Positions 1 through 64,000 of a stretch of 64,000 nt of DNA are shown here, piece by piece. The first letter of the stretch is position 1; every line of letters begins with the position of its first letter. The notes beneath the pieces are model-generated. The model worked only from the letters and a program-made list of their open reading frames with translations, searched no databases and had not been told where the DNA came from. The DNA comes from an uncultured Acidobacteriota bacterium (GTDB lineage Bacteria; Acidobacteriota; Thermoanaerobaculia; Gp7-AA8). Location of the stretch: contig CAWGHO010000001.1 in assembly GCA_963822445.1 (NCBI GenBank), positions 1,408,001 through 1,472,000 on the forward strand, read 5' to 3'. Both the position numbers and the translations under genes were made by a program.

Positions 1-394
1 TCACGAGGCCTTCGACGGATTCGCGATCGATCGCGTGGCCCGCTTCGATGCGCGGAAACGCGCGCGGCTCATGCAGAACGCGGGGATCATCCGGAACCGG
101 CTGAAGATCGATGCGGCCGTGGAGAACGCGAAACGGATCCGCGAACTGCGGAAGTCACATGGCTCGTTCGGGGCGTGGCTCGACGCGCATCATCCCCGCA
201 CGAAAGGCGAATGGGTGAAGCTCTTCAAGAAGACGTTCGTCTTCACGGGCGGCGAGATCACGGGATCGTTTCTGCTCAGCACGGGCTATCTGCCCGGCGC
301 GCATCAGACCGACTGCCCGGTGTACTCGCGGGTCGTCGCCGCGCGTGCGCCCTGGTCGTTCTCCGCGACAGGCAGTCCCATCGAATCGGCGTAG
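1..394 (+). CDS. tag: DNA-3-methyladenine glycosylase I (5' truncated by window)
   Basis: Motifs GIIRNRLKIDAAVENA, FVFTGGEITGSFL and terminal H-x3-C zinc ligand (HQTDC); the frame is open from the window start. Confidence 0.9.
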   Translation, partial: HEAFDGFAIDRVARFDARKRARLMQNAGIIRNRLKIDAAVENAKRIRELRKSHGSFGAWLDAHHPRTKGEWVKLFKKTFVFTGGEITGSFLLSTGYLPGAHQTDCPVYSRVVAARAPWSFSATGSPIESA

Positions 395-1416
395 AGCATG
401 TGGAAGTGATGCACGCCGTTCTCGCGCTTCGGTGAGTAGCGGCCCGTGTCGTACGTCGACGACTGCAGTCCGCGCTGCACGCTCTCGCAGATGTCGATGT
501 CCTCGAGCTGGATCTCGTCGCTGAACTTCACCGTGTCCTCGACGACCTGACGCGCCGAGTCGGGATCCTTGAAGTACCAGTCGAAGAGCGTGACCGTGCG
601 GCCGTGGCCGAGGGGGAGGATCAGGTTCGTGGAGAAATTGTCGGGGTAGACGTTCAGCATGAGGTTCGGATAGATCCAGAAGTAGCGGACCTCATCATCT
701 CCGCCTTCCGTGCGGATGCGCTCCGCGCGGCGCGTCGGCGCGATCTGGATCGAATACGTCCGCTTCGTCTCCGTGCGGTACGCGTTGTAATCGAGCTCAC
801 GGAACAGGCCGGGATGGACGATGGGGATGTGATAGCCCTCGAGGTAGTTGTCGACGTACACCTTCCAGTTGCAATCGAGCTCCCACGCTTTGTGACGCGC
901 GAGGCGGAAGCCGGTGTAGTCGTGCTTCGGCATGTCGGAGAGCAGCGTGCCGAGGAAGTCGCTCAGTGATTCGGCGCGGGGATCGAGATTCACGAAGACC
1001 AGCTCGTTCCAGACGTCGACTTTGAATTGCGGGAGCACGCAGTTGCTGCGATCGAAGTCCTGCGCGCCGTCGAACTCCGGCGTCACAGCGAGCCGGCCGT
1101 CGAGCGAGTACGTCCAGCCGTGATAGCCGCACTGCAGGACCGGCCGTTTTCCTTCTCCTCGAGCGATCGGCCCGGCGCGATGGCGGCAGACGTTCGACAT
1201 GGCCCGCAGCACGCCGTCCGCGCCGCGCACGACCAGGACCGGCTCGTTCGCGAGGATCATCGTGAAGTACTGGCCGGGATCGCGAACCTGCTCGAGCCGC
1301 CCCGCCAGTTGCCACGTGCGCGCAAAGAGGCGGCGGTTCTCTTCCTCCAGCACCGCGGCATCCGTGTAGAAGCGGGACGGGAGGGTGGAGGCGAATTCGA
1401 GGCGGGGATCGATCAA
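304..1416 (-). CDS. Rieske non-heme iron oxygenase alpha subunit (choline monooxygenase/CntA-like)
   Basis: Rieske motif CRH...CGYHGW, iron-binding motif NWKVYVDNYLEGYHIPIVH, and EDIDICESVQRGL. Confidence 0.9.
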   Translation of the reverse strand: MIDPRLEFASTLPSRFYTDAAVLEEENRRLFARTWQLAGRLEQVRDPGQYFTMILANEPVLVVRGADGVLRAMSNVCRHRAGPIARGEGKRPVLQCGYHGWTYSLDGRLAVTPEFDGAQDFDRSNCVLPQFKVDVWNELVFVNLDPRAESLSDFLGTLLSDMPKHDYTGFRLARHKAWELDCNWKVYVDNYLEGYHIPIVHPGLFRELDYNAYRTETKRTYSIQIAPTRRAERIRTEGGDDEVRYFWIYPNLMLNVYPDNFSTNLILPLGHGRTVTLFDWYFKDPDSARQVVEDTVKFSDEIQLEDIDICESVQRGLQSSTYDTGRYSPKRENGVHHFHMLYADSMGLPVAENDQGARAATTREYTGQSV

Positions 1417-2744
1417 CGGCGTACTTTCCTGGCAAGGAAATACACCGGAACACTCAGAAAAAGAAGCCCCAGCGACCAGAGGCTGCTGTGGAGGTCGCTG
1501 ATCACCGCGCCGATGAGAAAGGCGATCGAGGCGAGCAGCGCCAGTCCTGTGGTGAATGGATGTCCCCAGGCACGATACGGGCGCGGCGCGTCCGGCTCGC
1601 GGCGGCGGAGGACGAACAGGGTCACGAAGGACAGCGCGTAATTCGCGACGAAGAAAAAGGCCAGCTTGGCGATGACCGTCTCGAAGGTGTTCGTGACGAT
1701 GAACGCCGCGGCGAGAAGGCTGCTGATCAGCAGGGCGATGTCCGGCGTGCCGCCGCGATTCACTTCCCGCGCGCCCCGCCAGAACAGGCCATCCTTCGAC
1801 ATCGCGTAAACGACGCGCGGGGCCATGAGGATGTTCGAGCTGACCGCGCTGAGCAGCACCAGCACGACCAGCGCGCGCAGCATGGTCTGCCCTTCGAGCC
1901 CGAACAGCCGCTCGACGACCACGCCCGCGGCGAAGTTGCTGCCGGCGATCGTCGGCAGCGACACTACCGAAAGGAAGGCGACGTTGATCAGCAGGTACAG
2001 CGCGGTGATCACGGCGAGGCTGGACAGCATCGCCCGCGGAATGGCCCGGCCATGGTCTTTCACTTCTTCCGAAAAATAGATGACCGCCGACCAGCCGTCG
2101 TACGTGTAGATCACCGATTGCAACGCGAGGATGAATGCCACCAGCAGCGAGCCTTCATGCTCGGCGATGGCCACCGTCGGCGCCATCGGCGACCGCGAGC
2201 CCAAAGCGAAACAGGCCACGATGAAGAGCACGAGGGCCACGGCCTTGATCATGCTGGTCACGTTCTGAACGGCGGCGCCGCCTTTAACGCCCAGCCACTG
2301 CACCAACGTGAACAGCGCCACCACGATCAGCGCGACGACCTGCGCAGTCCGCACCGCGGGAAAGAGCCCGACGGTGTACTCGCCGACGACGATGGCCACG
2401 GCAGCGGTGGTGCCGCAGGTGGAGATCCAGTCGCTCCAGCCGACGACGAAGCCCGGATAGTCGCCGAGCCCTTTTCGCACGAAGACGTACTGTCCGCCGG
2501 AGCGCGGCACGAGCGTTCCCAACTCCGAGAGCGCATTCGCGCCGAGGAACGCGTAGAGCGCGCCGACGATCCACACCGAGAGAAAGAGCCAGAAGGTCTG
2601 AAGATGACTGGCGATGACGCCGGGCGTGCGGAGGATGCCCGCCCCGACCGCGTTCCCGATCGTGACGGCCAGGCCGAACCCGACCCCCAGGACGGCGAGC
2701 AGGTGCCCGCGAGACACCGCAGCGTTGTTTGTGGAGACCGCCAT
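1413..2744 (-). CDS. APC family amino acid permease
   Basis: About 12 TM segments; GAGI, PRSGGQY and YTYDGW..SEE motifs; 4-nt overlap with the Rieske gene. Confidence 0.9.
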   Translation of the reverse strand: MAVSTNNAAVSRGHLLAVLGVGFGLAVTIGNAVGAGILRTPGVIASHLQTFWLFLSVWIVGALYAFLGANALSELGTLVPRSGGQYVFVRKGLGDYPGFVVGWSDWISTCGTTAAVAIVVGEYTVGLFPAVRTAQVVALIVVALFTLVQWLGVKGGAAVQNVTSMIKAVALVLFIVACFALGSRSPMAPTVAIAEHEGSLLVAFILALQSVIYTYDGWSAVIYFSEEVKDHGRAIPRAMLSSLAVITALYLLINVAFLSVVSLPTIAGSNFAAGVVVERLFGLEGQTMLRALVVLVLLSAVSSNILMAPRVVYAMSKDGLFWRGAREVNRGGTPDIALLISSLLAAAFIVTNTFETVIAKLAFFFVANYALSFVTLFVLRRREPDAPRPYRAWGHPFTTGLALLASIAFLIGAVISDLHSSLWSLGLLFLSVPVYFLARKVRR

Positions 2745-2767
2745 TCAGGCGGGATAAGTGTAAACGC

Positions 2768-2845
2768 GTTGCGGGGTTACGAGGTTACGGGGTTACGGGG
2801 AAGTTTTTGAAACCCCGTAACCTCGAAACCCGCAACCCCGCGACC
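2768..2845. repeat. Inverted tandem 8-mer hairpin, GRGGTTAC family, copy 1
   Basis: GTTGC GGGGTTAC GAGGTTAC GGGGTTAC GGGG, spacer, then CCCCGTAA CCTCGAAA CCCGCAA CCCCGCGA. Confidence 0.85.
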
Positions 2846-2847
2846 TA

Positions 2848-3702
2848 CTACTCAGCGTCCTTGATCGTCACAGGCCCGTTCACGGTCGAGATCCGCACGG
2901 TCTGCGGGCCTCGTCCGAACTCGAACTTGCGCGGCTCATCGTCGTCGTCGTTCCAGTCGGAGCGATTGCGACGTACCTGCCCACCGCATGCTTCGGCTCT
3001 GCATGAGATGGGGCCCCGGCCGTGCGCCTCGACGAGCACGCCGGAAGCGAAGGTTGGAGAGACCTTCACACTGAGCGGACCGTTGCTGGTCGACGCGTCG
3101 AGAGTGCCGCCCTCCCAGGAGGCGCCGTCGAGCGTGACCGAGATCGGTCCGTTGGACGCTTTCACTTTCATCGTGCCCGAGCCGCCGTCGATGGAGATCG
3201 GGCCGTTCGTGGTCACCGCGTCGACGTTGCCGCCGACGTTGTCCAGAGCCAGCGGACCGTTCTTCAACCGCACGACGAAGTTGCCGTCGATGTTGCGGAG
3301 AGAAAGCGGGCCGTTGCGGCTCTCGATGTCGAGGGAGGCGCCGTTCGGGGCGCTGATCCGGTAGGCGACGTTCCAGTCCTTGTGGTCCGGACCGCGGGTC
3401 ACCAGCTCGCCGCCTTCGACGGCGACATGGATGTCCCTGAGGTCCGCGGCGTCCGCGGCGGCCTTGCAGACGGTGATGGTGTAGGTGCGGGCGTTTCCGC
3501 CCTTGATGGCGACCGGCGCATTCGTCACTTTCACCGAGCGCAGGCTCGGTGCGTCGAACGTCTCTTCGGCAACATGCCCCGGCCGGCCGTCGAACCGGAA
3601 TCCGCGGCTCGTGCAGTCATCGCCGTCGACGTTGTTCCATCCGTGCGCGTACGCGCTCGTGGCAAGCAGGGTAACGGCGAGTGTCAAAACCAGACGTGGC
3701 AT
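2848..3702 (-). CDS. Secreted DUF4097-like beta-strand repeat protein
   Basis: Signal peptide followed by repeated (S/T)xNGP(I/L)xV units. Confidence 0.8.
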   Translation of the reverse strand: MPRLVLTLAVTLLATSAYAHGWNNVDGDDCTSRGFRFDGRPGHVAEETFDAPSLRSVKVTNAPVAIKGGNARTYTITVCKAAADAADLRDIHVAVEGGELVTRGPDHKDWNVAYRISAPNGASLDIESRNGPLSLRNIDGNFVVRLKNGPLALDNVGGNVDAVTTNGPISIDGGSGTMKVKASNGPISVTLDGASWEGGTLDASTSNGPLSVKVSPTFASGVLVEAHGRGPISCRAEACGGQVRRNRSDWNDDDDEPRKFEFGRGPQTVRISTVNGPVTIKDAE

Positions 3703-3729
3703 GGGTGCGATCCTCCCTTTTCGAAGTCA

Positions 3730-3757
3730 TAGACGTGAGATCGGGAGGAAAGTTAGA
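3730..3757 (-). promoter_or_regulatory. Candidate ECF sigma promoter (AAC-N16-CGTCTA)
   Basis: Minus strand reads tctAACtttcctcccgatctcaCGTcta, upstream of the SD GGGAGG of the DUF4097 gene. Confidence 0.55.
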
Positions 3758-3778
3758 AACCGTTACAATTCGCGGATC

Positions 3779-4606
3779 ATGAAAAACGGACTCTTCGCGG
3801 TGGTGGTTGTTCTCGCTGCGTCGGCCGTGGCCCCTGCAGCGGTCGCGGCTGACTGGTATGCGCAGTACGAAAAAGGCGTGCGGCTGATCGAACAGGGCAA
3901 CGCCGCCGAGGCGAAAACGGCGCTCGAAGCGGCCCTGGCTGCTCGCCAGGCGGAAGGAGTGCAGGTCCCGACCCGCACCCACCAGTACACCGACTACCTC
4001 CCGCACCTCTATCTCGCCATCGCCAGCCAGATGACCGGCGACGTCGAGGCGGCCCGGAAGCACCTGGCCATGGCCGAAAGCTCGGGCATGGCCGCGAAAA
4101 GCGAAGTCGGACGGCCGCTTCTGGTCGCGTATCAACTCCTTCTTCGCGGCGACGGCGCCGGCAAGTTCCCGCGCTATGCCGTGTTCGAGAAGAAAGCGCC
4201 CGTGCTGAGCGAAGCCGATTTCACGATGCTCCGCAACGACGTGCTCATGAAGTGCGACCTGCCCGCCGACACGAAGATGAGCAACGCGCCCTGGTACGCG
4301 AATTACGAGCTCGGCCTCGAGCTGGAGCGCAAAGGCGATTACCCGCGCGCGCTCACGCACTTCATCGACGCCGTCGCCCAACGCCCAAACCCCCAGAAGC
4401 AGGCCCGCATGTACGGGATGTGGCTGATCGACTACTACCCCTACTTCCACATCGCCCGCGCCCACACCCGCCTCGAAAACTGGCAATGCGCGAAGAATGC
4501 TCTCGACATCTCCCAGCGCCTCGGCGAGATCCCGAACAGCTCACCGGAGATGAACGAGTGGCTTTCGTTGCAGCGGGAGACGGAGCGGCGGTTGGCGGAA
4601 AAGTAA
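3779..4606 (+). CDS. Secreted TPR-like helical protein with an internal duplication
   Basis: Signal peptide; the unit WYA.YE.G...DY.P..(L/I)A occurs twice. Confidence 0.7.
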   Translation: MKNGLFAVVVVLAASAVAPAAVAADWYAQYEKGVRLIEQGNAAEAKTALEAALAARQAEGVQVPTRTHQYTDYLPHLYLAIASQMTGDVEAARKHLAMAESSGMAAKSEVGRPLLVAYQLLLRGDGAGKFPRYAVFEKKAPVLSEADFTMLRNDVLMKCDLPADTKMSNAPWYANYELGLELERKGDYPRALTHFIDAVAQRPNPQKQARMYGMWLIDYYPYFHIARAHTRLENWQCAKNALDISQRLGEIPNSSPEMNEWLSLQRETERRLAEK

Positions 4607-4614
4607 GCGTTGGC

Positions 4615-4702
4615 TCTGGACTGCGGCGGCAGAGCCGCCGCTCTAGACGCCGCGGCGATGCCGCGGCAAGTGAAAGCGGCAGCTCTGCTGCCGCAGTCCA
4701 GA
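4615..4702. repeat. REP/REPIN-like composite palindrome
   Basis: 28-bp arm TCTGGACTGCGGCGGCAGAGCCGCCGCT and its near-perfect inverse flank a central GCCGCGGC-gat-GCCGCGGC hairpin; lies between convergent genes. Confidence 0.75.
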
Positions 4703-4703
4703 A

Positions 4704-5414
4704 CTAGCCCCCCAAATACGCCTTCTTGATCCGATCGCTCGCCAGCAGCGCCTTGGTGTTGTCGGCGAGCACGATCCGGCCGGTCTCCATCACATAACCG
4801 CGGTGCGCGGTCACGAGGGCCATGTGGGCGTTCTGTTCGACGAGCAGGATCGTCGTCCCTTCCGCGTTGATCTCGCGGATGACGCGGAAGATCGTCTGCA
4901 CCATCTGCGGCGCGAGTCCGAGGGAAGGCTCATCGAGCAGGAGCACGCTCGGCTTGGCCATGAGCGCGCGGGAAATCGCGAGCATCTGCTGCTCGCCGCC
5001 GGACAGCGTTCCGGCGCTCTGCTTGATGCGCTCTTTGAGCACGGGGAACAGCGAGTAAACGCGCTCGTACTCGGCCTGGGTGATCTTGTCCTTGCGCAGG
5101 TAGCCGCCCAGCTCGAGGTTGTCGTGCACGGTCAGGTTCGCGAAGATCCCGCGGCCCTCCGGCACGTGCGAGATGCCCTTGCCGGTGATGATGTGCGGCT
5201 TCACGCCGGTGATGTTCTGGCCGTTGAAGGAGATCTCCCCCTTCTTCGGCTTGAGCAGCCCCGAGATCGTGCGCAGGGTCGTGGTCTTGCCCGCGCCGTT
5301 GGCGCCGATCAGCGTGACGATCTCCCCTTTGTTCACCTCGAGATCGATTCCGTGCAGCGCCGCGATGGCGCCGTACGAGACTTCGATCCCGCGCACCGAA
5401 AGGACCGTGGTCAT
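4704..5414 (-). CDS. livF: Branched-chain amino acid ABC transporter ATPase
   Basis: GANGAGKTT, LSGGEQQMLAI, DEPSLGLAP. Confidence 0.95.
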   Translation of the reverse strand: MTTVLSVRGIEVSYGAIAALHGIDLEVNKGEIVTLIGANGAGKTTTLRTISGLLKPKKGEISFNGQNITGVKPHIITGKGISHVPEGRGIFANLTVHDNLELGGYLRKDKITQAEYERVYSLFPVLKERIKQSAGTLSGGEQQMLAISRALMAKPSVLLLDEPSLGLAPQMVQTIFRVIREINAEGTTILLVEQNAHMALVTAHRGYVMETGRIVLADNTKALLASDRIKKAYLGG

Positions 5415-6199
5415 ACTTCGGCCGCCTCCGCCGGTTCGCCGAGGTACGCCTCGATCACGGCCTTGTCATTGCGGATCGCCTCGGGTGACCCTTCGGCGAT
5501 GGTCTTGCCGAAGTTCAGCACGATGATCCGCTCGCAGATCCCCATCACCAGTTCCATGTTGTGCTCGATGAGGAGGATGGAGATGTTGAAGCGGTCGCGG
5601 ATGTCGTGAATGGTCTGCATCAGCGAGCGGGTCTCGCTGTCGTTGAGACCCGCGGCCGGCTCGTCGAGCAAGAGCAGTTTCGGCCGCGCCGACAATGCCC
5701 GCGCGATCTCCAGCCGCCGCTGATCGCCGTACGGAAGATTCTTCGCGTAAGTCTCCGCACGCGACTTGAGGCCGAAGATCTCGAGCAGCTTCTCCGCCTC
5801 GATCTCCGCCTCGGCCTCCGCTTCGTGAAAGCGATTCGTGTGCAGCACCGCGGAGGTGCCGGAGTACTTGTAGTGGATGTGGCCGCCGATCTTCACGTTG
5901 TCGAGCACGGACAGCTCTTTGAAGAGCCGGATGTTCTGAAACGTGCGCGCGACGCCGAGGCTGGTGATCTGGTACGGCTTCATGTCCGTGGTCAGGACGC
6001 CGTCGATCGTGATCCGCCCCTCGCTCGGTTTGTAGACGCCGGTGAGCATGTTGAAGATCGTGGTCTTGCCCGCGCCGTTCGGACCGATCAGCCCGACCAG
6101 CTCGTGCGGCCCGATGCTCAGATTGAAATCCGACACCGCGGTCAGTCCGCCGAAGCGGATGGTGACCGACTGCGCCTGGAGAAGAGCTTCGTTTGCCAT
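5411..6199 (-). CDS. livG: Branched-chain amino acid ABC transporter ATPase
   Basis: GPNGAGKTT, ARTFQNIRLF, LPYGDQRRLEIARAL, VIEAYLG. Confidence 0.95.
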   Translation of the reverse strand: MANEALLQAQSVTIRFGGLTAVSDFNLSIGPHELVGLIGPNGAGKTTIFNMLTGVYKPSEGRITIDGVLTTDMKPYQITSLGVARTFQNIRLFKELSVLDNVKIGGHIHYKYSGTSAVLHTNRFHEAEAEAEIEAEKLLEIFGLKSRAETYAKNLPYGDQRRLEIARALSARPKLLLLDEPAAGLNDSETRSLMQTIHDIRDRFNISILLIEHNMELVMGICERIIVLNFGKTIAEGSPEAIRNDKAVIEAYLGEPAEAAEV

Positions 6200-7294
6200 T
6201 TACGTAACCGGCGGCCCGGCATCGCGATCGAGCTTGTCGTCGCCCTGATCGCGCGGTTCGGTCGGAATTCTGTCTTTGCGCTTCGGGAGGAAATCCCACA
6301 GCTCGCGGCGGCCGAAGAGCCCCTGCGGCCGGGTGAGCATCAGCACGATGAGCATGATCGAGTAGATGACCATGCGCGGATCGCGTCCGCCCGGCATGTA
6401 GTCCTTCACCGCCCGCAGCCCCTCGGGCAGGAACGTGAGGATGATCGCCGCGACGATCGATCCGGAGATCGATCCCAGCCCGCCGAGGACGACCATGGCC
6501 ACGACCTCGAAGGACTTGATGAACGTGAACATGGTCGGGTTGAGATACGCCGGCGTGTAATGCGCGAACAGCGCGCCGGCGACACCCGCGAGGCAGGAGC
6601 CGATGATGAACGCCTTGACCTTGTAGCGGGTCGTGTCGACGCCCATCGCTTCCGCGGCGATCTGATCTTCGCGAACGGCGAGGAACGCGCGGCCGACCGA
6701 GGAGTTCACCAGGCGGTGCGAGATCAGAATGGTGATCCCGGCGAAGAAGAAGACCCAGAAGAAGTTGCTCCAGGGCGGAATGCCGGTCAGCCCGCGCGCC
6801 GCGCCGACTTTGTCGACGTTGAGGATGATCACGCGGATGATCTCGCCGAAGCCGAGCGTGACGATTGCCAGGTAATCACCGCGGAGACGCAGCGATGGCA
6901 GGCCGACGAGGTATCCCGCGATCGCCGAGACCAGCGCGCCGACGAGGATGGCCACGATCAGCAGCACGTTCTGCCAGAGCGCGAGCTGCGAGCTGTTCTC
7001 CGGGAACTTCTCCAGGTACGGACCGAAGTAATAGACGGTCAGATACGCGGATGAATACGCGCCGATGGCCATGAATCCCGCGTGTCCGAGGGAGAACTGC
7101 CCCGCGTGGCCGTTGATGATGTTCAGCGAAACGGCCAGGCCGATGTTGATGCCCATCAGCACGAGAATGCGGTTGTAGTAACGCATCACCGGCCAGTAGC
7201 CGACCGCATATTCCAGCGCCCACCACGCGCCGATAAGCACGGCGATGAACAGACCGAGATAGATGAGGTCGCGGAGCCACCAGGTCTTCGGCAT
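6200..7294 (-). CDS. livM: Branched-chain amino acid ABC permease
   Basis: GQFSLGHAGF, LRLRGDYLAIVTLGFGEIIR. Confidence 0.95.
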   Translation of the reverse strand: MPKTWWLRDLIYLGLFIAVLIGAWWALEYAVGYWPVMRYYNRILVLMGINIGLAVSLNIINGHAGQFSLGHAGFMAIGAYSSAYLTVYYFGPYLEKFPENSSQLALWQNVLLIVAILVGALVSAIAGYLVGLPSLRLRGDYLAIVTLGFGEIIRVIILNVDKVGAARGLTGIPPWSNFFWVFFFAGITILISHRLVNSSVGRAFLAVREDQIAAEAMGVDTTRYKVKAFIIGSCLAGVAGALFAHYTPAYLNPTMFTFIKSFEVVAMVVLGGLGSISGSIVAAIILTFLPEGLRAVKDYMPGGRDPRMVIYSIMLIVLMLTRPQGLFGRRELWDFLPKRKDRIPTEPRDQGDDKLDRDAGPPVT

Positions 7295-7297
7295 GCG

Positions 7298-8200
7298 TTA
7301 GACCTTCTCCGGCTCGTACTTGCCGAACAATCCGCTCGGCCTGAACAGGAGGATCACGATCAGGATCACGAAGGCGATGGCGTCGCGGTAGTTCGAGAAC
7401 TGCGAGCCGCCGACGAACGATTCGATGATGCCGATGAGAATTCCACCGACGACTGCGCCGGGCACGTTGCCGATCCCGCCGAGGACCGCTGCGACGAAGG
7501 CCTTGAGCCCGGGCATGACGCCCATCAGCGGATCGATCTTCGGGTACGAGAGTCCGAACAGGATCCCCGCGACCGCGGCGAGCATCGAGCCGATGATGAA
7601 GGTGGTGGAGATCACGCGGTCCGTGGGAATGCCCATCAGCGACGCGGTCTCGAAGTTGTACGAAACCGCGCGCATGGCCCGGCCGAACTTCGTGCCGTAG
7701 ACGATGTACTGCAACAGAGCCATGAACGCGATGGCGACGCCGAGCACGATGAGCTGGTAGTTCGTCGTCACGACACCGCCGATGTTGATCAGATGCTTCT
7801 CGATCAGCGTCGGGAAGAATTTCGGATCGGGACCGAATACGAACTGGCCGCCGTACTCGAGCAGGAAGGACACGCCGATGGCGGTGATCAGCGACGCGAT
7901 GCGCGGCGCGTTGCGCAGCGGGCGGTAGGCAATGCGCTCATTGAGATAGCCGAGCGCGCCGCAGATGAGCATCGACAGAACGAGCACGATGCCCGCGTTC
8001 GCCCAGGAAGACCCGGTCCCGCCGTTGGCGACGTAACGGCCGGCGTAAAAACCGACGAACGAGCCGATCATGAACACGTCGCCGTGAGCGAAGTTGATCA
8101 GCTTGAGGATGCCGTACACCATCGTGTAGCCGAGGGCGATGAGGGCGTAGATCGAGCCGGCGGCAATCCCGTTGAGAAGATTCTGGAGGAGGGTCTGCAT
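7298..8200 (-). CDS. livH: Branched-chain amino acid ABC permease
   Basis: GSIYALIALGYTMVYGILKLINFAHG, KAFVAAVLGGIG. Confidence 0.95.
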   Translation of the reverse strand: MQTLLQNLLNGIAAGSIYALIALGYTMVYGILKLINFAHGDVFMIGSFVGFYAGRYVANGGTGSSWANAGIVLVLSMLICGALGYLNERIAYRPLRNAPRIASLITAIGVSFLLEYGGQFVFGPDPKFFPTLIEKHLINIGGVVTTNYQLIVLGVAIAFMALLQYIVYGTKFGRAMRAVSYNFETASLMGIPTDRVISTTFIIGSMLAAVAGILFGLSYPKIDPLMGVMPGLKAFVAAVLGGIGNVPGAVVGGILIGIIESFVGGSQFSNYRDAIAFVILIVILLFRPSGLFGKYEPEKV

Positions 8201-8204
8201 TCAG

Positions 8205-8239
8205 AAAAAAGGTCCGGCGAAAACTACTCGCCGGACCTT
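8205..8239 (-). terminator. Intrinsic terminator or stabilising hairpin between livK and livH
   Basis: AAGGTCCGGCGA-loop-TCGCCGGACCTT followed by a U-tract on the minus strand. Confidence 0.75.
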
Positions 8240-8267
8240 GAGATGTAAAGGCTTTTGTTGCTACGGC

Positions 8268-9530
8268 TTACTGCGTGCGCGTGGTCGCCGTGGCCGGCAC
8301 GGAGCCGGTCGTTCCGGTGGTGTCGGTGGTGCTCGTTGGGGCGCCCTGTGGCGCCGAGCCGGCCATCGGATCGACGACACCCTTGAGGATAGTCGTGTTG
8401 TTGCGGACCTCGAGGATCGCCAGCTTCTTGCCGATCGGGTTGCGGTCCGGGCCGAGGGTGATGATGCCCGTGACGCCGGTGAAGTTCGCCGTCTTGGCAA
8501 TCTCGTCGCGCAGCTTCGGACCGTCGGTCGCGCCCGCGCGCTTGATGGCCTCGGCCAGAACACGCGCCGAGTCGTACGCCAACGCGGCGAGCGAGTCCGG
8601 CTTCGCGCCGAAGCGTTCCTGGTACTTCTGTACGAACTCGCGCACGGCGGGCGCCGGATCGTCGACGTGGTAGTGGTTCGAGTAGAAGCAGCCGTCGAGC
8701 GCCTTGCCACCGATCTCGAACAGCTTCGGCGACTCCCAGCCGTCGCCGCCGGCCAGAGGCTGCGTCATGCCGAGGTCGCGGGCCTGGATGGCGATCTGTC
8801 CGATCTCGTTGTAGTAGCCGGGAATGAAGATGACCTCGGGATTGGTGGATTTGATCGTGGTGAGCTGCGAGCGGAAGTCACTGTCGCCCTGCGCATAGCT
8901 CTGCTTGCCGACGATCTGTCCGCCGTTGGCGAGGAAGACGCGCTCGAAGTTCGCGGCCAAGCCGGTCGAGTAGTCGCTCTTCACGTCGATCAGGACCGCG
9001 GCCTTCTTCATGCCCAGTTGCCGGGACAGGTAGTTGGCCATGGCTTCGCCCTGGTACGGGTCGATGAAGCACATGCGGAAGATGTAGTCGCCGACCTGGG
9101 TCACCTTCTCGTTGGTCGACGACGGCGTGATCATCGGGACTTTGTTGTTCTGGCAGATCGGCGCCGCGGCGAGTGAGCTCGACGACGCGACTTCGCCGAG
9201 GATGGCCACGACCTGGTTCTGGGAGATCAGTTTGGTGACAGCGTTTGCCGCTTCCTCTGCCTTGGACTGGTCGTCCTCAGTGACGACTTTGATCTTGCGG
9301 CCGCCGACGCCGCCCGAGGCGTTGATCTCGTCGATCGCGAGCATGATCCCGTTGTGGGTCGACTGGCCGAACGTAGCCTGGCCGCCGGTGAGCGAACCGT
9401 ACTCGCCGACGAGGATCTCGCCGCCGCCGGCGTCGGCACTCGAAGCGCCGGTGCTTTCGGTTTTGGGCGGGCAGCCGAGGAAGGCCAGAGAGAGGATGAG
9501 CGTCAGGACAATCAGCAGTTTGTTGCGCAT
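8268..9530 (-). CDS. livK: Branched-chain amino acid ABC substrate-binding lipoprotein
   Basis: Lipobox-like FLGC, LivJ/K-type motifs, Thr-rich C-terminal tail; first gene of the liv operon. Confidence 0.9.
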   Translation of the reverse strand: MRNKLLIVLTLILSLAFLGCPPKTESTGASSADAGGGEILVGEYGSLTGGQATFGQSTHNGIMLAIDEINASGGVGGRKIKVVTEDDQSKAEEAANAVTKLISQNQVVAILGEVASSSSLAAAPICQNNKVPMITPSSTNEKVTQVGDYIFRMCFIDPYQGEAMANYLSRQLGMKKAAVLIDVKSDYSTGLAANFERVFLANGGQIVGKQSYAQGDSDFRSQLTTIKSTNPEVIFIPGYYNEIGQIAIQARDLGMTQPLAGGDGWESPKLFEIGGKALDGCFYSNHYHVDDPAPAVREFVQKYQERFGAKPDSLAALAYDSARVLAEAIKRAGATDGPKLRDEIAKTANFTGVTGIITLGPDRNPIGKKLAILEVRNNTTILKGVVDPMAGSAPQGAPTSTTDTTGTTGSVPATATTRTQ

Positions 9531-9600
9531 GGCGGCGAAGTATACGAAAACGGGGCCAGCCGTGACGCTTCCGGCCGTCCGTGCGTATGGAAGTCACAGA

Positions 9601-11787
9601 ATGTCCCGGGCTCCCCTTCTCCCCGTTTTGCTCCTCGCGCTCGCCCTTCCCGGTTCGGCTTCGATCGTGGCCGGACCCGAATCTCAACTGACGTCACCGG
9701 TCGTCGAGGCGGCCGCGTTCAAGCAATCACGCGCGCGCATCGCCACCGACGGCGACGGCTTTCTCACGGTCTGGGTCGAAGGCAACTGGTCCCGCAGTGC
9801 GATTCATGGCGCACGGCTCCTGGCGGACGGCACGACGGTCGGCGAGACGCTCCAGATCGCCGCGGCACCGAGTTATGAGCCGGGCGCGGACGTCGCGTTC
9901 GGCGGCGGCCGTTATCTCGTGAGCTGGTCGGAGCTCGGCGAGGGCGTATTCGCCCGCTTCGTCGAACGCGACGGAACGATGACCGCGCCGTTCCGCCTTT
10001 CCGAGCCCAGTCCCGGCACCGCGCACCGCGCCCCGCGGATCGCGTTCAACGGCCGGCTGTTCCTCGTGGCGTGGCGCGCGAACGCGGAGCGCGCGGGTCT
10101 CGGCGCGGCGCTGGTGAGCCCGTCCGCGGGTCTCGTGAAGACGATCGATCTCGGCAGCGCGGAAGGCTATGTCGATGACTTCGCCCTCGCCGCCGCGGAC
10201 GGCTCGTTCTACCTCGCCAGCTCGCGGTTCGACGTCATCGACCGCGACGTCACCGTGACGAAGATCGAAGAGGACGGATCGTTCTCCGCGCGGCAGACAG
10301 TGGCGCCCGGCGGCCTACAAACGTCGAGCGTGCTCGGTATCTCCGGCGATGAGAATGCCCTCCTCGCATGGACCACGGTCGCCGAAAATTCGGTGCGCAC
10401 GATTCACAGCTTCCGCGCCGGCGCCGGCGGCATCGGGCCGGTCGAATCGTTCGACATCGGCTTCGATCAACTCGACGCGCTCGTGGCCGATCACTCGGGT
10501 CATCTGATCATCTTCGGCAGCGCGATCTCGCGAAAGGCGCAGCGCGCCGGCACAACCGAGACATTCGAGATCTCTTCCCCGCCGCCGAGCTCGCGAGTCG
10601 ACGCCGGTGCGACCGGCGCGGCCGGAACAGTGCTCGTCTCGGAGACGATCGCCGTCGATCATCCCGAGGAATACGATCTTTACGCTCATCGCATCGGCGA
10701 GGAGAGCTTCGAGCCGCTGGTCACCGCCGAACGGCATCAGACCGCTCCGGAAATCGCGGCGGCCGGATCGACGCGGCTCGCGGTCTGGTCGGAGTGGAAC
10801 GCGACGGAGCGGAAGCGTGTGATCGCCGCGGCGCGCATCGACCGCAACGGGGTCGTGCTCGACCCGGTCGCGATCGAGGTCGCGGAGACGAGCGGATATC
10901 GCCTGCCGCAGCCGCGCGTCGCATCGAATGGCTCGCAGTGGCTCGTGATCTGGATCGACAAAGGCACGCTCAAAGCCGCGCGCGTGTCGCGCACAGGGCG
11001 GCTGCTCGACGAGACGCCGGCGACCATCGCCTTGTTCGTCGTTTACTCGGACGACGTCGAGGTCGCGTGGGATGGCAGCTCGTACGTCATCGTCTACATC
11101 ATCGGCACGCCGACACGCCTCGGCGCGCAGATGAATGTCATCGCCGCGCGCGTTTCGGCGGAGGGCGAGGTTCTGACGCCGTACTCCGTGCTGTCGCCGA
11201 ACGGGGCCTACTTCGAGCCGGCCATCGCTGCCGGGCCGTCAGGCTCGCTGGTGGTCTGGACGGCGACGGTTGCCGGGCGAACCGAGGGGGCGTTGCTGTC
11301 GCGGACGGGGACGGTGACGCCGATTGCTTTCCCGCGGGACGGCATCGCTGTTCGCTACGCGGCCGTCGCGTGGAACGGCGACACGTTCCTCGTGGCGGCG
11401 CCGTTTGCGGACGGCGCGATCCGCTGGTTTTTCGTCAGCGAGACCGGCGTGGTGACGGCGGCGCCCGCGCTCACCTCGCTGCCATGGGCGATGCCGGAGA
11501 CCGCGCGAATGACCGCGGTCGAAGTGCAACCGCACGGCGACGGCTTCCTGCTGACGTATGTGAATGAAGGGACGATCGTCGCCGCGGTCATCAACCGCGC
11601 GGGTTACGTCGAAGAGCTGCCGGTGGTGGTCGCGCGGCTCAATCCGCAGGAGAAGAGCTTCGGCATGAGCGGATCGACGATCGTGTACGCGCGGCAGACC
11701 GACCCGGTGCACGATCTGCTCTCGCGCATTTTCATGAGAGAGCTGAAGATCGTTGTTGATCCGCCGCGCAGACGTACGGTGCGTTAG
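9601..11787 (+). CDS. Large secreted beta-propeller-like repeat protein ending in PPRRRTVR
   Basis: Signal peptide MSRAPLLPVLLLALAL; repeated P.(V/I)A..G..(F/Y)LVxW blades. Confidence 0.7.
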   Translation: MSRAPLLPVLLLALALPGSASIVAGPESQLTSPVVEAAAFKQSRARIATDGDGFLTVWVEGNWSRSAIHGARLLADGTTVGETLQIAAAPSYEPGADVAFGGGRYLVSWSELGEGVFARFVERDGTMTAPFRLSEPSPGTAHRAPRIAFNGRLFLVAWRANAERAGLGAALVSPSAGLVKTIDLGSAEGYVDDFALAAADGSFYLASSRFDVIDRDVTVTKIEEDGSFSARQTVAPGGLQTSSVLGISGDENALLAWTTVAENSVRTIHSFRAGAGGIGPVESFDIGFDQLDALVADHSGHLIIFGSAISRKAQRAGTTETFEISSPPPSSRVDAGATGAAGTVLVSETIAVDHPEEYDLYAHRIGEESFEPLVTAERHQTAPEIAAAGSTRLAVWSEWNATERKRVIAAARIDRNGVVLDPVAIEVAETSGYRLPQPRVASNGSQWLVIWIDKGTLKAARVSRTGRLLDETPATIALFVVYSDDVEVAWDGSSYVIVYIIGTPTRLGAQMNVIAARVSAEGEVLTPYSVLSPNGAYFEPAIAAGPSGSLVVWTATVAGRTEGALLSRTGTVTPIAFPRDGIAVRYAAVAWNGDTFLVAAPFADGAIRWFFVSETGVVTAAPALTSLPWAMPETARMTAVEVQPHGDGFLLTYVNEGTIVAAVINRAGYVEELPVVVARLNPQEKSFGMSGSTIVYARQTDPVHDLLSRIFMRELKIVVDPPRRRTVR

Positions 11788-13233
11788 AGGTTCACCCAGA
11801 CGCTCTTGGTCTGCGTGTACTTCTCCAGCGCGTCGCGACCCTGATCGCGGCCGAATCCCGACTCCTTGAATCCACCGAAAGGCAGGGCCGGGTCGTACAG
11901 GTTGTACGTGTTCACCCAGACCGTTCCGGCCTTCAGCGCGCGCGCGATCTTGTGGGCCTTCGACACGTCGCGGGTCCAGACCGCTGCGGCGAGTCCATAG
12001 ACCGTGGCGTTGCCTTTGGCGACGGCATCATCGGCGTCTTTGAAGCGGATCGTGGCCAGGACCGGGCCGAAGATTTCTTCGCGGGCGATGCGATGGTCGG
12101 CGTCGACGTCGGTGAAGATCGTCGGCTTCACGAAGTAGCCCTTGCCGGTGCCGATGTCGGTGCGCTCGCCACCGGTGAGCAGCGTTGCGCCTTCGCTCTT
12201 CCCCGCTTCGATGTAGGAAAGCACGGTGTCCATCTGGTCTTTGGAGACGATGGCGCCGAGGCGGGTTTTGGGGTGGAGGGGGTCGCCGGCGACCATCTTC
12301 GAGGCCCGCTCGGCGACTTTTTCCATGAACGCGTCGTGCACCGATTCCTCGACCAGCAGGCGCGAGCCCGCGGCGCAGACTTCGCCTTTGCCGTAGAAGA
12401 TCGCGTTGAGCGCACCGCGCGATGCCGCTTCGAGATCGGCGTCTGCGAGGACGATGTTCGGGGACTTCCCGCCCAGTTCGAGGGAGATCTTTTTCAAGCG
12501 TTTTCGACGCGCGGGCCATGAGCTGCCGTCCCACTTCCGTCGAACCGGTGAAGGCGATCGCGTCGACGCCGGGATGATCGACGATCGCGTTGCCGACCAC
12601 GCTTCCGCGGCCGGGAATCACGTTGAGCACGCCCGCTGGCAGGCCGCACTCTTTCGCGTACTCAGCGAATTTCAGAAGGGAGAGCGAGGTGTTGGATGCC
12701 GGCTTGATGACGACCGTGTTTCCGCACGCCAGCGCAGGCGCGATCTTCCAGACCGCGAGCATGAGCGGGAAGTTCCACGGAGTGATCGCGCCGACGACAC
12801 CAACCGGCTCGCGCAGCGTGTACGTGAAAGCGTTGTCGGCGACGGGAATCGTGTCGCCGGTGACTTTCCCCGACCAGCCCGCGAAGTAGTAAAGGCACTC
12901 CGCGGCCGCGGGGGTGTCGACGAACTGCGATTCGAAAATCGGCTTGCCGTTGTCGATGGTCTCGATGCGCCCGATCTCGTCCGCCTTCGCGGTGAGCATG
13001 TCCGCGATCCGCCAGAGCACTTTCGCGCGGTCGCGAGGCTTCATCTTCTGCCACTCCGACCCCGGTTCCATCTGCGCCCGCGCGGCCTTCACCGCCGCGT
13101 CGACGTCTTCCGGACCGGCGGATGCAACATCCGCGATCTTTTCCTCGGTCGCAGGGTTGGTGGTGGCGAACGTCTCGCCGGATTGGGCGTCGGTGAAGTC
13201 ACCGTTGATGAAGAGCTGGGTTTGCATGGTCAT
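11784..13233 (-). CDS. Aldehyde dehydrogenase (frameshift near 12497, likely a sequencing error)
   Basis: ITPWNFP, FTGSTEVG, LELGGKSP, catalytic Cys in GEVCAAG and EEIFGPV, spread over two frames. Confidence 0.9.
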
Positions 13234-14339
13234 TTCGCTGCGACTTCCTCGACATACGGCGTGATCTCGAAGTTCTTCACGTACATCGCGTGGATCTCTT
13301 CCATCTCCGCATCGGTCAGCGGTGCGTGTTCGGATGCGGCGGCGAACTCCTCGATCTGCTCTTCGTCGTAGATGTTCGGCAGCGCGGAGACGATCGACGG
13401 ATGGGCGTAGAGCCAGAGCAGCGCGAGCTGGCCGATGGTTACGCCGCGGTTCTCGCAGAGCGGTTTCAGGCGCTCGACTTTCTGGATTCCTTCGACCAGC
13501 CAGGAGCGCGGACGGTGGGAGCGGTGGTCGCTCTCGTCGAACTTCGTGTCGATCGTGTACTTGCCCTCGAGCATGCCCGAGGAGTGGGTGACGCGGATGA
13601 GGAACTGCGGGCCGGCGTCCGACTTCCATGCGCGGAACTCGGGCTCGAACGCGCTGGTGGTCTCGCACAGCCGCTTGCTGGTCTCGCCCTGCATCGCACC
13701 GGCAACCGCGCCGTACGACGCCCCGCGCTCGGCGGCGAGCATGAACTCGCGTCCCGGATCCTGCTCGAGGACGTTGTAGATCATCTGCGTGACTGGCGCG
13801 CGGCGCACGGCGGCGGAGTAAATCCCCTCGTCGCGCCAGCCGATGGCGGGACCGAGCGACGGACCGTAGGAGAAGATCTTCCCCTCTTCCTTCAGCCGCT
13901 CCAGCGTTTCCCAATGCTCGTCGGTGAGCAGCGTGGTGACGCGCGGGTTGTGCGGCTGATAGATCGCGACGTGATCGGTGCCGAGCCGCTTCAGCGACTG
14001 CTCGAGCGCGAAGCGGACGAACGCCGGCGAGAAGTCCTGGGGCAGCTCGCGCTGGCCGCGGGGACGCTCGGGATTGTTGTAGAAGTCGTAGCCGAACTTC
14101 GTGCCGACGGCGAGCTCGGGATGATCTTTGAGGATCGGCGCGAGGACGGTTTCGCCGCGGCCGTTGCCGTAAGCGTCGGCGGTATCGATGTAGTTGATGC
14201 CGCGAGCGATGGCCGCGCGGATGATGCGCTGCGCGTCGTCGTCGGTGTACGTCCCCCACCAGCCGGTGGTGACGGTCCAGGTGCCGAAGCCGAGCTCGGA
14301 AATCGCGATGTCGGTGCCGTGCAGGTTGCGATATCTCAT
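13230..14339 (-). CDS. Aldo/keto reductase
   Basis: GFGTW, DTADAYG, GTKFG, LEQSLKRLGTD. Confidence 0.9.
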   Translation of the reverse strand: MRYRNLHGTDIAISELGFGTWTVTTGWWGTYTDDDAQRIIRAAIARGINYIDTADAYGNGRGETVLAPILKDHPELAVGTKFGYDFYNNPERPRGQRELPQDFSPAFVRFALEQSLKRLGTDHVAIYQPHNPRVTTLLTDEHWETLERLKEEGKIFSYGPSLGPAIGWRDEGIYSAAVRRAPVTQMIYNVLEQDPGREFMLAAERGASYGAVAGAMQGETSKRLCETTSAFEPEFRAWKSDAGPQFLIRVTHSSGMLEGKYTIDTKFDESDHRSHRPRSWLVEGIQKVERLKPLCENRGVTIGQLALLWLYAHPSIVSALPNIYDEEQIEEFAAASEHAPLTDAEMEEIHAMYVKNFEITPYVEEVAAK

Positions 14340-14343
14340 ATCT

Positions 14344-14417
14344 GGGTTTCGAGGTTACGAGGTCGCGGGGTTACGGGGTACCCACCTCGTGACCCCGTAA
14401 CCTCGTGACCCCGTAAC
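14344..14417. repeat. Inverted tandem 8-mer hairpin, GRGGTTAC family, copy 2
   Basis: GAGGTTAC GAGGTCGC GGGGTTAC GGGG ... CCTCGTGA CCCCGTAA CCTCGTGA CCCCGTAA. Confidence 0.85.
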
Positions 14418-14427
14418 GTCCGGCCGC

Positions 14428-15229
14428 TCAGCGGCCGGAGAATTCCGCCTTTCGCCTCTCGTTATACGCCGCCAGCCCTTCCTTCGCATCGTCGCTCTGG
14501 AAGAGTTGCTGCTGCAGCTCGCGCTCGAGGGCAAGACCGGATTCGATGGGAATCTCCCAGCCAGTCTGCACGGCGCGCTTGATGCGGCCGACCGCTTTCG
14601 CCGCCTTGTTCGGCGGGCAGAAGCTCCAGGCGTACTCCATGACCCGGTCCCACCACTTCTTCCCGTCTTCCTCGGCCGGCCAGACGTAGTTCACCACGCC
14701 GAGCTCGCAGGGCTTTTTCGAACTCGTGCAAGCCGCCTTCGACCATCAACTCGATCGATTTCGTTTTGCCGACGAGGCGCGAGAGCCGCTGCGTGCCGCC
14801 CGTACCGGGGAGAACGCCGAGGTTGACTTCCGGGAGGCCCCATTTGCCGGAGCCCTTGAGGGCGATGCGGATGTCGGCGGCGAGCGCGATCTCCAGTCCG
14901 CCGCCGACGGTGTGCCCGTTCAGCGCGGCGATGACGAGCTTCGGCGTCTGCTCGAGCCGGTTCATGGTCTCGTTCGCGTGCAGGCAGAAGTAGTACTTGA
15001 ACTGCGGCGTGACCTCGGAAAGCATCTTGATGTTCGCGCCGGCGGAGAAGAACTTCTCGCCCGCGCCGCGCAGCACGATCACGTGCACTTCGTCGTCCAT
15101 CCGCGCGCGCAGGATGCAGTCATCCAGCTCGCGGTTCATCTCGTAGGTGTAGGTGTTCGCGGGCGGATCGTTCAGCTCGAAGATCGCGACGCCCTTTTCA
15201 ACGCGGTAGTCGATGAGGGTTCCAGCCAT
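14428..15229 (-). CDS. Enoyl-CoA hydratase/isomerase family protein, BoxC-like (frameshift near 14710)
   Basis: FFSAGANIKML, GGGLEIALAADIR, GLPEVNLGVLPGTGGTQRL; the C-terminus is in a second frame. Confidence 0.85.
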
Positions 15230-15246
15230 AGGGCGGCGATTCTAGT

Positions 15247-16317
15247 TCAGAGCCCATCCCCGAACGAGATCCCCAGACTGCGCGCTGCCGACACCATCTG
15301 CCCCGCGGGATCGACGTACTTCGGCCGGGAGACGGCATCGCTGATGTTCACGTCGACGATCGCGTCGGAGCGCACGGCCACCATCCGCCCGAACTTCTTT
15401 TGCGCGACGAGATCCGCGGCGTGCTTGCCGAACCGGCTGGCCAGGATGCGGTCGAAGGCGATCGGTGAGCCGCCGCGCTGCACGTGTCCGAGGACTGTGA
15501 CGCGGATCTCGAGATCGATGTGCTGCTGGATCTCGGACGCGACCTGATAGGCGATGCCGCCGAGGCGGCGCGAGGCCTTGTCGACGTAAGCCTCTTCGCC
15601 GCCGACGCGCATGGCCCCCTCGGCCACGACCACGATGTCGAATCGCGCCCCTTCCCCCTGCCGTTCGCGGATCATCTCCACGATCGCTTCGGGGCGGTAG
15701 GGGATCTCGGGGATGAGGATGATGTCCGCGCCGCCGGCCATGCCCGCGTGGAGCGCGATCCAGCCCGCGTTGCGGCCCATGACCTCGAGGATCATCACCC
15801 GGTCGTGGCTCTCGGCCGTGGTGTGCAGGCGGTCGACGGCATCGGTCGCGACGGCGACCGCGGTATGGAAGCCGAAGGTGTAGTCGGTCGCCGCGAGATC
15901 GTTGTCGATCGTCTTCGGGCACGGCCACCATGGGGATGCCCATCTCGCAGAGCCGCTGGGCGATCCGCAGCGTGCCGTCGCCGCCGATGGCGATGATGCC
16001 GTCGATGCCGAGCTCGCGGATGTTGTCGACGCACTCCTGCGAGCGGTCCTCGACGGCACGCCGTCCGGCCCGGGATACTCGAACGGGTTGCCGCGGTTGG
16101 TGGTGCGCAGCAGCGTTCCGCCTTGCGGCAGCATGCCCGCGGCATCGGACTCGAGCGTGAGCGGAACGATGGCCTTCGTGAGCAGCCCTTCGAAGCCGAG
16201 CTGGATGCCGACCACCTCCATCCCGTAGTCGCGCACGAGGGTTCTGACCGCCGCGCGGATGACTGCGTTGAGACCGGGACAATCGCCGCCGCCGGTGAGG
16301 ATGCCGATGCGTTTCAT
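15247..16317 (-). CDS. pfkA: 6-phosphofructokinase (compensating frameshifts)
   Basis: LTGGGDCPGLNAVIR, IGGDGT (alternate frame), PKTIDND, EVMGRNAGWIA, LGHVQRGG. Confidence 0.92.
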   Translation of the reverse strand: MKRIGILTGGGDCPGLNAVIRAAVRTLVRDYGMEVVGIQLGFEGLLTKAIVPLTLESDAAGMLPQGGTLLRTTNRGNPFEYPGPDGVPSRTARRSASTTSASSASTASSPSAATARCGSPSGSARWASPWWPCPKTIDNDLAATDYTFGFHTAVAVATDAVDRLHTTAESHDRVMILEVMGRNAGWIALHAGMAGGADIILIPEIPYRPEAIVEMIRERQGEGARFDIVVVAEGAMRVGGEEAYVDKASRRLGGIAYQVASEIQQHIDLEIRVTVLGHVQRGGSPIAFDRILASRFGKHAADLVAQKKFGRMVAVRSDAIVDVNISDAVSRPKYVDPAGQMVSAARSLGISFGDGL

Positions 16318-16423
16318 GGGCGGAGCACTATCAGAGAGGAGGACCGGTCTGCGGCCGGCAGTAGACGTGAGCGGTGTCACGTCTGCCGGTTCGCCCTGCC
16401 TACTGCGACTGCCAGCGCTCTTG

Positions 16424-16439
16424 TGGCACTGCCATTGCT
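16424..16439 (+). promoter_or_regulatory. Sigma-54 -24/-12 promoter candidate
   Basis: TGGCACTGCCATTGCT matches TGGCAC-N5-TTGCW exactly; 35 nt upstream of the GlsB-like gene. Confidence 0.75.
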
Positions 16440-16474
16440 CAGCAGTACCCGCGCGTCAACTTGGAGGAAAACAG

Positions 16475-16729
16475 ATGAATATCATTGGATGGATCCTGTT
16501 CGGCCTGGTCGTCGGCGCGATCGCAAAGTTCTTGATGCCTGGTAGCGATCCGGGCGGCTGGATCGTCACCATTCTTCTCGGCATCGCCGGCTCGTTCGTC
16601 GGCGGCTTCCTGGCCACGACCCTCATGGGACGCGATCAGGCCGCGGCGGGATGGATCGGCTCGATCATCGGCGCGATCGTTCTGCTGTTCATCTATCGCC
16701 TGATCGTCGGCCGTCGTCGAATCGCTTGA
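16475..16729 (+). CDS. GlsB/YeaQ/YmgE family (transglycosylase-associated) membrane protein
   Basis: MNIIGWILFGLVVGAIAKFLMPG...TILLGIAGSFVGG; SD GGAGG. Confidence 0.9.
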   Translation: MNIIGWILFGLVVGAIAKFLMPGSDPGGWIVTILLGIAGSFVGGFLATTLMGRDQAAAGWIGSIIGAIVLLFIYRLIVGRRRIA

Positions 16730-16759
16730 CCTCAATCCCGAAGTACCTACCCCCTGGTC

Positions 16760-16796
16760 CGGGCCTCGCGTGAGCGAGGCCCGTTTTCGTTTTTGT
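16760..16796 (+). terminator. Intrinsic terminator
   Basis: CGGGCCTCGC-gtga-GCGAGGCCCG followed by TTTTCGTTTTT. Confidence 0.8.
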
Positions 16797-16810
16797 AACC
16801 CACCACCTCC

Positions 16811-16838
16811 GGAACATTTGGTCACGCTGTCCGTCTGA
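16811..16838 (+). promoter_or_regulatory. Sigma-E (ECF)-type promoter candidate for htrA
   Basis: GGAACA-N16-GTCTGA, resembling RpoE promoters known to drive degP/htrA. Confidence 0.65.
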
Positions 16839-16867
16839 AACGTACAGCGGGAATCGGGGCCGCCCGC

Positions 16868-16883
16868 TGGCACTTACGCTGCA
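16868..16883 (+). promoter_or_regulatory. Sigma-54 promoter candidate for htrA
   Basis: TGGCACTTACGCTGCA with correct GG/GC spacing. Confidence 0.55.
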
Positions 16884-16955
16884 CGGCAAGGCTGCTCGTT
16901 CAAAACGCCCGGTTCTGCTTCCTCACGCAGCCACCCAGGAGGAGTTAACAACCTT

Positions 16956-18504
16956 ATGAGCCATCCACGAAGAGGGTTCTTTCGACGATCGCCATCGTCA
17001 TCGCGTCGGTGGCTTTCGGCATCCTCATCAGCGCCGACCTCGGCCTGATGCCGAAATCGAAAGCACAGACGGTCACCAGTCAGCCATCCGGCGCCTCGGT
17101 CCCGTCCGTCACCATCCCGTCATTCGCCGACGTCGCCGCGCGCGTCATGCCCGCGGTCGTCTCGATCCGGTCCACCGAGATCGTGAGCGAGCAACCAGCG
17201 CCGCCGCAAGTTCGGCATCGACCCGTTCGAGTTCTTCTTCCCCGATCCGCAGAATCCGAATCGGCGCCGCAGCCCGCAGGAGCGCGAGAGGAAGAGGAAG
17301 AGCGCCGCCAGGAAAGCGGCGGCTCGGGCTTCATCATCTCGCCCGAGGGACTACATCCTCACGAACAACCACGTCATCGAAGGCGCGACGCAAGGTCGAA
17401 GTCCACTACGGCGCCGACGAGAATGGCAACGGCGGCCGGACCATCGAAGCCAAAGTCGTCGGACGCGATCCTGCCACCGACACGGCCCTCCTGAAGATCG
17501 ACACCGAGCCAGCCGCTCCCCTTCATCCGCCTCGGCGACTCCGACCGCATCCGCAAGGGTGACTGGGCCATCGCCATCGGCCATCCCTTCCAGTTCGAGA
17601 ACACCTCACCGTCGGCGTGATCTCGGCGAAGGGCCGCTCGCTCTGCCTGAGCCGCGAGACGCAGTCCTTCGAGAACTTCATCCAGACCGACGCCGCGATC
17701 AACTTCGGCAACTCCGGCGGCCCGCTGCTCAACATCGCCGGCGAAGTGGTCGGCATCAACACCGCCATCCGCGGCGGCGCGACCGGACTCGGATTCGCGA
17801 CGCCGATCAACACCGCCAAGATCCTTCTGCCTCAGCTCAAGGAAGGCAAAGTCATCCGCGGCTACCTCGGCATGAACATCACCGATGTCAGCCAGGAGAT
17901 CCAGGAAGCGTTCGAGCTGCCCGAGGCCCGCGGCGCTCTGGTGCAGTTCGTCGAGCCGGGCAAGCCTGCCGAGAAGGCCGGCATCAAGCCGGGCGACGTC
18001 ATCATCGAAGTCGACGGCAAGCCCATTCGCAACAACCGCGAGCTGATCGACTACATCTCCTACCAGCCGGTCGGCAGCGACGTTCGCATCACGCTGCTCC
18101 GCGAGGGCAAGCGCCAGACCGTCTCGGCCAAGACCGCGCAGCGGCCGCTGGAGACCGATGACGAAGAGGAAAGCAACAGCGAGACGCCGTCCGAACCGGT
18201 CCGCAACAAGCTCGGCATGTCCGTGCAGAATCTGACGGCCGAACTGCGGCGCACGTACAACATCCCGGCGAGCGTCTCCGGCGTCATCGTCACCGACGTG
18301 AAGAACGTCTCGCCGGCCGGCGAGGCGAACATGAACGAAGGCGACGTGATCAGCGACGTGCAGGGACAGCGCGTGAACAACGTCGAAGAGTTCCGCGCCG
18401 TCACCGATCGCCTGCGAGCGGGCCAGCGCGTGCGCATGTACGTGACCACGCCGACGCGCACCGGCGCTCCGATCTCGACTTATCGAATTCTGCAGGTACC
18501 GTAA
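16956..18504 (+). CDS. htrA: DegP/DegQ (HtrA) serine protease with two PDZ domains (several frameshifts)
   Basis: GSGFII, TNNHV, IQTDAAINFGNSGGPL, two PDZ domains; SD AGGAGG. Confidence 0.9.
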
Positions 18505-18543
18505 CTTCAGCCTGAAAACGCGCGCCGACTACAATCGCGCCGC

Positions 18544-19607
18544 ATGAATGAAGAGTTCATGCGGCGCGCTCTGTTTTTCGCGGAGCAGGGCCGTTACTCG
18601 ACCAGCCCCAACCCGATGGTCGGGTGCGTCATCGTTCGCGATGGCGACGTCATCGCCGAGGGCTGGCATCGCGCAGGCCGGCGAGGCGCATGCGGAGATC
18701 GAGGCGTTGCGCGCATGCGATGACGCGCGAGGGGCGACGATGTATGTGACCCTCGAGCCTTGCGCGCATCACGGACGCACGCCGCCGTGCGCCGAGGCCG
18801 TGATCGCGGCGCGGCCCGCCGCGCGTGGTCGTGGCCATGCGCGATCCTCACGACGTCGTGAATGGCCGCGGCATCGAGGCGATTCCGCGCCGCGGGCATC
18901 GAGGTCATCGAAGGCGTCTGCGAAGCCGAGGCGCGGCGGCTCAACGAGAAGTTCCTCTGGTCGGTCACGCACAACCTTCCCTTCGTGCACGCTGAAGGCG
19001 GCGATGACGCTGGACGGAAAGCTGGCCACGGTGGCGCGCGAGTCGCAGTGGATCACCTCCGAAGCCGCGCGCGAGAAGAGCCTGGCGTTGCGCGAAGAGC
19101 ACGACGCGATCGTCGTCGGCAGCGGGACGGTTCGCGCGGACAATCCGCGGCTGACCCGCCGGCTCGGGCTGTCGCAGACGCAATGGACGCGCGTCGTGCT
19201 CGACGGCGACGGCGACGTGCCGCCGCATTCGCAACTGCTGACCGACGGCGGACGAACGATCCTCTTCACCAGCAACCCCGCGCGCTACAGCGGCGCCGGC
19301 CGGAGATCGTGCCCGATCGGAAGGCCGCCCCGACCTCGCGCAGGTCTTCGGCAGAGCTGCACGCGCGCGGCATCCAGTCGCTGATCGTCGAGGGAGGCGC
19401 GATCGTGCATCGGAAGTCATCCGCCGCGGGCCTATGGCAGAAGATGATCCTCTTCGTTGCCCCGATGATCGTCGGCGGCGGCGAAGCCCCGTCGATCTTC
19501 AGCGGCGAAGGCGGTGACGCGGTTGACAGAGGCGTACCGCTTTCGCTTTGATCGGGCGGAGTTCTGGGCGGCGATCTGATGATCACCGCCTACCACTAAG
19601 CAACTAA
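18544..19607 (+). CDS. ribD: Bifunctional riboflavin deaminase/reductase (frameshifted)
   Basis: TSPNPMVG, HAEIEAL, VTLEPCAHHGRTPPC, AMTLDGK, VEGG, spread across frames. Confidence 0.9.
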
Positions 19608-20208
19608 TGTTCACCGGAATCATCCATCCACAGCGGCACCATCGACGCGCTCGAGAAGCGCGCGAACGGCGCGCGGCTGCGCATCCGCACGACCGATGCC
19701 GAAGCCGTTCACGCGCGGCGAGAGTCTGGCGGTGAACGGCGTCTGTCTGACCGTGTTGCCGGAAAGCGACGGCTCGCTGATCGCCGACTCTCCGACGAGA
19801 CGCTGTCGCGCACGACGCTCGGCTCGCTCGGCACGGGCACGCGCGTCAACACCGAGCGCGCGCTGGCCCTCGGCGATCGCATGGGCGGGCACATCGTGCA
19901 GGGCCACGTCGACACGGTGGGCATGTCGATTTCCGTCGCGACGGAGGGCGATTTCGCGGTCTATCGGTGGCGCTTCCCGGCCGAGTTCGCCGACCTGGTG
20001 GTGCAGAAGGGGTCGATCGCCGTCGACGGCGTGTCGCTGACGGTCGTCGAACCCGACGGCGACACTTTCGGCGCGGCGCTGATTCCGGAGACGCTGCTGC
20101 CGAACGAACCTCGGCACGGCGCGGCATCGGCGACGGGCGTGAACCTGAGTTCGACATGATCGCGAAGTACGTCGCGGGCCTGGTCACGCCTTACCTTCCG
20201 CGAAGTGA
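19607..20208 (+). CDS. ribE: Riboflavin synthase (frameshifted)
   Basis: MFTGII start, GESLAVNGVCLTV, GGHIVQGHVD, KGSIAVDGVSLTV. Confidence 0.9.
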
Positions 20209-21244
20209 TCCTCTACAAGAAACAGGCGTCGCTCCGCGTGAAGCGCGCGCCGGCGCCCGCAGCCGCCGTACTGGTGCGCGACGACGATCGCTCCCTAGGC
20301 CCCCGCCGCGCCGAGCCGATGGCCATCGACTACCTCGGCCTGCGCGCAAGCGCCAAGGACAAGCTGGAAGTCAGCGTTTGCGATAACGCGCGCGATGAGC
20401 TGGAGCGCATGCGCCTCGTCGACGAGCCGGTGCTGATCGACGCCGCGGAGCAGACCGAAGTGGTGTTCCGGCGGGGTGAGGAAGTGCTGGCGTTCTGCGA
20501 GGAGCAGCGGCTGTCGAGATCGCTGGTCCTCACCTCGGCGCGCGGGCGTGCTGCCGCGGCGTACCGGCCGTGTGGTCATTGCCGCGTGGCCGCTGGAGCT
20601 GCGAACGCCTCGAAGAGATGTTCGCGCAGGCCGCGGAGCTGCGGTGGGGCGTCGCGGTGCCGCTCATGTTTCCGGTGACGACTGAGCTCCCGCTCTCGAA
20701 GATCTTGCCGATCGCGCGAAAAAGTACGGCGCGGCGTTCTTCGCCGGGCTGATGCTGCAGGTTGACCGACCGCGAAGCAGAGCGTCGCGCAGGCGATGAA
20801 TCTCGAGTCGGAGGACGACCGGTACGCGATGCTCTTTCACGCCGACGTCGAGCCGATACACCTCGACGGAGCGCCACATCGCTGCACTCGCGGCGGAGCG
20901 CGGCATGGCGGACTTCATCCTTCCGCCGAAGTGGCAGGAGCGCTCGAACTGGAACGCTGCGGTGCTGCTGACCCTGACCGCCTCGCGCATGTTCGCGATG
21001 GAGCTCGACCTCGATCTGGCCGGAGCGATCGCCCGCTCGGCACGAGTGATCGCGGAGCTGGACAAGCCGATTGCCGCGGGTCGGCCGCCCCCAGGCGGCC
21101 GAGCGTGGCGATCGTGCGTGGAGTGGACGGACCTGCGCGGAGATGCTGACCGAGAGTGGCTGGGCGGGGAGGTCGCGAGTCCAGAGTGTCGGGGAGTACG
21201 TAGAGAGCGCGCGGGCCAGTCTCGGAGATCTGCGCCGCGGCTGA
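20205..21244 (+). CDS. Hypothetical protein (frameshifted), possibly a degenerate radical-SAM-like fold
   Basis: GTGA overlap with ribE; coding-like segments across several frames; end approximate. Confidence 0.5.
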
Positions 21245-21597
21245 CTACTTCCGATGCGTGACTTCACCTTCGTCGAGATCCCGCCGCGCACGTAAAAATC
21301 GCCTTCCACTTCGAGAAACCGCGGATCGATGGCCTCGATGACGTCGTTGGCGATGCGGTTCGTCACCGCCTCGTGAAACGCGCCTTCATCCCGATACGAC
21401 CAGAGATAGAGCTTGAGCGACTTCAGCTCCACGCATTTTTGATCGGGCGTGTAGCGGATGCGGATGGTGGCGAAGTCGGGCTGCCCGGTCATCGGGCAGA
21501 GACAGGTGAACTCCGGCGCCTCGAACGCGATCTCGTAATCGCGCTCGGGGTTGGGGTTGGGGAAGGTGTCGAGGGAGCGGGAGGGCTTGGTCGTCAT
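21245..21597 (-). CDS. queF: NADPH-dependent 7-cyano-7-deazaguanine reductase
   Basis: [31 protein letters not shown]; 3' frameshift. Confidence 0.93.
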
Positions 21598-21602
21598 TTG
21601 TC

Positions 21603-23075
21603 TCACCGCTTACGCCGGCGTTCAGCGCCGCCATCAGCTTCTGGTTCAGCTCCTTGATCCGCTCCTGGAGCTGGGCGATCTTGGCCTGGGCGTCGGCGCG
21701 GAGGCGTTCGGTCTCGCCGCGCAGGCGGGCGATCTCTTCATCCTTCTGGTTCGTGCCGCCGCTGTGCTGGGCCATCTGCGAGCGGAGGTAGTCGACGTCG
21801 TGGCGGAGGTTCTCGATCTCTTCGTCCTTGTCGGCGAGGCGCTGCCGCCACTGCACTTCCTGCTCCTCGTAGAGCCGCTTGATGTCCATCAGCTCGGTGA
21901 TCTGCGAGAAATCGGAATAGCTCGGGGCCATGTCTCCTCCCTGGCGTACTCGCTCTTCGATCTGCGGGAAGAGCTTGCGCAGCTTCAGCGAGAGATCGTC
22001 GGGATCGCTCGCCAGCTCCATCGCGTCCTGGTACGTGATCTTCTGATGCACGAGCAGCGCGATCAGCGACTGATTCATCGACTGCATGCGGTAGAGGCCG
22101 ACCGAGTTCTCGATCTCCTCGAGGATGTCCTTGGTGGTGCCGTCCTCGATCAGCTTGGCGATGCGCGGCGAGTTCTTGAGGATCTCCACCACCGCCGTCA
22201 TCCGGTCCTCTTTCGTCTTGACCAGCTTGAGCGAAATGATTCCGCGCAGAACCAGCGAGAGCTGCGAGCGGATCTGCTTGTGCTGCTCCGGCGGGAAGGC
22301 GTCGATGATGCGGTCGAGGGTCTGCGCGGCGTTGTTCGTGTGCAGCGTCGAGAACACGAGGTGGCCGGTCTCGGCGGCGGTGAGCACCGTGGTGATGGTC
22401 TCCACGTCGCGCATCTCGCCGACCATGATCACGTCCGGGTCCTGGCGCATGGCGTTGCGCAGCGCCTCTTTGAACGACGGCGTGTCCGTCCCTACCTCGC
22501 GCTGGGAGATCGCCGCGATCTTGTCCTGAAACAGGAACTCGATCGGGTCTTCGATGGTGACGATGTGCAGCGGCTCGTGCTCGGCGATCTCGCAGGATCA
22601 TGGCCGCCAGCGTGGTCGACTTGCCCGAGCCGGTCGGGCCGGTGACGAGCACCAGGCCGTCGGGGATCTGCGTCAGCTCGCGCGACGGCCGCGCGGCAGC
22701 TCCAGCGCGTCGATGTTCGAGACCTGAATGGGAATGCGGCGGAAGACCGCGCCGACCGTGCCGCGCTGCATGTACATGTTCGCGCGGAAGCGGGCCACGC
22801 CGGGAACGCCGTATCCGAAGTCGACGGACTGGTGCGCATCGAACCGCTCTCTTCTGCGCGCGATTGAGCAGCGGCAGCAGCATCTTCTCGAGGTCCGGCG
22901 GCTTGAGCGCGTCGGTCTTGATCGGGATGAGCTTGCCCTGCACGCGCACCAGCGGCGGCCGCATCGGCTTCAGATGAAGATCCGAGGCCTGCTGCTTGGC
23001 CATGTAGATCAGCAGGTCGTTCAGCGAGAACGGAGCGTGCGCCGTGCTGTTGTTGTTCAGCGGCACAACGGACAC
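21603..23075 (-). CDS. pilT: PilT/PilU-family ATPase with C-terminal coiled coil (frameshifted)
   Basis: [47 protein letters not shown]; end approximate. Confidence 0.85.
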
Positions 23076-23087
23076 GGCGTTGATTGA

Positions 23088-23502
23088 CTACGTCCCTCCG
23101 CGTCCAAGCGCTAGCGCCTCATCACCGAATCCAGAATCATCAGAAAGGCTTCCTGCTGCTTGGCTTCGGTCTTGTTGATGACGGCGATGGTCTCGCCGAT
23201 GCGGAAGCGCTGGTGCAGTTCGTCGGCGGAGTGGGAGGAGGTCACGACGATCCGGCGCGGAGGAGAGGCCCTTGGCCCGGGCGTAATCGACGAACTTCTT
23301 TCCGTCCATGCCCGGCATTTCCAGGTCGACGATGAGCAGGTCGATCGTGTCGTCGATCTTGGGCAGGGCGTCGTAGGGATGGGTGTAGGTCTCGACGCTG
23401 GGCGTCTCGGCGTAGCGCTCGAGCATGAAGTTCGACCAGAGATCGCAGTACGACGGGCGAGTCGTCGACGATCACGATCCGCTTCGGTTTCTGTTCGGTC
23501 AT
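23088..23502 (-). CDS. Single-domain response regulator (frameshifted)
   Basis: IVIVDDS, DLLIVDLEMPGMDG. Confidence 0.8.
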
Positions 23503-24805
23503 TTGCGCTTCCGTTGCGGCTGCGGTTTCTCGCGGATGTCGTGCTTCACCACGCCGCCGACGATCGTCGTCACGATGCTCCCCTGCAGCGTCACTCCCAG
23601 AAACGGCGTGTTCGCGGCCTTGGAGTGGAAGGGCCGGTCGACGTGATGCTCGGCCTCGAGATCGATCAGGGTCACGTCCCCGAGACTGCCCGGCCGCAAC
23701 GTGCCCGCCGGGAAGATTGAAGACGCCGGCCGGACCCGACGTGAGCATCTCGATGAGGCGCGAGAGGCTGATGACCTTCGAGCGCACGAGCTGTTGATAG
23801 CAGACCGCGAACGCGGTCTCCAGGCCGGTGATGCCCATCGGGGCGAGATCGAACTCCACGTTCTTCTCGTCGAAATGATGTGGAGCGTGATCGGTGGCGA
23901 TGGCGTCGACAGTGCCGTCGGCGATGCCGTCGAGCAGCGCGAGGCGATGATCCTCGCTCCGCAGCGGCGGATTCATCTTCAGATTGGTGGAGAAGGACTG
24001 CACGGCCTCGTCGGTGAGGGCGATGTGATGCGGTGTCACCTCGCAGGTCACGCGCACGCCTTCCGCCTTGGCCCGGCGAACCGCTTCGACCGCGCCGGCC
24101 GTCGAGAGATGGGCGATGTGCACGTGCGCGCCGGTGAGCCGCGCCAGGATCACATCGCGCGCAACCATCGTCTCCTCGGAGGCCGCGGGGATGCCGCGCA
24201 TGCCCAGGAGAGTGGAGTAATAGCCCTCGTGCATGACGCCGCCTTCGTTGAGGTTCGCGTCTTCCTCGTGCGCGACGACCGGGATGCCCAACATCGAGCA
24301 GTACTCGAGCGCGCGGCGCATGAGCTGCGCGTTCTAGACCGGCTTGCCGTCATCGCTAGCGGCCACACATCCCGCGGCGCGAAGATCGGCCAGCTCGGCC
24401 ATCTCCTCGCCCTTGAGGCCCTTGCTCACCGCGCCGATCGGATAGACGCGGCACCACCCGTTCCGCGCCGCCTCGGCCAGCACCATCTCCGTGACCGCAC
24501 GCTCGTCGTTCGGCGGAACGGTGTTCGCCATCGCGCAGACCGCGGTGAAGCCGCCGGCGACCGCGGCGCGTGTCCCGCTGGCGATCGTCTCCTTGTGCTC
24601 CTGCCCCGGCTCGCGCAGATGGGTGTGCAGGTCGATGAAGCCCGGGAGTAGCGATGAGGCCGCGCCGCGTCGATGGTCTCGACGTCACCGGTTTTGATCT
24701 TTTTGTCGACGCGAGCGATGTGCCGTCCTCGATGAGGATGTCCATCGTCGCGTCGAGCGATTGCGAGGGATCGATGACGCGCGCGCCGGTAATGAGCAGG
24801 TTCAC
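23499..24805 (-). CDS. pyrC: Dihydroorotase (indels and one in-frame stop, likely errors)
   Basis: D(L)[27 protein letters not shown]; follows pyrB. Confidence 0.92.
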
Positions 24806-25755
24806 TCGGCACCTCCATGCGCGCCGCCCAGGAGATACAGCACGGCCATGCGTACGGCCACGCCGTTCGTGACCTGATCGAGGATCACCGAGAAATTCGG
24901 ATCGTCGGCGACGTCGGAGGCGATCTCGACGCCGCGGTTCATCGGGCCGGGATGCATGACCAGCACGTTCTTCTTCGCGCGCGCCAGCCGCTCGCGGGTG
25001 AGGCCGAAGGTGTTGTAGTACTCGCGGATCGACGGGAAGCTGAGCTTCCCCTGCCGCTCGAGCTGCACGCGCAGCATCATCACCACGTCCGCGCCTTCCG
25101 TCGCTTCGTCGAGCGAGTGCACGACCCGCACGCCCATCCGCTCGATCTCCGCCGGCATCAGCGACGGTGGTCCGGCGAGGGTTACGTTCGCCTTCATCTT
25201 CGTGAGCAGGTGAATGTTCGAGCGCACCACGCGCGAATACTTGATGTCGCCGACGACAGAGACGTTCACGCCCTGCAGGCGGCCGAGGCGCTCGCGGATG
25301 GTGAAGGCGTCGAGGAGGGCCTGGGTCGGGTGCTCGTGCGCGCCGTCGCCGGCGTTGATGATGGAGATGTTGGGGAAGCGCTCGGCGAGCATCTTCGGCG
25401 AGCCCGGATGCTTGTGGCGCATCACGATCATGTTCGGATGCATGGCCACTAGATTCTCGGCCGTGTCGATCAGGGTCTCCCCTTTTTCGACTGCCGATCC
25501 GGACGCGGAGAAGTTGAGCGTGTCGGCGGAGAGGCGTTTTTCAGCGATCTCGAACGACACGCGCGTGCGCGTCGACGCTTCCATGAAGAGATTGATGACC
25601 AGTTGCCCGCGCAGCGCGGGCACTTTCTTCACCGGCCGCTCGCTGACTTCCTTGAAGCCCTCGGCCGTATCGAGGATGAGCTCGATCTCTTCGGGAGTGA
25701 GAGGTTCGATGCCTAGGAGGTCTTTGGATTTGAGTGCGGAGGAGGCGGTGCGCAC
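24802..25755 (-). CDS. pyrB: Aspartate carbamoyltransferase catalytic subunit
   Basis: [27 protein letters not shown]. Confidence 0.97.
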
Positions 25756-25761
25756 CCTGCG

Positions 25762-26298
25762 TCAGCGCTCCATGATCAGGACTTCGTCGTCCCCGTCCGT
25801 CTCCATGAGCTTCACTTTGATGACTTCGTGAGCGTCGGTGGGAACGGTCTTGCCGATGATGTCGGCATGGATGGGGAGCTCGCGATGTCCGCGGTCGATC
25901 AGCACCGCCAGCATGACCTGCTTCGGCCTGCCGTAATCGATGATTGCGTCGAGCGCGGCGCGCACCGTGCGGCCGGTGTAGAGCACGTCGTCGACGAGAA
26001 CGATGTTCTTGTTGTCGATCGGCTCCGGGAGCTTGGTCGGCTTGACCACCGGCTGCGGCGCGATGGTGGTGAGGTCATCGCGATAGAGCGTGATGTCGAG
26101 GATGCCGAACGCAACCGGCTGCCCTTCCATCTGTTCGATCTCTCTGGCCATCCGCTCACCGATGGGCACGCCGCGGCTGCGGATCCCGACGATCATGAGG
26201 TTCTCGAGCCCGCGATTCTTCTCGACCGTTTCGATGGCCATGCGGCGGATGGCGCGGTTCATCCGAGCGCCGTCCAACAAGCGTTTTTTTACATTCAT
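25762..26298 (-). CDS. pyrR: Pyrimidine regulatory protein / UPRTase
   Basis: LDITLYRDD, VDDVLYTGRT, DRGHRELPI. Confidence 0.97.
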   Translation of the reverse strand: MNVKKRLLDGARMNRAIRRMAIETVEKNRGLENLMIVGIRSRGVPIGERMAREIEQMEGQPVAFGILDITLYRDDLTTIAPQPVVKPTKLPEPIDNKNIVLVDDVLYTGRTVRAALDAIIDYGRPKQVMLAVLIDRGHRELPIHADIIGKTVPTDAHEVIKVKLMETDGDDEVLIMER

Positions 26299-26338
26299 AG
26301 AGGTGTTTCCGAGCGGGGCGGGAGGATACCACGGCGCA

Positions 26339-26424
26339 GTCGTTAGTGATTAGTCGTTAGTCGTTAGTAGAACCGGACGTTCTTGACCGGTTCTACTCAT
26401 CACTAACGACTAACGACTAACGAC
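26339..26424. repeat. Inverted tandem 7-mer hairpin, GTCGTTA family, copy 1
   Basis: (GTCGTTA/GTGATTA)x4 GTAGAACCGG-acgttcttga-CCGGTTCTAC TCATCAC (TAACGAC)x3. Confidence 0.9.
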
Positions 26425-26437
26425 GAATCACTGAACA

Positions 26438-26453
26438 TGGCCTACTCCCTGCA
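26438..26453 (+). promoter_or_regulatory. Sigma-54 promoter candidate
   Basis: TGGCCTACTCCCTGCA; predicted +1 lies just before GTG 26467. Confidence 0.45.
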
Positions 26454-26466
26454 CCTTGAGCCGGCC

Positions 26467-26820
26467 GTGGGTAGCAAGCAGAAAGTGTTACTGGTCGAGG
26501 ACAACGCCGATGTCCGGCGCCTGTACGCGATCGGGCTCAACCAGCGCGGGTTCGAGGTCAAGCTCGCCGCGAATGGTGCCGAGGCCGTGGACCGCGTGGC
26601 CAGCGAGCGCCCGGACTACATCCTCCTCGACTGGATGATGCCCCTCATGGACGGAAGCGAGGTCGTCCAGCGCCTCGACGGCCAGGACGGCACCTCCGAG
26701 ATCGCCATCATCGTCATCAGCGGGCAGCCCGCCCCGGCCGCCCTCCCCCGCCGCATCCGCTCGTGGCTCACCAAGCCGCTCACGGTCGATGAGCTGGTCT
26801 CGGAGATCACGCGGGCGTGA
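26467..26820 (+). CDS. Single-domain response regulator (CheY-like)
   Basis: VLLVEDN, LLDWMMPLMDG, TKP; start 26467 or 26437. Confidence 0.88.
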   Translation: MGSKQKVLLVEDNADVRRLYAIGLNQRGFEVKLAANGAEAVDRVASERPDYILLDWMMPLMDGSEVVQRLDGQDGTSEIAIIVISGQPAPAALPRRIRSWLTKPLTVDELVSEITRA

Positions 26821-26867
26821 CGCCTTCCGCACGCGCCCGCCACGACTAGGCTAGAATCCGGTCACGA

Positions 26868-28167
26868 ATGGCCAAAATCTTCTTCGTCGGCCTCGACGGC
26901 ACGGAGAAAAGCTACAGGCTGCAGACGCATCGCCCGTTCACCCTCGGTCGCGACCCCGGCAACGACATCATCCTCCGCGACCCGAAGGTTTCCCGGCACC
27001 ACGCCGAGATCGTTTTCGAGCGTGGCTTTTTCGTCCTGCATGACCTGGCGAGCGCGAACGGGACGTATGTCAACGGGAAACGCATCCGCGTTGCTCCGCT
27101 GACCCACGGCGCCCGCCTGCGCATGGGCAATACCTACGGCCGGTTCTCCGAGGAGCTGCCGACGGAAAACGAGGCCGCGCCGATTGCCGCGGTGGAACCG
27201 TTCGATCAGCCGCAGCCGCAGACCGAGGACCTGGGCAATCTGGAGATGCTGCCGACGGCGACCATCGAGCGCGTCAACCCGGCCGTCTCCACGCTCCCCC
27301 ACGAAAAGCTCTCCGCCAGCGATCTAAAAAAAAAGCGGAGTAGTCCCTGAAGCCGAGGGGCCTACGGAACCGCTTCCGCCTCGTGAGGAGGCGAATACCA
27401 ATCCCGCGTTTGTCCCTCCGCCGCCTCCGGTAGCACCGCCGAAACTTGCCGTGTCTCCGGCCGGCGCGTTTTCCGGCACCACCTATCAGTTCACGGCCGG
27501 CTTGCCCGCCGGTGAGACCGCAACAGTTCGCGATGGAGACGGCAAGGTCCTGCTGACCTACCGCAGCTTCGCCAGCGTCGTCGGGATCGTGGCCTCGCTC
27601 GTGTGCGGACTCGTGCTCCTCGCCGGTGTCGCGGCAGTGCTGTTTCTCATCGAAAAGGATTCGTTCGTGCTTGCCGCGATCGCGTCGGTGCTCACCATCG
27701 CCTTCGCGTCGTTCATCGGCCTGCTGGTGCCACGAACGCACGTGACGCTCTACGACGACGGCACGCCCGCGTTGTCGATCTCACAGCGATCCACGTTTCC
27801 AGCCGCGATCTACACCGTCGCCACGCCGAACGGCGCGACCCTGGCCACGCTGCGGAAGTCGGTTTTCGCGCGACTAGGCCGCAACCGCTGGGCGATCACC
27901 CAGGAAGACCGTTTCCTCGGCGACGCGATGGAGGAATCCTTCGCCGGAGCAATCATTCGCAAGATCTTCGGCAAGTTCAGCCGCCGCTTCGAGACGAACG
28001 TGCAGATCCAGCACGGCGGCATCGATGCAGGCCGGATCATTCGCCGCCCCGTTCGCGATTCGGAAGGCGGCGAACGACCGGTCGACCTGCTCGAGCTCAC
28101 CGGTGAAGGCTTGGACCGCCGCGTGGCTGTCGCGCTGGCGACGTTGATTCTCGGCAGCGAGCCCTAG
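26868..28167 (+). CDS. FHA domain, Pro-rich linker, 2 TM and LURP-one/scramblase-like domain, split at an A9 tract (27326-27334)
   Basis: FHA motifs GR, SRHH and NGT; removing one A joins ORF 26868 in frame to ORF 27451 through an open Pro-rich linker. Confidence 0.7.
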
Positions 28168-30374
28168 CGAGTCACCATCGGCTGCAGCTCCACACCGGTG
28201 TAGTAGTGCTTCAGGATCCGGTCGAAGGTCCAGCCGCGGAAAGCCATGCCGTACGAGCCGACCTGGCACATGCCGACGCCGTGTCCCCAGCCCTTGCCGT
28301 AGAACGTGTAGCGATCCATTCCGTCAGCGTCTTTCGTCTTCTCGTGAACGAAGAGGTTGTCGGGGATGTTCAGCGACCAGCGCACGGGCAGGCCTTTGAG
28401 CACGAACGTGCGACCGCCTTCCGCCGTCACTTCGAGCTCGGCGACTCTCTGCGATGCATCGGTGATCAATGGCTTGATGTCGACGAGCTGCTGGATGGGA
28501 TTGCGGCGATTGATCACCGGCACGAGATCCTCGGCGCGATAGCTGCGCGTCCAGTTCGAGAAGTTCGACGTGCGATCGAAGGCGGCGCCGTCGAAGTTCG
28601 CGTTCACGACTGCCGCGATCGGCGTCTTGCTCGGCGAGAGCATCACCGTCATCCGGTCGCCGATCATGATCGGCACGCTCTTGTACTCCTGCAGGCGATC
28701 GCCGACGCGGCGAAAGATCGGGATGCCGGCGGGAAGCGTGTGCGAGGACGTCTCCCCCTTGGCTTTCAGTGTGATCTTCCGGCCGTCGACGGAAAGGATC
28801 TTCCCTTCGGCATCCTGAATGATGGTGTGCTCACGGACCCAGGCGCCGAGGAGGGCGTACAGCTCTTCGCGGGGCATGGGCTGGGCGAGGCTGACCCGGT
28901 CGATGTACTGCGCGGGATTCATCCCCCACTTGATGAGGAACGCTGCCGCGAGATGGGGAACGTCATTCGCGTTCGCCGACTGCGGGAAAAAGTAGCCGCG
29001 ATCCTCGGGAAGCGTCAGCACGCGCGCCTTGTGGGCGAGACCCATCATCGTGTCGAGGTACTCCAGCACGTCGCCGCGGCGGCTCGATGCCGGAAGGGGC
29101 TGGGGCATCTCGGTCGCGCCGGCGAGCTTCATCGCTGCAACGGTCGCCTGCGCGACTTCGCGCGCGCTCCAGGTCGTGGTCTCGGGCAGGCCCGCCAGCG
29201 CGGTGAAGAGCCGCGCATGGAGCTGCATGTCGGTGAGCAGCCCGCTGTCGGCGCGACCGGCGATGCTGGTCATCTCCATCTCCACGCAGCGGGCCCGCTT
29301 CAGGTAAGGCTCGGTGCGGCCCGGGAACATCGTGCCGACGTCGCTGGTCTCGCCGCCGCAGGTCGATGTGTAGAGCGTGTCGACCGGCTGGCCGTTGTAC
29401 GTGAGGACCAGACCGGCCGTCTCGCGCACCGCGCGCGTCGACAGCTCGTGCTCGGCGGCGAAGCCCTTGTAGGCCTGACAGGCGGGTCCCGGGCAGATGT
29501 CGAAGCCTTCCGACTCGAACTGCCGCAGGTTGCGATACGCGTACGTCCGCGCGGCGACGGCCTGCGCCTTGAGCGCCTCGACTTCGTCGTAGATGGACGG
29601 ACCCATCTCCGCGGGGACGACGCCGCGGAGGTACTCCTCCATGTTCAGCTCATTGATGACGTTGAGCAAACCGCGGGCGTTGATGAAGAGCTTTGCGGCC
29701 GTGCGATAAGGCTGCTTGTCGATGGTGATCGTTTCCGCGGTCGCGGGGTAGATCATCATCGTCTGACCGTCGACGGTGTGCCGGTCGCCTTCGTCGTCTT
29801 CGATGGCGAGTCGGTTTTCGTATTTCTCGTCGGAAGGCCGCCGGACGACGAGCATGTCTTTCCCGTAGCCCCGTTCGGTGAGGCTCGCACGCGTCGGCGT
29901 GGCGTCCTCGGACTTTGCGAAATCGCCGGCGAGCACTCTGTGGGTGCCGCTGGCAGGATCGAAGACCATGTCCACGCGGAGGTTGTTCTCGGTGCGGATC
30001 TTTTCCGCGAGGGCGGTCGCGCTGGTCAGGTCGGAGATCGCGCTGACCTGCACGGCGTAACGCACGGTCGCGTTCGCGAGCGGCGCGCTCACCGTGAAGC
30101 CGCGCTTGATCAGTGAAGGACCGGCGTCGGTGACGAGGTAGTAGCCGTCGCTGGTGCGGGGGAAGGTCACCGAAGGCTGATCGCTGAGCAGGCCGACGCG
30201 GATCTTCGGCGTGACGATCGTGCGCGGCATCGAGGCGACCGGCGTGAGCGCGTTCGGCGACCGTACAGCAGACACTCCTGTCTGCTGCTGCGGCTGCTGC
30301 GCGGGCGCATCAGGGGGAGTCGTCGCGCAGGCTGCGAAAACGAAGAGGGCGAGAACGGCAAAAAGACGATGCAT
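28164..30374 (-). CDS. SpoIID/LytB domain lipoprotein with SPOR-like domain
   Basis: Lipobox FAAC; EEYLRGVVPAEM, ALKAQAVAARTY, GWGHGVGMCQ. Confidence 0.9.
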   Translation of the reverse strand: MHRLFAVLALFVFAACATTPPDAPAQQPQQQTGVSAVRSPNALTPVASMPRTIVTPKIRVGLLSDQPSVTFPRTSDGYYLVTDAGPSLIKRGFTVSAPLANATVRYAVQVSAISDLTSATALAEKIRTENNLRVDMVFDPASGTHRVLAGDFAKSEDATPTRASLTERGYGKDMLVVRRPSDEKYENRLAIEDDEGDRHTVDGQTMMIYPATAETITIDKQPYRTAAKLFINARGLLNVINELNMEEYLRGVVPAEMGPSIYDEVEALKAQAVAARTYAYRNLRQFESEGFDICPGPACQAYKGFAAEHELSTRAVRETAGLVLTYNGQPVDTLYTSTCGGETSDVGTMFPGRTEPYLKRARCVEMEMTSIAGRADSGLLTDMQLHARLFTALAGLPETTTWSAREVAQATVAAMKLAGATEMPQPLPASSRRGDVLEYLDTMMGLAHKARVLTLPEDRGYFFPQSANANDVPHLAAAFLIKWGMNPAQYIDRVSLAQPMPREELYALLGAWVREHTIIQDAEGKILSVDGRKITLKAKGETSSHTLPAGIPIFRRVGDRLQEYKSVPIMIGDRMTVMLSPSKTPIAAVVNANFDGAAFDRTSNFSNWTRSYRAEDLVPVINRRNPIQQLVDIKPLITDASQRVAELEVTAEGGRTFVLKGLPVRWSLNIPDNLFVHEKTKDADGMDRYTFYGKGWGHGVGMCQVGSYGMAFRGWTFDRILKHYYTGVELQPMVTR

Positions 30375-30392
30375 GAATGTGCTCACAGCAAG

Positions 30393-30423
30393 AAAAAAGC
30401 CCCCGCGGTTCCCCGCGGGGGCT
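30393..30423 (-). terminator. Intrinsic terminator after the OmpA gene
   Basis: AGCCCCCGCGG-loop-CCGCGGGGGCT followed by a U-tract on the minus strand. Confidence 0.85.
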
Positions 30424-30447
30424 CGTCTCACTTCGTTGGGTACATGG

Positions 30448-31881
30448 TTACGGCAGGATCAGGCGGATCACCACGCGGCGGTTGCGGAGACGGCCTTCCG
30501 CGGTGGTGTTGTCACCGATCGGGTCGGACGTTCCGCGGCCTTCGACGGTGATACGCGTCGGGTCGATGCCGTGGCGGGTCACGAGGTAGTCGCGGACTGC
30601 TTCGGCGCGGCGGCGATCGAGGTCGCGGTTCGGACCCACGTTCTCACGATCGTCGGTGTAGCCGATGACCAGGGCCGTCGCGGAGGGTTCCTGCTTCATG
30701 CGCAGGGCGACTTCGTCGAGGATGGCCTTGGCGATGTTGGTCAGGCGTGCGGAGCCCGGCTCGAAGTGAATCTCATCGGTCCGGATCTCCTGCGGCTGCC
30801 TCGGCGGAGCCACGGGCGGCGGCGGAGGCGCAACCGGAGCGGGAGGCTCGGCCGCCGGCGGCGGCGGAACCGGAACCGGCGCCGGGGGCGGCGGGGTCGG
30901 AGCAGCCAGGTGCAGCGGCGCGAAGGTCAGACCGACCAGGCCGGACAGCGCGCAGTCGTCGAGCTCCGTGAAGCGGCACTCGTCATTGCCGTCGAAGAAC
31001 TTCGCGGCGTTCCAGCGGGCGCCCGCGTTCAGGGCCCAGCCGCTGGTTCCGAACCAGTGGCGGATACCGCTCACCAGGAAGATCGGAGAATCGGGGGCGC
31101 GGTCGCCACCGGTGTAGAAGATCGTGTTGATCTCGCTGATCCAGTTCGTCGTGCCGCCGAGCCAGCCCACCGGCCAGTTCAGGCCGGCATCGAGGCGGAA
31201 CTCGTTCGGAACGTCGACTTCGATCGCGTTGATGTCGTCGTCGTCGTGATCGCCGCGCGCGACGTAGGTCAGGCCCACGCTGGTGCGGCCGCCGGTCCAG
31301 TGACCGCCGAAGCCGATGTTGGTGCCGCCACCGGTCATCTCTTCATCGCCCGTCGGAAAATCGACGAACGCGGACAGAGCGAAGCGGTTCGGCGCATCGA
31401 CTGGAGTCAGGCCGATCTTGGTGGCCACACGGAAATCTCCGAGACCGCTCTCGTTGAAGATTCCCCGATGCAGATGGCCATGGATGAAGCCGGCCCGGTC
31501 GCCGCCGTTGGACACGATCCGGTCCCAGGGCAGCATCGCGCTGACTTCCCAGCGGTCGGTGATGCCGACGCCGACCGATCCGCTCAGACGGTACAGATCG
31601 TAGGAGAGGTCCTCGTATTCGCGCGCCGAAGCAGGCGCGAACTCGCGGGCTTCACCGGCGAGAAGGTCGTAGTCGTTGAAATAGACTCCGAACGACCAGT
31701 CGCCGCGACGGAGCGTGTCCGCCGTCACCGTCTCGAACAAGCCGGTCTGTCCACTCGCACTCGGAGCGAACATCCGCAACTGATCGTCGGTCGTCGGCAT
31801 GGTCACGTCCTGTGCGAGGACGCTCGTTCCGGCGATCAAAATGCACAACAATGAAAACTGCAGCCGATGCTTGAGACGCAA
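30448..31881 (-). CDS. OmpA family outer membrane protein
   Basis: Beta-barrel-like N-terminus, Pro-rich hinge, OmpA-C motifs GYTD, RRAEAVRDYL and NRRV; TTG start after SD AGGAGG. Confidence 0.88.
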   Translation of the reverse strand: MRLKHRLQFSLLCILIAGTSVLAQDVTMPTTDDQLRMFAPSASGQTGLFETVTADTLRRGDWSFGVYFNDYDLLAGEAREFAPASAREYEDLSYDLYRLSGSVGVGITDRWEVSAMLPWDRIVSNGGDRAGFIHGHLHRGIFNESGLGDFRVATKIGLTPVDAPNRFALSAFVDFPTGDEEMTGGGTNIGFGGHWTGGRTSVGLTYVARGDHDDDDINAIEVDVPNEFRLDAGLNWPVGWLGGTTNWISEINTIFYTGGDRAPDSPIFLVSGIRHWFGTSGWALNAGARWNAAKFFDGNDECRFTELDDCALSGLVGLTFAPLHLAAPTPPPPAPVPVPPPPAAEPPAPVAPPPPPVAPPRQPQEIRTDEIHFEPGSARLTNIAKAILDEVALRMKQEPSATALVIGYTDDRENVGPNRDLDRRRAEAVRDYLVTRHGIDPTRITVEGRGTSDPIGDNTTAEGRLRNRRVVIRLILP

Positions 31882-31938
31882 GTCACACCTCCTGAAACAA
31901 CTTCGCACGGTTATCCGCAATACAATGCTCCGCGCACC

Positions 31939-31954
31939 TACAAAAGATATGCCA
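31939..31954 (-). promoter_or_regulatory. Weak sigma-54 promoter candidate for the OmpA gene
   Basis: TGGCATATCTTTTGTA; -12 element is GT instead of GC. Confidence 0.4.
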
Positions 31955-32060
31955 GAGCTGATTGCGAGCGTCTACGTAAAGACTTCAAGTACTTGACTTT
32001 ACCATAGGTTGAGTCAGGCGTTATAACGTTGCGTCGCGAAAGAAGGGAACCCCCTCTGCA

Positions 32061-33365
32061 ATGACCAAGACTCTGCTCGGCGCTGTTTTGACGGCAATTG
32101 TTGCGCTTTCCACATTCGCGCAGACCACGCCTCCTCCCGATCCGCCCCCGGCCCCTCCCCCGAACCAGACGCCCCAGACTCCACCCCCTTCGGGCACGCC
32201 CGGCGTGCTCTCCGATGCCGCCAGCGGCGCCTATGAACGCCGCGACACGCTTCCCAGCGTCAACGTCTATCTGCCCGAGGGACAGGCCAGCATCCGGCTG
32301 CGCAAGCTCATTCGCAACGTTCTGTTCGAGAGCCAGATCGATTACGAGTTCGTCAACGGCGACATCTCCACCTATCTCCGCTACAAGTACTACGCACGCA
32401 ACTACACCTACCGCCTCGGCCTCTTCGACACCATCGAGTTCCCCGACCTCCAGTCGACCAAGGACAAGAATTTCGAGCGCGTGCGCGGCGGCCTGCTTCT
32501 CGTGGGCGTGCCGAAGGACTACAACAACCGCTACTTCTTCCTTTTGCAGAACGACCAGCTCACCTTCGGCGACGTCCTGCGCCCCGATGACCAGACCAGC
32601 AACATCTACGCGAAAGTCGGCTACCAGTACGGCACGCAGTTCGACGAGCGACTGAACTCGATCGTCGGTGAGCAGCGCGGCCGGATCACCCCCGTCCTGA
32701 CCGCGTTCCGCGACATTGGCCCGCAGAAGACCGGCCTCGCCGCGGCGGTCACCCAGGCGGCCAACGTCCTCTCCTCCGACTACACGTACACGAAGCTCGA
32801 GGCCGAGGGGCTGCGGCGGTTCGACATCACCGCGACGTCCTTCGTTTTCTCGCGGCTGCACATGGGGACGTTCCTGGCGCGCGAGGAAATCGTTCCGCCG
32901 CCTCTCCCCCGCGATCGCGACGGCGACGGCGACATCGATGACGACGATGCCACGCCGGAATGGGAGTTCTACGAGATCCCCCAGAACGAGCTCTTCCGCC
33001 TCGGCGGCCGCGAGGCCCTCAAGTCCGTCGGAGCCGATGAAGACGCGATCGGCACGCAGGAGATCCATCTGACGAACGAGCTGTTCGTGCCGATCTTCCG
33101 CAATCGCGATTACGACATCGGCCCGCTCAACTGGAACACGCTCTACGGCATCGGCTACCTCGGCGCGGGCGTGGTCGGCTTCGACTTCGGCGATCTCACC
33201 GACACCAGCAACGCCGTGGTCGACGTCGGCCTCGGAACCGAGTCCGCGATCACGTATCAGGACTGGGAGATCTACCTGAGCGTCATCGCCGCCCATCCCA
33301 TCGTGCAGCCGGAAGGGCTCGACGGGGGAACGAAGATCCGTTTCGCGGTCCGCACGGTTCGCTGA
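32061..33365 (+). CDS. Secreted, probable outer-membrane beta-barrel protein
   Basis: Signal peptide, Pro-rich N-terminus, amphipathic aromatic-rich strands, acidic loop DRDGDGDIDDDD. Confidence 0.65.
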   Translation: MTKTLLGAVLTAIVALSTFAQTTPPPDPPPAPPPNQTPQTPPPSGTPGVLSDAASGAYERRDTLPSVNVYLPEGQASIRLRKLIRNVLFESQIDYEFVNGDISTYLRYKYYARNYTYRLGLFDTIEFPDLQSTKDKNFERVRGGLLLVGVPKDYNNRYFFLLQNDQLTFGDVLRPDDQTSNIYAKVGYQYGTQFDERLNSIVGEQRGRITPVLTAFRDIGPQKTGLAAAVTQAANVLSSDYTYTKLEAEGLRRFDITATSFVFSRLHMGTFLAREEIVPPPLPRDRDGDGDIDDDDATPEWEFYEIPQNELFRLGGREALKSVGADEDAIGTQEIHLTNELFVPIFRNRDYDIGPLNWNTLYGIGYLGAGVVGFDFGDLTDTSNAVVDVGLGTESAITYQDWEIYLSVIAAHPIVQPEGLDGGTKIRFAVRTVR

Positions 33366-33370
33366 AAAAC

Positions 33371-33402
33371 GAAAAGGCCGGGCGACGCTGCCCGGCCTTC
33401 CT
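33371..33402. terminator. Probable bidirectional terminator
   Basis: AAGGCCGGGC-gacgct-GCCCGGCCTT between convergent genes. Confidence 0.7.
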
Positions 33403-33421
33403 TCGTTCGTTCGTGTAGGAG

Positions 33422-33901
33422 TTAGAAGCGGTTGAGGTTCATTTCGACCGACTTCACGCCGTCGATGCTGCGAAGCACCTGCGACGCGACGTCTTTCTGC
33501 AGCTCGTGCGTAACCGAGCCGGCCACGCGGATGACGCCTTTTTCGGATGACACGGTGAAACGGCAGCCGTCGAGCGAGCGGTGCAGGCTCAGCTCGCGCT
33601 CGGCAGCGCGGGTCATGGCGGCGTCGTGATTCTCGACCGTCTGGACGAGGTTGGCGACGCGGGCATAGCCCAGGCTGGCGGCGTGACGGCTGAGGAGCTC
33701 AGCCTGTTCCTTGTCGGTCACCCGTCCGCGGATGACCACGATCCCTGAAACTTCGTAAACCTGCAGACGGTCGACGGTCGCTCCGCTGTTCCGGAACTGA
33801 TCGGTGAGGTCGGTGGTCTGCGGTGTAGCGGCCAGAGCGGCCGGGGTAAGCGCGATCAGGAAAACTGCGATGGCAACGGTACGGGCTGTCGTGCTCATCA
33901 T
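33422..33901 (-). CDS. BON domain protein
   Basis: Signal peptide; two BON-like units (GIVVIRGRV; GVIRVAGSV...IDGVKSV). Confidence 0.8.
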   Translation of the reverse strand: MMSTTARTVAIAVFLIALTPAALAATPQTTDLTDQFRNSGATVDRLQVYEVSGIVVIRGRVTDKEQAELLSRHAASLGYARVANLVQTVENHDAAMTRAAERELSLHRSLDGCRFTVSSEKGVIRVAGSVTHELQKDVASQVLRSIDGVKSVEMNLNRF

Positions 33902-33930
33902 GTTATTTGTTATCTCCTGACCCAGTATAG

Positions 33931-33946
33931 AGCACCGACCGTGCCA
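33931..33946 (-). promoter_or_regulatory. Sigma-54 promoter candidate for the BON gene
   Basis: TGGCACGGTCGGTGCT. Confidence 0.6.
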
Positions 33947-33970
33947 TCTTCGCTAATCTCGTGAGGACAA

Positions 33971-34159
33971 TCACTTAGCGGATGAGGTTCGCAAAATTTG
34001 CGCATCGGGCCGCGGCGGCTCCATAGATACGATGGCCGGCCCATTTTCGTCGTCATGCGGCTCGGTGCGGGTGTGGTGGAGGTACACCCGGTAGAGAAGG
34101 GTGAGGGCCAGAGCGAGCACGGCTACGAAACCGGTCATGGCCAGGAGGCGGCGGGTCAT
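33971..34159 (-). CDS. Small single-TM hypothetical protein (62 aa)
   Basis: N-terminal TM helix; fills the gap between the BON gene and mutL; preceded by a sigma-54 motif. Confidence 0.55.
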   Translation of the reverse strand: MTRRLLAMTGFVAVLALALTLLYRVYLHHTRTEPHDDENGPAIVSMEPPRPDAQILRTSSAK

Positions 34160-34171
34160 ACCACCGCCGGC

Positions 34172-34187
34172 AGCAATGGAGTTGCCA
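34172..34187 (-). promoter_or_regulatory. Sigma-54 promoter candidate
   Basis: TGGCAACTCCATTGCT; predicted +1 about 2 nt before ATG 34159. Confidence 0.6.
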
Positions 34188-34200
34188 GTTACAATTCACC

Positions 34201-35991
34201 ATGCCCCGCATTCAGGTCCTCCCCTCCGATCTCGTGAACCAGATCGCCGCGGGGGAGGTGGTCGAGCGCCCCGCCTCCGTGGTCAAAGAGCTGGTCGAAA
34301 ACGCCATCGACGCGGGGGCCACGGCCATCGACATCCTCCTCGAGAACGGCGGCAAGAAGCTCATCGAGGTGCGCGACAACGGCTTCGGGATGGAGGAGGC
34401 CGACGCGATCCTGGCCATCGAGCGCCACGCCACCTCCAAGATCCGCGATTTCGACGACCTCACCCGCGTCCAGACCCTCGGCTTTCGCGGCGAGGCCCTC
34501 CCCTCGATCGCCAGCGTTTCCCGCTTCACCCTGACCACTTCCGCGAATGAAACCGGAGCGGCGACGGAGATCGTCTGCGATCCGCTCACCGGCCGTCGCG
34601 ACGTCCGCCCCGCCGCCCGCGACCGCGGCACGACCATCTCCGTGCGCGAGCTGTTCGAGAACGTCCCCGCACGGCGCAAGTTCCTGCGCAGCGCCGATGC
34701 GGAGTTCCGCTCGATCGTGACCATCGTTTCGTCCTACGCGTTGCCGCTGCCGTCGCGAGCATTCCGGCTCGAGCACAACGGCCGCGTGGTTCTCGATCTC
34801 CCGCCCGCCACCACCGGCCGCGAGCGCGTTCTGCAGATCCTCGGCAGCGACGCGGACGCGCATCTCGAAGACGTCGACGGCACGATCGGGGAGACCCGCG
34901 CGGCCGGATACGTCACCCGCGGACTTCGCTTCGGCAGCCGCCGCAATCAGTTCTTCTTCGTGAACGGCCGCCTGGTGAAAGACAAGGTGCTGACGCATGC
35001 CGCGAATCGCGCCTGCGAGTCGTTCGACTTCGAGGGCTATCCGGCAGTGGTGCTCTTTCTCGATGTCCCGCCGGAGCTGGTCGATGTGAACGTGCATCCG
35101 GCGAAGACCGAGGTGCGGTTCCGCGATTCCTCGCAAGTCCACGTCGCCGTCGAGCATGCCCTCCGCAACGCCCTCGGCGGCGCCGAGGAAGGGAAGGAGC
35201 TTCTCGGACCGGCGTCGCTGGCGCCGCAGCCTTCGAGCGTCTCGCTGATGCCTGGCGGCTCGCCGCTGTTCACGCCGCAGGTGTACGACAGCGCGCCGAA
35301 ATGGTCGTCCTCGTTCACGCCGCTCTTCCAACGCGAAGCGGTGGTCCAGCCGCCGGTGCGTGTGCAAAGTGCGAGCGTCGCGGTCGAAGAGGAAGAGGCG
35401 GCGCCGCAGCTCGGCGATCTGCAGGGACGGGTCATCGGCCAGTACCGCCTCAGCTACATCCTGCTCGACACGCCGGGCGGGCTGCGGCTCGTCGATCAAC
35501 ACGTCGCTCACGAGCGCGTGCTCTACGACCGGTATCTGGCCAGGCTCGAAGCGCGGCAGCCGATGTCCCAGCAACTGCTCACGCCGATCCTCTACGAGAC
35601 CGGCGCCGCGGAGAGCGCGGTGCTCGAGTCGCATCTCGATGAATTGCGCGCCGTGGGCTTCGATCTGGAACGCTTCTCCGGCAACGCCTTCGCCATCGCC
35701 GCTGTGCCGCCGGAGCTGTTGCGTCACGACGTCGACACGTTCCTGCGCAAGCTGATCGACGCCTCGCTCGAGGAGAAGTCGTCGCACGTGATCAAAGTCC
35801 GCGAGCGCATCGCCGCGTCGCTGGCCTGCCAGGCCGCGATCAAGGTTCATCGCCCGCTGGGCGGCGAGGAGATGGCTCGCGTCGTCGCGGAACTGCTCCA
35901 GTCCTCGAATCCCTTCGCCTGCCCACACGGCCGCCCGATCATCGTCGACATCAAGCATCTCGACATCGAGCGGCACTTCCACAGGAAGTAG
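34201..35991 (+). CDS. mutL: DNA mismatch repair endonuclease MutL
   Basis: NQIAAGEVVERPASVVKELVEN, GFRGEAL, DQHVAHER, CPHGRP. Confidence 0.98.
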   Translation: MPRIQVLPSDLVNQIAAGEVVERPASVVKELVENAIDAGATAIDILLENGGKKLIEVRDNGFGMEEADAILAIERHATSKIRDFDDLTRVQTLGFRGEALPSIASVSRFTLTTSANETGAATEIVCDPLTGRRDVRPAARDRGTTISVRELFENVPARRKFLRSADAEFRSIVTIVSSYALPLPSRAFRLEHNGRVVLDLPPATTGRERVLQILGSDADAHLEDVDGTIGETRAAGYVTRGLRFGSRRNQFFFVNGRLVKDKVLTHAANRACESFDFEGYPAVVLFLDVPPELVDVNVHPAKTEVRFRDSSQVHVAVEHALRNALGGAEEGKELLGPASLAPQPSSVSLMPGGSPLFTPQVYDSAPKWSSSFTPLFQREAVVQPPVRVQSASVAVEEEEAAPQLGDLQGRVIGQYRLSYILLDTPGGLRLVDQHVAHERVLYDRYLARLEARQPMSQQLLTPILYETGAAESAVLESHLDELRAVGFDLERFSGNAFAIAAVPPELLRHDVDTFLRKLIDASLEEKSSHVIKVRERIAASLACQAAIKVHRPLGGEEMARVVAELLQSSNPFACPHGRPIIVDIKHLDIERHFHRK

Positions 35992-35998
35992 AGTTTCT

Positions 35999-36034
35999 AG
36001 GCTCAAAGGCGCAAAGGCTCATAGGTTCACAGGG
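35999..36034. repeat. Half element, AGGCTCAA 8-mer family
   Basis: AGGCTCAA AGGCGCAA AGGCTCAT AGGTTCAC with no inverted arm. Confidence 0.7.
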
Positions 36035-36421
36035 GTGACGCCTGCGCAATTGGGCCGGTTCGGAGAATGGCGAGCGGCGTGGTTTTACCGCGTCCGCGGC
36101 TACTCCATTTTGGAGCGCAACCTGCGGCTTGGCGCGGGGGAAATCGATCTCGTCGTGTCACGCGGTGCGACGATCGTCATCGCCGAGGTGAAGACGAGGC
36201 AGACGCGGTTTGCCGGCGAAGGGCATGAAGCGGTGACGCGCGTGAAGCGCGAGCGGATGATCAAGCTCGGCGATCAATACGCGGCACGGCATCCCGAAGC
36301 GCGGCTGCGCTACGACATCCTCTCCATCTTCTGGACGGGCTGGCGCTTCATGGTGACGCACTACGAAGATGCCTTCCGACCGATGGCCGACGCGAAACGT
36401 CCCTGGCTCTGGCGCGCTTAG
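36035..36421 (+). CDS. yraN: YraN (UPF0102) family protein
   Basis: G..GE..A, GEIDL, EVKTR, RYDI. Confidence 0.9.
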   Translation: MTPAQLGRFGEWRAAWFYRVRGYSILERNLRLGAGEIDLVVSRGATIVIAEVKTRQTRFAGEGHEAVTRVKRERMIKLGDQYAARHPEARLRYDILSIFWTGWRFMVTHYEDAFRPMADAKRPWLWRA

Positions 36422-38199
36422 CTGCGCAGGCGGATCTCGACGTCGAGGCGATAACGCCCTTCCGGCCACGACTTCAAGAACGCCCGCCACATCGCAGGCG
36501 TATTCGCCGCCGCGGCCATCTCGTACTCCGCGGCTTCCTGGCGGCACTTCCGCGCTTCATCGATGCGCGGCGCGTCGGGATAGGTCGCCAGATAGTGATC
36601 CCACGCGCTGACCGTCCCGGCCTCCCAGGCCGCGTTGAAGTCGCCTTCGATGATGGCCAGCCGTGCGAGCGCTCTTCGGGCGATGCTCGCGAACTGCCCC
36701 TGCGGCCGCGTTTTCAGATAGCGCTGCAACGCATCGGGATCGCCAAGGGTCAGCACCTCGTCCCAGGCTCGCTGATCTTCCGCGGCATCGAGGCCGGCGA
36801 TCAGCTTCTTCGCTTCGTTCTCCAGCAGCCCGTTTGGCCAGACCCGCGAGAACTCCTGAAGTGCGGCAAGTCCTCCCCGCTTCGCAGCCTCGAACGCCGT
36901 CGCCTCCCGCAGATGCTCCTCGGCATGCGCGCTCAGCTTCCCGTCCGGAAACTCTTCGAGGAAGGCCTGCCAGGCCGCGGAGTTCTTCGAAGAGAGTGCG
37001 ACGCTGTACGCGATGTCCTCGCGCACGCGCGCCGCTTCGAGCCGCTGTTCCGCGGTCGCCGCGTGACGATCGCCGGACCACTTCTCCAGGTAATCGCTCC
37101 AGGCATCTTCGGTATCCATCGCCGCCGCGCTGTCGAACGCCAGCCGCTCGGCGATCGCGCTTTCGGCATCGGCGACGCGATGCTTCGGATACTTCGCGCG
37201 GAAATCGCGATACGCGTTGTACGTATCCGCCTTGACCGCGGCCTCCCACGCCTCGTCGATGCGGCCTCGCTCTTCGACGCTGACTTCCATCGTCCGCACG
37301 CCCTCGCGCGGCGACGCCGGCGCCCACGGCCGAAGCGCCTCGGCCAGCTCGTGAGCATCGCTGAACCGCTTGCGGCGATCCTTGGCCAGGCAACGCAGCA
37401 CGATCATCTCGAGCTCGGGCGGGATCTCCAGATGCGGATCGGCCTCGAAGAAGCGGGGCGGCTGCACGGTCAGGTGCTGCACGATGTAGCCGCTCGCCGT
37501 GCGCGCCTGAAACGGCGGAACGCCGGCCAGCATCTCGTACAGCACGACTCCGAGGGAGTAGAGATCGGCGCGGCCGTCGAGAGAATCCCCTTCATCCAAC
37601 TCGCCGAGCTGCTCGGGCGACATGTACTTCGGGTTGCCCATGAACACGCCGGCCTGGGTCGTCTCCGCTTCCTTCGAGACATCCTTGGCCACGCCGAGAT
37701 CGATGATCTTCACGTGCATGCGCCGGTCGGCTTCGAACGAGAGCATCACGTTGTCCGTGGAGATGTCGCGATGCAGCAGGCCTTTGCCGTGGATGTGCTC
37801 CAGACCCGACAGAATCTGCATGGTCACTTCGATCGCCAGCGGAATGGGGAAGCGGCCGTTGCTCGCCTCCCACTGGCGCAGCGTCACGCCGTCGATGAAC
37901 TCCGTGACCTTGTAGCTCGCGCCGTTCTCGGCGAAGGTGAAGTCGTGCACGACGGCGACATTGGGATGATGGATCTGCGTGGCCAATCGCGCTTCGCTGA
38001 GGAAGCGATGCCGATACACGGGATCGGCGAGCAGCGCCGCCTTCATCACTTTGATGCAGCGGAACGCGCCGAGGTGAACGTGGCGGGCCTTGTAGACCTC
38101 GCCCATTCCGCCCTCGCCGAGGAGCTCGAGGATCTCGTACTTCTCGTCGATGCGTGCGCCAGGGGCGAGTGTCGCCGCGGGTGCAAAGTCGTCCGGCAT
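36418..38199 (-). CDS. Cytoplasmic Hanks-type Ser/Thr kinase with C-terminal helical repeats
   Basis: LGEGGMGEVY, HRDIS, DLG, YMSPE, DLYSLG; repeats of the form AW..(F/Y)L..(Y/W/F)P.G. Confidence 0.92.
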   Translation of the reverse strand: MPDDFAPAATLAPGARIDEKYEILELLGEGGMGEVYKARHVHLGAFRCIKVMKAALLADPVYRHRFLSEARLATQIHHPNVAVVHDFTFAENGASYKVTEFIDGVTLRQWEASNGRFPIPLAIEVTMQILSGLEHIHGKGLLHRDISTDNVMLSFEADRRMHVKIIDLGVAKDVSKEAETTQAGVFMGNPKYMSPEQLGELDEGDSLDGRADLYSLGVVLYEMLAGVPPFQARTASGYIVQHLTVQPPRFFEADPHLEIPPELEMIVLRCLAKDRRKRFSDAHELAEALRPWAPASPREGVRTMEVSVEERGRIDEAWEAAVKADTYNAYRDFRAKYPKHRVADAESAIAERLAFDSAAAMDTEDAWSDYLEKWSGDRHAATAEQRLEAARVREDIAYSVALSSKNSAAWQAFLEEFPDGKLSAHAEEHLREATAFEAAKRGGLAALQEFSRVWPNGLLENEAKKLIAGLDAAEDQRAWDEVLTLGDPDALQRYLKTRPQGQFASIARRALARLAIIEGDFNAAWEAGTVSAWDHYLATYPDAPRIDEARKCRQEAAEYEMAAAANTPAMWRAFLKSWPEGRYRLDVEIRLRS

Positions 38200-38214
38200 T
38201 GGAGGTGCGGATGA

Positions 38215-38793
38215 CTATACGCTCGCCGGGACTTGGGCCGGAAGGATGGACTGCCGCCACTCACGCAGTCCCTGGATGCACAGCACCAGGAACACGACGT
38301 ACAACCCGGCGAACAGGTACAGGCCGCGCGAGGCGTACAGCGGAATGGCCACGAGGTCGACCACGATCCAGAGCCACCACGACTGCAGATGCTTGCGCGC
38401 CGTCAGCCACTGGGCGACGAGGCTGGCCACCAGGATGAAGCCGTCGATGTAGGGAGCGTCGGCCTTCAGCTGCACTTTTGCGAACGTGCCCCAGACCGCG
38501 GTAAGTACGATCGTCACGACCATCCAGACGCTCATCGCCCTCGCACTCATCCGGGTCACCGGAACCTCCGCGCGAAGGTTGCCGCCGCGCGTCCAATGAA
38601 CCCAGCCGTAGAGGTTCAGCACAGCGAAGAAGCCCTGCAGGATCGCGTCGGAGAAGAGCCGCTGCTGGTAGAAGACCCAGGCCGAGAGGGTGACCTGGAC
38701 GATGGCGAAGGCGAAGTTCCAGATGTTCTGGCGGACCAGCAGCCAGACGCACAGCACACCAGCCACGGTGGCCACCGCTTCGATCCAGGTCAT
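38215..38793 (-). CDS. pnuC: Nicotinamide riboside transporter PnuC family
   Basis: LYGWVHW, PYID, SLVAQWL, W.LWIVVD. Confidence 0.9.
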   Translation of the reverse strand: MTWIEAVATVAGVLCVWLLVRQNIWNFAFAIVQVTLSAWVFYQQRLFSDAILQGFFAVLNLYGWVHWTRGGNLRAEVPVTRMSARAMSVWMVVTIVLTAVWGTFAKVQLKADAPYIDGFILVASLVAQWLTARKHLQSWWLWIVVDLVAIPLYASRGLYLFAGLYVVFLVLCIQGLREWRQSILPAQVPASV

Positions 38794-38796
38794 GGC

Positions 38797-38832
38797 AAAA
38801 ACACGAAGGGCCGCGATCTCTCGCGGCCCTTC
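38797..38832 (-). terminator. Hairpin/terminator downstream of tRNA-Gly
   Basis: GAAGGGCCGCGA-loop-TCGCGGCCCTTC followed by GTGTTTTT on the minus strand. Confidence 0.7.
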
Positions 38833-38846
38833 AAATCATTTACGGT

Positions 38847-38922
<76 letters not shown>

Positions 38923-39011
38923 TTAACGAGACGCGAACTGTAGTCAGCGACCTGTTCACTGTCAAGCGTCGTGCAGGTCCGCTAACGCCCTCCCCGTGAG
39001 GTCTATTTCCG

Positions 39012-40358
<1,347 letters not shown>

Positions 40359-40363
40359 GTCGT

Positions 40364-40438
40364 AGGCTCAGAGGCTCAAAGGCGCAGAGGCTCAAAGCTT
40401 CTCTTTGCGCCTTTGAGGCTTTGAGCCTTTGAGCCTTT
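40364..40438. repeat. Inverted tandem 8-mer hairpin, AGGCTCAA family
   Basis: AGGCTCAG AGGCTCAA AGGCGCAG AGGCTCAA AG-cttct-CTTTGCGC CTTTGAGG CTTTGAGC CTTTGAGC. Confidence 0.88.
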
Positions 40439-42519
40439 CATGCCGGCAACTCGATCTCGAACCGCGTCCCCCGCGGATGGTTGTCATGCACGGAAATCTG
40501 TCCGTCGTGATCGCGAACGATGCGGTGAACGATGGCCAGCCCCAGGCCGGTACCGCGCCGCTTCGTCGAAAAGTACGGGAGGAAGAGCTTCTCTTTGTCG
40601 GAGTCGGGAACGCCGCGGCCGGGATCGGCGACTTCGATGACCACGCGATGCGGCGCACGGCGAGCGGTCACGCGGATCACGCCGGACTCCGTGGCCTCGA
40701 CGGCGTTCTTCAGCAGATTGCCGACCGCGCGGCGGATCTGCTCGGGGTCCATCAGCAGCTCGATGTCGTCCGCGACTTCGACACTCACGCTCACGTTCGG
40801 CTTCACGTCGCGGTACAGCGCCGCGGCCTGCTGCAGGATCTCCGCGAGTTGCGCGTGCCGCAGGTGCACGGCGGGCATGCGTGCGAATCGCGAGAACTCG
40901 TCCACCATCCGGCTGAGCTGACTGACCTCGGTGACGATGATCCGGCAACCTTCCTCGATGGCCGGATCCATCGTCCCGAACTTTTTGGCGATGCGCTCGG
41001 CGGAGAGCTGAATCGGCGTGAGGGGATTCTTGATCTCGTGCGCGATGCGCCGTGCGGCTTCGTTCCAGGCCGCGAGCTTCTGCGCCTGCACGAGCTGCGT
41101 GGAGTCTTCGATGGCGAGCACCCAACCGGAGCCGGTGCCGAGCCGCGTCGCGGAGAGCTCGAGGTAGCGAAGCTCGCCGCGGAGGATCAGCGCGACTTCC
41201 CGCGTGCGCGCGCGGCCGCTGGTGAGCTCGCGGAGCGCGGACTCGAGCGGCTCGAGGTCGCCGCTGAGGAGGTCGCCGAGGTTCGTGCGAGGGTCGATGG
41301 CATCGAGCTGGAGCATCTGCTGGGCGGCGCGGTTGATCGAGAGCAGCTCGAATTCATCGGTGAAGGCGATGATGCCCGTGGCCACGCTCTCGAGGACGGT
41401 GACCATGAGCCGGTTCGTCTCGGTCAGCTGTTGTCTCTGCGTGGCGAGCTGCGTCGACATGTCGTTGAACGAGTCGATGAGCCGGCCCACTTCGTCCGTG
41501 GCGGTGACTTCGACGCGATGCCCGACCGCGCCGTCTGCGAGCCGCGCCGTCGCTTCTGCCAGTGCCTTGATGGGGATAGTGATGCGGCGAGAGGCGTAGA
41601 TCGACGTCCAGAGCGTGCCGAAGAGGATGGCCAGCGTGACGGCGAGGAAGAGCATCGTCTGCGAGGCCTTGAGCGCCGACCGCTGCGACTGCAGCTGCTG
41701 GAAGTCGTTGTGGGCGATGATCGAGGCGTCGATGCGGCGGCTCATCGCGTCGGGGATGAACACTCCCGCGACGGCGACGTTGCCGGCGCCGAACGGCACG
41801 GCGGTGCGGATCCACTTCCCGCTGGCAACGAGATCGATTTTCACCGCGCGATTCTTCGCGGTGACTTCCTCGAAAAAGCGGGCGGATGGATCGGCGACTT
41901 CGTGAACGGGTACACGCGGGTTGGAGTGCGCCTTCACCAGAATGCCGCCGCGATACACAGCGGCCGTGTCGACGCGGTGGTACTGGAGCACGTGATTGAG
42001 GATGCGATCGACGCGGGCTTCATCCTGCGAATCGGGACTGCTGGCGATTTCGCGCGCGGCCCCGGCGGCGACTTCCGCCATCTGGTCCTGCGCCATCTGC
42101 GCGATGGCTTCGCTGTTCTCGAGGATTTCTTTCACCGGCGTGGCGAACCAGCGGTCGACGGAGACGCGCAGCAGGTCGGTGGCGATCACGAAAAGGATGA
42201 TCACCGGCAGCAGCGAGGTCGCGACGTAGGTCACGACGAGCTTCGTGCGGAACCGCGAGCCGATGATGCCGCGCTGGCGCTCGAGCACCAGCTTCACGAT
42301 CCCGCGCAGGATCACGAAGAGGATGCCGATGATCAGCAGCAGGTTGATGTTCAGCAGCACGAACAGCAGCAACCGGTTGCTGAGCGCCTCGGGCGTCAGC
42401 TCCTTGGCCTGCTGGATCGCGTAGTAGACGAGGCTCGTCGCCGCGAGGATCACCAGCGGCACGGAGATGATGAACCGCGGGTCCTTGCGATAGCGGAGGA
42501 CGAGCTCGCGGAGACTCAC
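40438..42519 (-). CDS. ntrY: NtrY-like sensor histidine kinase
   Basis: TM segments, HAMP, PAS; AWNEAARRIAHEIKNPLTPIQLSAER; GTGLGL. Confidence 0.88.
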   Translation of the reverse strand: MSLRELVLRYRKDPRFIISVPLVILAATSLVYYAIQQAKELTPEALSNRLLLFVLLNINLLLIIGILFVILRGIVKLVLERQRGIIGSRFRTKLVVTYVATSLLPVIILFVIATDLLRVSVDRWFATPVKEILENSEAIAQMAQDQMAEVAAGAAREIASSPDSQDEARVDRILNHVLQYHRVDTAAVYRGGILVKAHSNPRVPVHEVADPSARFFEEVTAKNRAVKIDLVASGKWIRTAVPFGAGNVAVAGVFIPDAMSRRIDASIIAHNDFQQLQSQRSALKASQTMLFLAVTLAILFGTLWTSIYASRRITIPIKALAEATARLADGAVGHRVEVTATDEVGRLIDSFNDMSTQLATQRQQLTETNRLMVTVLESVATGIIAFTDEFELLSINRAAQQMLQLDAIDPRTNLGDLLSGDLEPLESALRELTSGRARTREVALILRGELRYLELSATRLGTGSGWVLAIEDSTQLVQAQKLAAWNEAARRIAHEIKNPLTPIQLSAERIAKKFGTMDPAIEEGCRIIVTEVSQLSRMVDEFSRFARMPAVHLRHAQLAEILQQAAALYRDVKPNVSVSVEVADDIELLMDPEQIRRAVGNLLKNAVEATESGVIRVTARRAPHRVVIEVADPGRGVPDSDKEKLFLPYFSTKRRGTGLGLAIVHRIVRDHDGQISVHDNHPRGTRFEIELPA

Positions 42520-43067
42520 GGCACGCTCCCGGCCGGCTTCACCCGCGTCTCGCGCCAGCGCGTCGACACTTCCCAGGGAATGACGTACATCAGCCAGCCG
42601 CGCATCAGATCGGCCTTCACCCGCACTTTCAATTTGTGCGGCTTGCGCTTGCCGATCTCGAAGAGGTCCGGCTCTTCGATCGCCGTCATCCGGCGCACGA
42701 GCGCCGCGAGATCGGTGAAGGTCTCGGAGCGGACCAGATGCTTGTCGCGGCGGTAGTTCAGCAGGTACTCGCGGGTGAGCGAGTTGAACGTGCAGATGAC
42801 TTCGACCCGGGAGCTGTCGACGCCCGAGTCGAACCAGTTCGGCCGGTCGCGAAAGATCTCCACGACGTAGGTGAAACTGGTGGGCAGTCCGCTCTGGAGC
42901 GCCTGGACCAGCTCGCCGTTCTTGAACGCGCCTTCGAGGGTGAACCAGACCGAAACCTTCCCGCTCGCTTCAGTCGCTCCGAGATTCCTGATCTCAGGGT
43001 TCGGCGGTTTCTCCGCCATCGCTGGAAACGCCAGCAATAGAGAGAGGATGAGCGGGAGCCGCGACAC
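42516..43067 (-). CDS. DUF4390-like periplasmic protein
   Basis: Signal peptide; AL.SG.P..F.Y..E...R..WF pattern; typical position upstream of ntrY. Confidence 0.75.
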   Translation of the reverse strand: MSRLPLILSLLLAFPAMAEKPPNPEIRNLGATEASGKVSVWFTLEGAFKNGELVQALQSGLPTSFTYVVEIFRDRPNWFDSGVDSSRVEVICTFNSLTREYLLNYRRDKHLVRSETFTDLAALVRRMTAIEEPDLFEIGKRKPHKLKVRVKADLMRGWLMYVIPWEVSTRWRETRVKPAGSVP

Positions 43068-43108
43068 GGTGTGGCTTTTTTACCACAGTGGCGGGTGAAA
43101 CGGCGATT

Positions 43109-43996
43109 TCAGGCGAAGGAAGTCTCGATGCCCTGCCCGAACGCGATCCCTGCCTCTTCCCGCTGCGTCGCCGTCGCGCGGAGCAGCTTGGCCACGAACG
43201 CCGAGTGCATGGCGTGGCCGGCGCGATGGGCGGTGATCTCGCCGGCGATCGGCGCGCCAACCAGGGCCAGATCGCCGATCAGGTCGAGGATCTTGTGACG
43301 GACGAATTCGTCCTTGAAGCGCAGAGGACCGTTCATCACGCCGCGGTCGTCGAGGACGATCGCGTTCTCGACCGATCCGCCGCGGGCCAGGCCGGCCGCG
43401 CGGAGCTTCTCGACGTCGCGCATGAAGCCGAAGGTGCGGGCCGGGGCGATCTTTTTGAGGAAGTTGTCGTGGCCGAAATCGAACTGCATCGACTGCCGGC
43501 CGATGACCGGATGATCGAAATCGATGCGGTATTTGATGATCAGACGGTTGGAGGGAACGATGCGGATGCTCTTTTCGCCTTCGATAATCTCGACCGGCTC
43601 GCGAAGACGCAGGACGGGGATCTCGGTGCCGAGGTCGCGGACGCCGGCGGCGTCGATGAGGTGCATGAAGGGAAGGGCGCTGCCGTCGATGATCGGGACT
43701 TCCGGGCCATCGATGCGGATGTCGACGTCGGTGATGCCGCAGGCCATGATCGCGGCGAGTAGATGCTCGACCGTGCCGACCTGCACGTCGTCTTTGCCGA
43801 CGGTGGTGGCGTGATCGAGGGCGGTCGTCGACGCCTGCAGCGCCGGGATGCGCAGACCGTCGAGGTCCGCGCGGACGAAGGTGATGCCGGTGCCCGCGGG
43901 AACGGGGTGAAGCTCGACGGTGGTGTAGATGCCTGAATGGAGACCGATGCCGGTGATGCTGACGTCGGTGTTGATGGTTCTGCGTTGAACGAACAT
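43109..43996 (-). CDS. lpxC: UDP-3-O-acyl-N-acetylglucosamine deacetylase
   Basis: GIGLHSG, TVEHLLAA, ARTFGF, EFVRHKILDLIGD. Confidence 0.97.
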   Translation of the reverse strand: MFVQRRTINTDVSITGIGLHSGIYTTVELHPVPAGTGITFVRADLDGLRIPALQASTTALDHATTVGKDDVQVGTVEHLLAAIMACGITDVDIRIDGPEVPIIDGSALPFMHLIDAAGVRDLGTEIPVLRLREPVEIIEGEKSIRIVPSNRLIIKYRIDFDHPVIGRQSMQFDFGHDNFLKKIAPARTFGFMRDVEKLRAAGLARGGSVENAIVLDDRGVMNGPLRFKDEFVRHKILDLIGDLALVGAPIAGEITAHRAGHAMHSAFVAKLLRATATQREEAGIAFGQGIETSFA

Positions 43997-44010
43997 GCGG
44001 TCAGGCGTAG

Positions 44011-44026
44011 AGCGAGGCCAGTGCCA
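44011..44026 (-). promoter_or_regulatory. Sigma-54 promoter candidate for lpxC
   Basis: TGGCACTGGCCTCGCT; predicted +1 about 4 nt before the ATG. Confidence 0.6.
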
Positions 44027-44133
44027 CGGAGACCTCTTGACCGCGAATCACACCTAAGCCTCGCACTTGCCGCGTTTAAGTGATTCCGAGCGACGCGCTG
44101 GAAGCATCACTTCTGTCGCCTCTCCAGGTCACG

Positions 44134-44155
44134 ACTGTGGTTGGGGAACCACAGT
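44134..44155. promoter_or_regulatory. Perfect palindrome, candidate enhancer (UAS)
   Basis: ACTGTGGTT-GGGG-AACCACAGT, about 110-130 bp upstream of the sigma-54 motif. Confidence 0.45.
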
Positions 44156-44158
44156 GCG

Positions 44159-44251
44159 AGTCGTTAGTGATTAGTCGTTAGTGATTAGTAGACCGAAACC
44201 GGAGCCTGTGCCTCGGTTCTACTAACGACTAATCACTAACGACTAACGACT
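44159..44251. repeat. Inverted tandem 7-mer hairpin, GTCGTTA family, copy 2 (overlaps the smpB stop)
   Basis: (GTCGTTA GTGATTA)x2 GTAGA...GGTTCTAC TAACGAC TAATCAC TAACGAC TAACGAC. Confidence 0.9.
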
Positions 44252-44713
44252 GCCTTTCATCGCCTGCGCGGCCTCGCGATCGGCCTCGCGAGTGCGCTCG
44301 GTCTCGCGCTTGTCGTACTGCTTCTTCCCGCGAACGATGGCGACCTCGGTCTTGACCCGGCTGCCCTTGAAGTAGAGACGCAGGGGAACGACGCTCAGCC
44401 CCTTCTCGACGGTCTGCACGCGCAGCTTCTCGATCTCGTTCTTGTGCAGGAGCAGCTTCCGGAGCCGCTCCGGCTCGTGATTCTGGAGATTGCCGTGCGA
44501 GTAGGGAGAGATGTGCGCCCCGAAGAGGAAGGCCTCGCCGTCCTTGAAGATCACGTAGGCGTCCTTCAGGTTGGCTTTCCCGTCACGCAGGGCCTTGACC
44601 TCGGTCCCGGTGAGCATGAGCCCGGCCTCGAACTTCTGCACGATGAAGTAGTCGTGCAGCGCTTTCTTGTTCGAAGCAATGAGTTTCTCGCCCGAATCGG
44701 GCTTGGCGGCCAT
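44243..44713 (-). CDS. smpB: SsrA-binding protein
   Basis: NKKALHDY, EAGLMLTGTEVK, RKLLLHK, GKKQYDKRE. Confidence 0.98.
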   Translation of the reverse strand: MAAKPDSGEKLIASNKKALHDYFIVQKFEAGLMLTGTEVKALRDGKANLKDAYVIFKDGEAFLFGAHISPYSHGNLQNHEPERLRKLLLHKNEIEKLRVQTVEKGLSVVPLRLYFKGSRVKTEVAIVRGKKQYDKRETERTREADREAAQAMKGSR

Positions 44714-44725
44714 GGGCGGGCGATT

Positions 44726-45115
44726 CTAGTCGATGTACTCGATGCGGGCGGCGTGGCCGGAGGAGTTGGCGAGGCGGCGGTCGCGGGTGAGGAGGGGGAT
44801 CTGGAGCCGCTCGGCAAGCGCCACGTAGCTTGCGTCGTAGGCAGTGACGTTCTTGCGCAACTCCCAGATGCGATTGAGGAGCAGGACGTGACTGAAACGC
44901 TCAATGTGAAACGACGCGTAGATTGCCACGGCCTCGCGCAGATCCGCTTCGCTTGCTCGCGCTTGCACCGCAGAGTTCCGAAGACTGTGTAATACCTCGA
45001 GGTCGATCAGGTGGGGCGCGACGGCCTCTCCACTCACGAGTACACCGAGGAGTTCACGGGTGCCGAGACCGAGCAACGCGTGGATCACGGCCGACGAATC
45101 AACGACGACCGACAT
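44726..45115 (-). CDS. vapC: PIN-domain VapC-like toxin
   Basis: VVVDSSAV, APHLIDLEV, TAYDASYVALAE, LLTRDRRL. Confidence 0.9.
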   Translation of the reverse strand: MSVVVDSSAVIHALLGLGTRELLGVLVSGEAVAPHLIDLEVLHSLRNSAVQARASEADLREAVAIYASFHIERFSHVLLLNRIWELRKNVTAYDASYVALAERLQIPLLTRDRRLANSSGHAARIEYID

Positions 45116-45374
45116 CCTTCAGCCAACTCTCCATCTCCGTTTCGCGCTCCTCGCGGCCTTGTCGAATCAACTCCGCCGCGTCAAGACCGGCAAACAGCGG
45201 CGCACGCCGCGCCATCCGCTCGATCAACTCTTTCTTGGTGAAACGCGGCCTCGTCTTTTCCCACTCCTGGTACAGGTAGTCCGGAAGCGACAACCCTGCC
45301 TCGGCAGCGCGCGCCTTGAGGGTCTCGTATGTTTCCTGCCGCTCGTTCGCGATCGGAGCGATCTTGCTGCTCAT
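45099..45374 (-). CDS. Ribbon-helix-helix (FitA/VapB-like) antitoxin
   Basis: LKARAAEAGLSLPDYL; overlaps the toxin start. Confidence 0.8.
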   Translation of the reverse strand: MSSKIAPIANERQETYETLKARAAEAGLSLPDYLYQEWEKTRPRFTKKELIERMARRAPLFAGLDAAELIRQGREERETEMESWLKDVGRR

Positions 45375-45466
45375 GACGCATACGTTGAACCTCCCGCACC
45401 GCGCTGTCAAATCCCCTTCTGCTATCATCCGCGCCCGATTTTCTTCTGTAGAGGAGCTTCCCCCTC

Positions 45467-46525
45467 ATGACTAAAAAGAACATCGTGCACGTGGTCGGCA
45501 CGGGCACTATCGGTGAGCCTCTGATCGGGCTCTTCACCGACTTCAAGGACAAGTGGGACATCGACGAGGTCACGTTCCACAAGCGCACGCCGGCCGCCAC
45601 GGATCGCGCGATGGTCGAGCATCTGATCAACCGCGGGGGCAAGCTCGTCGCGGATGAAGGGGCGCGCGACGAGTTCGCGCGGCTCGGTCATCGGGTCGCA
45701 TTCACGACCGAAGAGGCGTTGGAGCGGGCCACGGTCGTCGTCGATTGCACGCCGGCCGGCCTCGACAACAAGGCCAAGTACTACGACCACATCAAAGGGC
45801 CGAAGGGCTACCTGGCCCAGGGCTCGGAGTTCGGCTTCGGCAAGCCGTACGCGCGCGGCATCAACGACGAAGTGCAGAACCCCGACGACCGGTTTGTGCA
45901 GATCGTCTCCTGCAACACCCACAACATCTCCGTGCTCCTCAAGACCCTGGCCTCGGTCGACGGCAAGATCAGCCTCGTCGCCGGCCGTTTCGTCTGCATG
46001 CGCCGGGCGAATGACGTCAGCGACACGAAGTCGTACATCGCCGCACCGGAAGCAGGGAAGCACGACGATCCCGAATTCGGCACGCACCACGCCCGCGACG
46101 CCTACCACGTCTTCCAGACCCTCGGCGAAAAGCTCAATCTGTTCTCGTCGGCGATCAAGCTCCCGACGCAGTACATGCACACCCTCTGGTTCGATCTCGA
46201 GCTGAAGCACGACACGACCCTCGAAGAGACCAAAGCCGCGCTGCGCAACAATCCGCGCGTGGCCTGCACGGCCAAGCGGGCCGTGAACCAGATCTTCTCC
46301 TTCGGCCGCGATCACGGCTATTTCGGCCGAATCCTTTCCCAGACCGTCGTGCCGATGTCGACGATCAGCGTGCCGTCGCCGCGCAAGATCGTCGGCTTCT
46401 GCTACACCCCGCAGGACGGCAACTCGCTGCTCTCGTCGATCGCGGCGACGCTGCGTTACCTCGACGCTTCGAAGCTCGACGAGCGCCTCGACGTGCTGCG
46501 TCCCTACATTTTCCGGGAGATCTAG
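45467..46525 (+). CDS. Archaeal-type (type II) glyceraldehyde-3-phosphate dehydrogenase-like protein
   Basis: VVGTGTIG, VVDCTP, QIVSCNTH and THHARD, matching the type II GAPDH SCNT and SHHG motifs. Confidence 0.7.
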   Translation: MTKKNIVHVVGTGTIGEPLIGLFTDFKDKWDIDEVTFHKRTPAATDRAMVEHLINRGGKLVADEGARDEFARLGHRVAFTTEEALERATVVVDCTPAGLDNKAKYYDHIKGPKGYLAQGSEFGFGKPYARGINDEVQNPDDRFVQIVSCNTHNISVLLKTLASVDGKISLVAGRFVCMRRANDVSDTKSYIAAPEAGKHDDPEFGTHHARDAYHVFQTLGEKLNLFSSAIKLPTQYMHTLWFDLELKHDTTLEETKAALRNNPRVACTAKRAVNQIFSFGRDHGYFGRILSQTVVPMSTISVPSPRKIVGFCYTPQDGNSLLSSIAATLRYLDASKLDERLDVLRPYIFREI

Positions 46526-46528
46526 CCG

Positions 46529-46972
46529 TTGCCCGCGGTCAGGGCCGACATCGCGCGCCGCGTCATCGTGTATGTCGCGGCGCTCGTCTTTGCGGCGGCG
46601 TTGATCAAGCGCTTCCACTGGCTGGGCGGTCCGTACTTCGACTTTTTTCCGGAGACGATTCAGGATCACGTCTGGCCGGCGCGCTTTTTCAGCGCCGATG
46701 CGATCGTGCTGAGCCGCCGCGCCGAGCCGCTCCTTCCCCGTGGCGCGACGGTGACGATCCTCGCGCCCTCGGAAGCGCCGGATTACGACCAAACCCACTG
46801 GCTCACCGGCCTGGGCATGCTGCCGCGCAATCACCTCATGCCCCAGAAAATGACAGGACCGCCGGAGTCGCTGCCGCAGTACGTCATCGCCATCCGTGAC
46901 GAGTTCCCGCATCCGCACTACAAGCTCCACACGCGCTTCCCGGAAGGGTTTCTCTACGTGCGCACGCCATGA
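46529..46972 (+). CDS. Hypothetical membrane-anchored protein
   Basis: N-terminal TM; ATGA overlap with the next gene. Confidence 0.6.
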   Translation: MPAVRADIARRVIVYVAALVFAAALIKRFHWLGGPYFDFFPETIQDHVWPARFFSADAIVLSRRAEPLLPRGATVTILAPSEAPDYDQTHWLTGLGMLPRNHLMPQKMTGPPESLPQYVIAIRDEFPHPHYKLHTRFPEGFLYVRTP

Positions 46973-48222
46973 CCGACCTTCTCGGACTCCTGGCCTGGCT
47001 GCTCCTTCCGGCGATCGGAATCGCCATCTGGCGCGTGAGCTTCATCCGCTCGATGCCGCTGGCGGCGCGATTGGCCGTGTCGACAGCCGCGGGAGCATTG
47101 ATCGTCGCGCTGACGATGGCCGCGATGTCGCTCATCGGCATCGAATGGAGCCGGACGACGATCGGCATCGTCATGATTCTCTTCATCGCCGGCGGCAGCT
47201 ACGTTGCCTGCGGCGATCCGGCGCCGTTCGGAAAACACGTAGCCGTCCGCGCGGATCGCGTCGCGCTCGGCGGCGTCGCCGCGAGCGCGTTGCTCACGCT
47301 GTACGGCACCATCACCGCCCGCGAGAGCTGCGGCGATCTGCCGTTCACCTGGGGTCCGAAAGCGATCCGCTGGTTCCGCGCGGGCGGCATCGACCCCGGC
47401 GTCCTGCGCACCTGGCCGCAACTGACCGTCGACTACCCGCCGCTGCACACGCTGCTGCTGGCATTCACGAACACCGTGGCCTCGCATTTCCCCTGGTGGG
47501 CGGTCGTGCTCGCGTCGCCGCTCTTTTTCATCGCCACGATGGCCATCATCCGATCCTTCAGCGGCGACGACCTCGGGACGCTGCTCGTCGCGGCGACGCT
47601 GGCCTGGACCTTCTCCCATGCCTACCCCGCCGGATGCGCCGAACCGCCGCTGCTTCTTTTCGAGGCGATGACCATCGCCGCACTTACGTTCCTCGACGAC
47701 CCCCGCGCGCAGACAATGCTCGCCTCACTCGGCGCGGCCTGCGCGGTCTTCACGAAGCTCGAGGGAACCACATTCGCCATCGCCGTGGTCATCACAGTCC
47801 TCGTCGTGCAACGGAACTGGCGGCGCGCGGCAATCATCGCGGCCCCGGCCGCGGCTTTGTTCGGCGCGTGGATGGGATTCGTCTTCTGGAACGACCTCCT
47901 CTACATGTACGGCGGTGCGCGCCTGCCGATTCACTGGGCGGCGCTACCGGTCGTCCTGAAGACGCTCACGAAGGTCGCCCGCTACGAGCTGCTCTGGTTG
48001 CCGTGGATCGTTCCCGTGGTCCTGATCGCCCTCGGCAACGCCCGCCGCGCGCTCGTTCCCCTCTCCATCTGCTTCCTCACCCTCGGCGCCACGGTCTACT
48101 TCTACATCCACTATCCGGACCCCGTCTGGTGGATCGAAAGCTCCTCGCCGCGCGTCCTTTTGACGCCTCTGCTCGCGCTTCTGATCGCGGCGGTGGCTTC
48201 GTGGCGCAAGCCCGCAATTTGA
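46969..48222 (+). CDS. Multi-TM membrane protein, GT-C/ArnT-like glycosyltransferase candidate
   Basis: About 11 TM; WGPKA..W, DYPP and TKLEG motifs resemble GT-C folds. Confidence 0.55.
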   Translation: MTDLLGLLAWLLLPAIGIAIWRVSFIRSMPLAARLAVSTAAGALIVALTMAAMSLIGIEWSRTTIGIVMILFIAGGSYVACGDPAPFGKHVAVRADRVALGGVAASALLTLYGTITARESCGDLPFTWGPKAIRWFRAGGIDPGVLRTWPQLTVDYPPLHTLLLAFTNTVASHFPWWAVVLASPLFFIATMAIIRSFSGDDLGTLLVAATLAWTFSHAYPAGCAEPPLLLFEAMTIAALTFLDDPRAQTMLASLGAACAVFTKLEGTTFAIAVVITVLVVQRNWRRAAIIAAPAAALFGAWMGFVFWNDLLYMYGGARLPIHWAALPVVLKTLTKVARYELLWLPWIVPVVLIALGNARRALVPLSICFLTLGATVYFYIHYPDPVWWIESSSPRVLLTPLLALLIAAVASWRKPAI

Positions 48223-48238
48223 GCTAGAGTCGCCCGCC

Positions 48239-49084
48239 ATGGCGTGGTTCCGGAAAGAGAAGAAGCCGAAGGAAGCGGTCGAGAAGCAGACCGCCATCCC
48301 CGAAGGCCTGTGGGTCAAGTGCGATGAGTGCAAGGAGATCGTCTACCGCAAGGAAGTGGAGGCGAACTTCAACACCTGCCCGAAGTGCAGCTATCACTTC
48401 CGGCTCTCGGCGCGCGAGCGCTTCGAGATGCTCTTCGACGACAACAAGTACAAGGAATTCGCGACCGAGATCCGCTCCGGCGACCCCCTCGGATTCCGCG
48501 ACACGAAGCGCTACGCCGACCGCCTGAAGGTCTACCAGCAGCGCGTGGGAGGCGGCGACGCCGTCCTCTGCGCCGAGGGGAAGGTCGAGAACATCCCGGT
48601 CGTGATCTGCGCAATGGAGTACGCGTTCATGGGCGGGTCGATGGGCTCGGTGGTCGGCGAGAAGATCACCATCGCCATCGAGCGCGCCCTCGACAAGAAA
48701 GAGCCGGTGATCATCGTCTCCTGCTCGGGCGGCGCGCGCATGCAGGAAGGCATTCTCTCGCTGATGCAGATGGCGAAGATTTCCGCGGCCCTGGCCCGGC
48801 TCGCCGATGCCGGCCTGCCCTACATCTCCGTTCTCACCGACCCCACGACAGGCGGCGTGACGGCTTCCTACGCCATGCTCGGCGATCTCAACATCGCCGA
48901 GCCGAAGGCGCTGATCGGCTTCGCCGGCCCGCGCGTGATCGAGCAGACCATCCGCCAGACTCTGCCCGAGGGGTTTCAGACCAGCGAGTTCCTCGTCGAG
49001 CATGGGATGGTCGACCTGATCACGCCGCGCGGCGAGATGAAGCCGGCCATCGGGCGGTTCCTCCGCTTTTTCCGCGGACAGTGA
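48239..49084 (+). CDS. accD: Acetyl-CoA carboxylase carboxyltransferase beta subunit
   Basis: Zinc finger CDEC..CPKC, FMGGSMG, GGARMQEG, PTTGGVTAS. Confidence 0.98.
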   Translation: MAWFRKEKKPKEAVEKQTAIPEGLWVKCDECKEIVYRKEVEANFNTCPKCSYHFRLSARERFEMLFDDNKYKEFATEIRSGDPLGFRDTKRYADRLKVYQQRVGGGDAVLCAEGKVENIPVVICAMEYAFMGGSMGSVVGEKITIAIERALDKKEPVIIVSCSGGARMQEGILSLMQMAKISAALARLADAGLPYISVLTDPTTGGVTASYAMLGDLNIAEPKALIGFAGPRVIEQTIRQTLPEGFQTSEFLVEHGMVDLITPRGEMKPAIGRFLRFFRGQ

Positions 49085-50225
49085 GGCCGCTGGACTGGCT
49101 CGACTCACTGCAAGGCAGCGGCATCCGTCCCGGCCTCGGCCGGATGCGCGTGCTCCTGAAATGCCTCGGCAATCCCCACAAAAAGTATCCGTCGGTCATC
49201 GTCGCCGGGACCAACGGCAAGGGATCGGTTTCGGCGATGCTCACCTCGATCTTCAACGAGGCGGGAATCCGGACCGCGCACTACACCTCGCCGCATCTCG
49301 TCGACATCCGCGAACGCTGGACGATCGGCGGCGAGATGATCGATGCGTCGCTGCTCGACGAGTGCATCGAGGAACTGCGCGCCGCGAGCCGGAGATCCTG
49401 CCCACGTACTTTGAAGCGCTGACGCTGCTCGCGTTTCTCGCGTTCGCCGGGAGATGCGAGATGGCCGTACTCGAAGTGGGAATGGGAGGGCGCCTGGACG
49501 CGACGAATGTCGTGCGGCCGCTCGCCTCGGTCATCACCCCCGTCGCTTTCGATCACATGGAGTACCTCGGCGACACGATCCGGAAGATCGCCGCGGAAAA
49601 AGCCGGCGTCATTCATCGCGGGGCGATCGTGCTCACCTCCAGCGACGATCCGGAAGTACTCGCCGTTATCCGCAAACGGGCGGAGAAATTCGGCAATCCC
49701 TTCATTCATGTGACCGAAGAACACTCCACGCCGCTCGAAGGCGCGTTTCAGCGGCGCAATGCGGGGCTCGCGGTGCGCGCCGCGCGGGAGCTGAAGATCG
49801 CCGAGGATGCGATTCAGCGCGGGATCGCGAACACACGCTGGCGCGGACGGCTCGAGCGGACGGATGTGATGGACAAGACCATCTGGATCGACGGCGGCCA
49901 CAACGCGCATGCCGCGCTTGCGATCGCGCCGTTCATCGAATCCAGCGTTCCGAGACCGCGGACGCTCGTCTTCGGGATCATGAGCGACAAGGACGTCGAC
50001 GCGGTGAAGGAGACGCTCTTTCCGCTCTTCGACCGCATCATCACCACCGAGCCCTATCCGCCGCGCTCGATGCCCGCGGAGGAGCTCGGCGGGATTCCCA
50101 TTTCCCAACCGGACCAGGCCTTCCAGGCCGCGCTCGATTCGCCGGAGCCTTCCATCGTCGTCGCCGGATCGCTTTACCTCGCGGGCGCCGCGCTTGCCTT
50201 TTTCGATAAGATCCGCGACCTATGA
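49081..50225 (+). CDS. folC: Folylpolyglutamate/dihydrofolate synthase (frameshift near 49390)
   Basis: [36 protein letters not shown]. Confidence 0.93.
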
Positions 50226-51487
50226 CGCAGGCTGCAACCGGACGAGACTTTCTTCACCGCGAGATGTCCGCCGTCGATCCCGAGATCGCCGACGCCATCG
50301 CGCTCGAAACGACGCGACAGAACGACACCCTCGAGCTGATCGCCTCCGAAAACCACGTGTCCCACGCCGTGCTCACGGCCATGGGCTCGGTCTTCACGAA
50401 CAAGTACGCGGAAGGCTATCCGGGCAAGCGCTACTACGGCGGCTGCGGCCCGACGGACATCGTCGAGAACATCGCCATCGCCCGCGCGAAGGAGCTCTTC
50501 GGCGCGGAGCACGCGAACGTGCAGCCGCACTCCGGATCGCAAGCCAATCAGTCGGTCTACTTCGCCATGCTCAAGCCCGGCGACACGATCATGGGCATGG
50601 ACCTCTCGCACGGCGGCCATCTCACCCACGGCCACCCGCTCTCGTACAGCGGCCGCGATTTCAAAGTCGTCGCGTACGGCGTGCGCAAGGACGATGAGCT
50701 GATCGATTACGACGAAATGGAGCGGATCGCCGAGGAGAACAAGCCGCGGATGATCATCTGCGGGGCTTCGGCGTACTCGCGGGTCATCGACTTCAAGCGC
50801 ATCCGCGAGATCGCGGACAAAGTCGGCGCGCTGATGATGGCCGACATCGCCCACATCGCGGGGCTGGTCGTCACCGGCCACCATCCTTCGCCCGTTCCGT
50901 ACGCGGACTTCGTCACCACGACCACGCACAAGACCTTGCGCGGACCGCGCGCCGGGCTGGTGCTCTGCAAGGAAAAGCACGCCAAGGACCTCGATCGCGC
51001 GCTGTTCCCCGGCATTCAGGGCGGCCCGCTCGTGCACATCGTCGCGGCCAAAGCGATCGCCTTCAAGGAAGCGCTCTCGCCCGAGTTCAAGGAGTACCAG
51101 GGGCAGATCATCAAGAACGCGAAGGTCCTTTCCGACGGCGTCGCGGCGGGCGGATTCCGCATCGTCTCCGGCGGCACCGACAACCATCTGTTCATGACCG
51201 ACGTCTTCGTCAAAGGCATCACCGGCAAAGACGGACAAAACATCCTCGAGGCGGCCAACATCACCGTGAACAAAAACACCATCCCCTTCGATCAGAACAA
51301 ACCAATGGTCGCGTCGGGCCTGCGCATCGGCTCCCCCGCGGTCACCACGCGCGGCATGCGCGAGGCCGAGATGAAAACCATCGCCAACCTCATCGCCCGC
51401 GTCCTCGACGCGAAAGGCGACGCCGTCGTGACCGCGCAGGTGAAGAAGGAAGTGAAAGAGTTGTGTGACCGGTTCCCGATTTACTGA
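50222..51487 (+). CDS. glyA: Serine hydroxymethyltransferase
   Basis: [32 protein letters not shown]. Confidence 0.99.
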
Positions 51488-51490
51488 GCC

Positions 51491-52171
51491 GTGAAACGCT
51501 TCCCCTACTATCCGATCTACATCGACATCGAAGACCGCGACGTCGTGATCATCGGCGGCGGCAACGTCTGCGCGCGCAAGGCCGAGACGATGATGAAGTA
51601 CGGCGCGCGGGTCACGATCGTGTCGCCTGAATTCACCGACGAGATCGAGGGCTGGGCGCGCGACGGTCAGCTCGCTCTCAAACGAAAGACGTACGACGAG
51701 AGCGACCTTGAAGGCGCGGTGCTGGTCATCGCTTCGACCGACCATCAGAGCGTGAACGAGCAGGTCGCCGCCGACTGCCGCCGCCGCAAGATCCCGGTGA
51801 ACGTCGTCGACGTCACGCCGCTCTGCGAGTTCATCGTCCCGGCCATCATCGAAAAGGGCTCCATCCAGATCGCCATCTCCACCGGCGGCAAGTCGCCGGC
51901 GATCGCCCGGACTCTGAAGGAAGACCTGCAGCGCTCGATCGGTCCCGAGTACGCGGAGATCAACGACGTCCTGGCCACGCTCCGCGACGGCGCTAAGGCC
52001 GTTCTGCCGACGGACGTCGATCGCAAACGCTTCTTCGACGGGATCATCGCCCGGGGCGTGCTGGAAATGCTTCGCGAAGGGCGGCGGGAAGAAGCGTACG
52101 AGACGATCGCCGCGGCCTGCCGCGAGGCAGGAGTAGCCCTGAGCGACGCCGTGCGCAAAGCCGTCCCATAG
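51491..52171 (+). CDS. Precorrin-2 dehydrogenase/ferrochelatase (CysG N-terminal / SirC-like)
   Basis: YPIYI, GGGNVCARK, VNVVD, AISTGGKSP; no methyltransferase domain. Confidence 0.88.
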   Translation: MKRFPYYPIYIDIEDRDVVIIGGGNVCARKAETMMKYGARVTIVSPEFTDEIEGWARDGQLALKRKTYDESDLEGAVLVIASTDHQSVNEQVAADCRRRKIPVNVVDVTPLCEFIVPAIIEKGSIQIAISTGGKSPAIARTLKEDLQRSIGPEYAEINDVLATLRDGAKAVLPTDVDRKRFFDGIIARGVLEMLREGRREEAYETIAAACREAGVALSDAVRKAVP

Positions 52172-52180
52172 AATCCGCCG

Positions 52181-54499
52181 ATGAGAACGCGGGCGATCGT
52201 TCGCGAGAAGCCGTTCTGGCTTCTCGCCGGCATCTCATTGGTGCTGTTCTGGCGGCCGCTGACGACGGAGACGCTCTTCTTTCGCGATCTCTACCATCTC
52301 TACATCCCCAAGAAGCTTCACCTCGCGGCGTCCCTGCGGGATGGCGTGTTCCCGCTCTGGGATGTTCTGGCCCATGGCGGTCAGCCGTTCTTCGCGTCTC
52401 CGCAGACCGGGGTGATGTTCCCACTGAACATTTTCCTGTTCCTGCCTGACCCTCTTCACGGCTTCAACGTCATGCTCGTGATGCTGAGCGCCGGCTGCGC
52501 CCTCGCGGCTTACTGGCTCGCGCGCGTGCTCAACCTCGGTCCGCTGCCGGCTTTCGTCGCCGGAGCGATTTACGGCTTCAGCGGCGCTTCTCTGTCGAGC
52601 CTGAACCTGCCGATTCTGCTGATCGGGTTGCCATGGATTCCGCTCACTCTCGGCTTGACGTATCGGGCAGCAGCCGAGCGTCGATCGATCTTTCCAGCGG
52701 TCTTCTGTGCGGCAATGCCGCTCCTCGGCGGATCCGCGGAAGTGGCCGGCATCCTCTTTCTGGTCGTGCTGGTTACCGTTCTGGCGATGGCCCCATCGCG
52801 ACGGACGATCGTGTTGTTGATCGTCCTGGGTGCGGGCGCGGTGGGACTGACCCTCGTCCAGACCGTGCCGATCCTGACCACGATTGCCCAGTCGTCGCGG
52901 AGCGTCCGACGCAGCTACGAGAGTTTCACGTCCTGGTCGGTCCACCCGCGCCGGCTGCCGGAGCTCATCGTGCCGCGCTACCTCGGCGATACGGACTCGA
53001 TGGTCGAAAACCGTTATTGGGGCCGGCCCCTCGAGACGGGCGGCTTCCCGTACATCCTCAGCATCTATTTCGGCCTGCCTGTGCTGATTCTCGCCGTCGC
53101 CGGGGTGGCAGGCGTCGATGCGGGAGATCGCATTCCGCGAAGAACGCTCGCGGCGTTGGCCGGCGTCGCAATGGTCCTCACGTTGGGACGATACCTTCCC
53201 GGTTTCTCGCTCATCCACGAGCACGTGCCGTTGGTGACGACGTTCCGGTACCCGGTCAAAGCGATTTTTGCCGTTCTCCTTCCGGTCTCGCTGCTGGCCG
53301 CACGCGGTGCTCAGGTTCTGGCGATCTCGCGGCGCGGCCGGGTCATCGCCGGGATCGCGGCTCTGAGCGTCGCCTGCGTGTCGGGAGTCGTGGCGATCTT
53401 CGCCTACCGCAGCTCTACCGCCACGCTGGAGCAGTTCTTCGGGTTCGAAGCGCTTCCCGGCAGCGCGAGCTCCTCGATTGCGACCTCATTCCTACACACG
53501 GCGGTGACGGCCGGAGTGTTCGCGCTGATCTGTGCCGTGCCTCGCCTTCCCCTGATGACGATGCTGGCAGCGTTGGTCGCCGTGGACGTCACGGCTGCGG
53601 GCTTTCACCTCAATCCATCGGCACCCCGGTCGATCTTCGACGCTCCGCCGATCGCGGCGACGGTCCATCGGGCGCGCGATGGCGGCCGGTTTTATGCCGC
53701 GCAGCGACAGACGATCGTTCGCGCCCCGAGCGATGACCTCATGTGGCTGGCGCGGTGGCAGGTCGCCACGCTCGATGGCTACGACGCGGCCCTGTTTGGC
53801 ATCCCGGTCATCTTTCACGAAGACTACGACGGTCTGGCGCCGGCGCGGATGGCAAGGATGAGCCGCATCATCGAGGGCATTCCGTGGGACCGGCGGAAAG
53901 TGCTCCTCGACCGTGGAAACGTGCGCGTGTTCACTTCGCCCACGCCGGTGCCCTGGAGCGCCCACGCCCTCCTGTCGAAACTTTCGACCGGGGACCAGAC
54001 GATCTTCCTGTATGCGAATCCCTCCGCCGTGCCGGGGAGGTTCGCCGGGGCCGTGGAAGTCGCGGGCAGCGATACGGAGGCGCTGCAGAAGCTGCTCAAT
54101 GATCCCGATCCGACGAGAGTGATCCTCGAATCGGCGCCGGCGCATACCCCGGGAAAGTGCGGTGCAGCGCCGATTCGCGTGCTCTCACAATCCGCCGGAC
54201 GGGTGATGTACGCCGTGGACGCCCCTTGCGACGGCTATGTGGTTTTCTCCGAGAACCATTACCCGGGATGGAAGGCGCGTATCGACTCCGTTTCGGCCGA
54301 GATCGTTCCGGCCGATTACGGTTTCAGCGCCGTGGCTGTCCGGCGGGGGCGCCATCGAATCGAACGGCGTTACGTTCCGCCGGGCCTGGCCGCGGGGAGC
54401 GCGGCAAGTCTGGCCACGCTGTTCCTGCTCGGGCTTTTCGAGATCGGGGATCGACGTCGCCGGAAGAGCGGTCCCGGAGAGCCTGCACCGTCGCCCTGA
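52181..54499 (+). CDS. YfhO-family (GT-C) membrane protein
   Basis: FRDL...Y.P, FPLW....GQPF, C-terminal ENHYPGWKA and GRHRIE. Confidence 0.8.
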   Translation: MRTRAIVREKPFWLLAGISLVLFWRPLTTETLFFRDLYHLYIPKKLHLAASLRDGVFPLWDVLAHGGQPFFASPQTGVMFPLNIFLFLPDPLHGFNVMLVMLSAGCALAAYWLARVLNLGPLPAFVAGAIYGFSGASLSSLNLPILLIGLPWIPLTLGLTYRAAAERRSIFPAVFCAAMPLLGGSAEVAGILFLVVLVTVLAMAPSRRTIVLLIVLGAGAVGLTLVQTVPILTTIAQSSRSVRRSYESFTSWSVHPRRLPELIVPRYLGDTDSMVENRYWGRPLETGGFPYILSIYFGLPVLILAVAGVAGVDAGDRIPRRTLAALAGVAMVLTLGRYLPGFSLIHEHVPLVTTFRYPVKAIFAVLLPVSLLAARGAQVLAISRRGRVIAGIAALSVACVSGVVAIFAYRSSTATLEQFFGFEALPGSASSSIATSFLHTAVTAGVFALICAVPRLPLMTMLAALVAVDVTAAGFHLNPSAPRSIFDAPPIAATVHRARDGGRFYAAQRQTIVRAPSDDLMWLARWQVATLDGYDAALFGIPVIFHEDYDGLAPARMARMSRIIEGIPWDRRKVLLDRGNVRVFTSPTPVPWSAHALLSKLSTGDQTIFLYANPSAVPGRFAGAVEVAGSDTEALQKLLNDPDPTRVILESAPAHTPGKCGAAPIRVLSQSAGRVMYAVDAPCDGYVVFSENHYPGWKARIDSVSAEIVPADYGFSAVAVRRGRHRIERRYVPPGLAAGSAASLATLFLLGLFEIGDRRRRKSGPGEPAPSP

Positions 54500-54535
54500 G
54501 CCCGAGATTGGCGCATGTTATCCTCGCGCGCCCGC

Positions 54536-55312
54536 ATGCCCCTGCACGAGAAAAAAGTCATCGCTGTCCTTCCCGCCTACAACGCCGAGCGGACGCTCCA
54601 GGCGACGTACGACGACATTCCGAAGGACTGGGTGGACGAGATCCTGCTGGTCGACGACTGCTCGCGCGACCGCACCGTCGAGCTCTCCCGCCAGCTCGGC
54701 CTGAAAACGGTCGTCCATCAGAAGAACCGCGGCTACGGCGGCAATCAGAAGACCTGCTACAACACGGCGATGTACGAGATGGGCGGCGAGATCATGGTCA
54801 TGGTCCATCCCGACCATCAGTACGACCCGACCATCATCCCGGAGCTGGTCAAGCCGCTCCTTCGCGGTGAGGCCGAGGCCGTGTTCGGCTCACGCATGCT
54901 TGGCGGCCGGCCGATCGAAGGGGGCATGCCGAAGTGGAAGTACTTCGCGAACCTCTTCCTGACCATGGTCGAGAACGCGACGTTCTACGTCTACCTCTCC
55001 GAATACCACTCCGGCTTCCGCGCGTATTCGAAGCGCTACCTGGAGACCGTCAACTTCGACGCGAACTCGGATGACTTCGTGTTCGACACGGAGATCATCG
55101 CCCAGGGCGTGGCCAAGGGGATGCGCATCCGCGAGGTGCCGATCCAGACCCGCTACTTCGACGAGGCCTCGCAGGTCGGCTTCATCAAAGGCTGCCGGTA
55201 CGGGCTGTCCATCCTGAAGACGATGTTCTTCTACAAGCTGCACAAGAAACGGATCTACTCGCATCCGATCTTTCGCGACCGCGTCGCGGCGCCGGCCACG
55301 GCCACCGCATAG
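54536..55312 (+). CDS. GT2 polyprenol-phosphate glycosyltransferase-like protein
   Basis: LPAYNAE, VDDCSRD, GYGGNQK, HPDHQY, HSGFRAY, FVFDTE. Confidence 0.88.
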   Translation: MPLHEKKVIAVLPAYNAERTLQATYDDIPKDWVDEILLVDDCSRDRTVELSRQLGLKTVVHQKNRGYGGNQKTCYNTAMYEMGGEIMVMVHPDHQYDPTIIPELVKPLLRGEAEAVFGSRMLGGRPIEGGMPKWKYFANLFLTMVENATFYVYLSEYHSGFRAYSKRYLETVNFDANSDDFVFDTEIIAQGVAKGMRIREVPIQTRYFDEASQVGFIKGCRYGLSILKTMFFYKLHKKRIYSHPIFRDRVAAPATATA

Positions 55313-55318
55313 GCACCT

Positions 55319-57691
55319 GTGAGCGAAACGCGCCGTCACGACACGATCGCCGTCGCGATCCTCGCGCTTCTGGCCACGGTGCTCTTCATCGACGTTCTGA
55401 TCGGCACGCAGAACTTCTACATGCGCGATCTGACGCGCTACTACTACCCGACCAAACAGATCCTTCGGGAGATCGTGCAGAACGGCGAGTTCCCTTACTG
55501 GAACCGCTACTTCTCGGCCGGCCAGCCCATCGCCGCGAATCCCGAGCATGAAGTCTTCTACCCCTTCACCTGGCTGATCCTCCTCCCCAGCTACGACCTC
55601 GGCTACCGCCTGCACATCCTCGTGCACATCTACATCGGCCTCCTGGGCATGTACGCGATGCTGCGATCGATGGAGCTGCGCGCGAGCGCGGCCTTCTTCG
55701 GCGCCTTCGCGTTCGGTCTGGGCGGGCTTTATCTGTCGTACATCAACCTGCTGCCGATTCTCTTCTGCGCGGCCTGGCTGCCGCTCACCTGTCTCTACGT
55801 GCGCAAGTTCATGCTCACGCCGAGTCTGCGGGCCTTTTCACTGGCTTCGTTGTTTCTGGGGATGCAGTTCCTCGTCGGCGAGCCGACGACGGTGATGCAG
55901 ACCGGCTTTCTGATCGGCATGTACGCGCTGTACCGCGGGTGGTACGCGGCGCGGGATGCGGAAGGGTCCGCGACGTCGGCGGTGCCGGAAATGCTGTCGC
56001 GCGTTGCGATGATCGCTCTCATCTCCATCGCCGCGATCGCGATTGGCGCGGCACAGATGATCTCGGCGGTCGATCACGTCGGCGATTCCGCGCGCTCGCG
56101 CGTTTTCGACTACAGCCTCGTCAAGGCGTGGAGCATGCCCTGGGCAAAGTTCGCGGAGCTCATCTACCCGAACTTCCTCGGCCACATCGCCATCGACAGA
56201 GTGATGTGGTACTGGGCGGGCGGTCTGTATCCGGGAATGGGCTCGCCATTCCTTTTCAACATCTACATCGGCCTGCTCGTCTTCTCCCTGGCCATGGCCG
56301 GCTTCTTCGTCCGTCCACGCGGCGGGCGGTTCGTGCTCATCCTCTGCGTCTTCTCGCTGCTGATGGCGCTCGGCGGCCACACGCCCTTTCTGAAGCTCCT
56401 CTACGAAGCGGGGATCGCCACGTCGATCCGCTATCCGGAGAAGTTCGTCCTCATTGCCATCTTCGCGGTGATCGTCTTCGGCTCGCAGATGCTCGATCGC
56501 ATGCTGCGCGGCGATGAAGAGGTGCGGGATGCGGCGATGGGATTCGTGCTGGCCACGACTGTCGTCGCCGCGGCGATTGCCATCGCCGGATTCACGCCGT
56601 ACTACGGTGAAGCCTTCTCGAAGATCTGGGGAATCAGCGGTGCGCCCGGCAAGACGATGATCAAGATGTCGCACCACGGGTGGCTGATCGCCATGGCGCG
56701 TGGCGCGATTCTCTTCGCTCTGCTCTGGGCCATGCGCAAGATGAAGCCGCAGTGGTGGGTGGCGGCGCTGGCGATTTTCACGGTTGCGGATGTCTTTCCC
56801 GTCGTGCATCAACTCAATCCCCGCATGCCGGCGCATTTCTTCACCACCACACCGACCGCAGCGAAGGTGTTTCCCGCGAATCGCGAGCCCTTTCGCGTCT
56901 TTCATGAAGCCGACTGGTATGGCCAGGAAGAGATGGCCCGCAAGTATTTCTCGACCGGCGAAGCGGTCTACTGGGTCGTGCGCAATGGTCTGTTTCCGAT
57001 GACGCCCGTCAACCACGGTCTGCGCATGGTCATCGAGCGCGATTACGACAAGACCGCGCTGATCCCCAGCATCGAATTCACCGATTCGGTCTGGGACGTG
57101 AAACGCGCCGGCCGCAGCGACTGGTGGGAGCCGTTCGTGGCCATGTCGAACGCCTGGTACCGCGCCGTTTACCGGCCGTTCGCCGAGGAGAAGAAGCGGG
57201 TGAAGGGGAACCTCAAGGCGGCGCAGGCGATGGACTTCGTCGAGCTCGAGCACCATCCGCGTTATTACTTCGCCGATCAGATCGTGACCATCCGCGATCG
57301 CAAGGACTTCGTGAAGAAGCTCGTCGACAACAGCTACAGCAAGCGCGTGGCCTTCGTGCGCAACCCCGCGTTCGTTCCCGCGCGCGGCAAAGTGCTCGGA
57401 TATCGCGAGACCGCGAACACGGCGGTCATCGACGTCGAGAGCTTCGGCAAGGGCTATCTGGTGATGAGCGTGACGCCGCACAAGTACTGGCGGGTCATGA
57501 TCGACGGCAAGCCCGTCACCCCGCTCGTGACGAACATCGCTTACCAGGGCGTTGTCGTTCCGGCCGGCCGACATCGCGTCGAGATGCGCTACCGGAACAC
57601 CCTCGCCGCGGGGGGCGCGAAGGTTTCCATCGCCGCCGCGGTTCTGCTCCTCGCCGGCGCGTTTCTGCCGCGCCGCAGACTGCGACGATGA
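55319..57691 (+). CDS. YfhO-family (GT-C) membrane protein
   Basis: MRDL..YYYP, FPYWNRY..AGQP, RYPEKF, C-terminal PAGRHRVEMRY. Confidence 0.82.
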   Translation: MSETRRHDTIAVAILALLATVLFIDVLIGTQNFYMRDLTRYYYPTKQILREIVQNGEFPYWNRYFSAGQPIAANPEHEVFYPFTWLILLPSYDLGYRLHILVHIYIGLLGMYAMLRSMELRASAAFFGAFAFGLGGLYLSYINLLPILFCAAWLPLTCLYVRKFMLTPSLRAFSLASLFLGMQFLVGEPTTVMQTGFLIGMYALYRGWYAARDAEGSATSAVPEMLSRVAMIALISIAAIAIGAAQMISAVDHVGDSARSRVFDYSLVKAWSMPWAKFAELIYPNFLGHIAIDRVMWYWAGGLYPGMGSPFLFNIYIGLLVFSLAMAGFFVRPRGGRFVLILCVFSLLMALGGHTPFLKLLYEAGIATSIRYPEKFVLIAIFAVIVFGSQMLDRMLRGDEEVRDAAMGFVLATTVVAAAIAIAGFTPYYGEAFSKIWGISGAPGKTMIKMSHHGWLIAMARGAILFALLWAMRKMKPQWWVAALAIFTVADVFPVVHQLNPRMPAHFFTTTPTAAKVFPANREPFRVFHEADWYGQEEMARKYFSTGEAVYWVVRNGLFPMTPVNHGLRMVIERDYDKTALIPSIEFTDSVWDVKRAGRSDWWEPFVAMSNAWYRAVYRPFAEEKKRVKGNLKAAQAMDFVELEHHPRYYFADQIVTIRDRKDFVKKLVDNSYSKRVAFVRNPAFVPARGKVLGYRETANTAVIDVESFGKGYLVMSVTPHKYWRVMIDGKPVTPLVTNIAYQGVVVPAGRHRVEMRYRNTLAAGGAKVSIAAAVLLLAGAFLPRRRLRR

Positions 57692-59112
57692 TGGACCCGG
57701 CCGAAGCCGCCCGGAAGAAGCGACGACACAGAAACGAACGGATCGTCGCCGCGCTGATCGTTCTCGCGACCGCCGGTCTCACGGCCGCAGCCGTGTACTG
57801 GCACCGCAGCCAGGAAGACGCGGTTCTGCGCGACGCGAGCTACATCCCCAAGGTCGCGGTCATCACTCCCGAGATCGAATTGCTCCGCGAGTACGTGCGC
57901 ATCGACACGACCACGCCGCAGGGTGTGGGAGAGGGGGCGCGCTGGCTCACCGCGCAGCTCGCGAGATTCGGCGTGCGCGCGGAGCTCATCGAGTCGACCG
58001 ATGGACGGCTCAATGTCTACGCGCGCATCAAGGGGCGCGAAGCCGGCGGCGGACTGCTGCTCTTCAATCACATCGACGTCGTGCCGCCCGGTGACGGCTG
58101 GAGGAAACCGCCCTTCTCCGCCGAGATCGAGCTGAATCAGATGTATGGGCGCGGCACCCTCGACATGAAGGGAGTGGCCCTCACGCAACTCCTCGCGTTC
58201 GGCGCCGTGGCGCGAAGCGGCCGCGTTCCCGAGCAAGACCTCGTGTTTCTCGCGACCGCTGAAGAGGAACAGGGCAGCCGCAACGGACTGCGCTGGCTGC
58301 TCGAGCACCGCCCCGACATCATCGAAGGCATTCAGTACGGCATCACCGAAGGCGGATTGACCGAGGTGATGACCGAGAAGATGACCTACTTCGGCATCGA
58401 GGTCGGCGGCAAGCAACTGGTGGAACTGACCCTTGCCGCCGGCGATGAGGAATCGCTGCGGCAGGCGCGCTTCGTCCTCCAGCGCTACGTCGTGCGCCGC
58501 GAGCCCGATCGCGTGCTTCCCGAAGTCCGCCAGCACTTTCGAGACATCGCGCCGACCCGGGTCAGCGCCGGTCCCTATCTCGCCGACATCGACCGCACCA
58601 TTGCCCAGGGCGATTACTGGCGTCTTCCGTACAGCTACCGCGAGTTCGTCTCGGACTCTCTCTGGCTCAAGGCACCCGCCAAAGGAGACCGCGACTGGAG
58701 GATGTTCGTCCGGATGGTCAACCTGCCGGATGCCGATCCTGATGCGCGCATCGAATGGCTGCGAGGACAGGTCGCGAAGTTCGGTGTGACCATCGCCGAG
58801 GTCCACGAAAAGCAGGGGCCGGTGCCGATGTCCAGCAGCGACACACCGCTCTTCCGGATCCTGGCCGCCGAGGCCCGGCGGCGGTACGGAGTGGACGCGG
58901 GCGTTCAGATCCTCTTCCGGTCGCAGTCTGATTCCAGGTTTCTCAGGCCGCTGGGGATCACCTGCTACGGCGTCTCCCCGTTCGCGGTCGATTACTTTCA
59001 GTCGCTCTCCATCCACGGCCGTGACGAGCGCATCCGTCTGGACTGGTTCGGTCAGGGCGTCGAATACATGAACCGGGTGGTGCAGGCCTGGGCGCTTCCC
59101 GCTCGGCGGTGA
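57688..59112 (+). CDS. Membrane-anchored M20/M25/M40 metallopeptidase or amidohydrolase
   Basis: N-terminal TM; HIDVVP, YGRGTLDMKG, AEEE, IHGRDE. Confidence 0.88.
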   Translation: MMDPAEAARKKRRHRNERIVAALIVLATAGLTAAAVYWHRSQEDAVLRDASYIPKVAVITPEIELLREYVRIDTTTPQGVGEGARWLTAQLARFGVRAELIESTDGRLNVYARIKGREAGGGLLLFNHIDVVPPGDGWRKPPFSAEIELNQMYGRGTLDMKGVALTQLLAFGAVARSGRVPEQDLVFLATAEEEQGSRNGLRWLLEHRPDIIEGIQYGITEGGLTEVMTEKMTYFGIEVGGKQLVELTLAAGDEESLRQARFVLQRYVVRREPDRVLPEVRQHFRDIAPTRVSAGPYLADIDRTIAQGDYWRLPYSYREFVSDSLWLKAPAKGDRDWRMFVRMVNLPDADPDARIEWLRGQVAKFGVTIAEVHEKQGPVPMSSSDTPLFRILAAEARRRYGVDAGVQILFRSQSDSRFLRPLGITCYGVSPFAVDYFQSLSIHGRDERIRLDWFGQGVEYMNRVVQAWALPARR

Positions 59113-59147
59113 CAGTATTTGTCACGCGCTTCCGACACAAAACGTCA
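59110..59147. promoter_or_regulatory. Paired palindromes, candidate enhancer-binding-protein sites
   Basis: TGACA-gtatt-TGTCA and CGACA-caaaa-CGTCA, about 75-110 bp upstream of a sigma-54 motif. Confidence 0.55.
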
Positions 59148-59219
59148 GAAAGATGTTACGACGGCCGGGCCTCGGCCGCTAAGTCAAACGTACCCAATGA
59201 GATGACATTCGCCAGCTCC

Positions 59220-59235
59220 TGGCAGTTCGATTGCG
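59220..59235 (+). promoter_or_regulatory. Sigma-54 promoter candidate for pilin
   Basis: TGGCAGTTCGATTGCG, upstream of SD AGGAGG. Confidence 0.7.
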
Positions 59236-59262
59236 ATTAGGGGAAGGCTTGAAGGAGGATCA

Positions 59263-59748
59263 ATGAACAGGAAACAGAAAGGTTTTACCCTGATCGAGCT
59301 GCTGATCGTCGTTGCGATCATCGGCATTCTGGCTGCGATCGCCATTCCGAACCTTCTGACCGCGATGCAGCGCTCGCGTCAGAAGCGGACGATGGCCGAC
59401 ATCCGCAGCGTCGCCACGGCGTGGGAAGCGCGCGCCACCGACATGAACACCTACGCGCTTGCAGGTCTCAGCATCCCGGCGTGGGGCACGCCGACCACCT
59501 CGGCGCTCGCCGGCGCGCTGTCGCCGACGTACATCAAGTCGATGCCGCGCAACGACGCCTGGGGCACCCAGTTCAGCGTCGGAGCTGACGAAGCCGCCTA
59601 CGTCATCGCCTCGTACGGCAAGGACACGACCCCGGACGAAGCCACCGGTACGTCCGTCACCCCGGGTGCGACGCAGAAGTTCGATAACGACATCATCTTC
59701 TCGAACGGCAGCTTCCTCACCTATCCCGAGGGTGTCCAGAACCAGTAA
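59263..59748 (+). CDS. Type IV pilin / GspG-like prepilin 1
   Basis: G|FTLIELLIVVAIIGILAAIAIP; DAWG and SYGKD motifs. Confidence 0.92.
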   Translation: MNRKQKGFTLIELLIVVAIIGILAAIAIPNLLTAMQRSRQKRTMADIRSVATAWEARATDMNTYALAGLSIPAWGTPTTSALAGALSPTYIKSMPRNDAWGTQFSVGADEAAYVIASYGKDTTPDEATGTSVTPGATQKFDNDIIFSNGSFLTYPEGVQNQ

Positions 59749-59775
59749 CAGCAGCAACAAACGCCCATTTACTCG

Positions 59776-59811
59776 ACGGGCGGCCTTCATGGAAGGCCGC
59801 CCGTTTCGTTT
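59776..59811 (+). terminator. Intrinsic terminator between the two pilin genes
   Basis: ACGGGCGGCCTTC-atg-GAAGGCCGCCCGT followed by TTCGTTT. Confidence 0.8.
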
Positions 59812-59833
59812 ACGCCCGAGAGGGAGCACGTTG

Positions 59834-60310
59834 ATGCAGAGACAACGCGGCTTCACGCTCATCGAACTTCTCATCGTCGTTGCCATCATCGGAATCCTGG
59901 CGGCCATCGCCATTCCGAACCTGATGGCGGCGATGAGCCGAGCGCGTCAGAAGCGAACTATGGCCGACATGCGAGCGATGGCCGTTGCCTGGGAGGCACG
60001 GGGCGTCGATGAGGGGGATTACGGCCTGGCGGGTCTGACGGTCTGCTGCACGACCCCCATCGCGGCGGAAGATCTCCGCGACGCGCTGACGCCGACCTAC
60101 AGCAAACTGTTCGTCGAGACGGACGCGTGGAGCACCCCCATCGCGTACACGACCAATGCTGACGGCAGCTCCTACCTCATCACCTCGTACGGCCGCGACC
60201 GCAAGGTCGATTCGACGTTCGTCGGCGGCGGGACGCAGAGCTTCGACCGCGACATCATGTACAGCAATGGTTCCTTCGTGCAGTATCCCGAAGGAGTGCA
60301 GGCCCCGTAG
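59834..60310 (+). CDS. Type IV pilin / GspG-like prepilin 2
   Basis: MQRQRG|FTLIELLIVVAIIG; paralogue of pilin 1. Confidence 0.9.
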   Translation: MQRQRGFTLIELLIVVAIIGILAAIAIPNLMAAMSRARQKRTMADMRAMAVAWEARGVDEGDYGLAGLTVCCTTPIAAEDLRDALTPTYSKLFVETDAWSTPIAYTTNADGSSYLITSYGRDRKVDSTFVGGGTQSFDRDIMYSNGSFVQYPEGVQAP

Positions 60311-60312
60311 AG

Positions 60313-60404
60313 GCAGTGATTAGTGGTTAGTCGTTAGTGGTTAGTAGAACCAGCCGTCCTAACGACTAATCACTAACGACTAGTCACTAACCACTAACGA
60401 CTGC
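60313..60404. repeat. Inverted tandem 7-mer hairpin, GTCGTTA family, copy 3
   Basis: GTGATTA GTGGTTA GTCGTTA GTGGTTA GTAGAACC, spacer, then six CTAACGA-like units. Confidence 0.9.
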
Positions 60405-60405
60405 A

Positions 60406-61041
60406 TCAGCCGCCCTGCTTTTCCCGGTTCACCGCGTTCAGGCTCGCGTAGAGCCGTTCGTGCACGGTGAGCGCATCGCGGTAGATCTGCGGAAACTGCG
60501 GCATGTCCTTCGTCGCCACGACCAGGTTCACGCCGTAGAGAAACGCCGCGTTCCCGTCCAGCGTGCGCAGGTTATCCGCCACCAGTACGAAGAATGACTT
60601 CCGCCGGTCGACGGGAGTGAGCGAGATGATCGCCGCCATCGCTTCGAGAGGCGGCGGCGTGATCTGCGGCGGATTGATGAAGACGACGTGCGGATACTCC
60701 TGCATGTAGTACTCGCGAGCCTGGCGCGCCTCGGCGTGATAGACCGGCAGATAGCCGATGAGCTTGGCCGCCTGACGCAACGCCGCGTCGTCTTTTCCGA
60801 CGATCAGCGCTTTCTCGCCGAAGTCATTCGCGTGATCGTCATCGTCCGCCGCTCCAGCAGCGCTCTGCGGCTGCGGCGTTTCGACCGGAACGGCCGGCCC
60901 GCCCGCTCCCTCCAGGTTGCGCCGGTCGACAGTGACCTTGGCCTTGCACACCGGGCAGGGAAAGGAGACCTCGCGCATGGGCAGCTTGGTCTCGTCGAGC
61001 GAGAGCGGCTTCTGGCAACTCGTGCAGTTGATCTTGATCAT
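60406..61041 (-). CDS. Zinc-ribbon (MJ0042-like) domain protein
   Basis: MIKINCTSC...CPVC; directly downstream of pilT. Confidence 0.78.
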   Translation of the reverse strand: MIKINCTSCQKPLSLDETKLPMREVSFPCPVCKAKVTVDRRNLEGAGGPAVPVETPQPQSAAGAADDDDHANDFGEKALIVGKDDAALRQAAKLIGYLPVYHAEARQAREYYMQEYPHVVFINPPQITPPPLEAMAAIISLTPVDRRKSFFVLVADNLRTLDGNAAFLYGVNLVVATKDMPQFPQIYRDALTVHERLYASLNAVNREKQGG

Positions 61042-61043
61042 CG

Positions 61044-62191
61044 CTACTCCAGCATCGAACATCGATGTCCTGGTCCGGCTCCGGTGCCCCCTCGGGCTCA
61101 TCGGTCATGCGCAGGGCCAGGTTGGTGGGATTCGTCGCGTACGCCATGGCCGTCTCTTTCGAGATCATCTTCGCGTTCCACATCTTCTCGATCTCGTCGT
61201 CGAAGGTCTGCATGCCGTCGACCTGCCCGTCATGCATGGCGTCGGTGAGCGAGCGTCCCTTCCGACTCCCCTTTCATGACGTAGTCGCGCGTGCGCATGG
61301 TCGACTTGAGGATCTCCAGCGCGGCCACGCGGCCGCCGCCGATCTTCGGCAGCAGGCGCTGGGAGATGACGTAGCGGAACGACTGCGAGAACCGCGTGCG
61401 GATCTGCGGCTCCTGATCTTTCGGGAAGACGCCGACGATGCGGTCGATGGTCTTGGCCGCGTCGATGGTGTGCAGCGTGGAGAGCACGAGGTGGCCCGTC
61501 TCCGCCGCTTCCATGGCGATCTCGATCGTCTCCACGTCGCGCATCTCGCCGATGAGGATGACCTTCGGCGCCTGGCGCAGCGCGGCGCGCAGGGCGAGCG
61601 AGAAGGTCTTGGTGTCCGCGCCCACCTCGCGCTGGTTCACCGTCGACTTCGCGTGCTGGTGCATGTACTCGACAGGGTCCTCGATGGTGATGATGTGGTA
61701 GGCCTGCTCGTGGTTGATCTCGTTGATGATCGCGGCGAGGGTCGTGGACTTGCCCGAGCCGGTGGGGCCGGTGACGAGCACGATCCCGTTCTTCAGCTTG
61801 GCGATGTTGTAGATCTCGTGCGGCATCCCCAGCTGCCTCGACGCGTGGGGATGCCCTTCGGGGATGACGCGCAGGACGATCGGCGTACGTGCCGCGCTGC
61901 GAGAAGATGTTCACGCGGAAGCGGGTCTTCTGCGGAATCGAGTAGGAAAGGTCGACCGAGCCGTTGCTCATCAGCGTGCGGGTGAGCTCGCGATCGCCGC
62001 GCAGCATGTGCATGGCGATGATCTCGGTCTGGAACGGCGTGAGCCGCGGCAGGCCGGGAAAGTTCACCGGCACCAGCTGGCCGTCCACTTCGACCTGCGG
62101 CGGCGCGCCCGACCGAGAAGTTGAGGTCGGATACCCGGTCGGAGATCTTCAGCATCGCCTCGAGAATGGCGTCGAGATTGAAATTTTTCAT
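61044..62191 (-). CDS. pilT: PilT/PilU-family ATPase (frameshifted)
   Basis: [44 protein letters not shown]. Confidence 0.9.
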
Positions 62192-62221
62192 GGCGGGAAG
62201 CCTCGGCGGAGCATTGTAACG

Positions 62222-62310
62222 GGTAGGCGGTTGGCGGTAGGCAGTAGGCGGTGGATAGAATCGCGGCGTTGTCAGACTCCCGCCTACCGCCTGCCGCCTA
62301 CCGCCCACCG
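62222..62310. repeat. Inverted tandem 7-mer hairpin, GGTAGGC family
   Basis: GGTAGGC GGTTGGC GGTAGGC AGTAGGC ... CGCCTAC CGCCTGC CGCCTAC CGCCCAC. Confidence 0.88.
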
Positions 62311-62715
62311 ATCCTCGCCATCGATCTCGGCGCGCGGCGCATCGGCATCGCCATCAGCGATTCCGGAGTCGTGGCCACACCTCATTCCGTCATGCGAAAC
62401 GAAGGCGACGTCGTCGCGAAGCTGGCCAATCTGGGCAATGAGATCGGCGCCCAGACCTACGTCGTCGGAATCCCACGGCAGGGTCACGTTGCGAAGAGCG
62501 AACAGAAGTACCGCGACTTCGCCGAGGCCCTGCGGCAGAAAACCTGCAAACCGGTCGTGCTCTGGGACGAATCCCTCTCCACCGTCGAAGCTTCGGATAG
62601 GCTGCGCGCTTCCGGCCGCAGCCGGCGGGACGCCCAAAAAGACATCGACATGCACGCTGCCGCAGTGATCCTTCAGTCCTATCTCGACGACGCCTCTTCG
62701 CGGAGGCCGTCATAG
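62269..62715 (+). CDS. ruvX: RuvX/YqgF pre-16S rRNA nuclease
   Basis: LAIDLGARRIGIAISD, VVGIP, WDESLST, IDMHAAAVILQSYLD; start uncertain (TTG 62269 or GTG 62251). Confidence 0.92.
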   Translation: MSDSRLPPAAYRPPILAIDLGARRIGIAISDSGVVATPHSVMRNEGDVVAKLANLGNEIGAQTYVVGIPRQGHVAKSEQKYRDFAEALRQKTCKPVVLWDESLSTVEASDRLRASGRSRRDAQKDIDMHAAAVILQSYLDDASSRRPS

Positions 62716-62744
62716 CCCGCGCGCGCGGCGGTTGCCGGAAGGTC

Positions 62745-63779
62745 ATGCGGTCGCTGATGACCATCGGCGTCTTCGGCGTGCTCCTGGCCATCGGCGCGGG
62801 CTTCTTCTTCTGGCGCGCGGTCAGCACGCCGTACAAGGGCTACTCCGAACCGGCGAAACGCGTGGAAGTGCGCCGCGGCCAGCGCACGTCGACCATCCTT
62901 CAGAACCTGCAGAAGGAAGGGCTGTTTCGCGACCAGTGGATTCCGCTGGTGTACATGAAACTGCTGCGCAGAAACGACTCGATCAAAGCGGGCGTCTACG
63001 AGTTCGACAAAGCGCTGTCGCCCGTCGACGTGATCGACAAGCTCGTTCGCGGCGACGTGATCCTCAAGTCGATCACCATCCGCGAAGGGCTCGATCGTTT
63101 TGCCATCGCGAAGATCTTCGCAGCCGAAGGTCTCGGCACCGAGGAGCAGTGGAAACAGGTCACCAGCGAGGCCGATCTGATTCGCGACATCGCACCGGAA
63201 GCGCAATCGCTCGAGGGTTACCTTTTCCCCGACACTTACAAATTCGATCCCGGCACGTCCGCGGCGACGATCGCAAAGGCGATGGTCGCGAACTTCCGGA
63301 AGAACTGGGGAAACGAGATCGCCCTCATCGCCACCGGTCTCGATCCGCATCAGACGGTGACTCTCGCTTCGATCGTGGAAACTGAAGCTCGGTTGCCGCA
63401 GGAGCGGCCGATCGTGGCGTCGGTCTACTTCAACCGCATCCAGAAGCGCATGCTCCTCGGTGCCGATCCGACCGTCATCTACGCGCTCAAGCTCGAAGGC
63501 CGCTGGAACGGCAACATCACCAAAGCGGACCTGCAGATCGCGTCGCCCTACAACACGTACCGCACTCCCGGCCTCCCTCCCGGTCCGATCGCGAATCCCG
63601 GCCTCGCGTCACTTCGGGCCGCGGCGGCTCCGTCGGCGACGCCCTACCTCTATTTCGTTGCCCGGAACGATGGATCGCACGTCTTCTCGACCAATAACGC
63701 CGAGCACAATCGGAATGTCGAGAAGTACCAGCGGCAGTACTTCCGGGACAAGAGGCGGGCCCAGCAGCAGGGGAAATAA
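62745..63779 (+). CDS. mltG: Endolytic transglycosylase MltG
   Basis: LEGYLFPDTY, LASIVETE, ADPTV, SPYNTY..PGLPPGPIANPG. Confidence 0.96.
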   Translation: MRSLMTIGVFGVLLAIGAGFFFWRAVSTPYKGYSEPAKRVEVRRGQRTSTILQNLQKEGLFRDQWIPLVYMKLLRRNDSIKAGVYEFDKALSPVDVIDKLVRGDVILKSITIREGLDRFAIAKIFAAEGLGTEEQWKQVTSEADLIRDIAPEAQSLEGYLFPDTYKFDPGTSAATIAKAMVANFRKNWGNEIALIATGLDPHQTVTLASIVETEARLPQERPIVASVYFNRIQKRMLLGADPTVIYALKLEGRWNGNITKADLQIASPYNTYRTPGLPPGPIANPGLASLRAAAAPSATPYLYFVARNDGSHVFSTNNAEHNRNVEKYQRQYFRDKRRAQQQGK

Positions 63780-63849
63780 GTTCGCGGACAATTCCGTCAC
63801 AGTTTGGTATCCTCTCCACTCTCCAGCAAATAACTTTGGGGGTCCATCT

Positions 63850-64000
63850 ATGGCGACGCGCAACAAGCCGTACGACTCGTTCGGTCCGTACATTCTTTTC
63901 AAGAAGCTCGAATCGGACTCGCTGGGCGATCTCTGGCGGGCAGCACGGTTCGACAGCGGACAGATCGGACCTCCCCTGGCGGTGCGAAGGCTTTCCGGCG
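63850..64000 (+). CDS. N-terminus of a Ser/Thr kinase-like protein (truncated by window)
   Basis: MATRNKPYDSFGPYILFKKLESDSLGDLWRAAR...LAVRRL resembles kinase subdomains I-II. Confidence 0.55.
   Translation, partial: MATRNKPYDSFGPYILFKKLESDSLGDLWRAARFDSGQIGPPLAVRRLSG

Follow-up and report, generated by a model that had tools for sequence, protein, structure and literature searches.

Inverted tandem 7- and 8-mer hairpin elements at gene junctions of Thermoanaerobaculia

Gene junctions in a lineage of the Thermoanaerobaculia (Acidobacteriota) carry hairpin elements of a single build, in which about four tandem units of 7 or 8 nt are paired with a nearby reverse-complement array. The elements are genuine genomic DNA of this lineage, they are confined to gene junctions, and the architecture is present across the Thermoanaerobaculia clade. 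Eight of them lie in the 64-kb stretch of DNA analysed here (the window). The explanation that we prefer, and to which we give an even chance, is that they form a clade-wide population of REP-like palindromic microsatellites, which spread by copying from site to site and are remodelled through slippage. They probably act mainly by forming a long stem-loop, either in single-stranded DNA or in a crossing transcript, and not as a sequence-specific signal.

Eight elements in a 64-kb window

A first-pass annotation of the window had claimed eight elements that share a geometry, differ in unit sequence, and occupy junctions of every orientation. All eight sites read as it described, with seven full hairpins and one half element, and every orientation of junction was indeed found occupied (Table 1). 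Tandem Repeats Finder (TRF) detected period-7 or period-8 arrays at all eight sites, and when the window's inverted repeats are ranked by length, the seven full elements contribute 20 of the top 25. With a detector that pairs a TRF array with a nearby reverse complement, the 18 period-7/8 arrays of the real window yielded 13 paired arms, and the 333 period-7/8 arrays of 100 dinucleotide-preserving shuffles yielded none. The scan of the window with this detector revealed no elements additional to the eight listed. In single-stranded DNA folding, z scores ranged from -5.1 to -9.3 for the seven full elements, and none of 200 shuffles folded as well. The half element folded weakly (9 of 200 shuffles as good).

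Table 1. The eight elements of the window, none of which is assigned to a strand; fold z refers to single-stranded DNA
Position	Form	Unit family	Arms, loop or stem	Fold z	Context
2768..2845	full	8-mer, GGGGTTAC/GAGGTTAC	arms ~2768-2800 and 2809-2845; loop 8 nt	-6.11	from AA-permease start (2744, minus) to stop of ORF 2848-3702 (minus)
14344..14417	full	8-mer, same family as 2768..2845 (GGGGTTAC-like)	arms 14344-14379 and 14384-14417	-5.09	within ECH-AKR pair (minus), 5 nt upstream of called AKR start codon
26339..26424	full	7-mer, GTCGTTA/GTGATTA	inner stem GTAGAACCGG..CCGGTTCTAC	-8.75	divergent junction, PRTase / response regulator
35999..36034	half	direct array of AGGCTCAA/AGGCGCAA units	downstream partner only weak	-2.05	just 3' of mutL stop
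40364..40438	full	8-mer, AGGCTCAA/AGGCGCAG	loop 5 nt	-6.53	whole gap from NtrY-like kinase stop to 5 nt before sigma-54 regulator ATG
44159..44251	full	7-mer, GTCGTTA/GTGATTA		-9.30	on the 5' side of a small conserved hairpin and of a sigma-54-like motif upstream of lpxC
60313..60404	full	7-mer, GTGATTA/GTGGTTA/GTCGTTA		-7.80	fills gap of convergent stops; ORF end 60310 (plus), Zn-ribbon ORF end 60406 (minus)
62222..62310	full	7-mer, GGTAGGC/GGTTGGC		-5.50	divergent junction, PilT-like gene / RuvX

Pfam supported the gene names given in the first-pass annotation: the flanking genes are AA permease, AKR/ECH, PRTase/response regulator, MutL/UPF0102 (YraN), sigma-54 regulator/NtrY-like kinase, LpxC/SmpB, pseudopilin/Zn-ribbon and PilT-like/RuvX. 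One family occurs three times in the window with its inner stem in common (GTCGTTA/GTGATTA/GTGGTTA units, at 26339, 44159 and 60313), and AGGCTCAA-like units are common to 40364 and the half element at 35999. Read on the minus strand, the first unit of 44159..44251 provides the final codons of smpB together with its stop. The only in-frame starts of RuvX, GTG at 62251 and TTG at 62269, both fall inside the loop of 62222..62310, so that its 3' arm would be translated.

Many genes in the window are split, hence its base-level quality is doubtful, a point in favour of a read or assembly artefact. The probability of such an artefact is negligible, because the same build recurs at homologous junctions with conserved flanks in MAGs of many independent projects, with varied contig-naming styles. 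An assembly artefact was ruled out on this basis.

Distribution, geometry and turnover in related genomes

The window and 20 close loci (428,543 bp in total) contain 22 full 7/8-mer elements, 15 of which are further cases from the related loci, and about 20 unit families were distinguished in 39 sites. The density of period-7/8 arrays per 10 kb falls from 2.19 in the close set to 1.12 for other Acidobacteriota and 0.16 outside the phylum; the corresponding numbers of paired arms are 41, 6 and 0, with no paired arrays in the 34 non-Acidobacteriota loci.

Period 7 is the intergenic period. By ORF calls spanning 84% of the sequence, 46 period-7 arrays were intergenic and 25 'coding', compared with 2 and 27 for period 6, and 5 and 20 for period 9. 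Among paired arms, the period was 7 in 34 of 48 and 8 in 7 of 48, and units of 9, 11, 12 and 23 nt also occur with the same architecture. An arm has about four units: among 60 non-coding arrays, the rounded copy number is 4 in 29, 3 in 15, 5 in 3 and 6 in 5, and the mode of arm length is 30-31 nt. The polarity is fixed, and on either strand the G- or purine-rich arm comes 5'; of 22 elements, 21 have a higher G content in the 5' arm than in the 3' arm, a count that takes related elements as independent. Among the window's four families, G-tracts are present in GGGGTTAC only.

The strong preference for 7 nt and about four units, irrespective of sequence, would be accounted for if the elements were protein landing pads, their 7-nt register being read by a protein that binds single-strand nucleic acid, such as a cold-shock-type OB fold with one protein on each heptamer, or by an RNA binder with a ring shape. 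Many pyrimidine arms contain TTCT, with AGAANNN-type units in at least 8 genomes, and CspB binds heptamer repeats with one protein per unit, according to the available part of MacGregor 2015 (PMC4679880). However, at least 20 unit sequences are unrelated, the four of the window lack TTCT, octamers and longer units have the same architecture, and pairing between the arms would hide single-strand sites. We therefore consider landing pads very improbable.

Orthologous junctions in the relatives include empty sites and sites occupied by another unit family, the turnover that the first-pass annotation had predicted. Upstream of mutL a 7/8-mer array is present in 10 of 20 genomes, with at least 8 different units. 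The ntrY-ntrX gap is filled in 3 of 8 (three different units), the ntrX 3' end in 4 of 8 (four different units) and the smpB 3' end in 3 of 6; overall, about half of the orthologous junctions have no element. The PRTase/response regulator junction, filled at 26339 in the window, is empty in relatives L004 and L015, and the gap that holds 40364..40438 measures 3-6 nt, or the genes overlap, in five relatives. These comparisons indicate that elements are gained and lost quickly among related species. When filled and empty sites were compared at the ntrY-ntrX gap, at the ntrX 3' end and upstream of mutL, no target-site duplication was found.

Units are common to sister species, as placed in a quick MutL tree with 9 of 22 inner branches open, and arrays clearly change in place as well. 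At one shared junction, L004 and L010 both carry GAGAATT in unequal copy number, and the 3' arm of L010 has homogenised a variant that is absent from its 5' arm. L014 has a possible one-unit remnant where L009 and L012 carry arrays. At the ntrX 3' end, the units of L009 and its sister L012 are identical at 5 of 7 positions and the flanks are similar; hence, some cases of the same junction with a different unit could reflect drift in place and not new insertion.

Such changes in place are what a purely local origin would give, that is, slippage expansion of a local motif followed by fold-back or strand-switch duplication, with no copying between sites. Direct-only arrays exist and could be the precursors, the 9-, 11-, 12- and 23-nt units follow the same plan, and the ..GGTTAG end of the L019 smpB gene is similar to the unit found there in the window. 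Against this, same-family copies at unrelated junctions of one genome share the loop or the inner stem, and the ntrY-ntrX insert of the window bears no likeness to the 3-6-nt empty site. Moreover, the unit present depends more on the genome than on the junction (L009 has one family at two junctions, J4 and J5, where L012 has two other units), and a polarity of 21 in 22 is not expected from independent births. We regard a purely local origin as distinctly unlikely.

Gene context and possible effects on transcripts

In co-directional and convergent cases the gap to the flanking stop is -13 to 11 nt; in the junction sequences the element begins directly after TGA, TAG or TAA, and in operon gaps it ends 5-7 nt before the next start. 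Stems are 25-35 bp long, and folding is strong for both strands. These features would suit selected RNA elements that serve as RNase III or other processing sites, as 3' stabilisers, or as a means of holding stop and start together for translational coupling. Comparable repeats of Xanthomonas are mostly transcribed, with transcript ends enriched at the G4-capable subset, in the available portion of PMC4692102.

The strand and junction counts point the other way. G-U pairs have no strand bias in 15 co-directional elements (21 sense and 22 antisense), which leaves the RNA processing or stability role suggested in the first-pass annotation without support from strand asymmetry, and in window elements 14344, 40364 and 2768 and in that of L020 folding favours the antisense strand by 2.9 to 9.4 kcal/mol. 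By crude gene calls (longest ORF filtered on GC3), full elements are no less frequent at divergent junctions (5 of 64) than at co-directional ones (7 of 185), and arrays of any kind occupy 9 of 64 divergent, 19 of 185 co-directional and 8 of 63 convergent junctions. A selected role would also have to tolerate the empty half of orthologous junctions. We consider such a role unlikely.

An intrinsic (Rho-independent) terminator was rejected: no T-run that would give a U-tail follows the arms at the eight sites, and a terminator call in 35,000-46,000 found 0 of 3 elements terminator-like and did call the hairpin after the tRNA. In the whole window, Rfam at gathering score matched one tRNA (38850-38922) and no element.

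Proposed copying and slippage, and known repeat systems

Families have multiple copies within one genome and differ between genomes, with up to three copies of one family seen in 64 kb. L010 carries one family twice within 8.5 kb, with the same 20-nt loop. Same-family copies differ in the number and order of unit variants, and arrays mix units that are 1-2 bases apart. A GGTTGGC-type unit is present both in the window (62222) and in L020, beside unrelated genes.

The first-pass annotation had proposed that a dedicated enzyme reiterates a short template and that the product then folds back, a new alphabet arising with each event. Constant geometry with many alphabets, the arm-length mode, the fixed polarity and the absence of transposon hallmarks would all be in keeping with this. 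Nothing demonstrates such a builder, however: conserved-loop copies in multi-copy families, graded unit variants within arrays and units inherited by sister species argue for copying of existing elements plus slippage, and not for fresh synthesis. That annotation had seen no responsible enzyme in the window, and we agree, since a scan with 68 ORF queries from the window gave no transposase or other mobilising gene. De novo building by a dedicated enzyme is, in our estimate, very unlikely.

In the copying and slippage model that we prefer, existing elements would be copied to new junctions, or would replace those already there, through a trans-acting process that leaves no target-site duplication. 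The leading candidate would be a Y1/HUH-type transposase that recognises hairpins in single-strand DNA, of which none was seen in the window. The arms would gain, lose and homogenise 7-8-nt units through replication slippage, which would keep arrays 'young' and let the unit sequence drift, and the arms would stay roughly complementary through an occasional strand switch across the palindrome. Slippage alone leaves the 7-nt register, the four or so units and the single polarity unexplained, which weighs against the model. Elements may persist only where a fold-out hairpin is harmless: directly after stops, upstream of short promoters, or in tight operon gaps, where the stem would bring stop and start together again.

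Several REP families can coexist in a genome, each served by its own transposase. The claim of the first-pass annotation that shared geometry with different sequences is not what a REP family gives is too strong, since many families are described in the available text of PMC3733652. In that text REP/REPIN sequences occur in many copies. Like our elements, they are short intergenic palindromes, usually 3' of genes, with several families per genome, family turnover between species and no target-site duplication. REP arms are single imperfect palindromes of 20-40 bp with a GTAG or CGTC tag, and not tandem arrays. GTAG was not enriched here (in or near the 5' arm in 10 of 22 elements, compared with 0.42 expected from shuffled arms), and no RAYT (Y1 transposase) was found among the 68 window ORF queries. 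The elements resemble MITEs in being small, non-coding and dispersed, with terminal inverted symmetry; they differ from them in the lack of target-site duplication at filled/empty pairs, in arms made of tandem repeats, and in that many copies have no internal unique sequence (loops of 0-8 nt).

The cyanobacterial STRR, which PMC4692102 cites, are heptamer repeats. As far as the available part of MacGregor 2015 (PMC4679880) describes them, the TAACTGA direct repeats of Beggiatoaceae and cyanobacteria are likewise intergenic tandem heptamers near gene ends (2-6 copies), and several types co-occur in one genome (Microcystis). They are nearly all direct arrays, however, with inverted sets in 1 of 170 in the BOGUAY genome; their orientation is set by the downstream start codon, and one unit dominates per lineage.

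By analogy, the closest known case is that of the inverted GGGAATC heptamer pairs of Xanthomonas campestris and X. citri, a little-studied repeat class for which the architecture is already published (Rehm et al. 2015, PMC4692102, as partly available to us). There, about four tandem intergenic heptamers face a convergent inverted copy beside stop codons, which are adjoined or overlapped, and the G-rich arm comes first, as in our elements. Each genome has 70 to 75 cases in which two convergent opposite-strand arrays could form a stem-loop or cruciform. The repeats are scattered among housekeeping genes without IS linkage, and vary in length and sequence between related species. In Xanthomonas the preference for four units is explained by G-quadruplex formation of a single G-tract alphabet, whereas here octamers also occur and the mode is still 4 units with at least 20 alphabets, mostly without G-tracts.

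It is conceivable, although we give it little credence, that one sequence-independent machine builds or copies hairpins at gene ends and leaves as its footprint the heptamer register, the arm of about four units (30-31 nt) and the fixed polarity with the G-rich arm first. If so, one process would also underlie the heptamer repeats of Xanthomonas, cyanobacteria (STRR) and Beggiatoaceae, and the many alphabets of Acidobacteriota would be the first natural series in which geometry is specified and sequence is not.

The two systems differ further in their relation to genes. In the available text of PMC4692102, 83% of the Xanthomonas repeats keep their gene context between two species, compared with about half of orthologous junctions empty here, and they are under-represented between divergent genes, where our elements, by crude gene calls, are not depleted.

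Detection of the arrays and their range across genomes

The elements analyzed here, named by their start coordinate, consist of about four tandem 7- or 8-mers, a loop and about four reverse-complement copies. The first-pass annotation had read eight such sites in four unit families from the sequence; all eight read as stated, and Tandem Repeats Finder (TRF) reported period-7 or period-8 arrays at each. The detector used was TRF (period 5-12) combined with a search for a neighbouring reverse complement, and it replaced a stricter one that recovered one of the seven full elements. In the real window, paired arms made up 13 of the 18 period-7/8 arrays, relative to none of 333 in 100 dinucleotide shuffles, and the detector added no element to the eight in the window. 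Among the window's 25 longest inverted repeats, 20 fall in the seven full elements, whose ssDNA folds had z-scores between -5.1 and -9.3; the half element was unremarkable (z = -2.05). An Rfam scan of the window matched one tRNA only. The promoter of this tRNA gene is sigma-70-like (TTGACA-17-TACAGT), and its terminator is a canonical hairpin followed by a T-run; the genome hence employs ordinary intrinsic terminators besides the heptamer hairpins.

Features of the window and of related loci (L numbers), with window elements given by their start
Locus	Position	Unit	Feature
Window	2768	GGGGTTAC/GAGGTTAC (octamer)	full element
Window	14344	GGGGTTAC/GAGGTTAC (octamer)	full element
Window	26339	GTCGTTA/GTGATTA/GTGGTTA (heptamer)	full element
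Window	35999	AGGCTCAA/AGGCGCAG (octamer)	half element
Window	40364	AGGCTCAA/AGGCGCAG (octamer)	full element
Window	44159	GTCGTTA/GTGATTA/GTGGTTA (heptamer)	full element
Window	60313	GTCGTTA/GTGATTA/GTGGTTA (heptamer)	full element
Window	62222	GGTAGGC/GGTTGGC (heptamer)	full element
Window	4613-4702		hairpin not of 7/8-mers; 28-nt arms, 93% complementary, 32 nt apart; overlaps a 26-bp direct repeat
Window	11784-14259, 14428-15229, 17617-18504, 21386-23075, 23242-24321, 61165-62088		split genes (aldehyde dehydrogenase as halves in two frames; ECH and a PilT-like gene each as two ORFs) and truncated genes (partial dihydroorotase, partial HtrA, PilT-like T2SSE fragment)
Window, most of L001-L019	~34180-34200 (window)		TAnAAT-like -10 box before mutL
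Window	38850-38922, minus strand (within 38802-38965)		tRNA gene
Window	~44000-44155		conserved motif upstream of lpxC
Window	44240-44260, minus strand	AGT CGT TAG	last codons and stop of smpB
Window	62251-62330		RuvX start region; in-frame starts at 62251 and 62269, conserved N-terminus from 62311
L001	12229-12335	9 nt	same architecture
L004	3163-3270	6/12 nt	same architecture
L017	~8870-9070	23 nt	same architecture
L017	12812-12879	9 nt	same architecture
L019	14182-14418		ntrY-ntrX element with large loop
L031	11926-12152	AGGAGTC	direct array, 32 copies
L054	4636-4667	TAGTGGT/TAGTGAT	direct array

Genome contigs were searched with the MutL of the window, and 80 loci were returned with 10-kb flanks. 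The 20 best (62-87% MutL identity) belong to MAGs from many projects that carry the label Thermoanaerobaculia or Acidobacteriota; the remaining loci (other Acidobacteriota, Bacteroidales and others) served as natural controls. The window and these 20 close loci (428,543 bp) contained 183 arrays of period 5-12, 74 of them of period 7. Reverse-complement partners were found for 48 arms; most of these had period 7 (34), followed by period 8 (7) and period 9 (4), with single cases at periods 6, 11 and 12. After merging, 22 full 7/8-mer elements were obtained (7 from the window, 15 from the relatives), besides 4 with other unit lengths and 3 in other Acidobacteriota. Period-7/8 arrays occurred at 2.19 per 10 kb in the close set (41 paired arms), 1.12 per 10 kb in 22 other Acidobacteriota loci (6 paired arms) and 0.16 per 10 kb in 34 non-Acidobacteriota loci (no paired arm). 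The elements are not few, and distant relatives do not carry identical sequence, in keeping with the first-pass claim. Since the identical build is found in assemblies from many projects, an assembly artefact is practically ruled out. Genes of the window are often split or truncated, which points to numerous pseudogenes or to an assembly rich in indels. No blastn match to the element at 44140-44270 was found among 72,556 plasmids.

The period-7 arrays were mainly intergenic (46, with 3 at boundaries and 25 'coding'), though ORF calls cover 84% of the DNA; those of period 6 were 2 intergenic versus 27 coding, and those of period 9 were 5 versus 20. The intergenic period is therefore 7. Arm copy number peaked at 4 (29 of 60) and arm length at 30-31 nt. 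Builds with 23-, 9- and 6/12-nt units indicate that the architecture goes beyond 7/8-mers. A long direct array was seen in another Acidobacteriota MAG (L031).

Position, polarity and folding at gene ends

The distance from the 3' end of the flanking gene to the element ranged from -13 to 11 nt. The element supplies the stop codon of smpB in the window, where the last codons and the stop coincide with the first unit, and those of dehydrogenase genes in L004 and L010. In L019, smpB ends in ..GGT TAG, like the unit variant GTGGTTA. In operon gaps the 3' arm stops 5-7 nt ahead of the next start, with starts taken from longest ORFs and possibly biased. Arrays of any kind occupied 9 of the 64 divergent junctions, 19 of the 185 co-directional ones and 8 of the 63 convergent ones. 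The only in-frame ATG, GTG or TTG starts for RuvX fall inside the loop of element 62222, upstream of the conserved N-terminus (ILAIDLG), so that the 3' arm would encode an extension of ~14-20 residues. For annotation, it matters that elements supply stop codons, as in smpB, may lengthen N-termini, as in RuvX, and part operon genes whose spacing is 3-6 nt without them.

The 5' arm exceeded the 3' arm in G content in 21 of the 22 elements and in purine content in 20 of the 22; the binomial p of 1e-5 for this polarity is overstated, because the elements are phylogenetically non-independent. Polarity was reversed in all three full elements from other Acidobacteriota. The two arms are imperfect mirror images, with variants differently placed in each, and shifted registers pair well; in L010 one arm is fixed for a variant that is missing from the other.

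The placement at stop codons agrees with a selected RNA function, which is compatible with the spread of REP-like elements proposed below. We nevertheless consider such a function unlikely, because a strand signal was absent from fold energy and from G-U asymmetry (21 sense versus 22 antisense G-U pairs in the minimum-energy folds of 15 co-directional elements), and because half of the orthologous junctions do without elements. The antisense strand folded better, by 2.9-9.4 kcal/mol, in three window elements and in that of L020. A U-tail was absent, and none of the three elements within 35-46 kb was called terminator-like. Stops in all three frames were rejected as a general feature: the L001 element has none, and several others have them in 0-2 frames.

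A TAnAAT-like -10 box lies 6-8 nt before the mutL start in the window and most of 19 relatives, a position that suggests a leaderless mutL mRNA, and heptamer elements insert right upstream of it. A promoter role through -35-like hexamers in the 3' arm was discarded, since their spacings to this box do not fit. Upstream of lpxC, the window, L004, L005, L009, L012 and L019 share a conserved TGGCAC-N5-(T/C)(G/C)CT motif, which looks like a putative sigma-54 -24/-12 promoter.

Turnover at orthologous junctions and copies within genomes

A comparison of orthologous junctions, proposed in the first-pass annotation, revealed both empty sites and different units. Upstream of mutL, 20 genomes comprised six with full elements (L001, L002, L004, L010, L012 and, degenerate, L016), four with direct arrays (L006, L007, L009, L011) and ten with none, among them L014, which may keep a one-unit remnant; at least 8 different units were present among these arrays. 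Between the stop of the NtrY-like gene and the regulator ATG, five of eight genomes were empty (3-6 nt or overlapping), and the window, L009 and L019 carried three different units, in each case directly past the stop. From the regulator stop to a conserved GGAATAG-like motif before a tRNA, four of eight genomes were filled, with four different units, and four were empty, including the window. A small conserved hairpin (CTGTGG..CCACAG, then TCGTGACC) lies just 3' of smpB; between the smpB stop and this hairpin, the window, L009 and L012 were filled and L004, L013 and L019 empty (an L005 array upstream of lpxC was left out of this count). The PRTase/response-regulator junction was filled in the window and empty in L004 and L015. 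No target-site duplication was visible at the filled/empty pairs compared. The ntrY-ntrX element of L019 has a ~130-nt loop containing another G+C-rich palindrome, apparently a nested insertion; L014 and L019 both have related GGGGAGAAGGTGC..GCGGATGAGGGG palindromes on the 3' side of mutL.

Sister species, placed by a quick MutL tree (11 of 22 inner branches starred), have units in common: GAGAATT upstream of mutL in L004 and L010, and GACAACY in L009 and L012. At the regulator 3' end the L009 and L012 units are related (5 of 7 positions identical), and at the smpB site they are unrelated and differ in length. From these shared and unrelated units, vertical inheritance at short distance, and replacement or gain and loss at longer distance, can be deduced.

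Sites having at least four 9-mers in common were linked into families, which gave 20 families among 39 non-coding sites, some elements being hidden under over-long ORF calls and uncounted. Clustering of units at one mismatch or fewer had chained unrelated units, as chance predicts, and was dropped. Families are multi-copy within one genome: the three copies of the window heptamer family share a terminal GCAGT..ACTGC and an inner stem, two copies in L010 have an identical 20-nt loop, the GAGAATT family occurs twice in L004, 1.4 kb apart, and a single family occupies two junctions in L009. A GGTTGGC-type unit occurs both in L020 and in the window (62222), with unrelated neighbouring genes; the L020 site was rejected as the RuvX junction of the window (flanking ORFs unrelated by BLASTP, E 0.82, and Pfam). 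Many units of the relatives are AGAANNN variants, and variants 1-2 bases apart are mixed inside single arrays, which points to alphabets joined by ordinary mutation.

Visible slippage agrees with a purely local birth of each element. This is quite unlikely, since it fits neither the shared loops, nor the polarity, nor units that are specific to the genome and not to the site. Binding of a protein in a 7-nt register is suggested by the CspB work quoted in PMC4679880, and is very improbable, since the protein would have to handle ~20 unrelated units.

Relation to known repeats and a possible mode of spread

The elements are real, clade-wide, junction-bound, multi-copy within genomes, quick to turn over and polar. 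STRR repeats, described before 2007, are direct arrays, and to our knowledge neither they nor the over-representation of heptamers has an accepted mechanism or function. Reports of that over-representation among the genomes of bacteria go back to 2007 (ref. 33 in PMC4692102). The TAACTGA repeats (PMC4679880) are direct arrays, unlike the inverted elements here. The closest printed case is that of the Xanthomonas GGGAATC heptamers. According to Rehm et al. 2015 (PMC4692102), the single in-depth study of inverted heptamer pairs, these have mainly four units, form 70 to 75 convergent inverted pairs per genome, lie near or overlapping stop codons, lack IS linkage and differ in length between species; their function is given as not known, and the four-unit preference is explained by G-quadruplex formation. 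Relative to that description, geometry, stop-codon position and polarity are alike, but the elements here have many, mainly G-tract-free units, plus octamers, turn over much faster and are undepleted at divergent junctions. They thereby undercut the G-quadruplex account: with equal geometry, stop position and polarity in ~20 mostly G-tract-free units, the explanation must be independent of G-quadruplexes, and probably of sequence too. Membership of REP/RAYT fails on the tag (GTAG in 10 of 22 elements versus 0.42 expected, not enriched), and that of MITEs on target duplication. No such elements in Acidobacteria were found in the literature searched, which excluded subscription-only papers. The architecture itself is already described, and no new machinery is shown.

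The best explanation, on which our confidence is evenly balanced, is a population of REP-like palindromic elements with heptamer microsatellites as arms. A trans-acting process would copy existing elements into permissive junctions and leave no duplication; the obvious candidate would be a hairpin-recognising single-strand transposase, which was not seen in the window. Slippage would add, remove and homogenise units in place, and survival would be limited to sites at which a hairpin folding out does no harm. The stem in the ntrY-ntrX gap would return stop and start to their ancestral few-nucleotide distance, which parallels the split ribosome-binding sites in genes of phage T4. The first-pass annotation had reported no responsible enzyme, and indeed the 68 ORF queries of the window were housekeeping or without family match, none of them being a transposase, a reverse transcriptase or a HUH protein. 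Its observation is confirmed and extended, and its interpretation only in part: the dedicated builder enzyme that it considered is highly doubtful, being unnecessary for what is observed and, as sole source, contradicted by copied loops and inherited units. The 7 nt, the ~4 units and the single polarity are outside the reach of the REP-like explanation. Loops above ~4 nt escape MutS. A polymerase-footprint idea for 7 nt is attributed to ref. 33 in PMC4692102.

The filled and empty junctions, together with the sister species, are a ready system to measure birth, copying, slippage and loss, and the clade allows the long-standing problem of heptamer repeats to be examined independently of sequence. 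Exact copies of the window 7-mer family were found in none of the 80 loci. A direct heptamer array in a Bacteroidales MAG (L054) begins at a stop codon and has the alphabet of this family, which may be coincidence; a GTGATTA heptamer repeat of Helicobacter pylori is quoted in PMC4692102.
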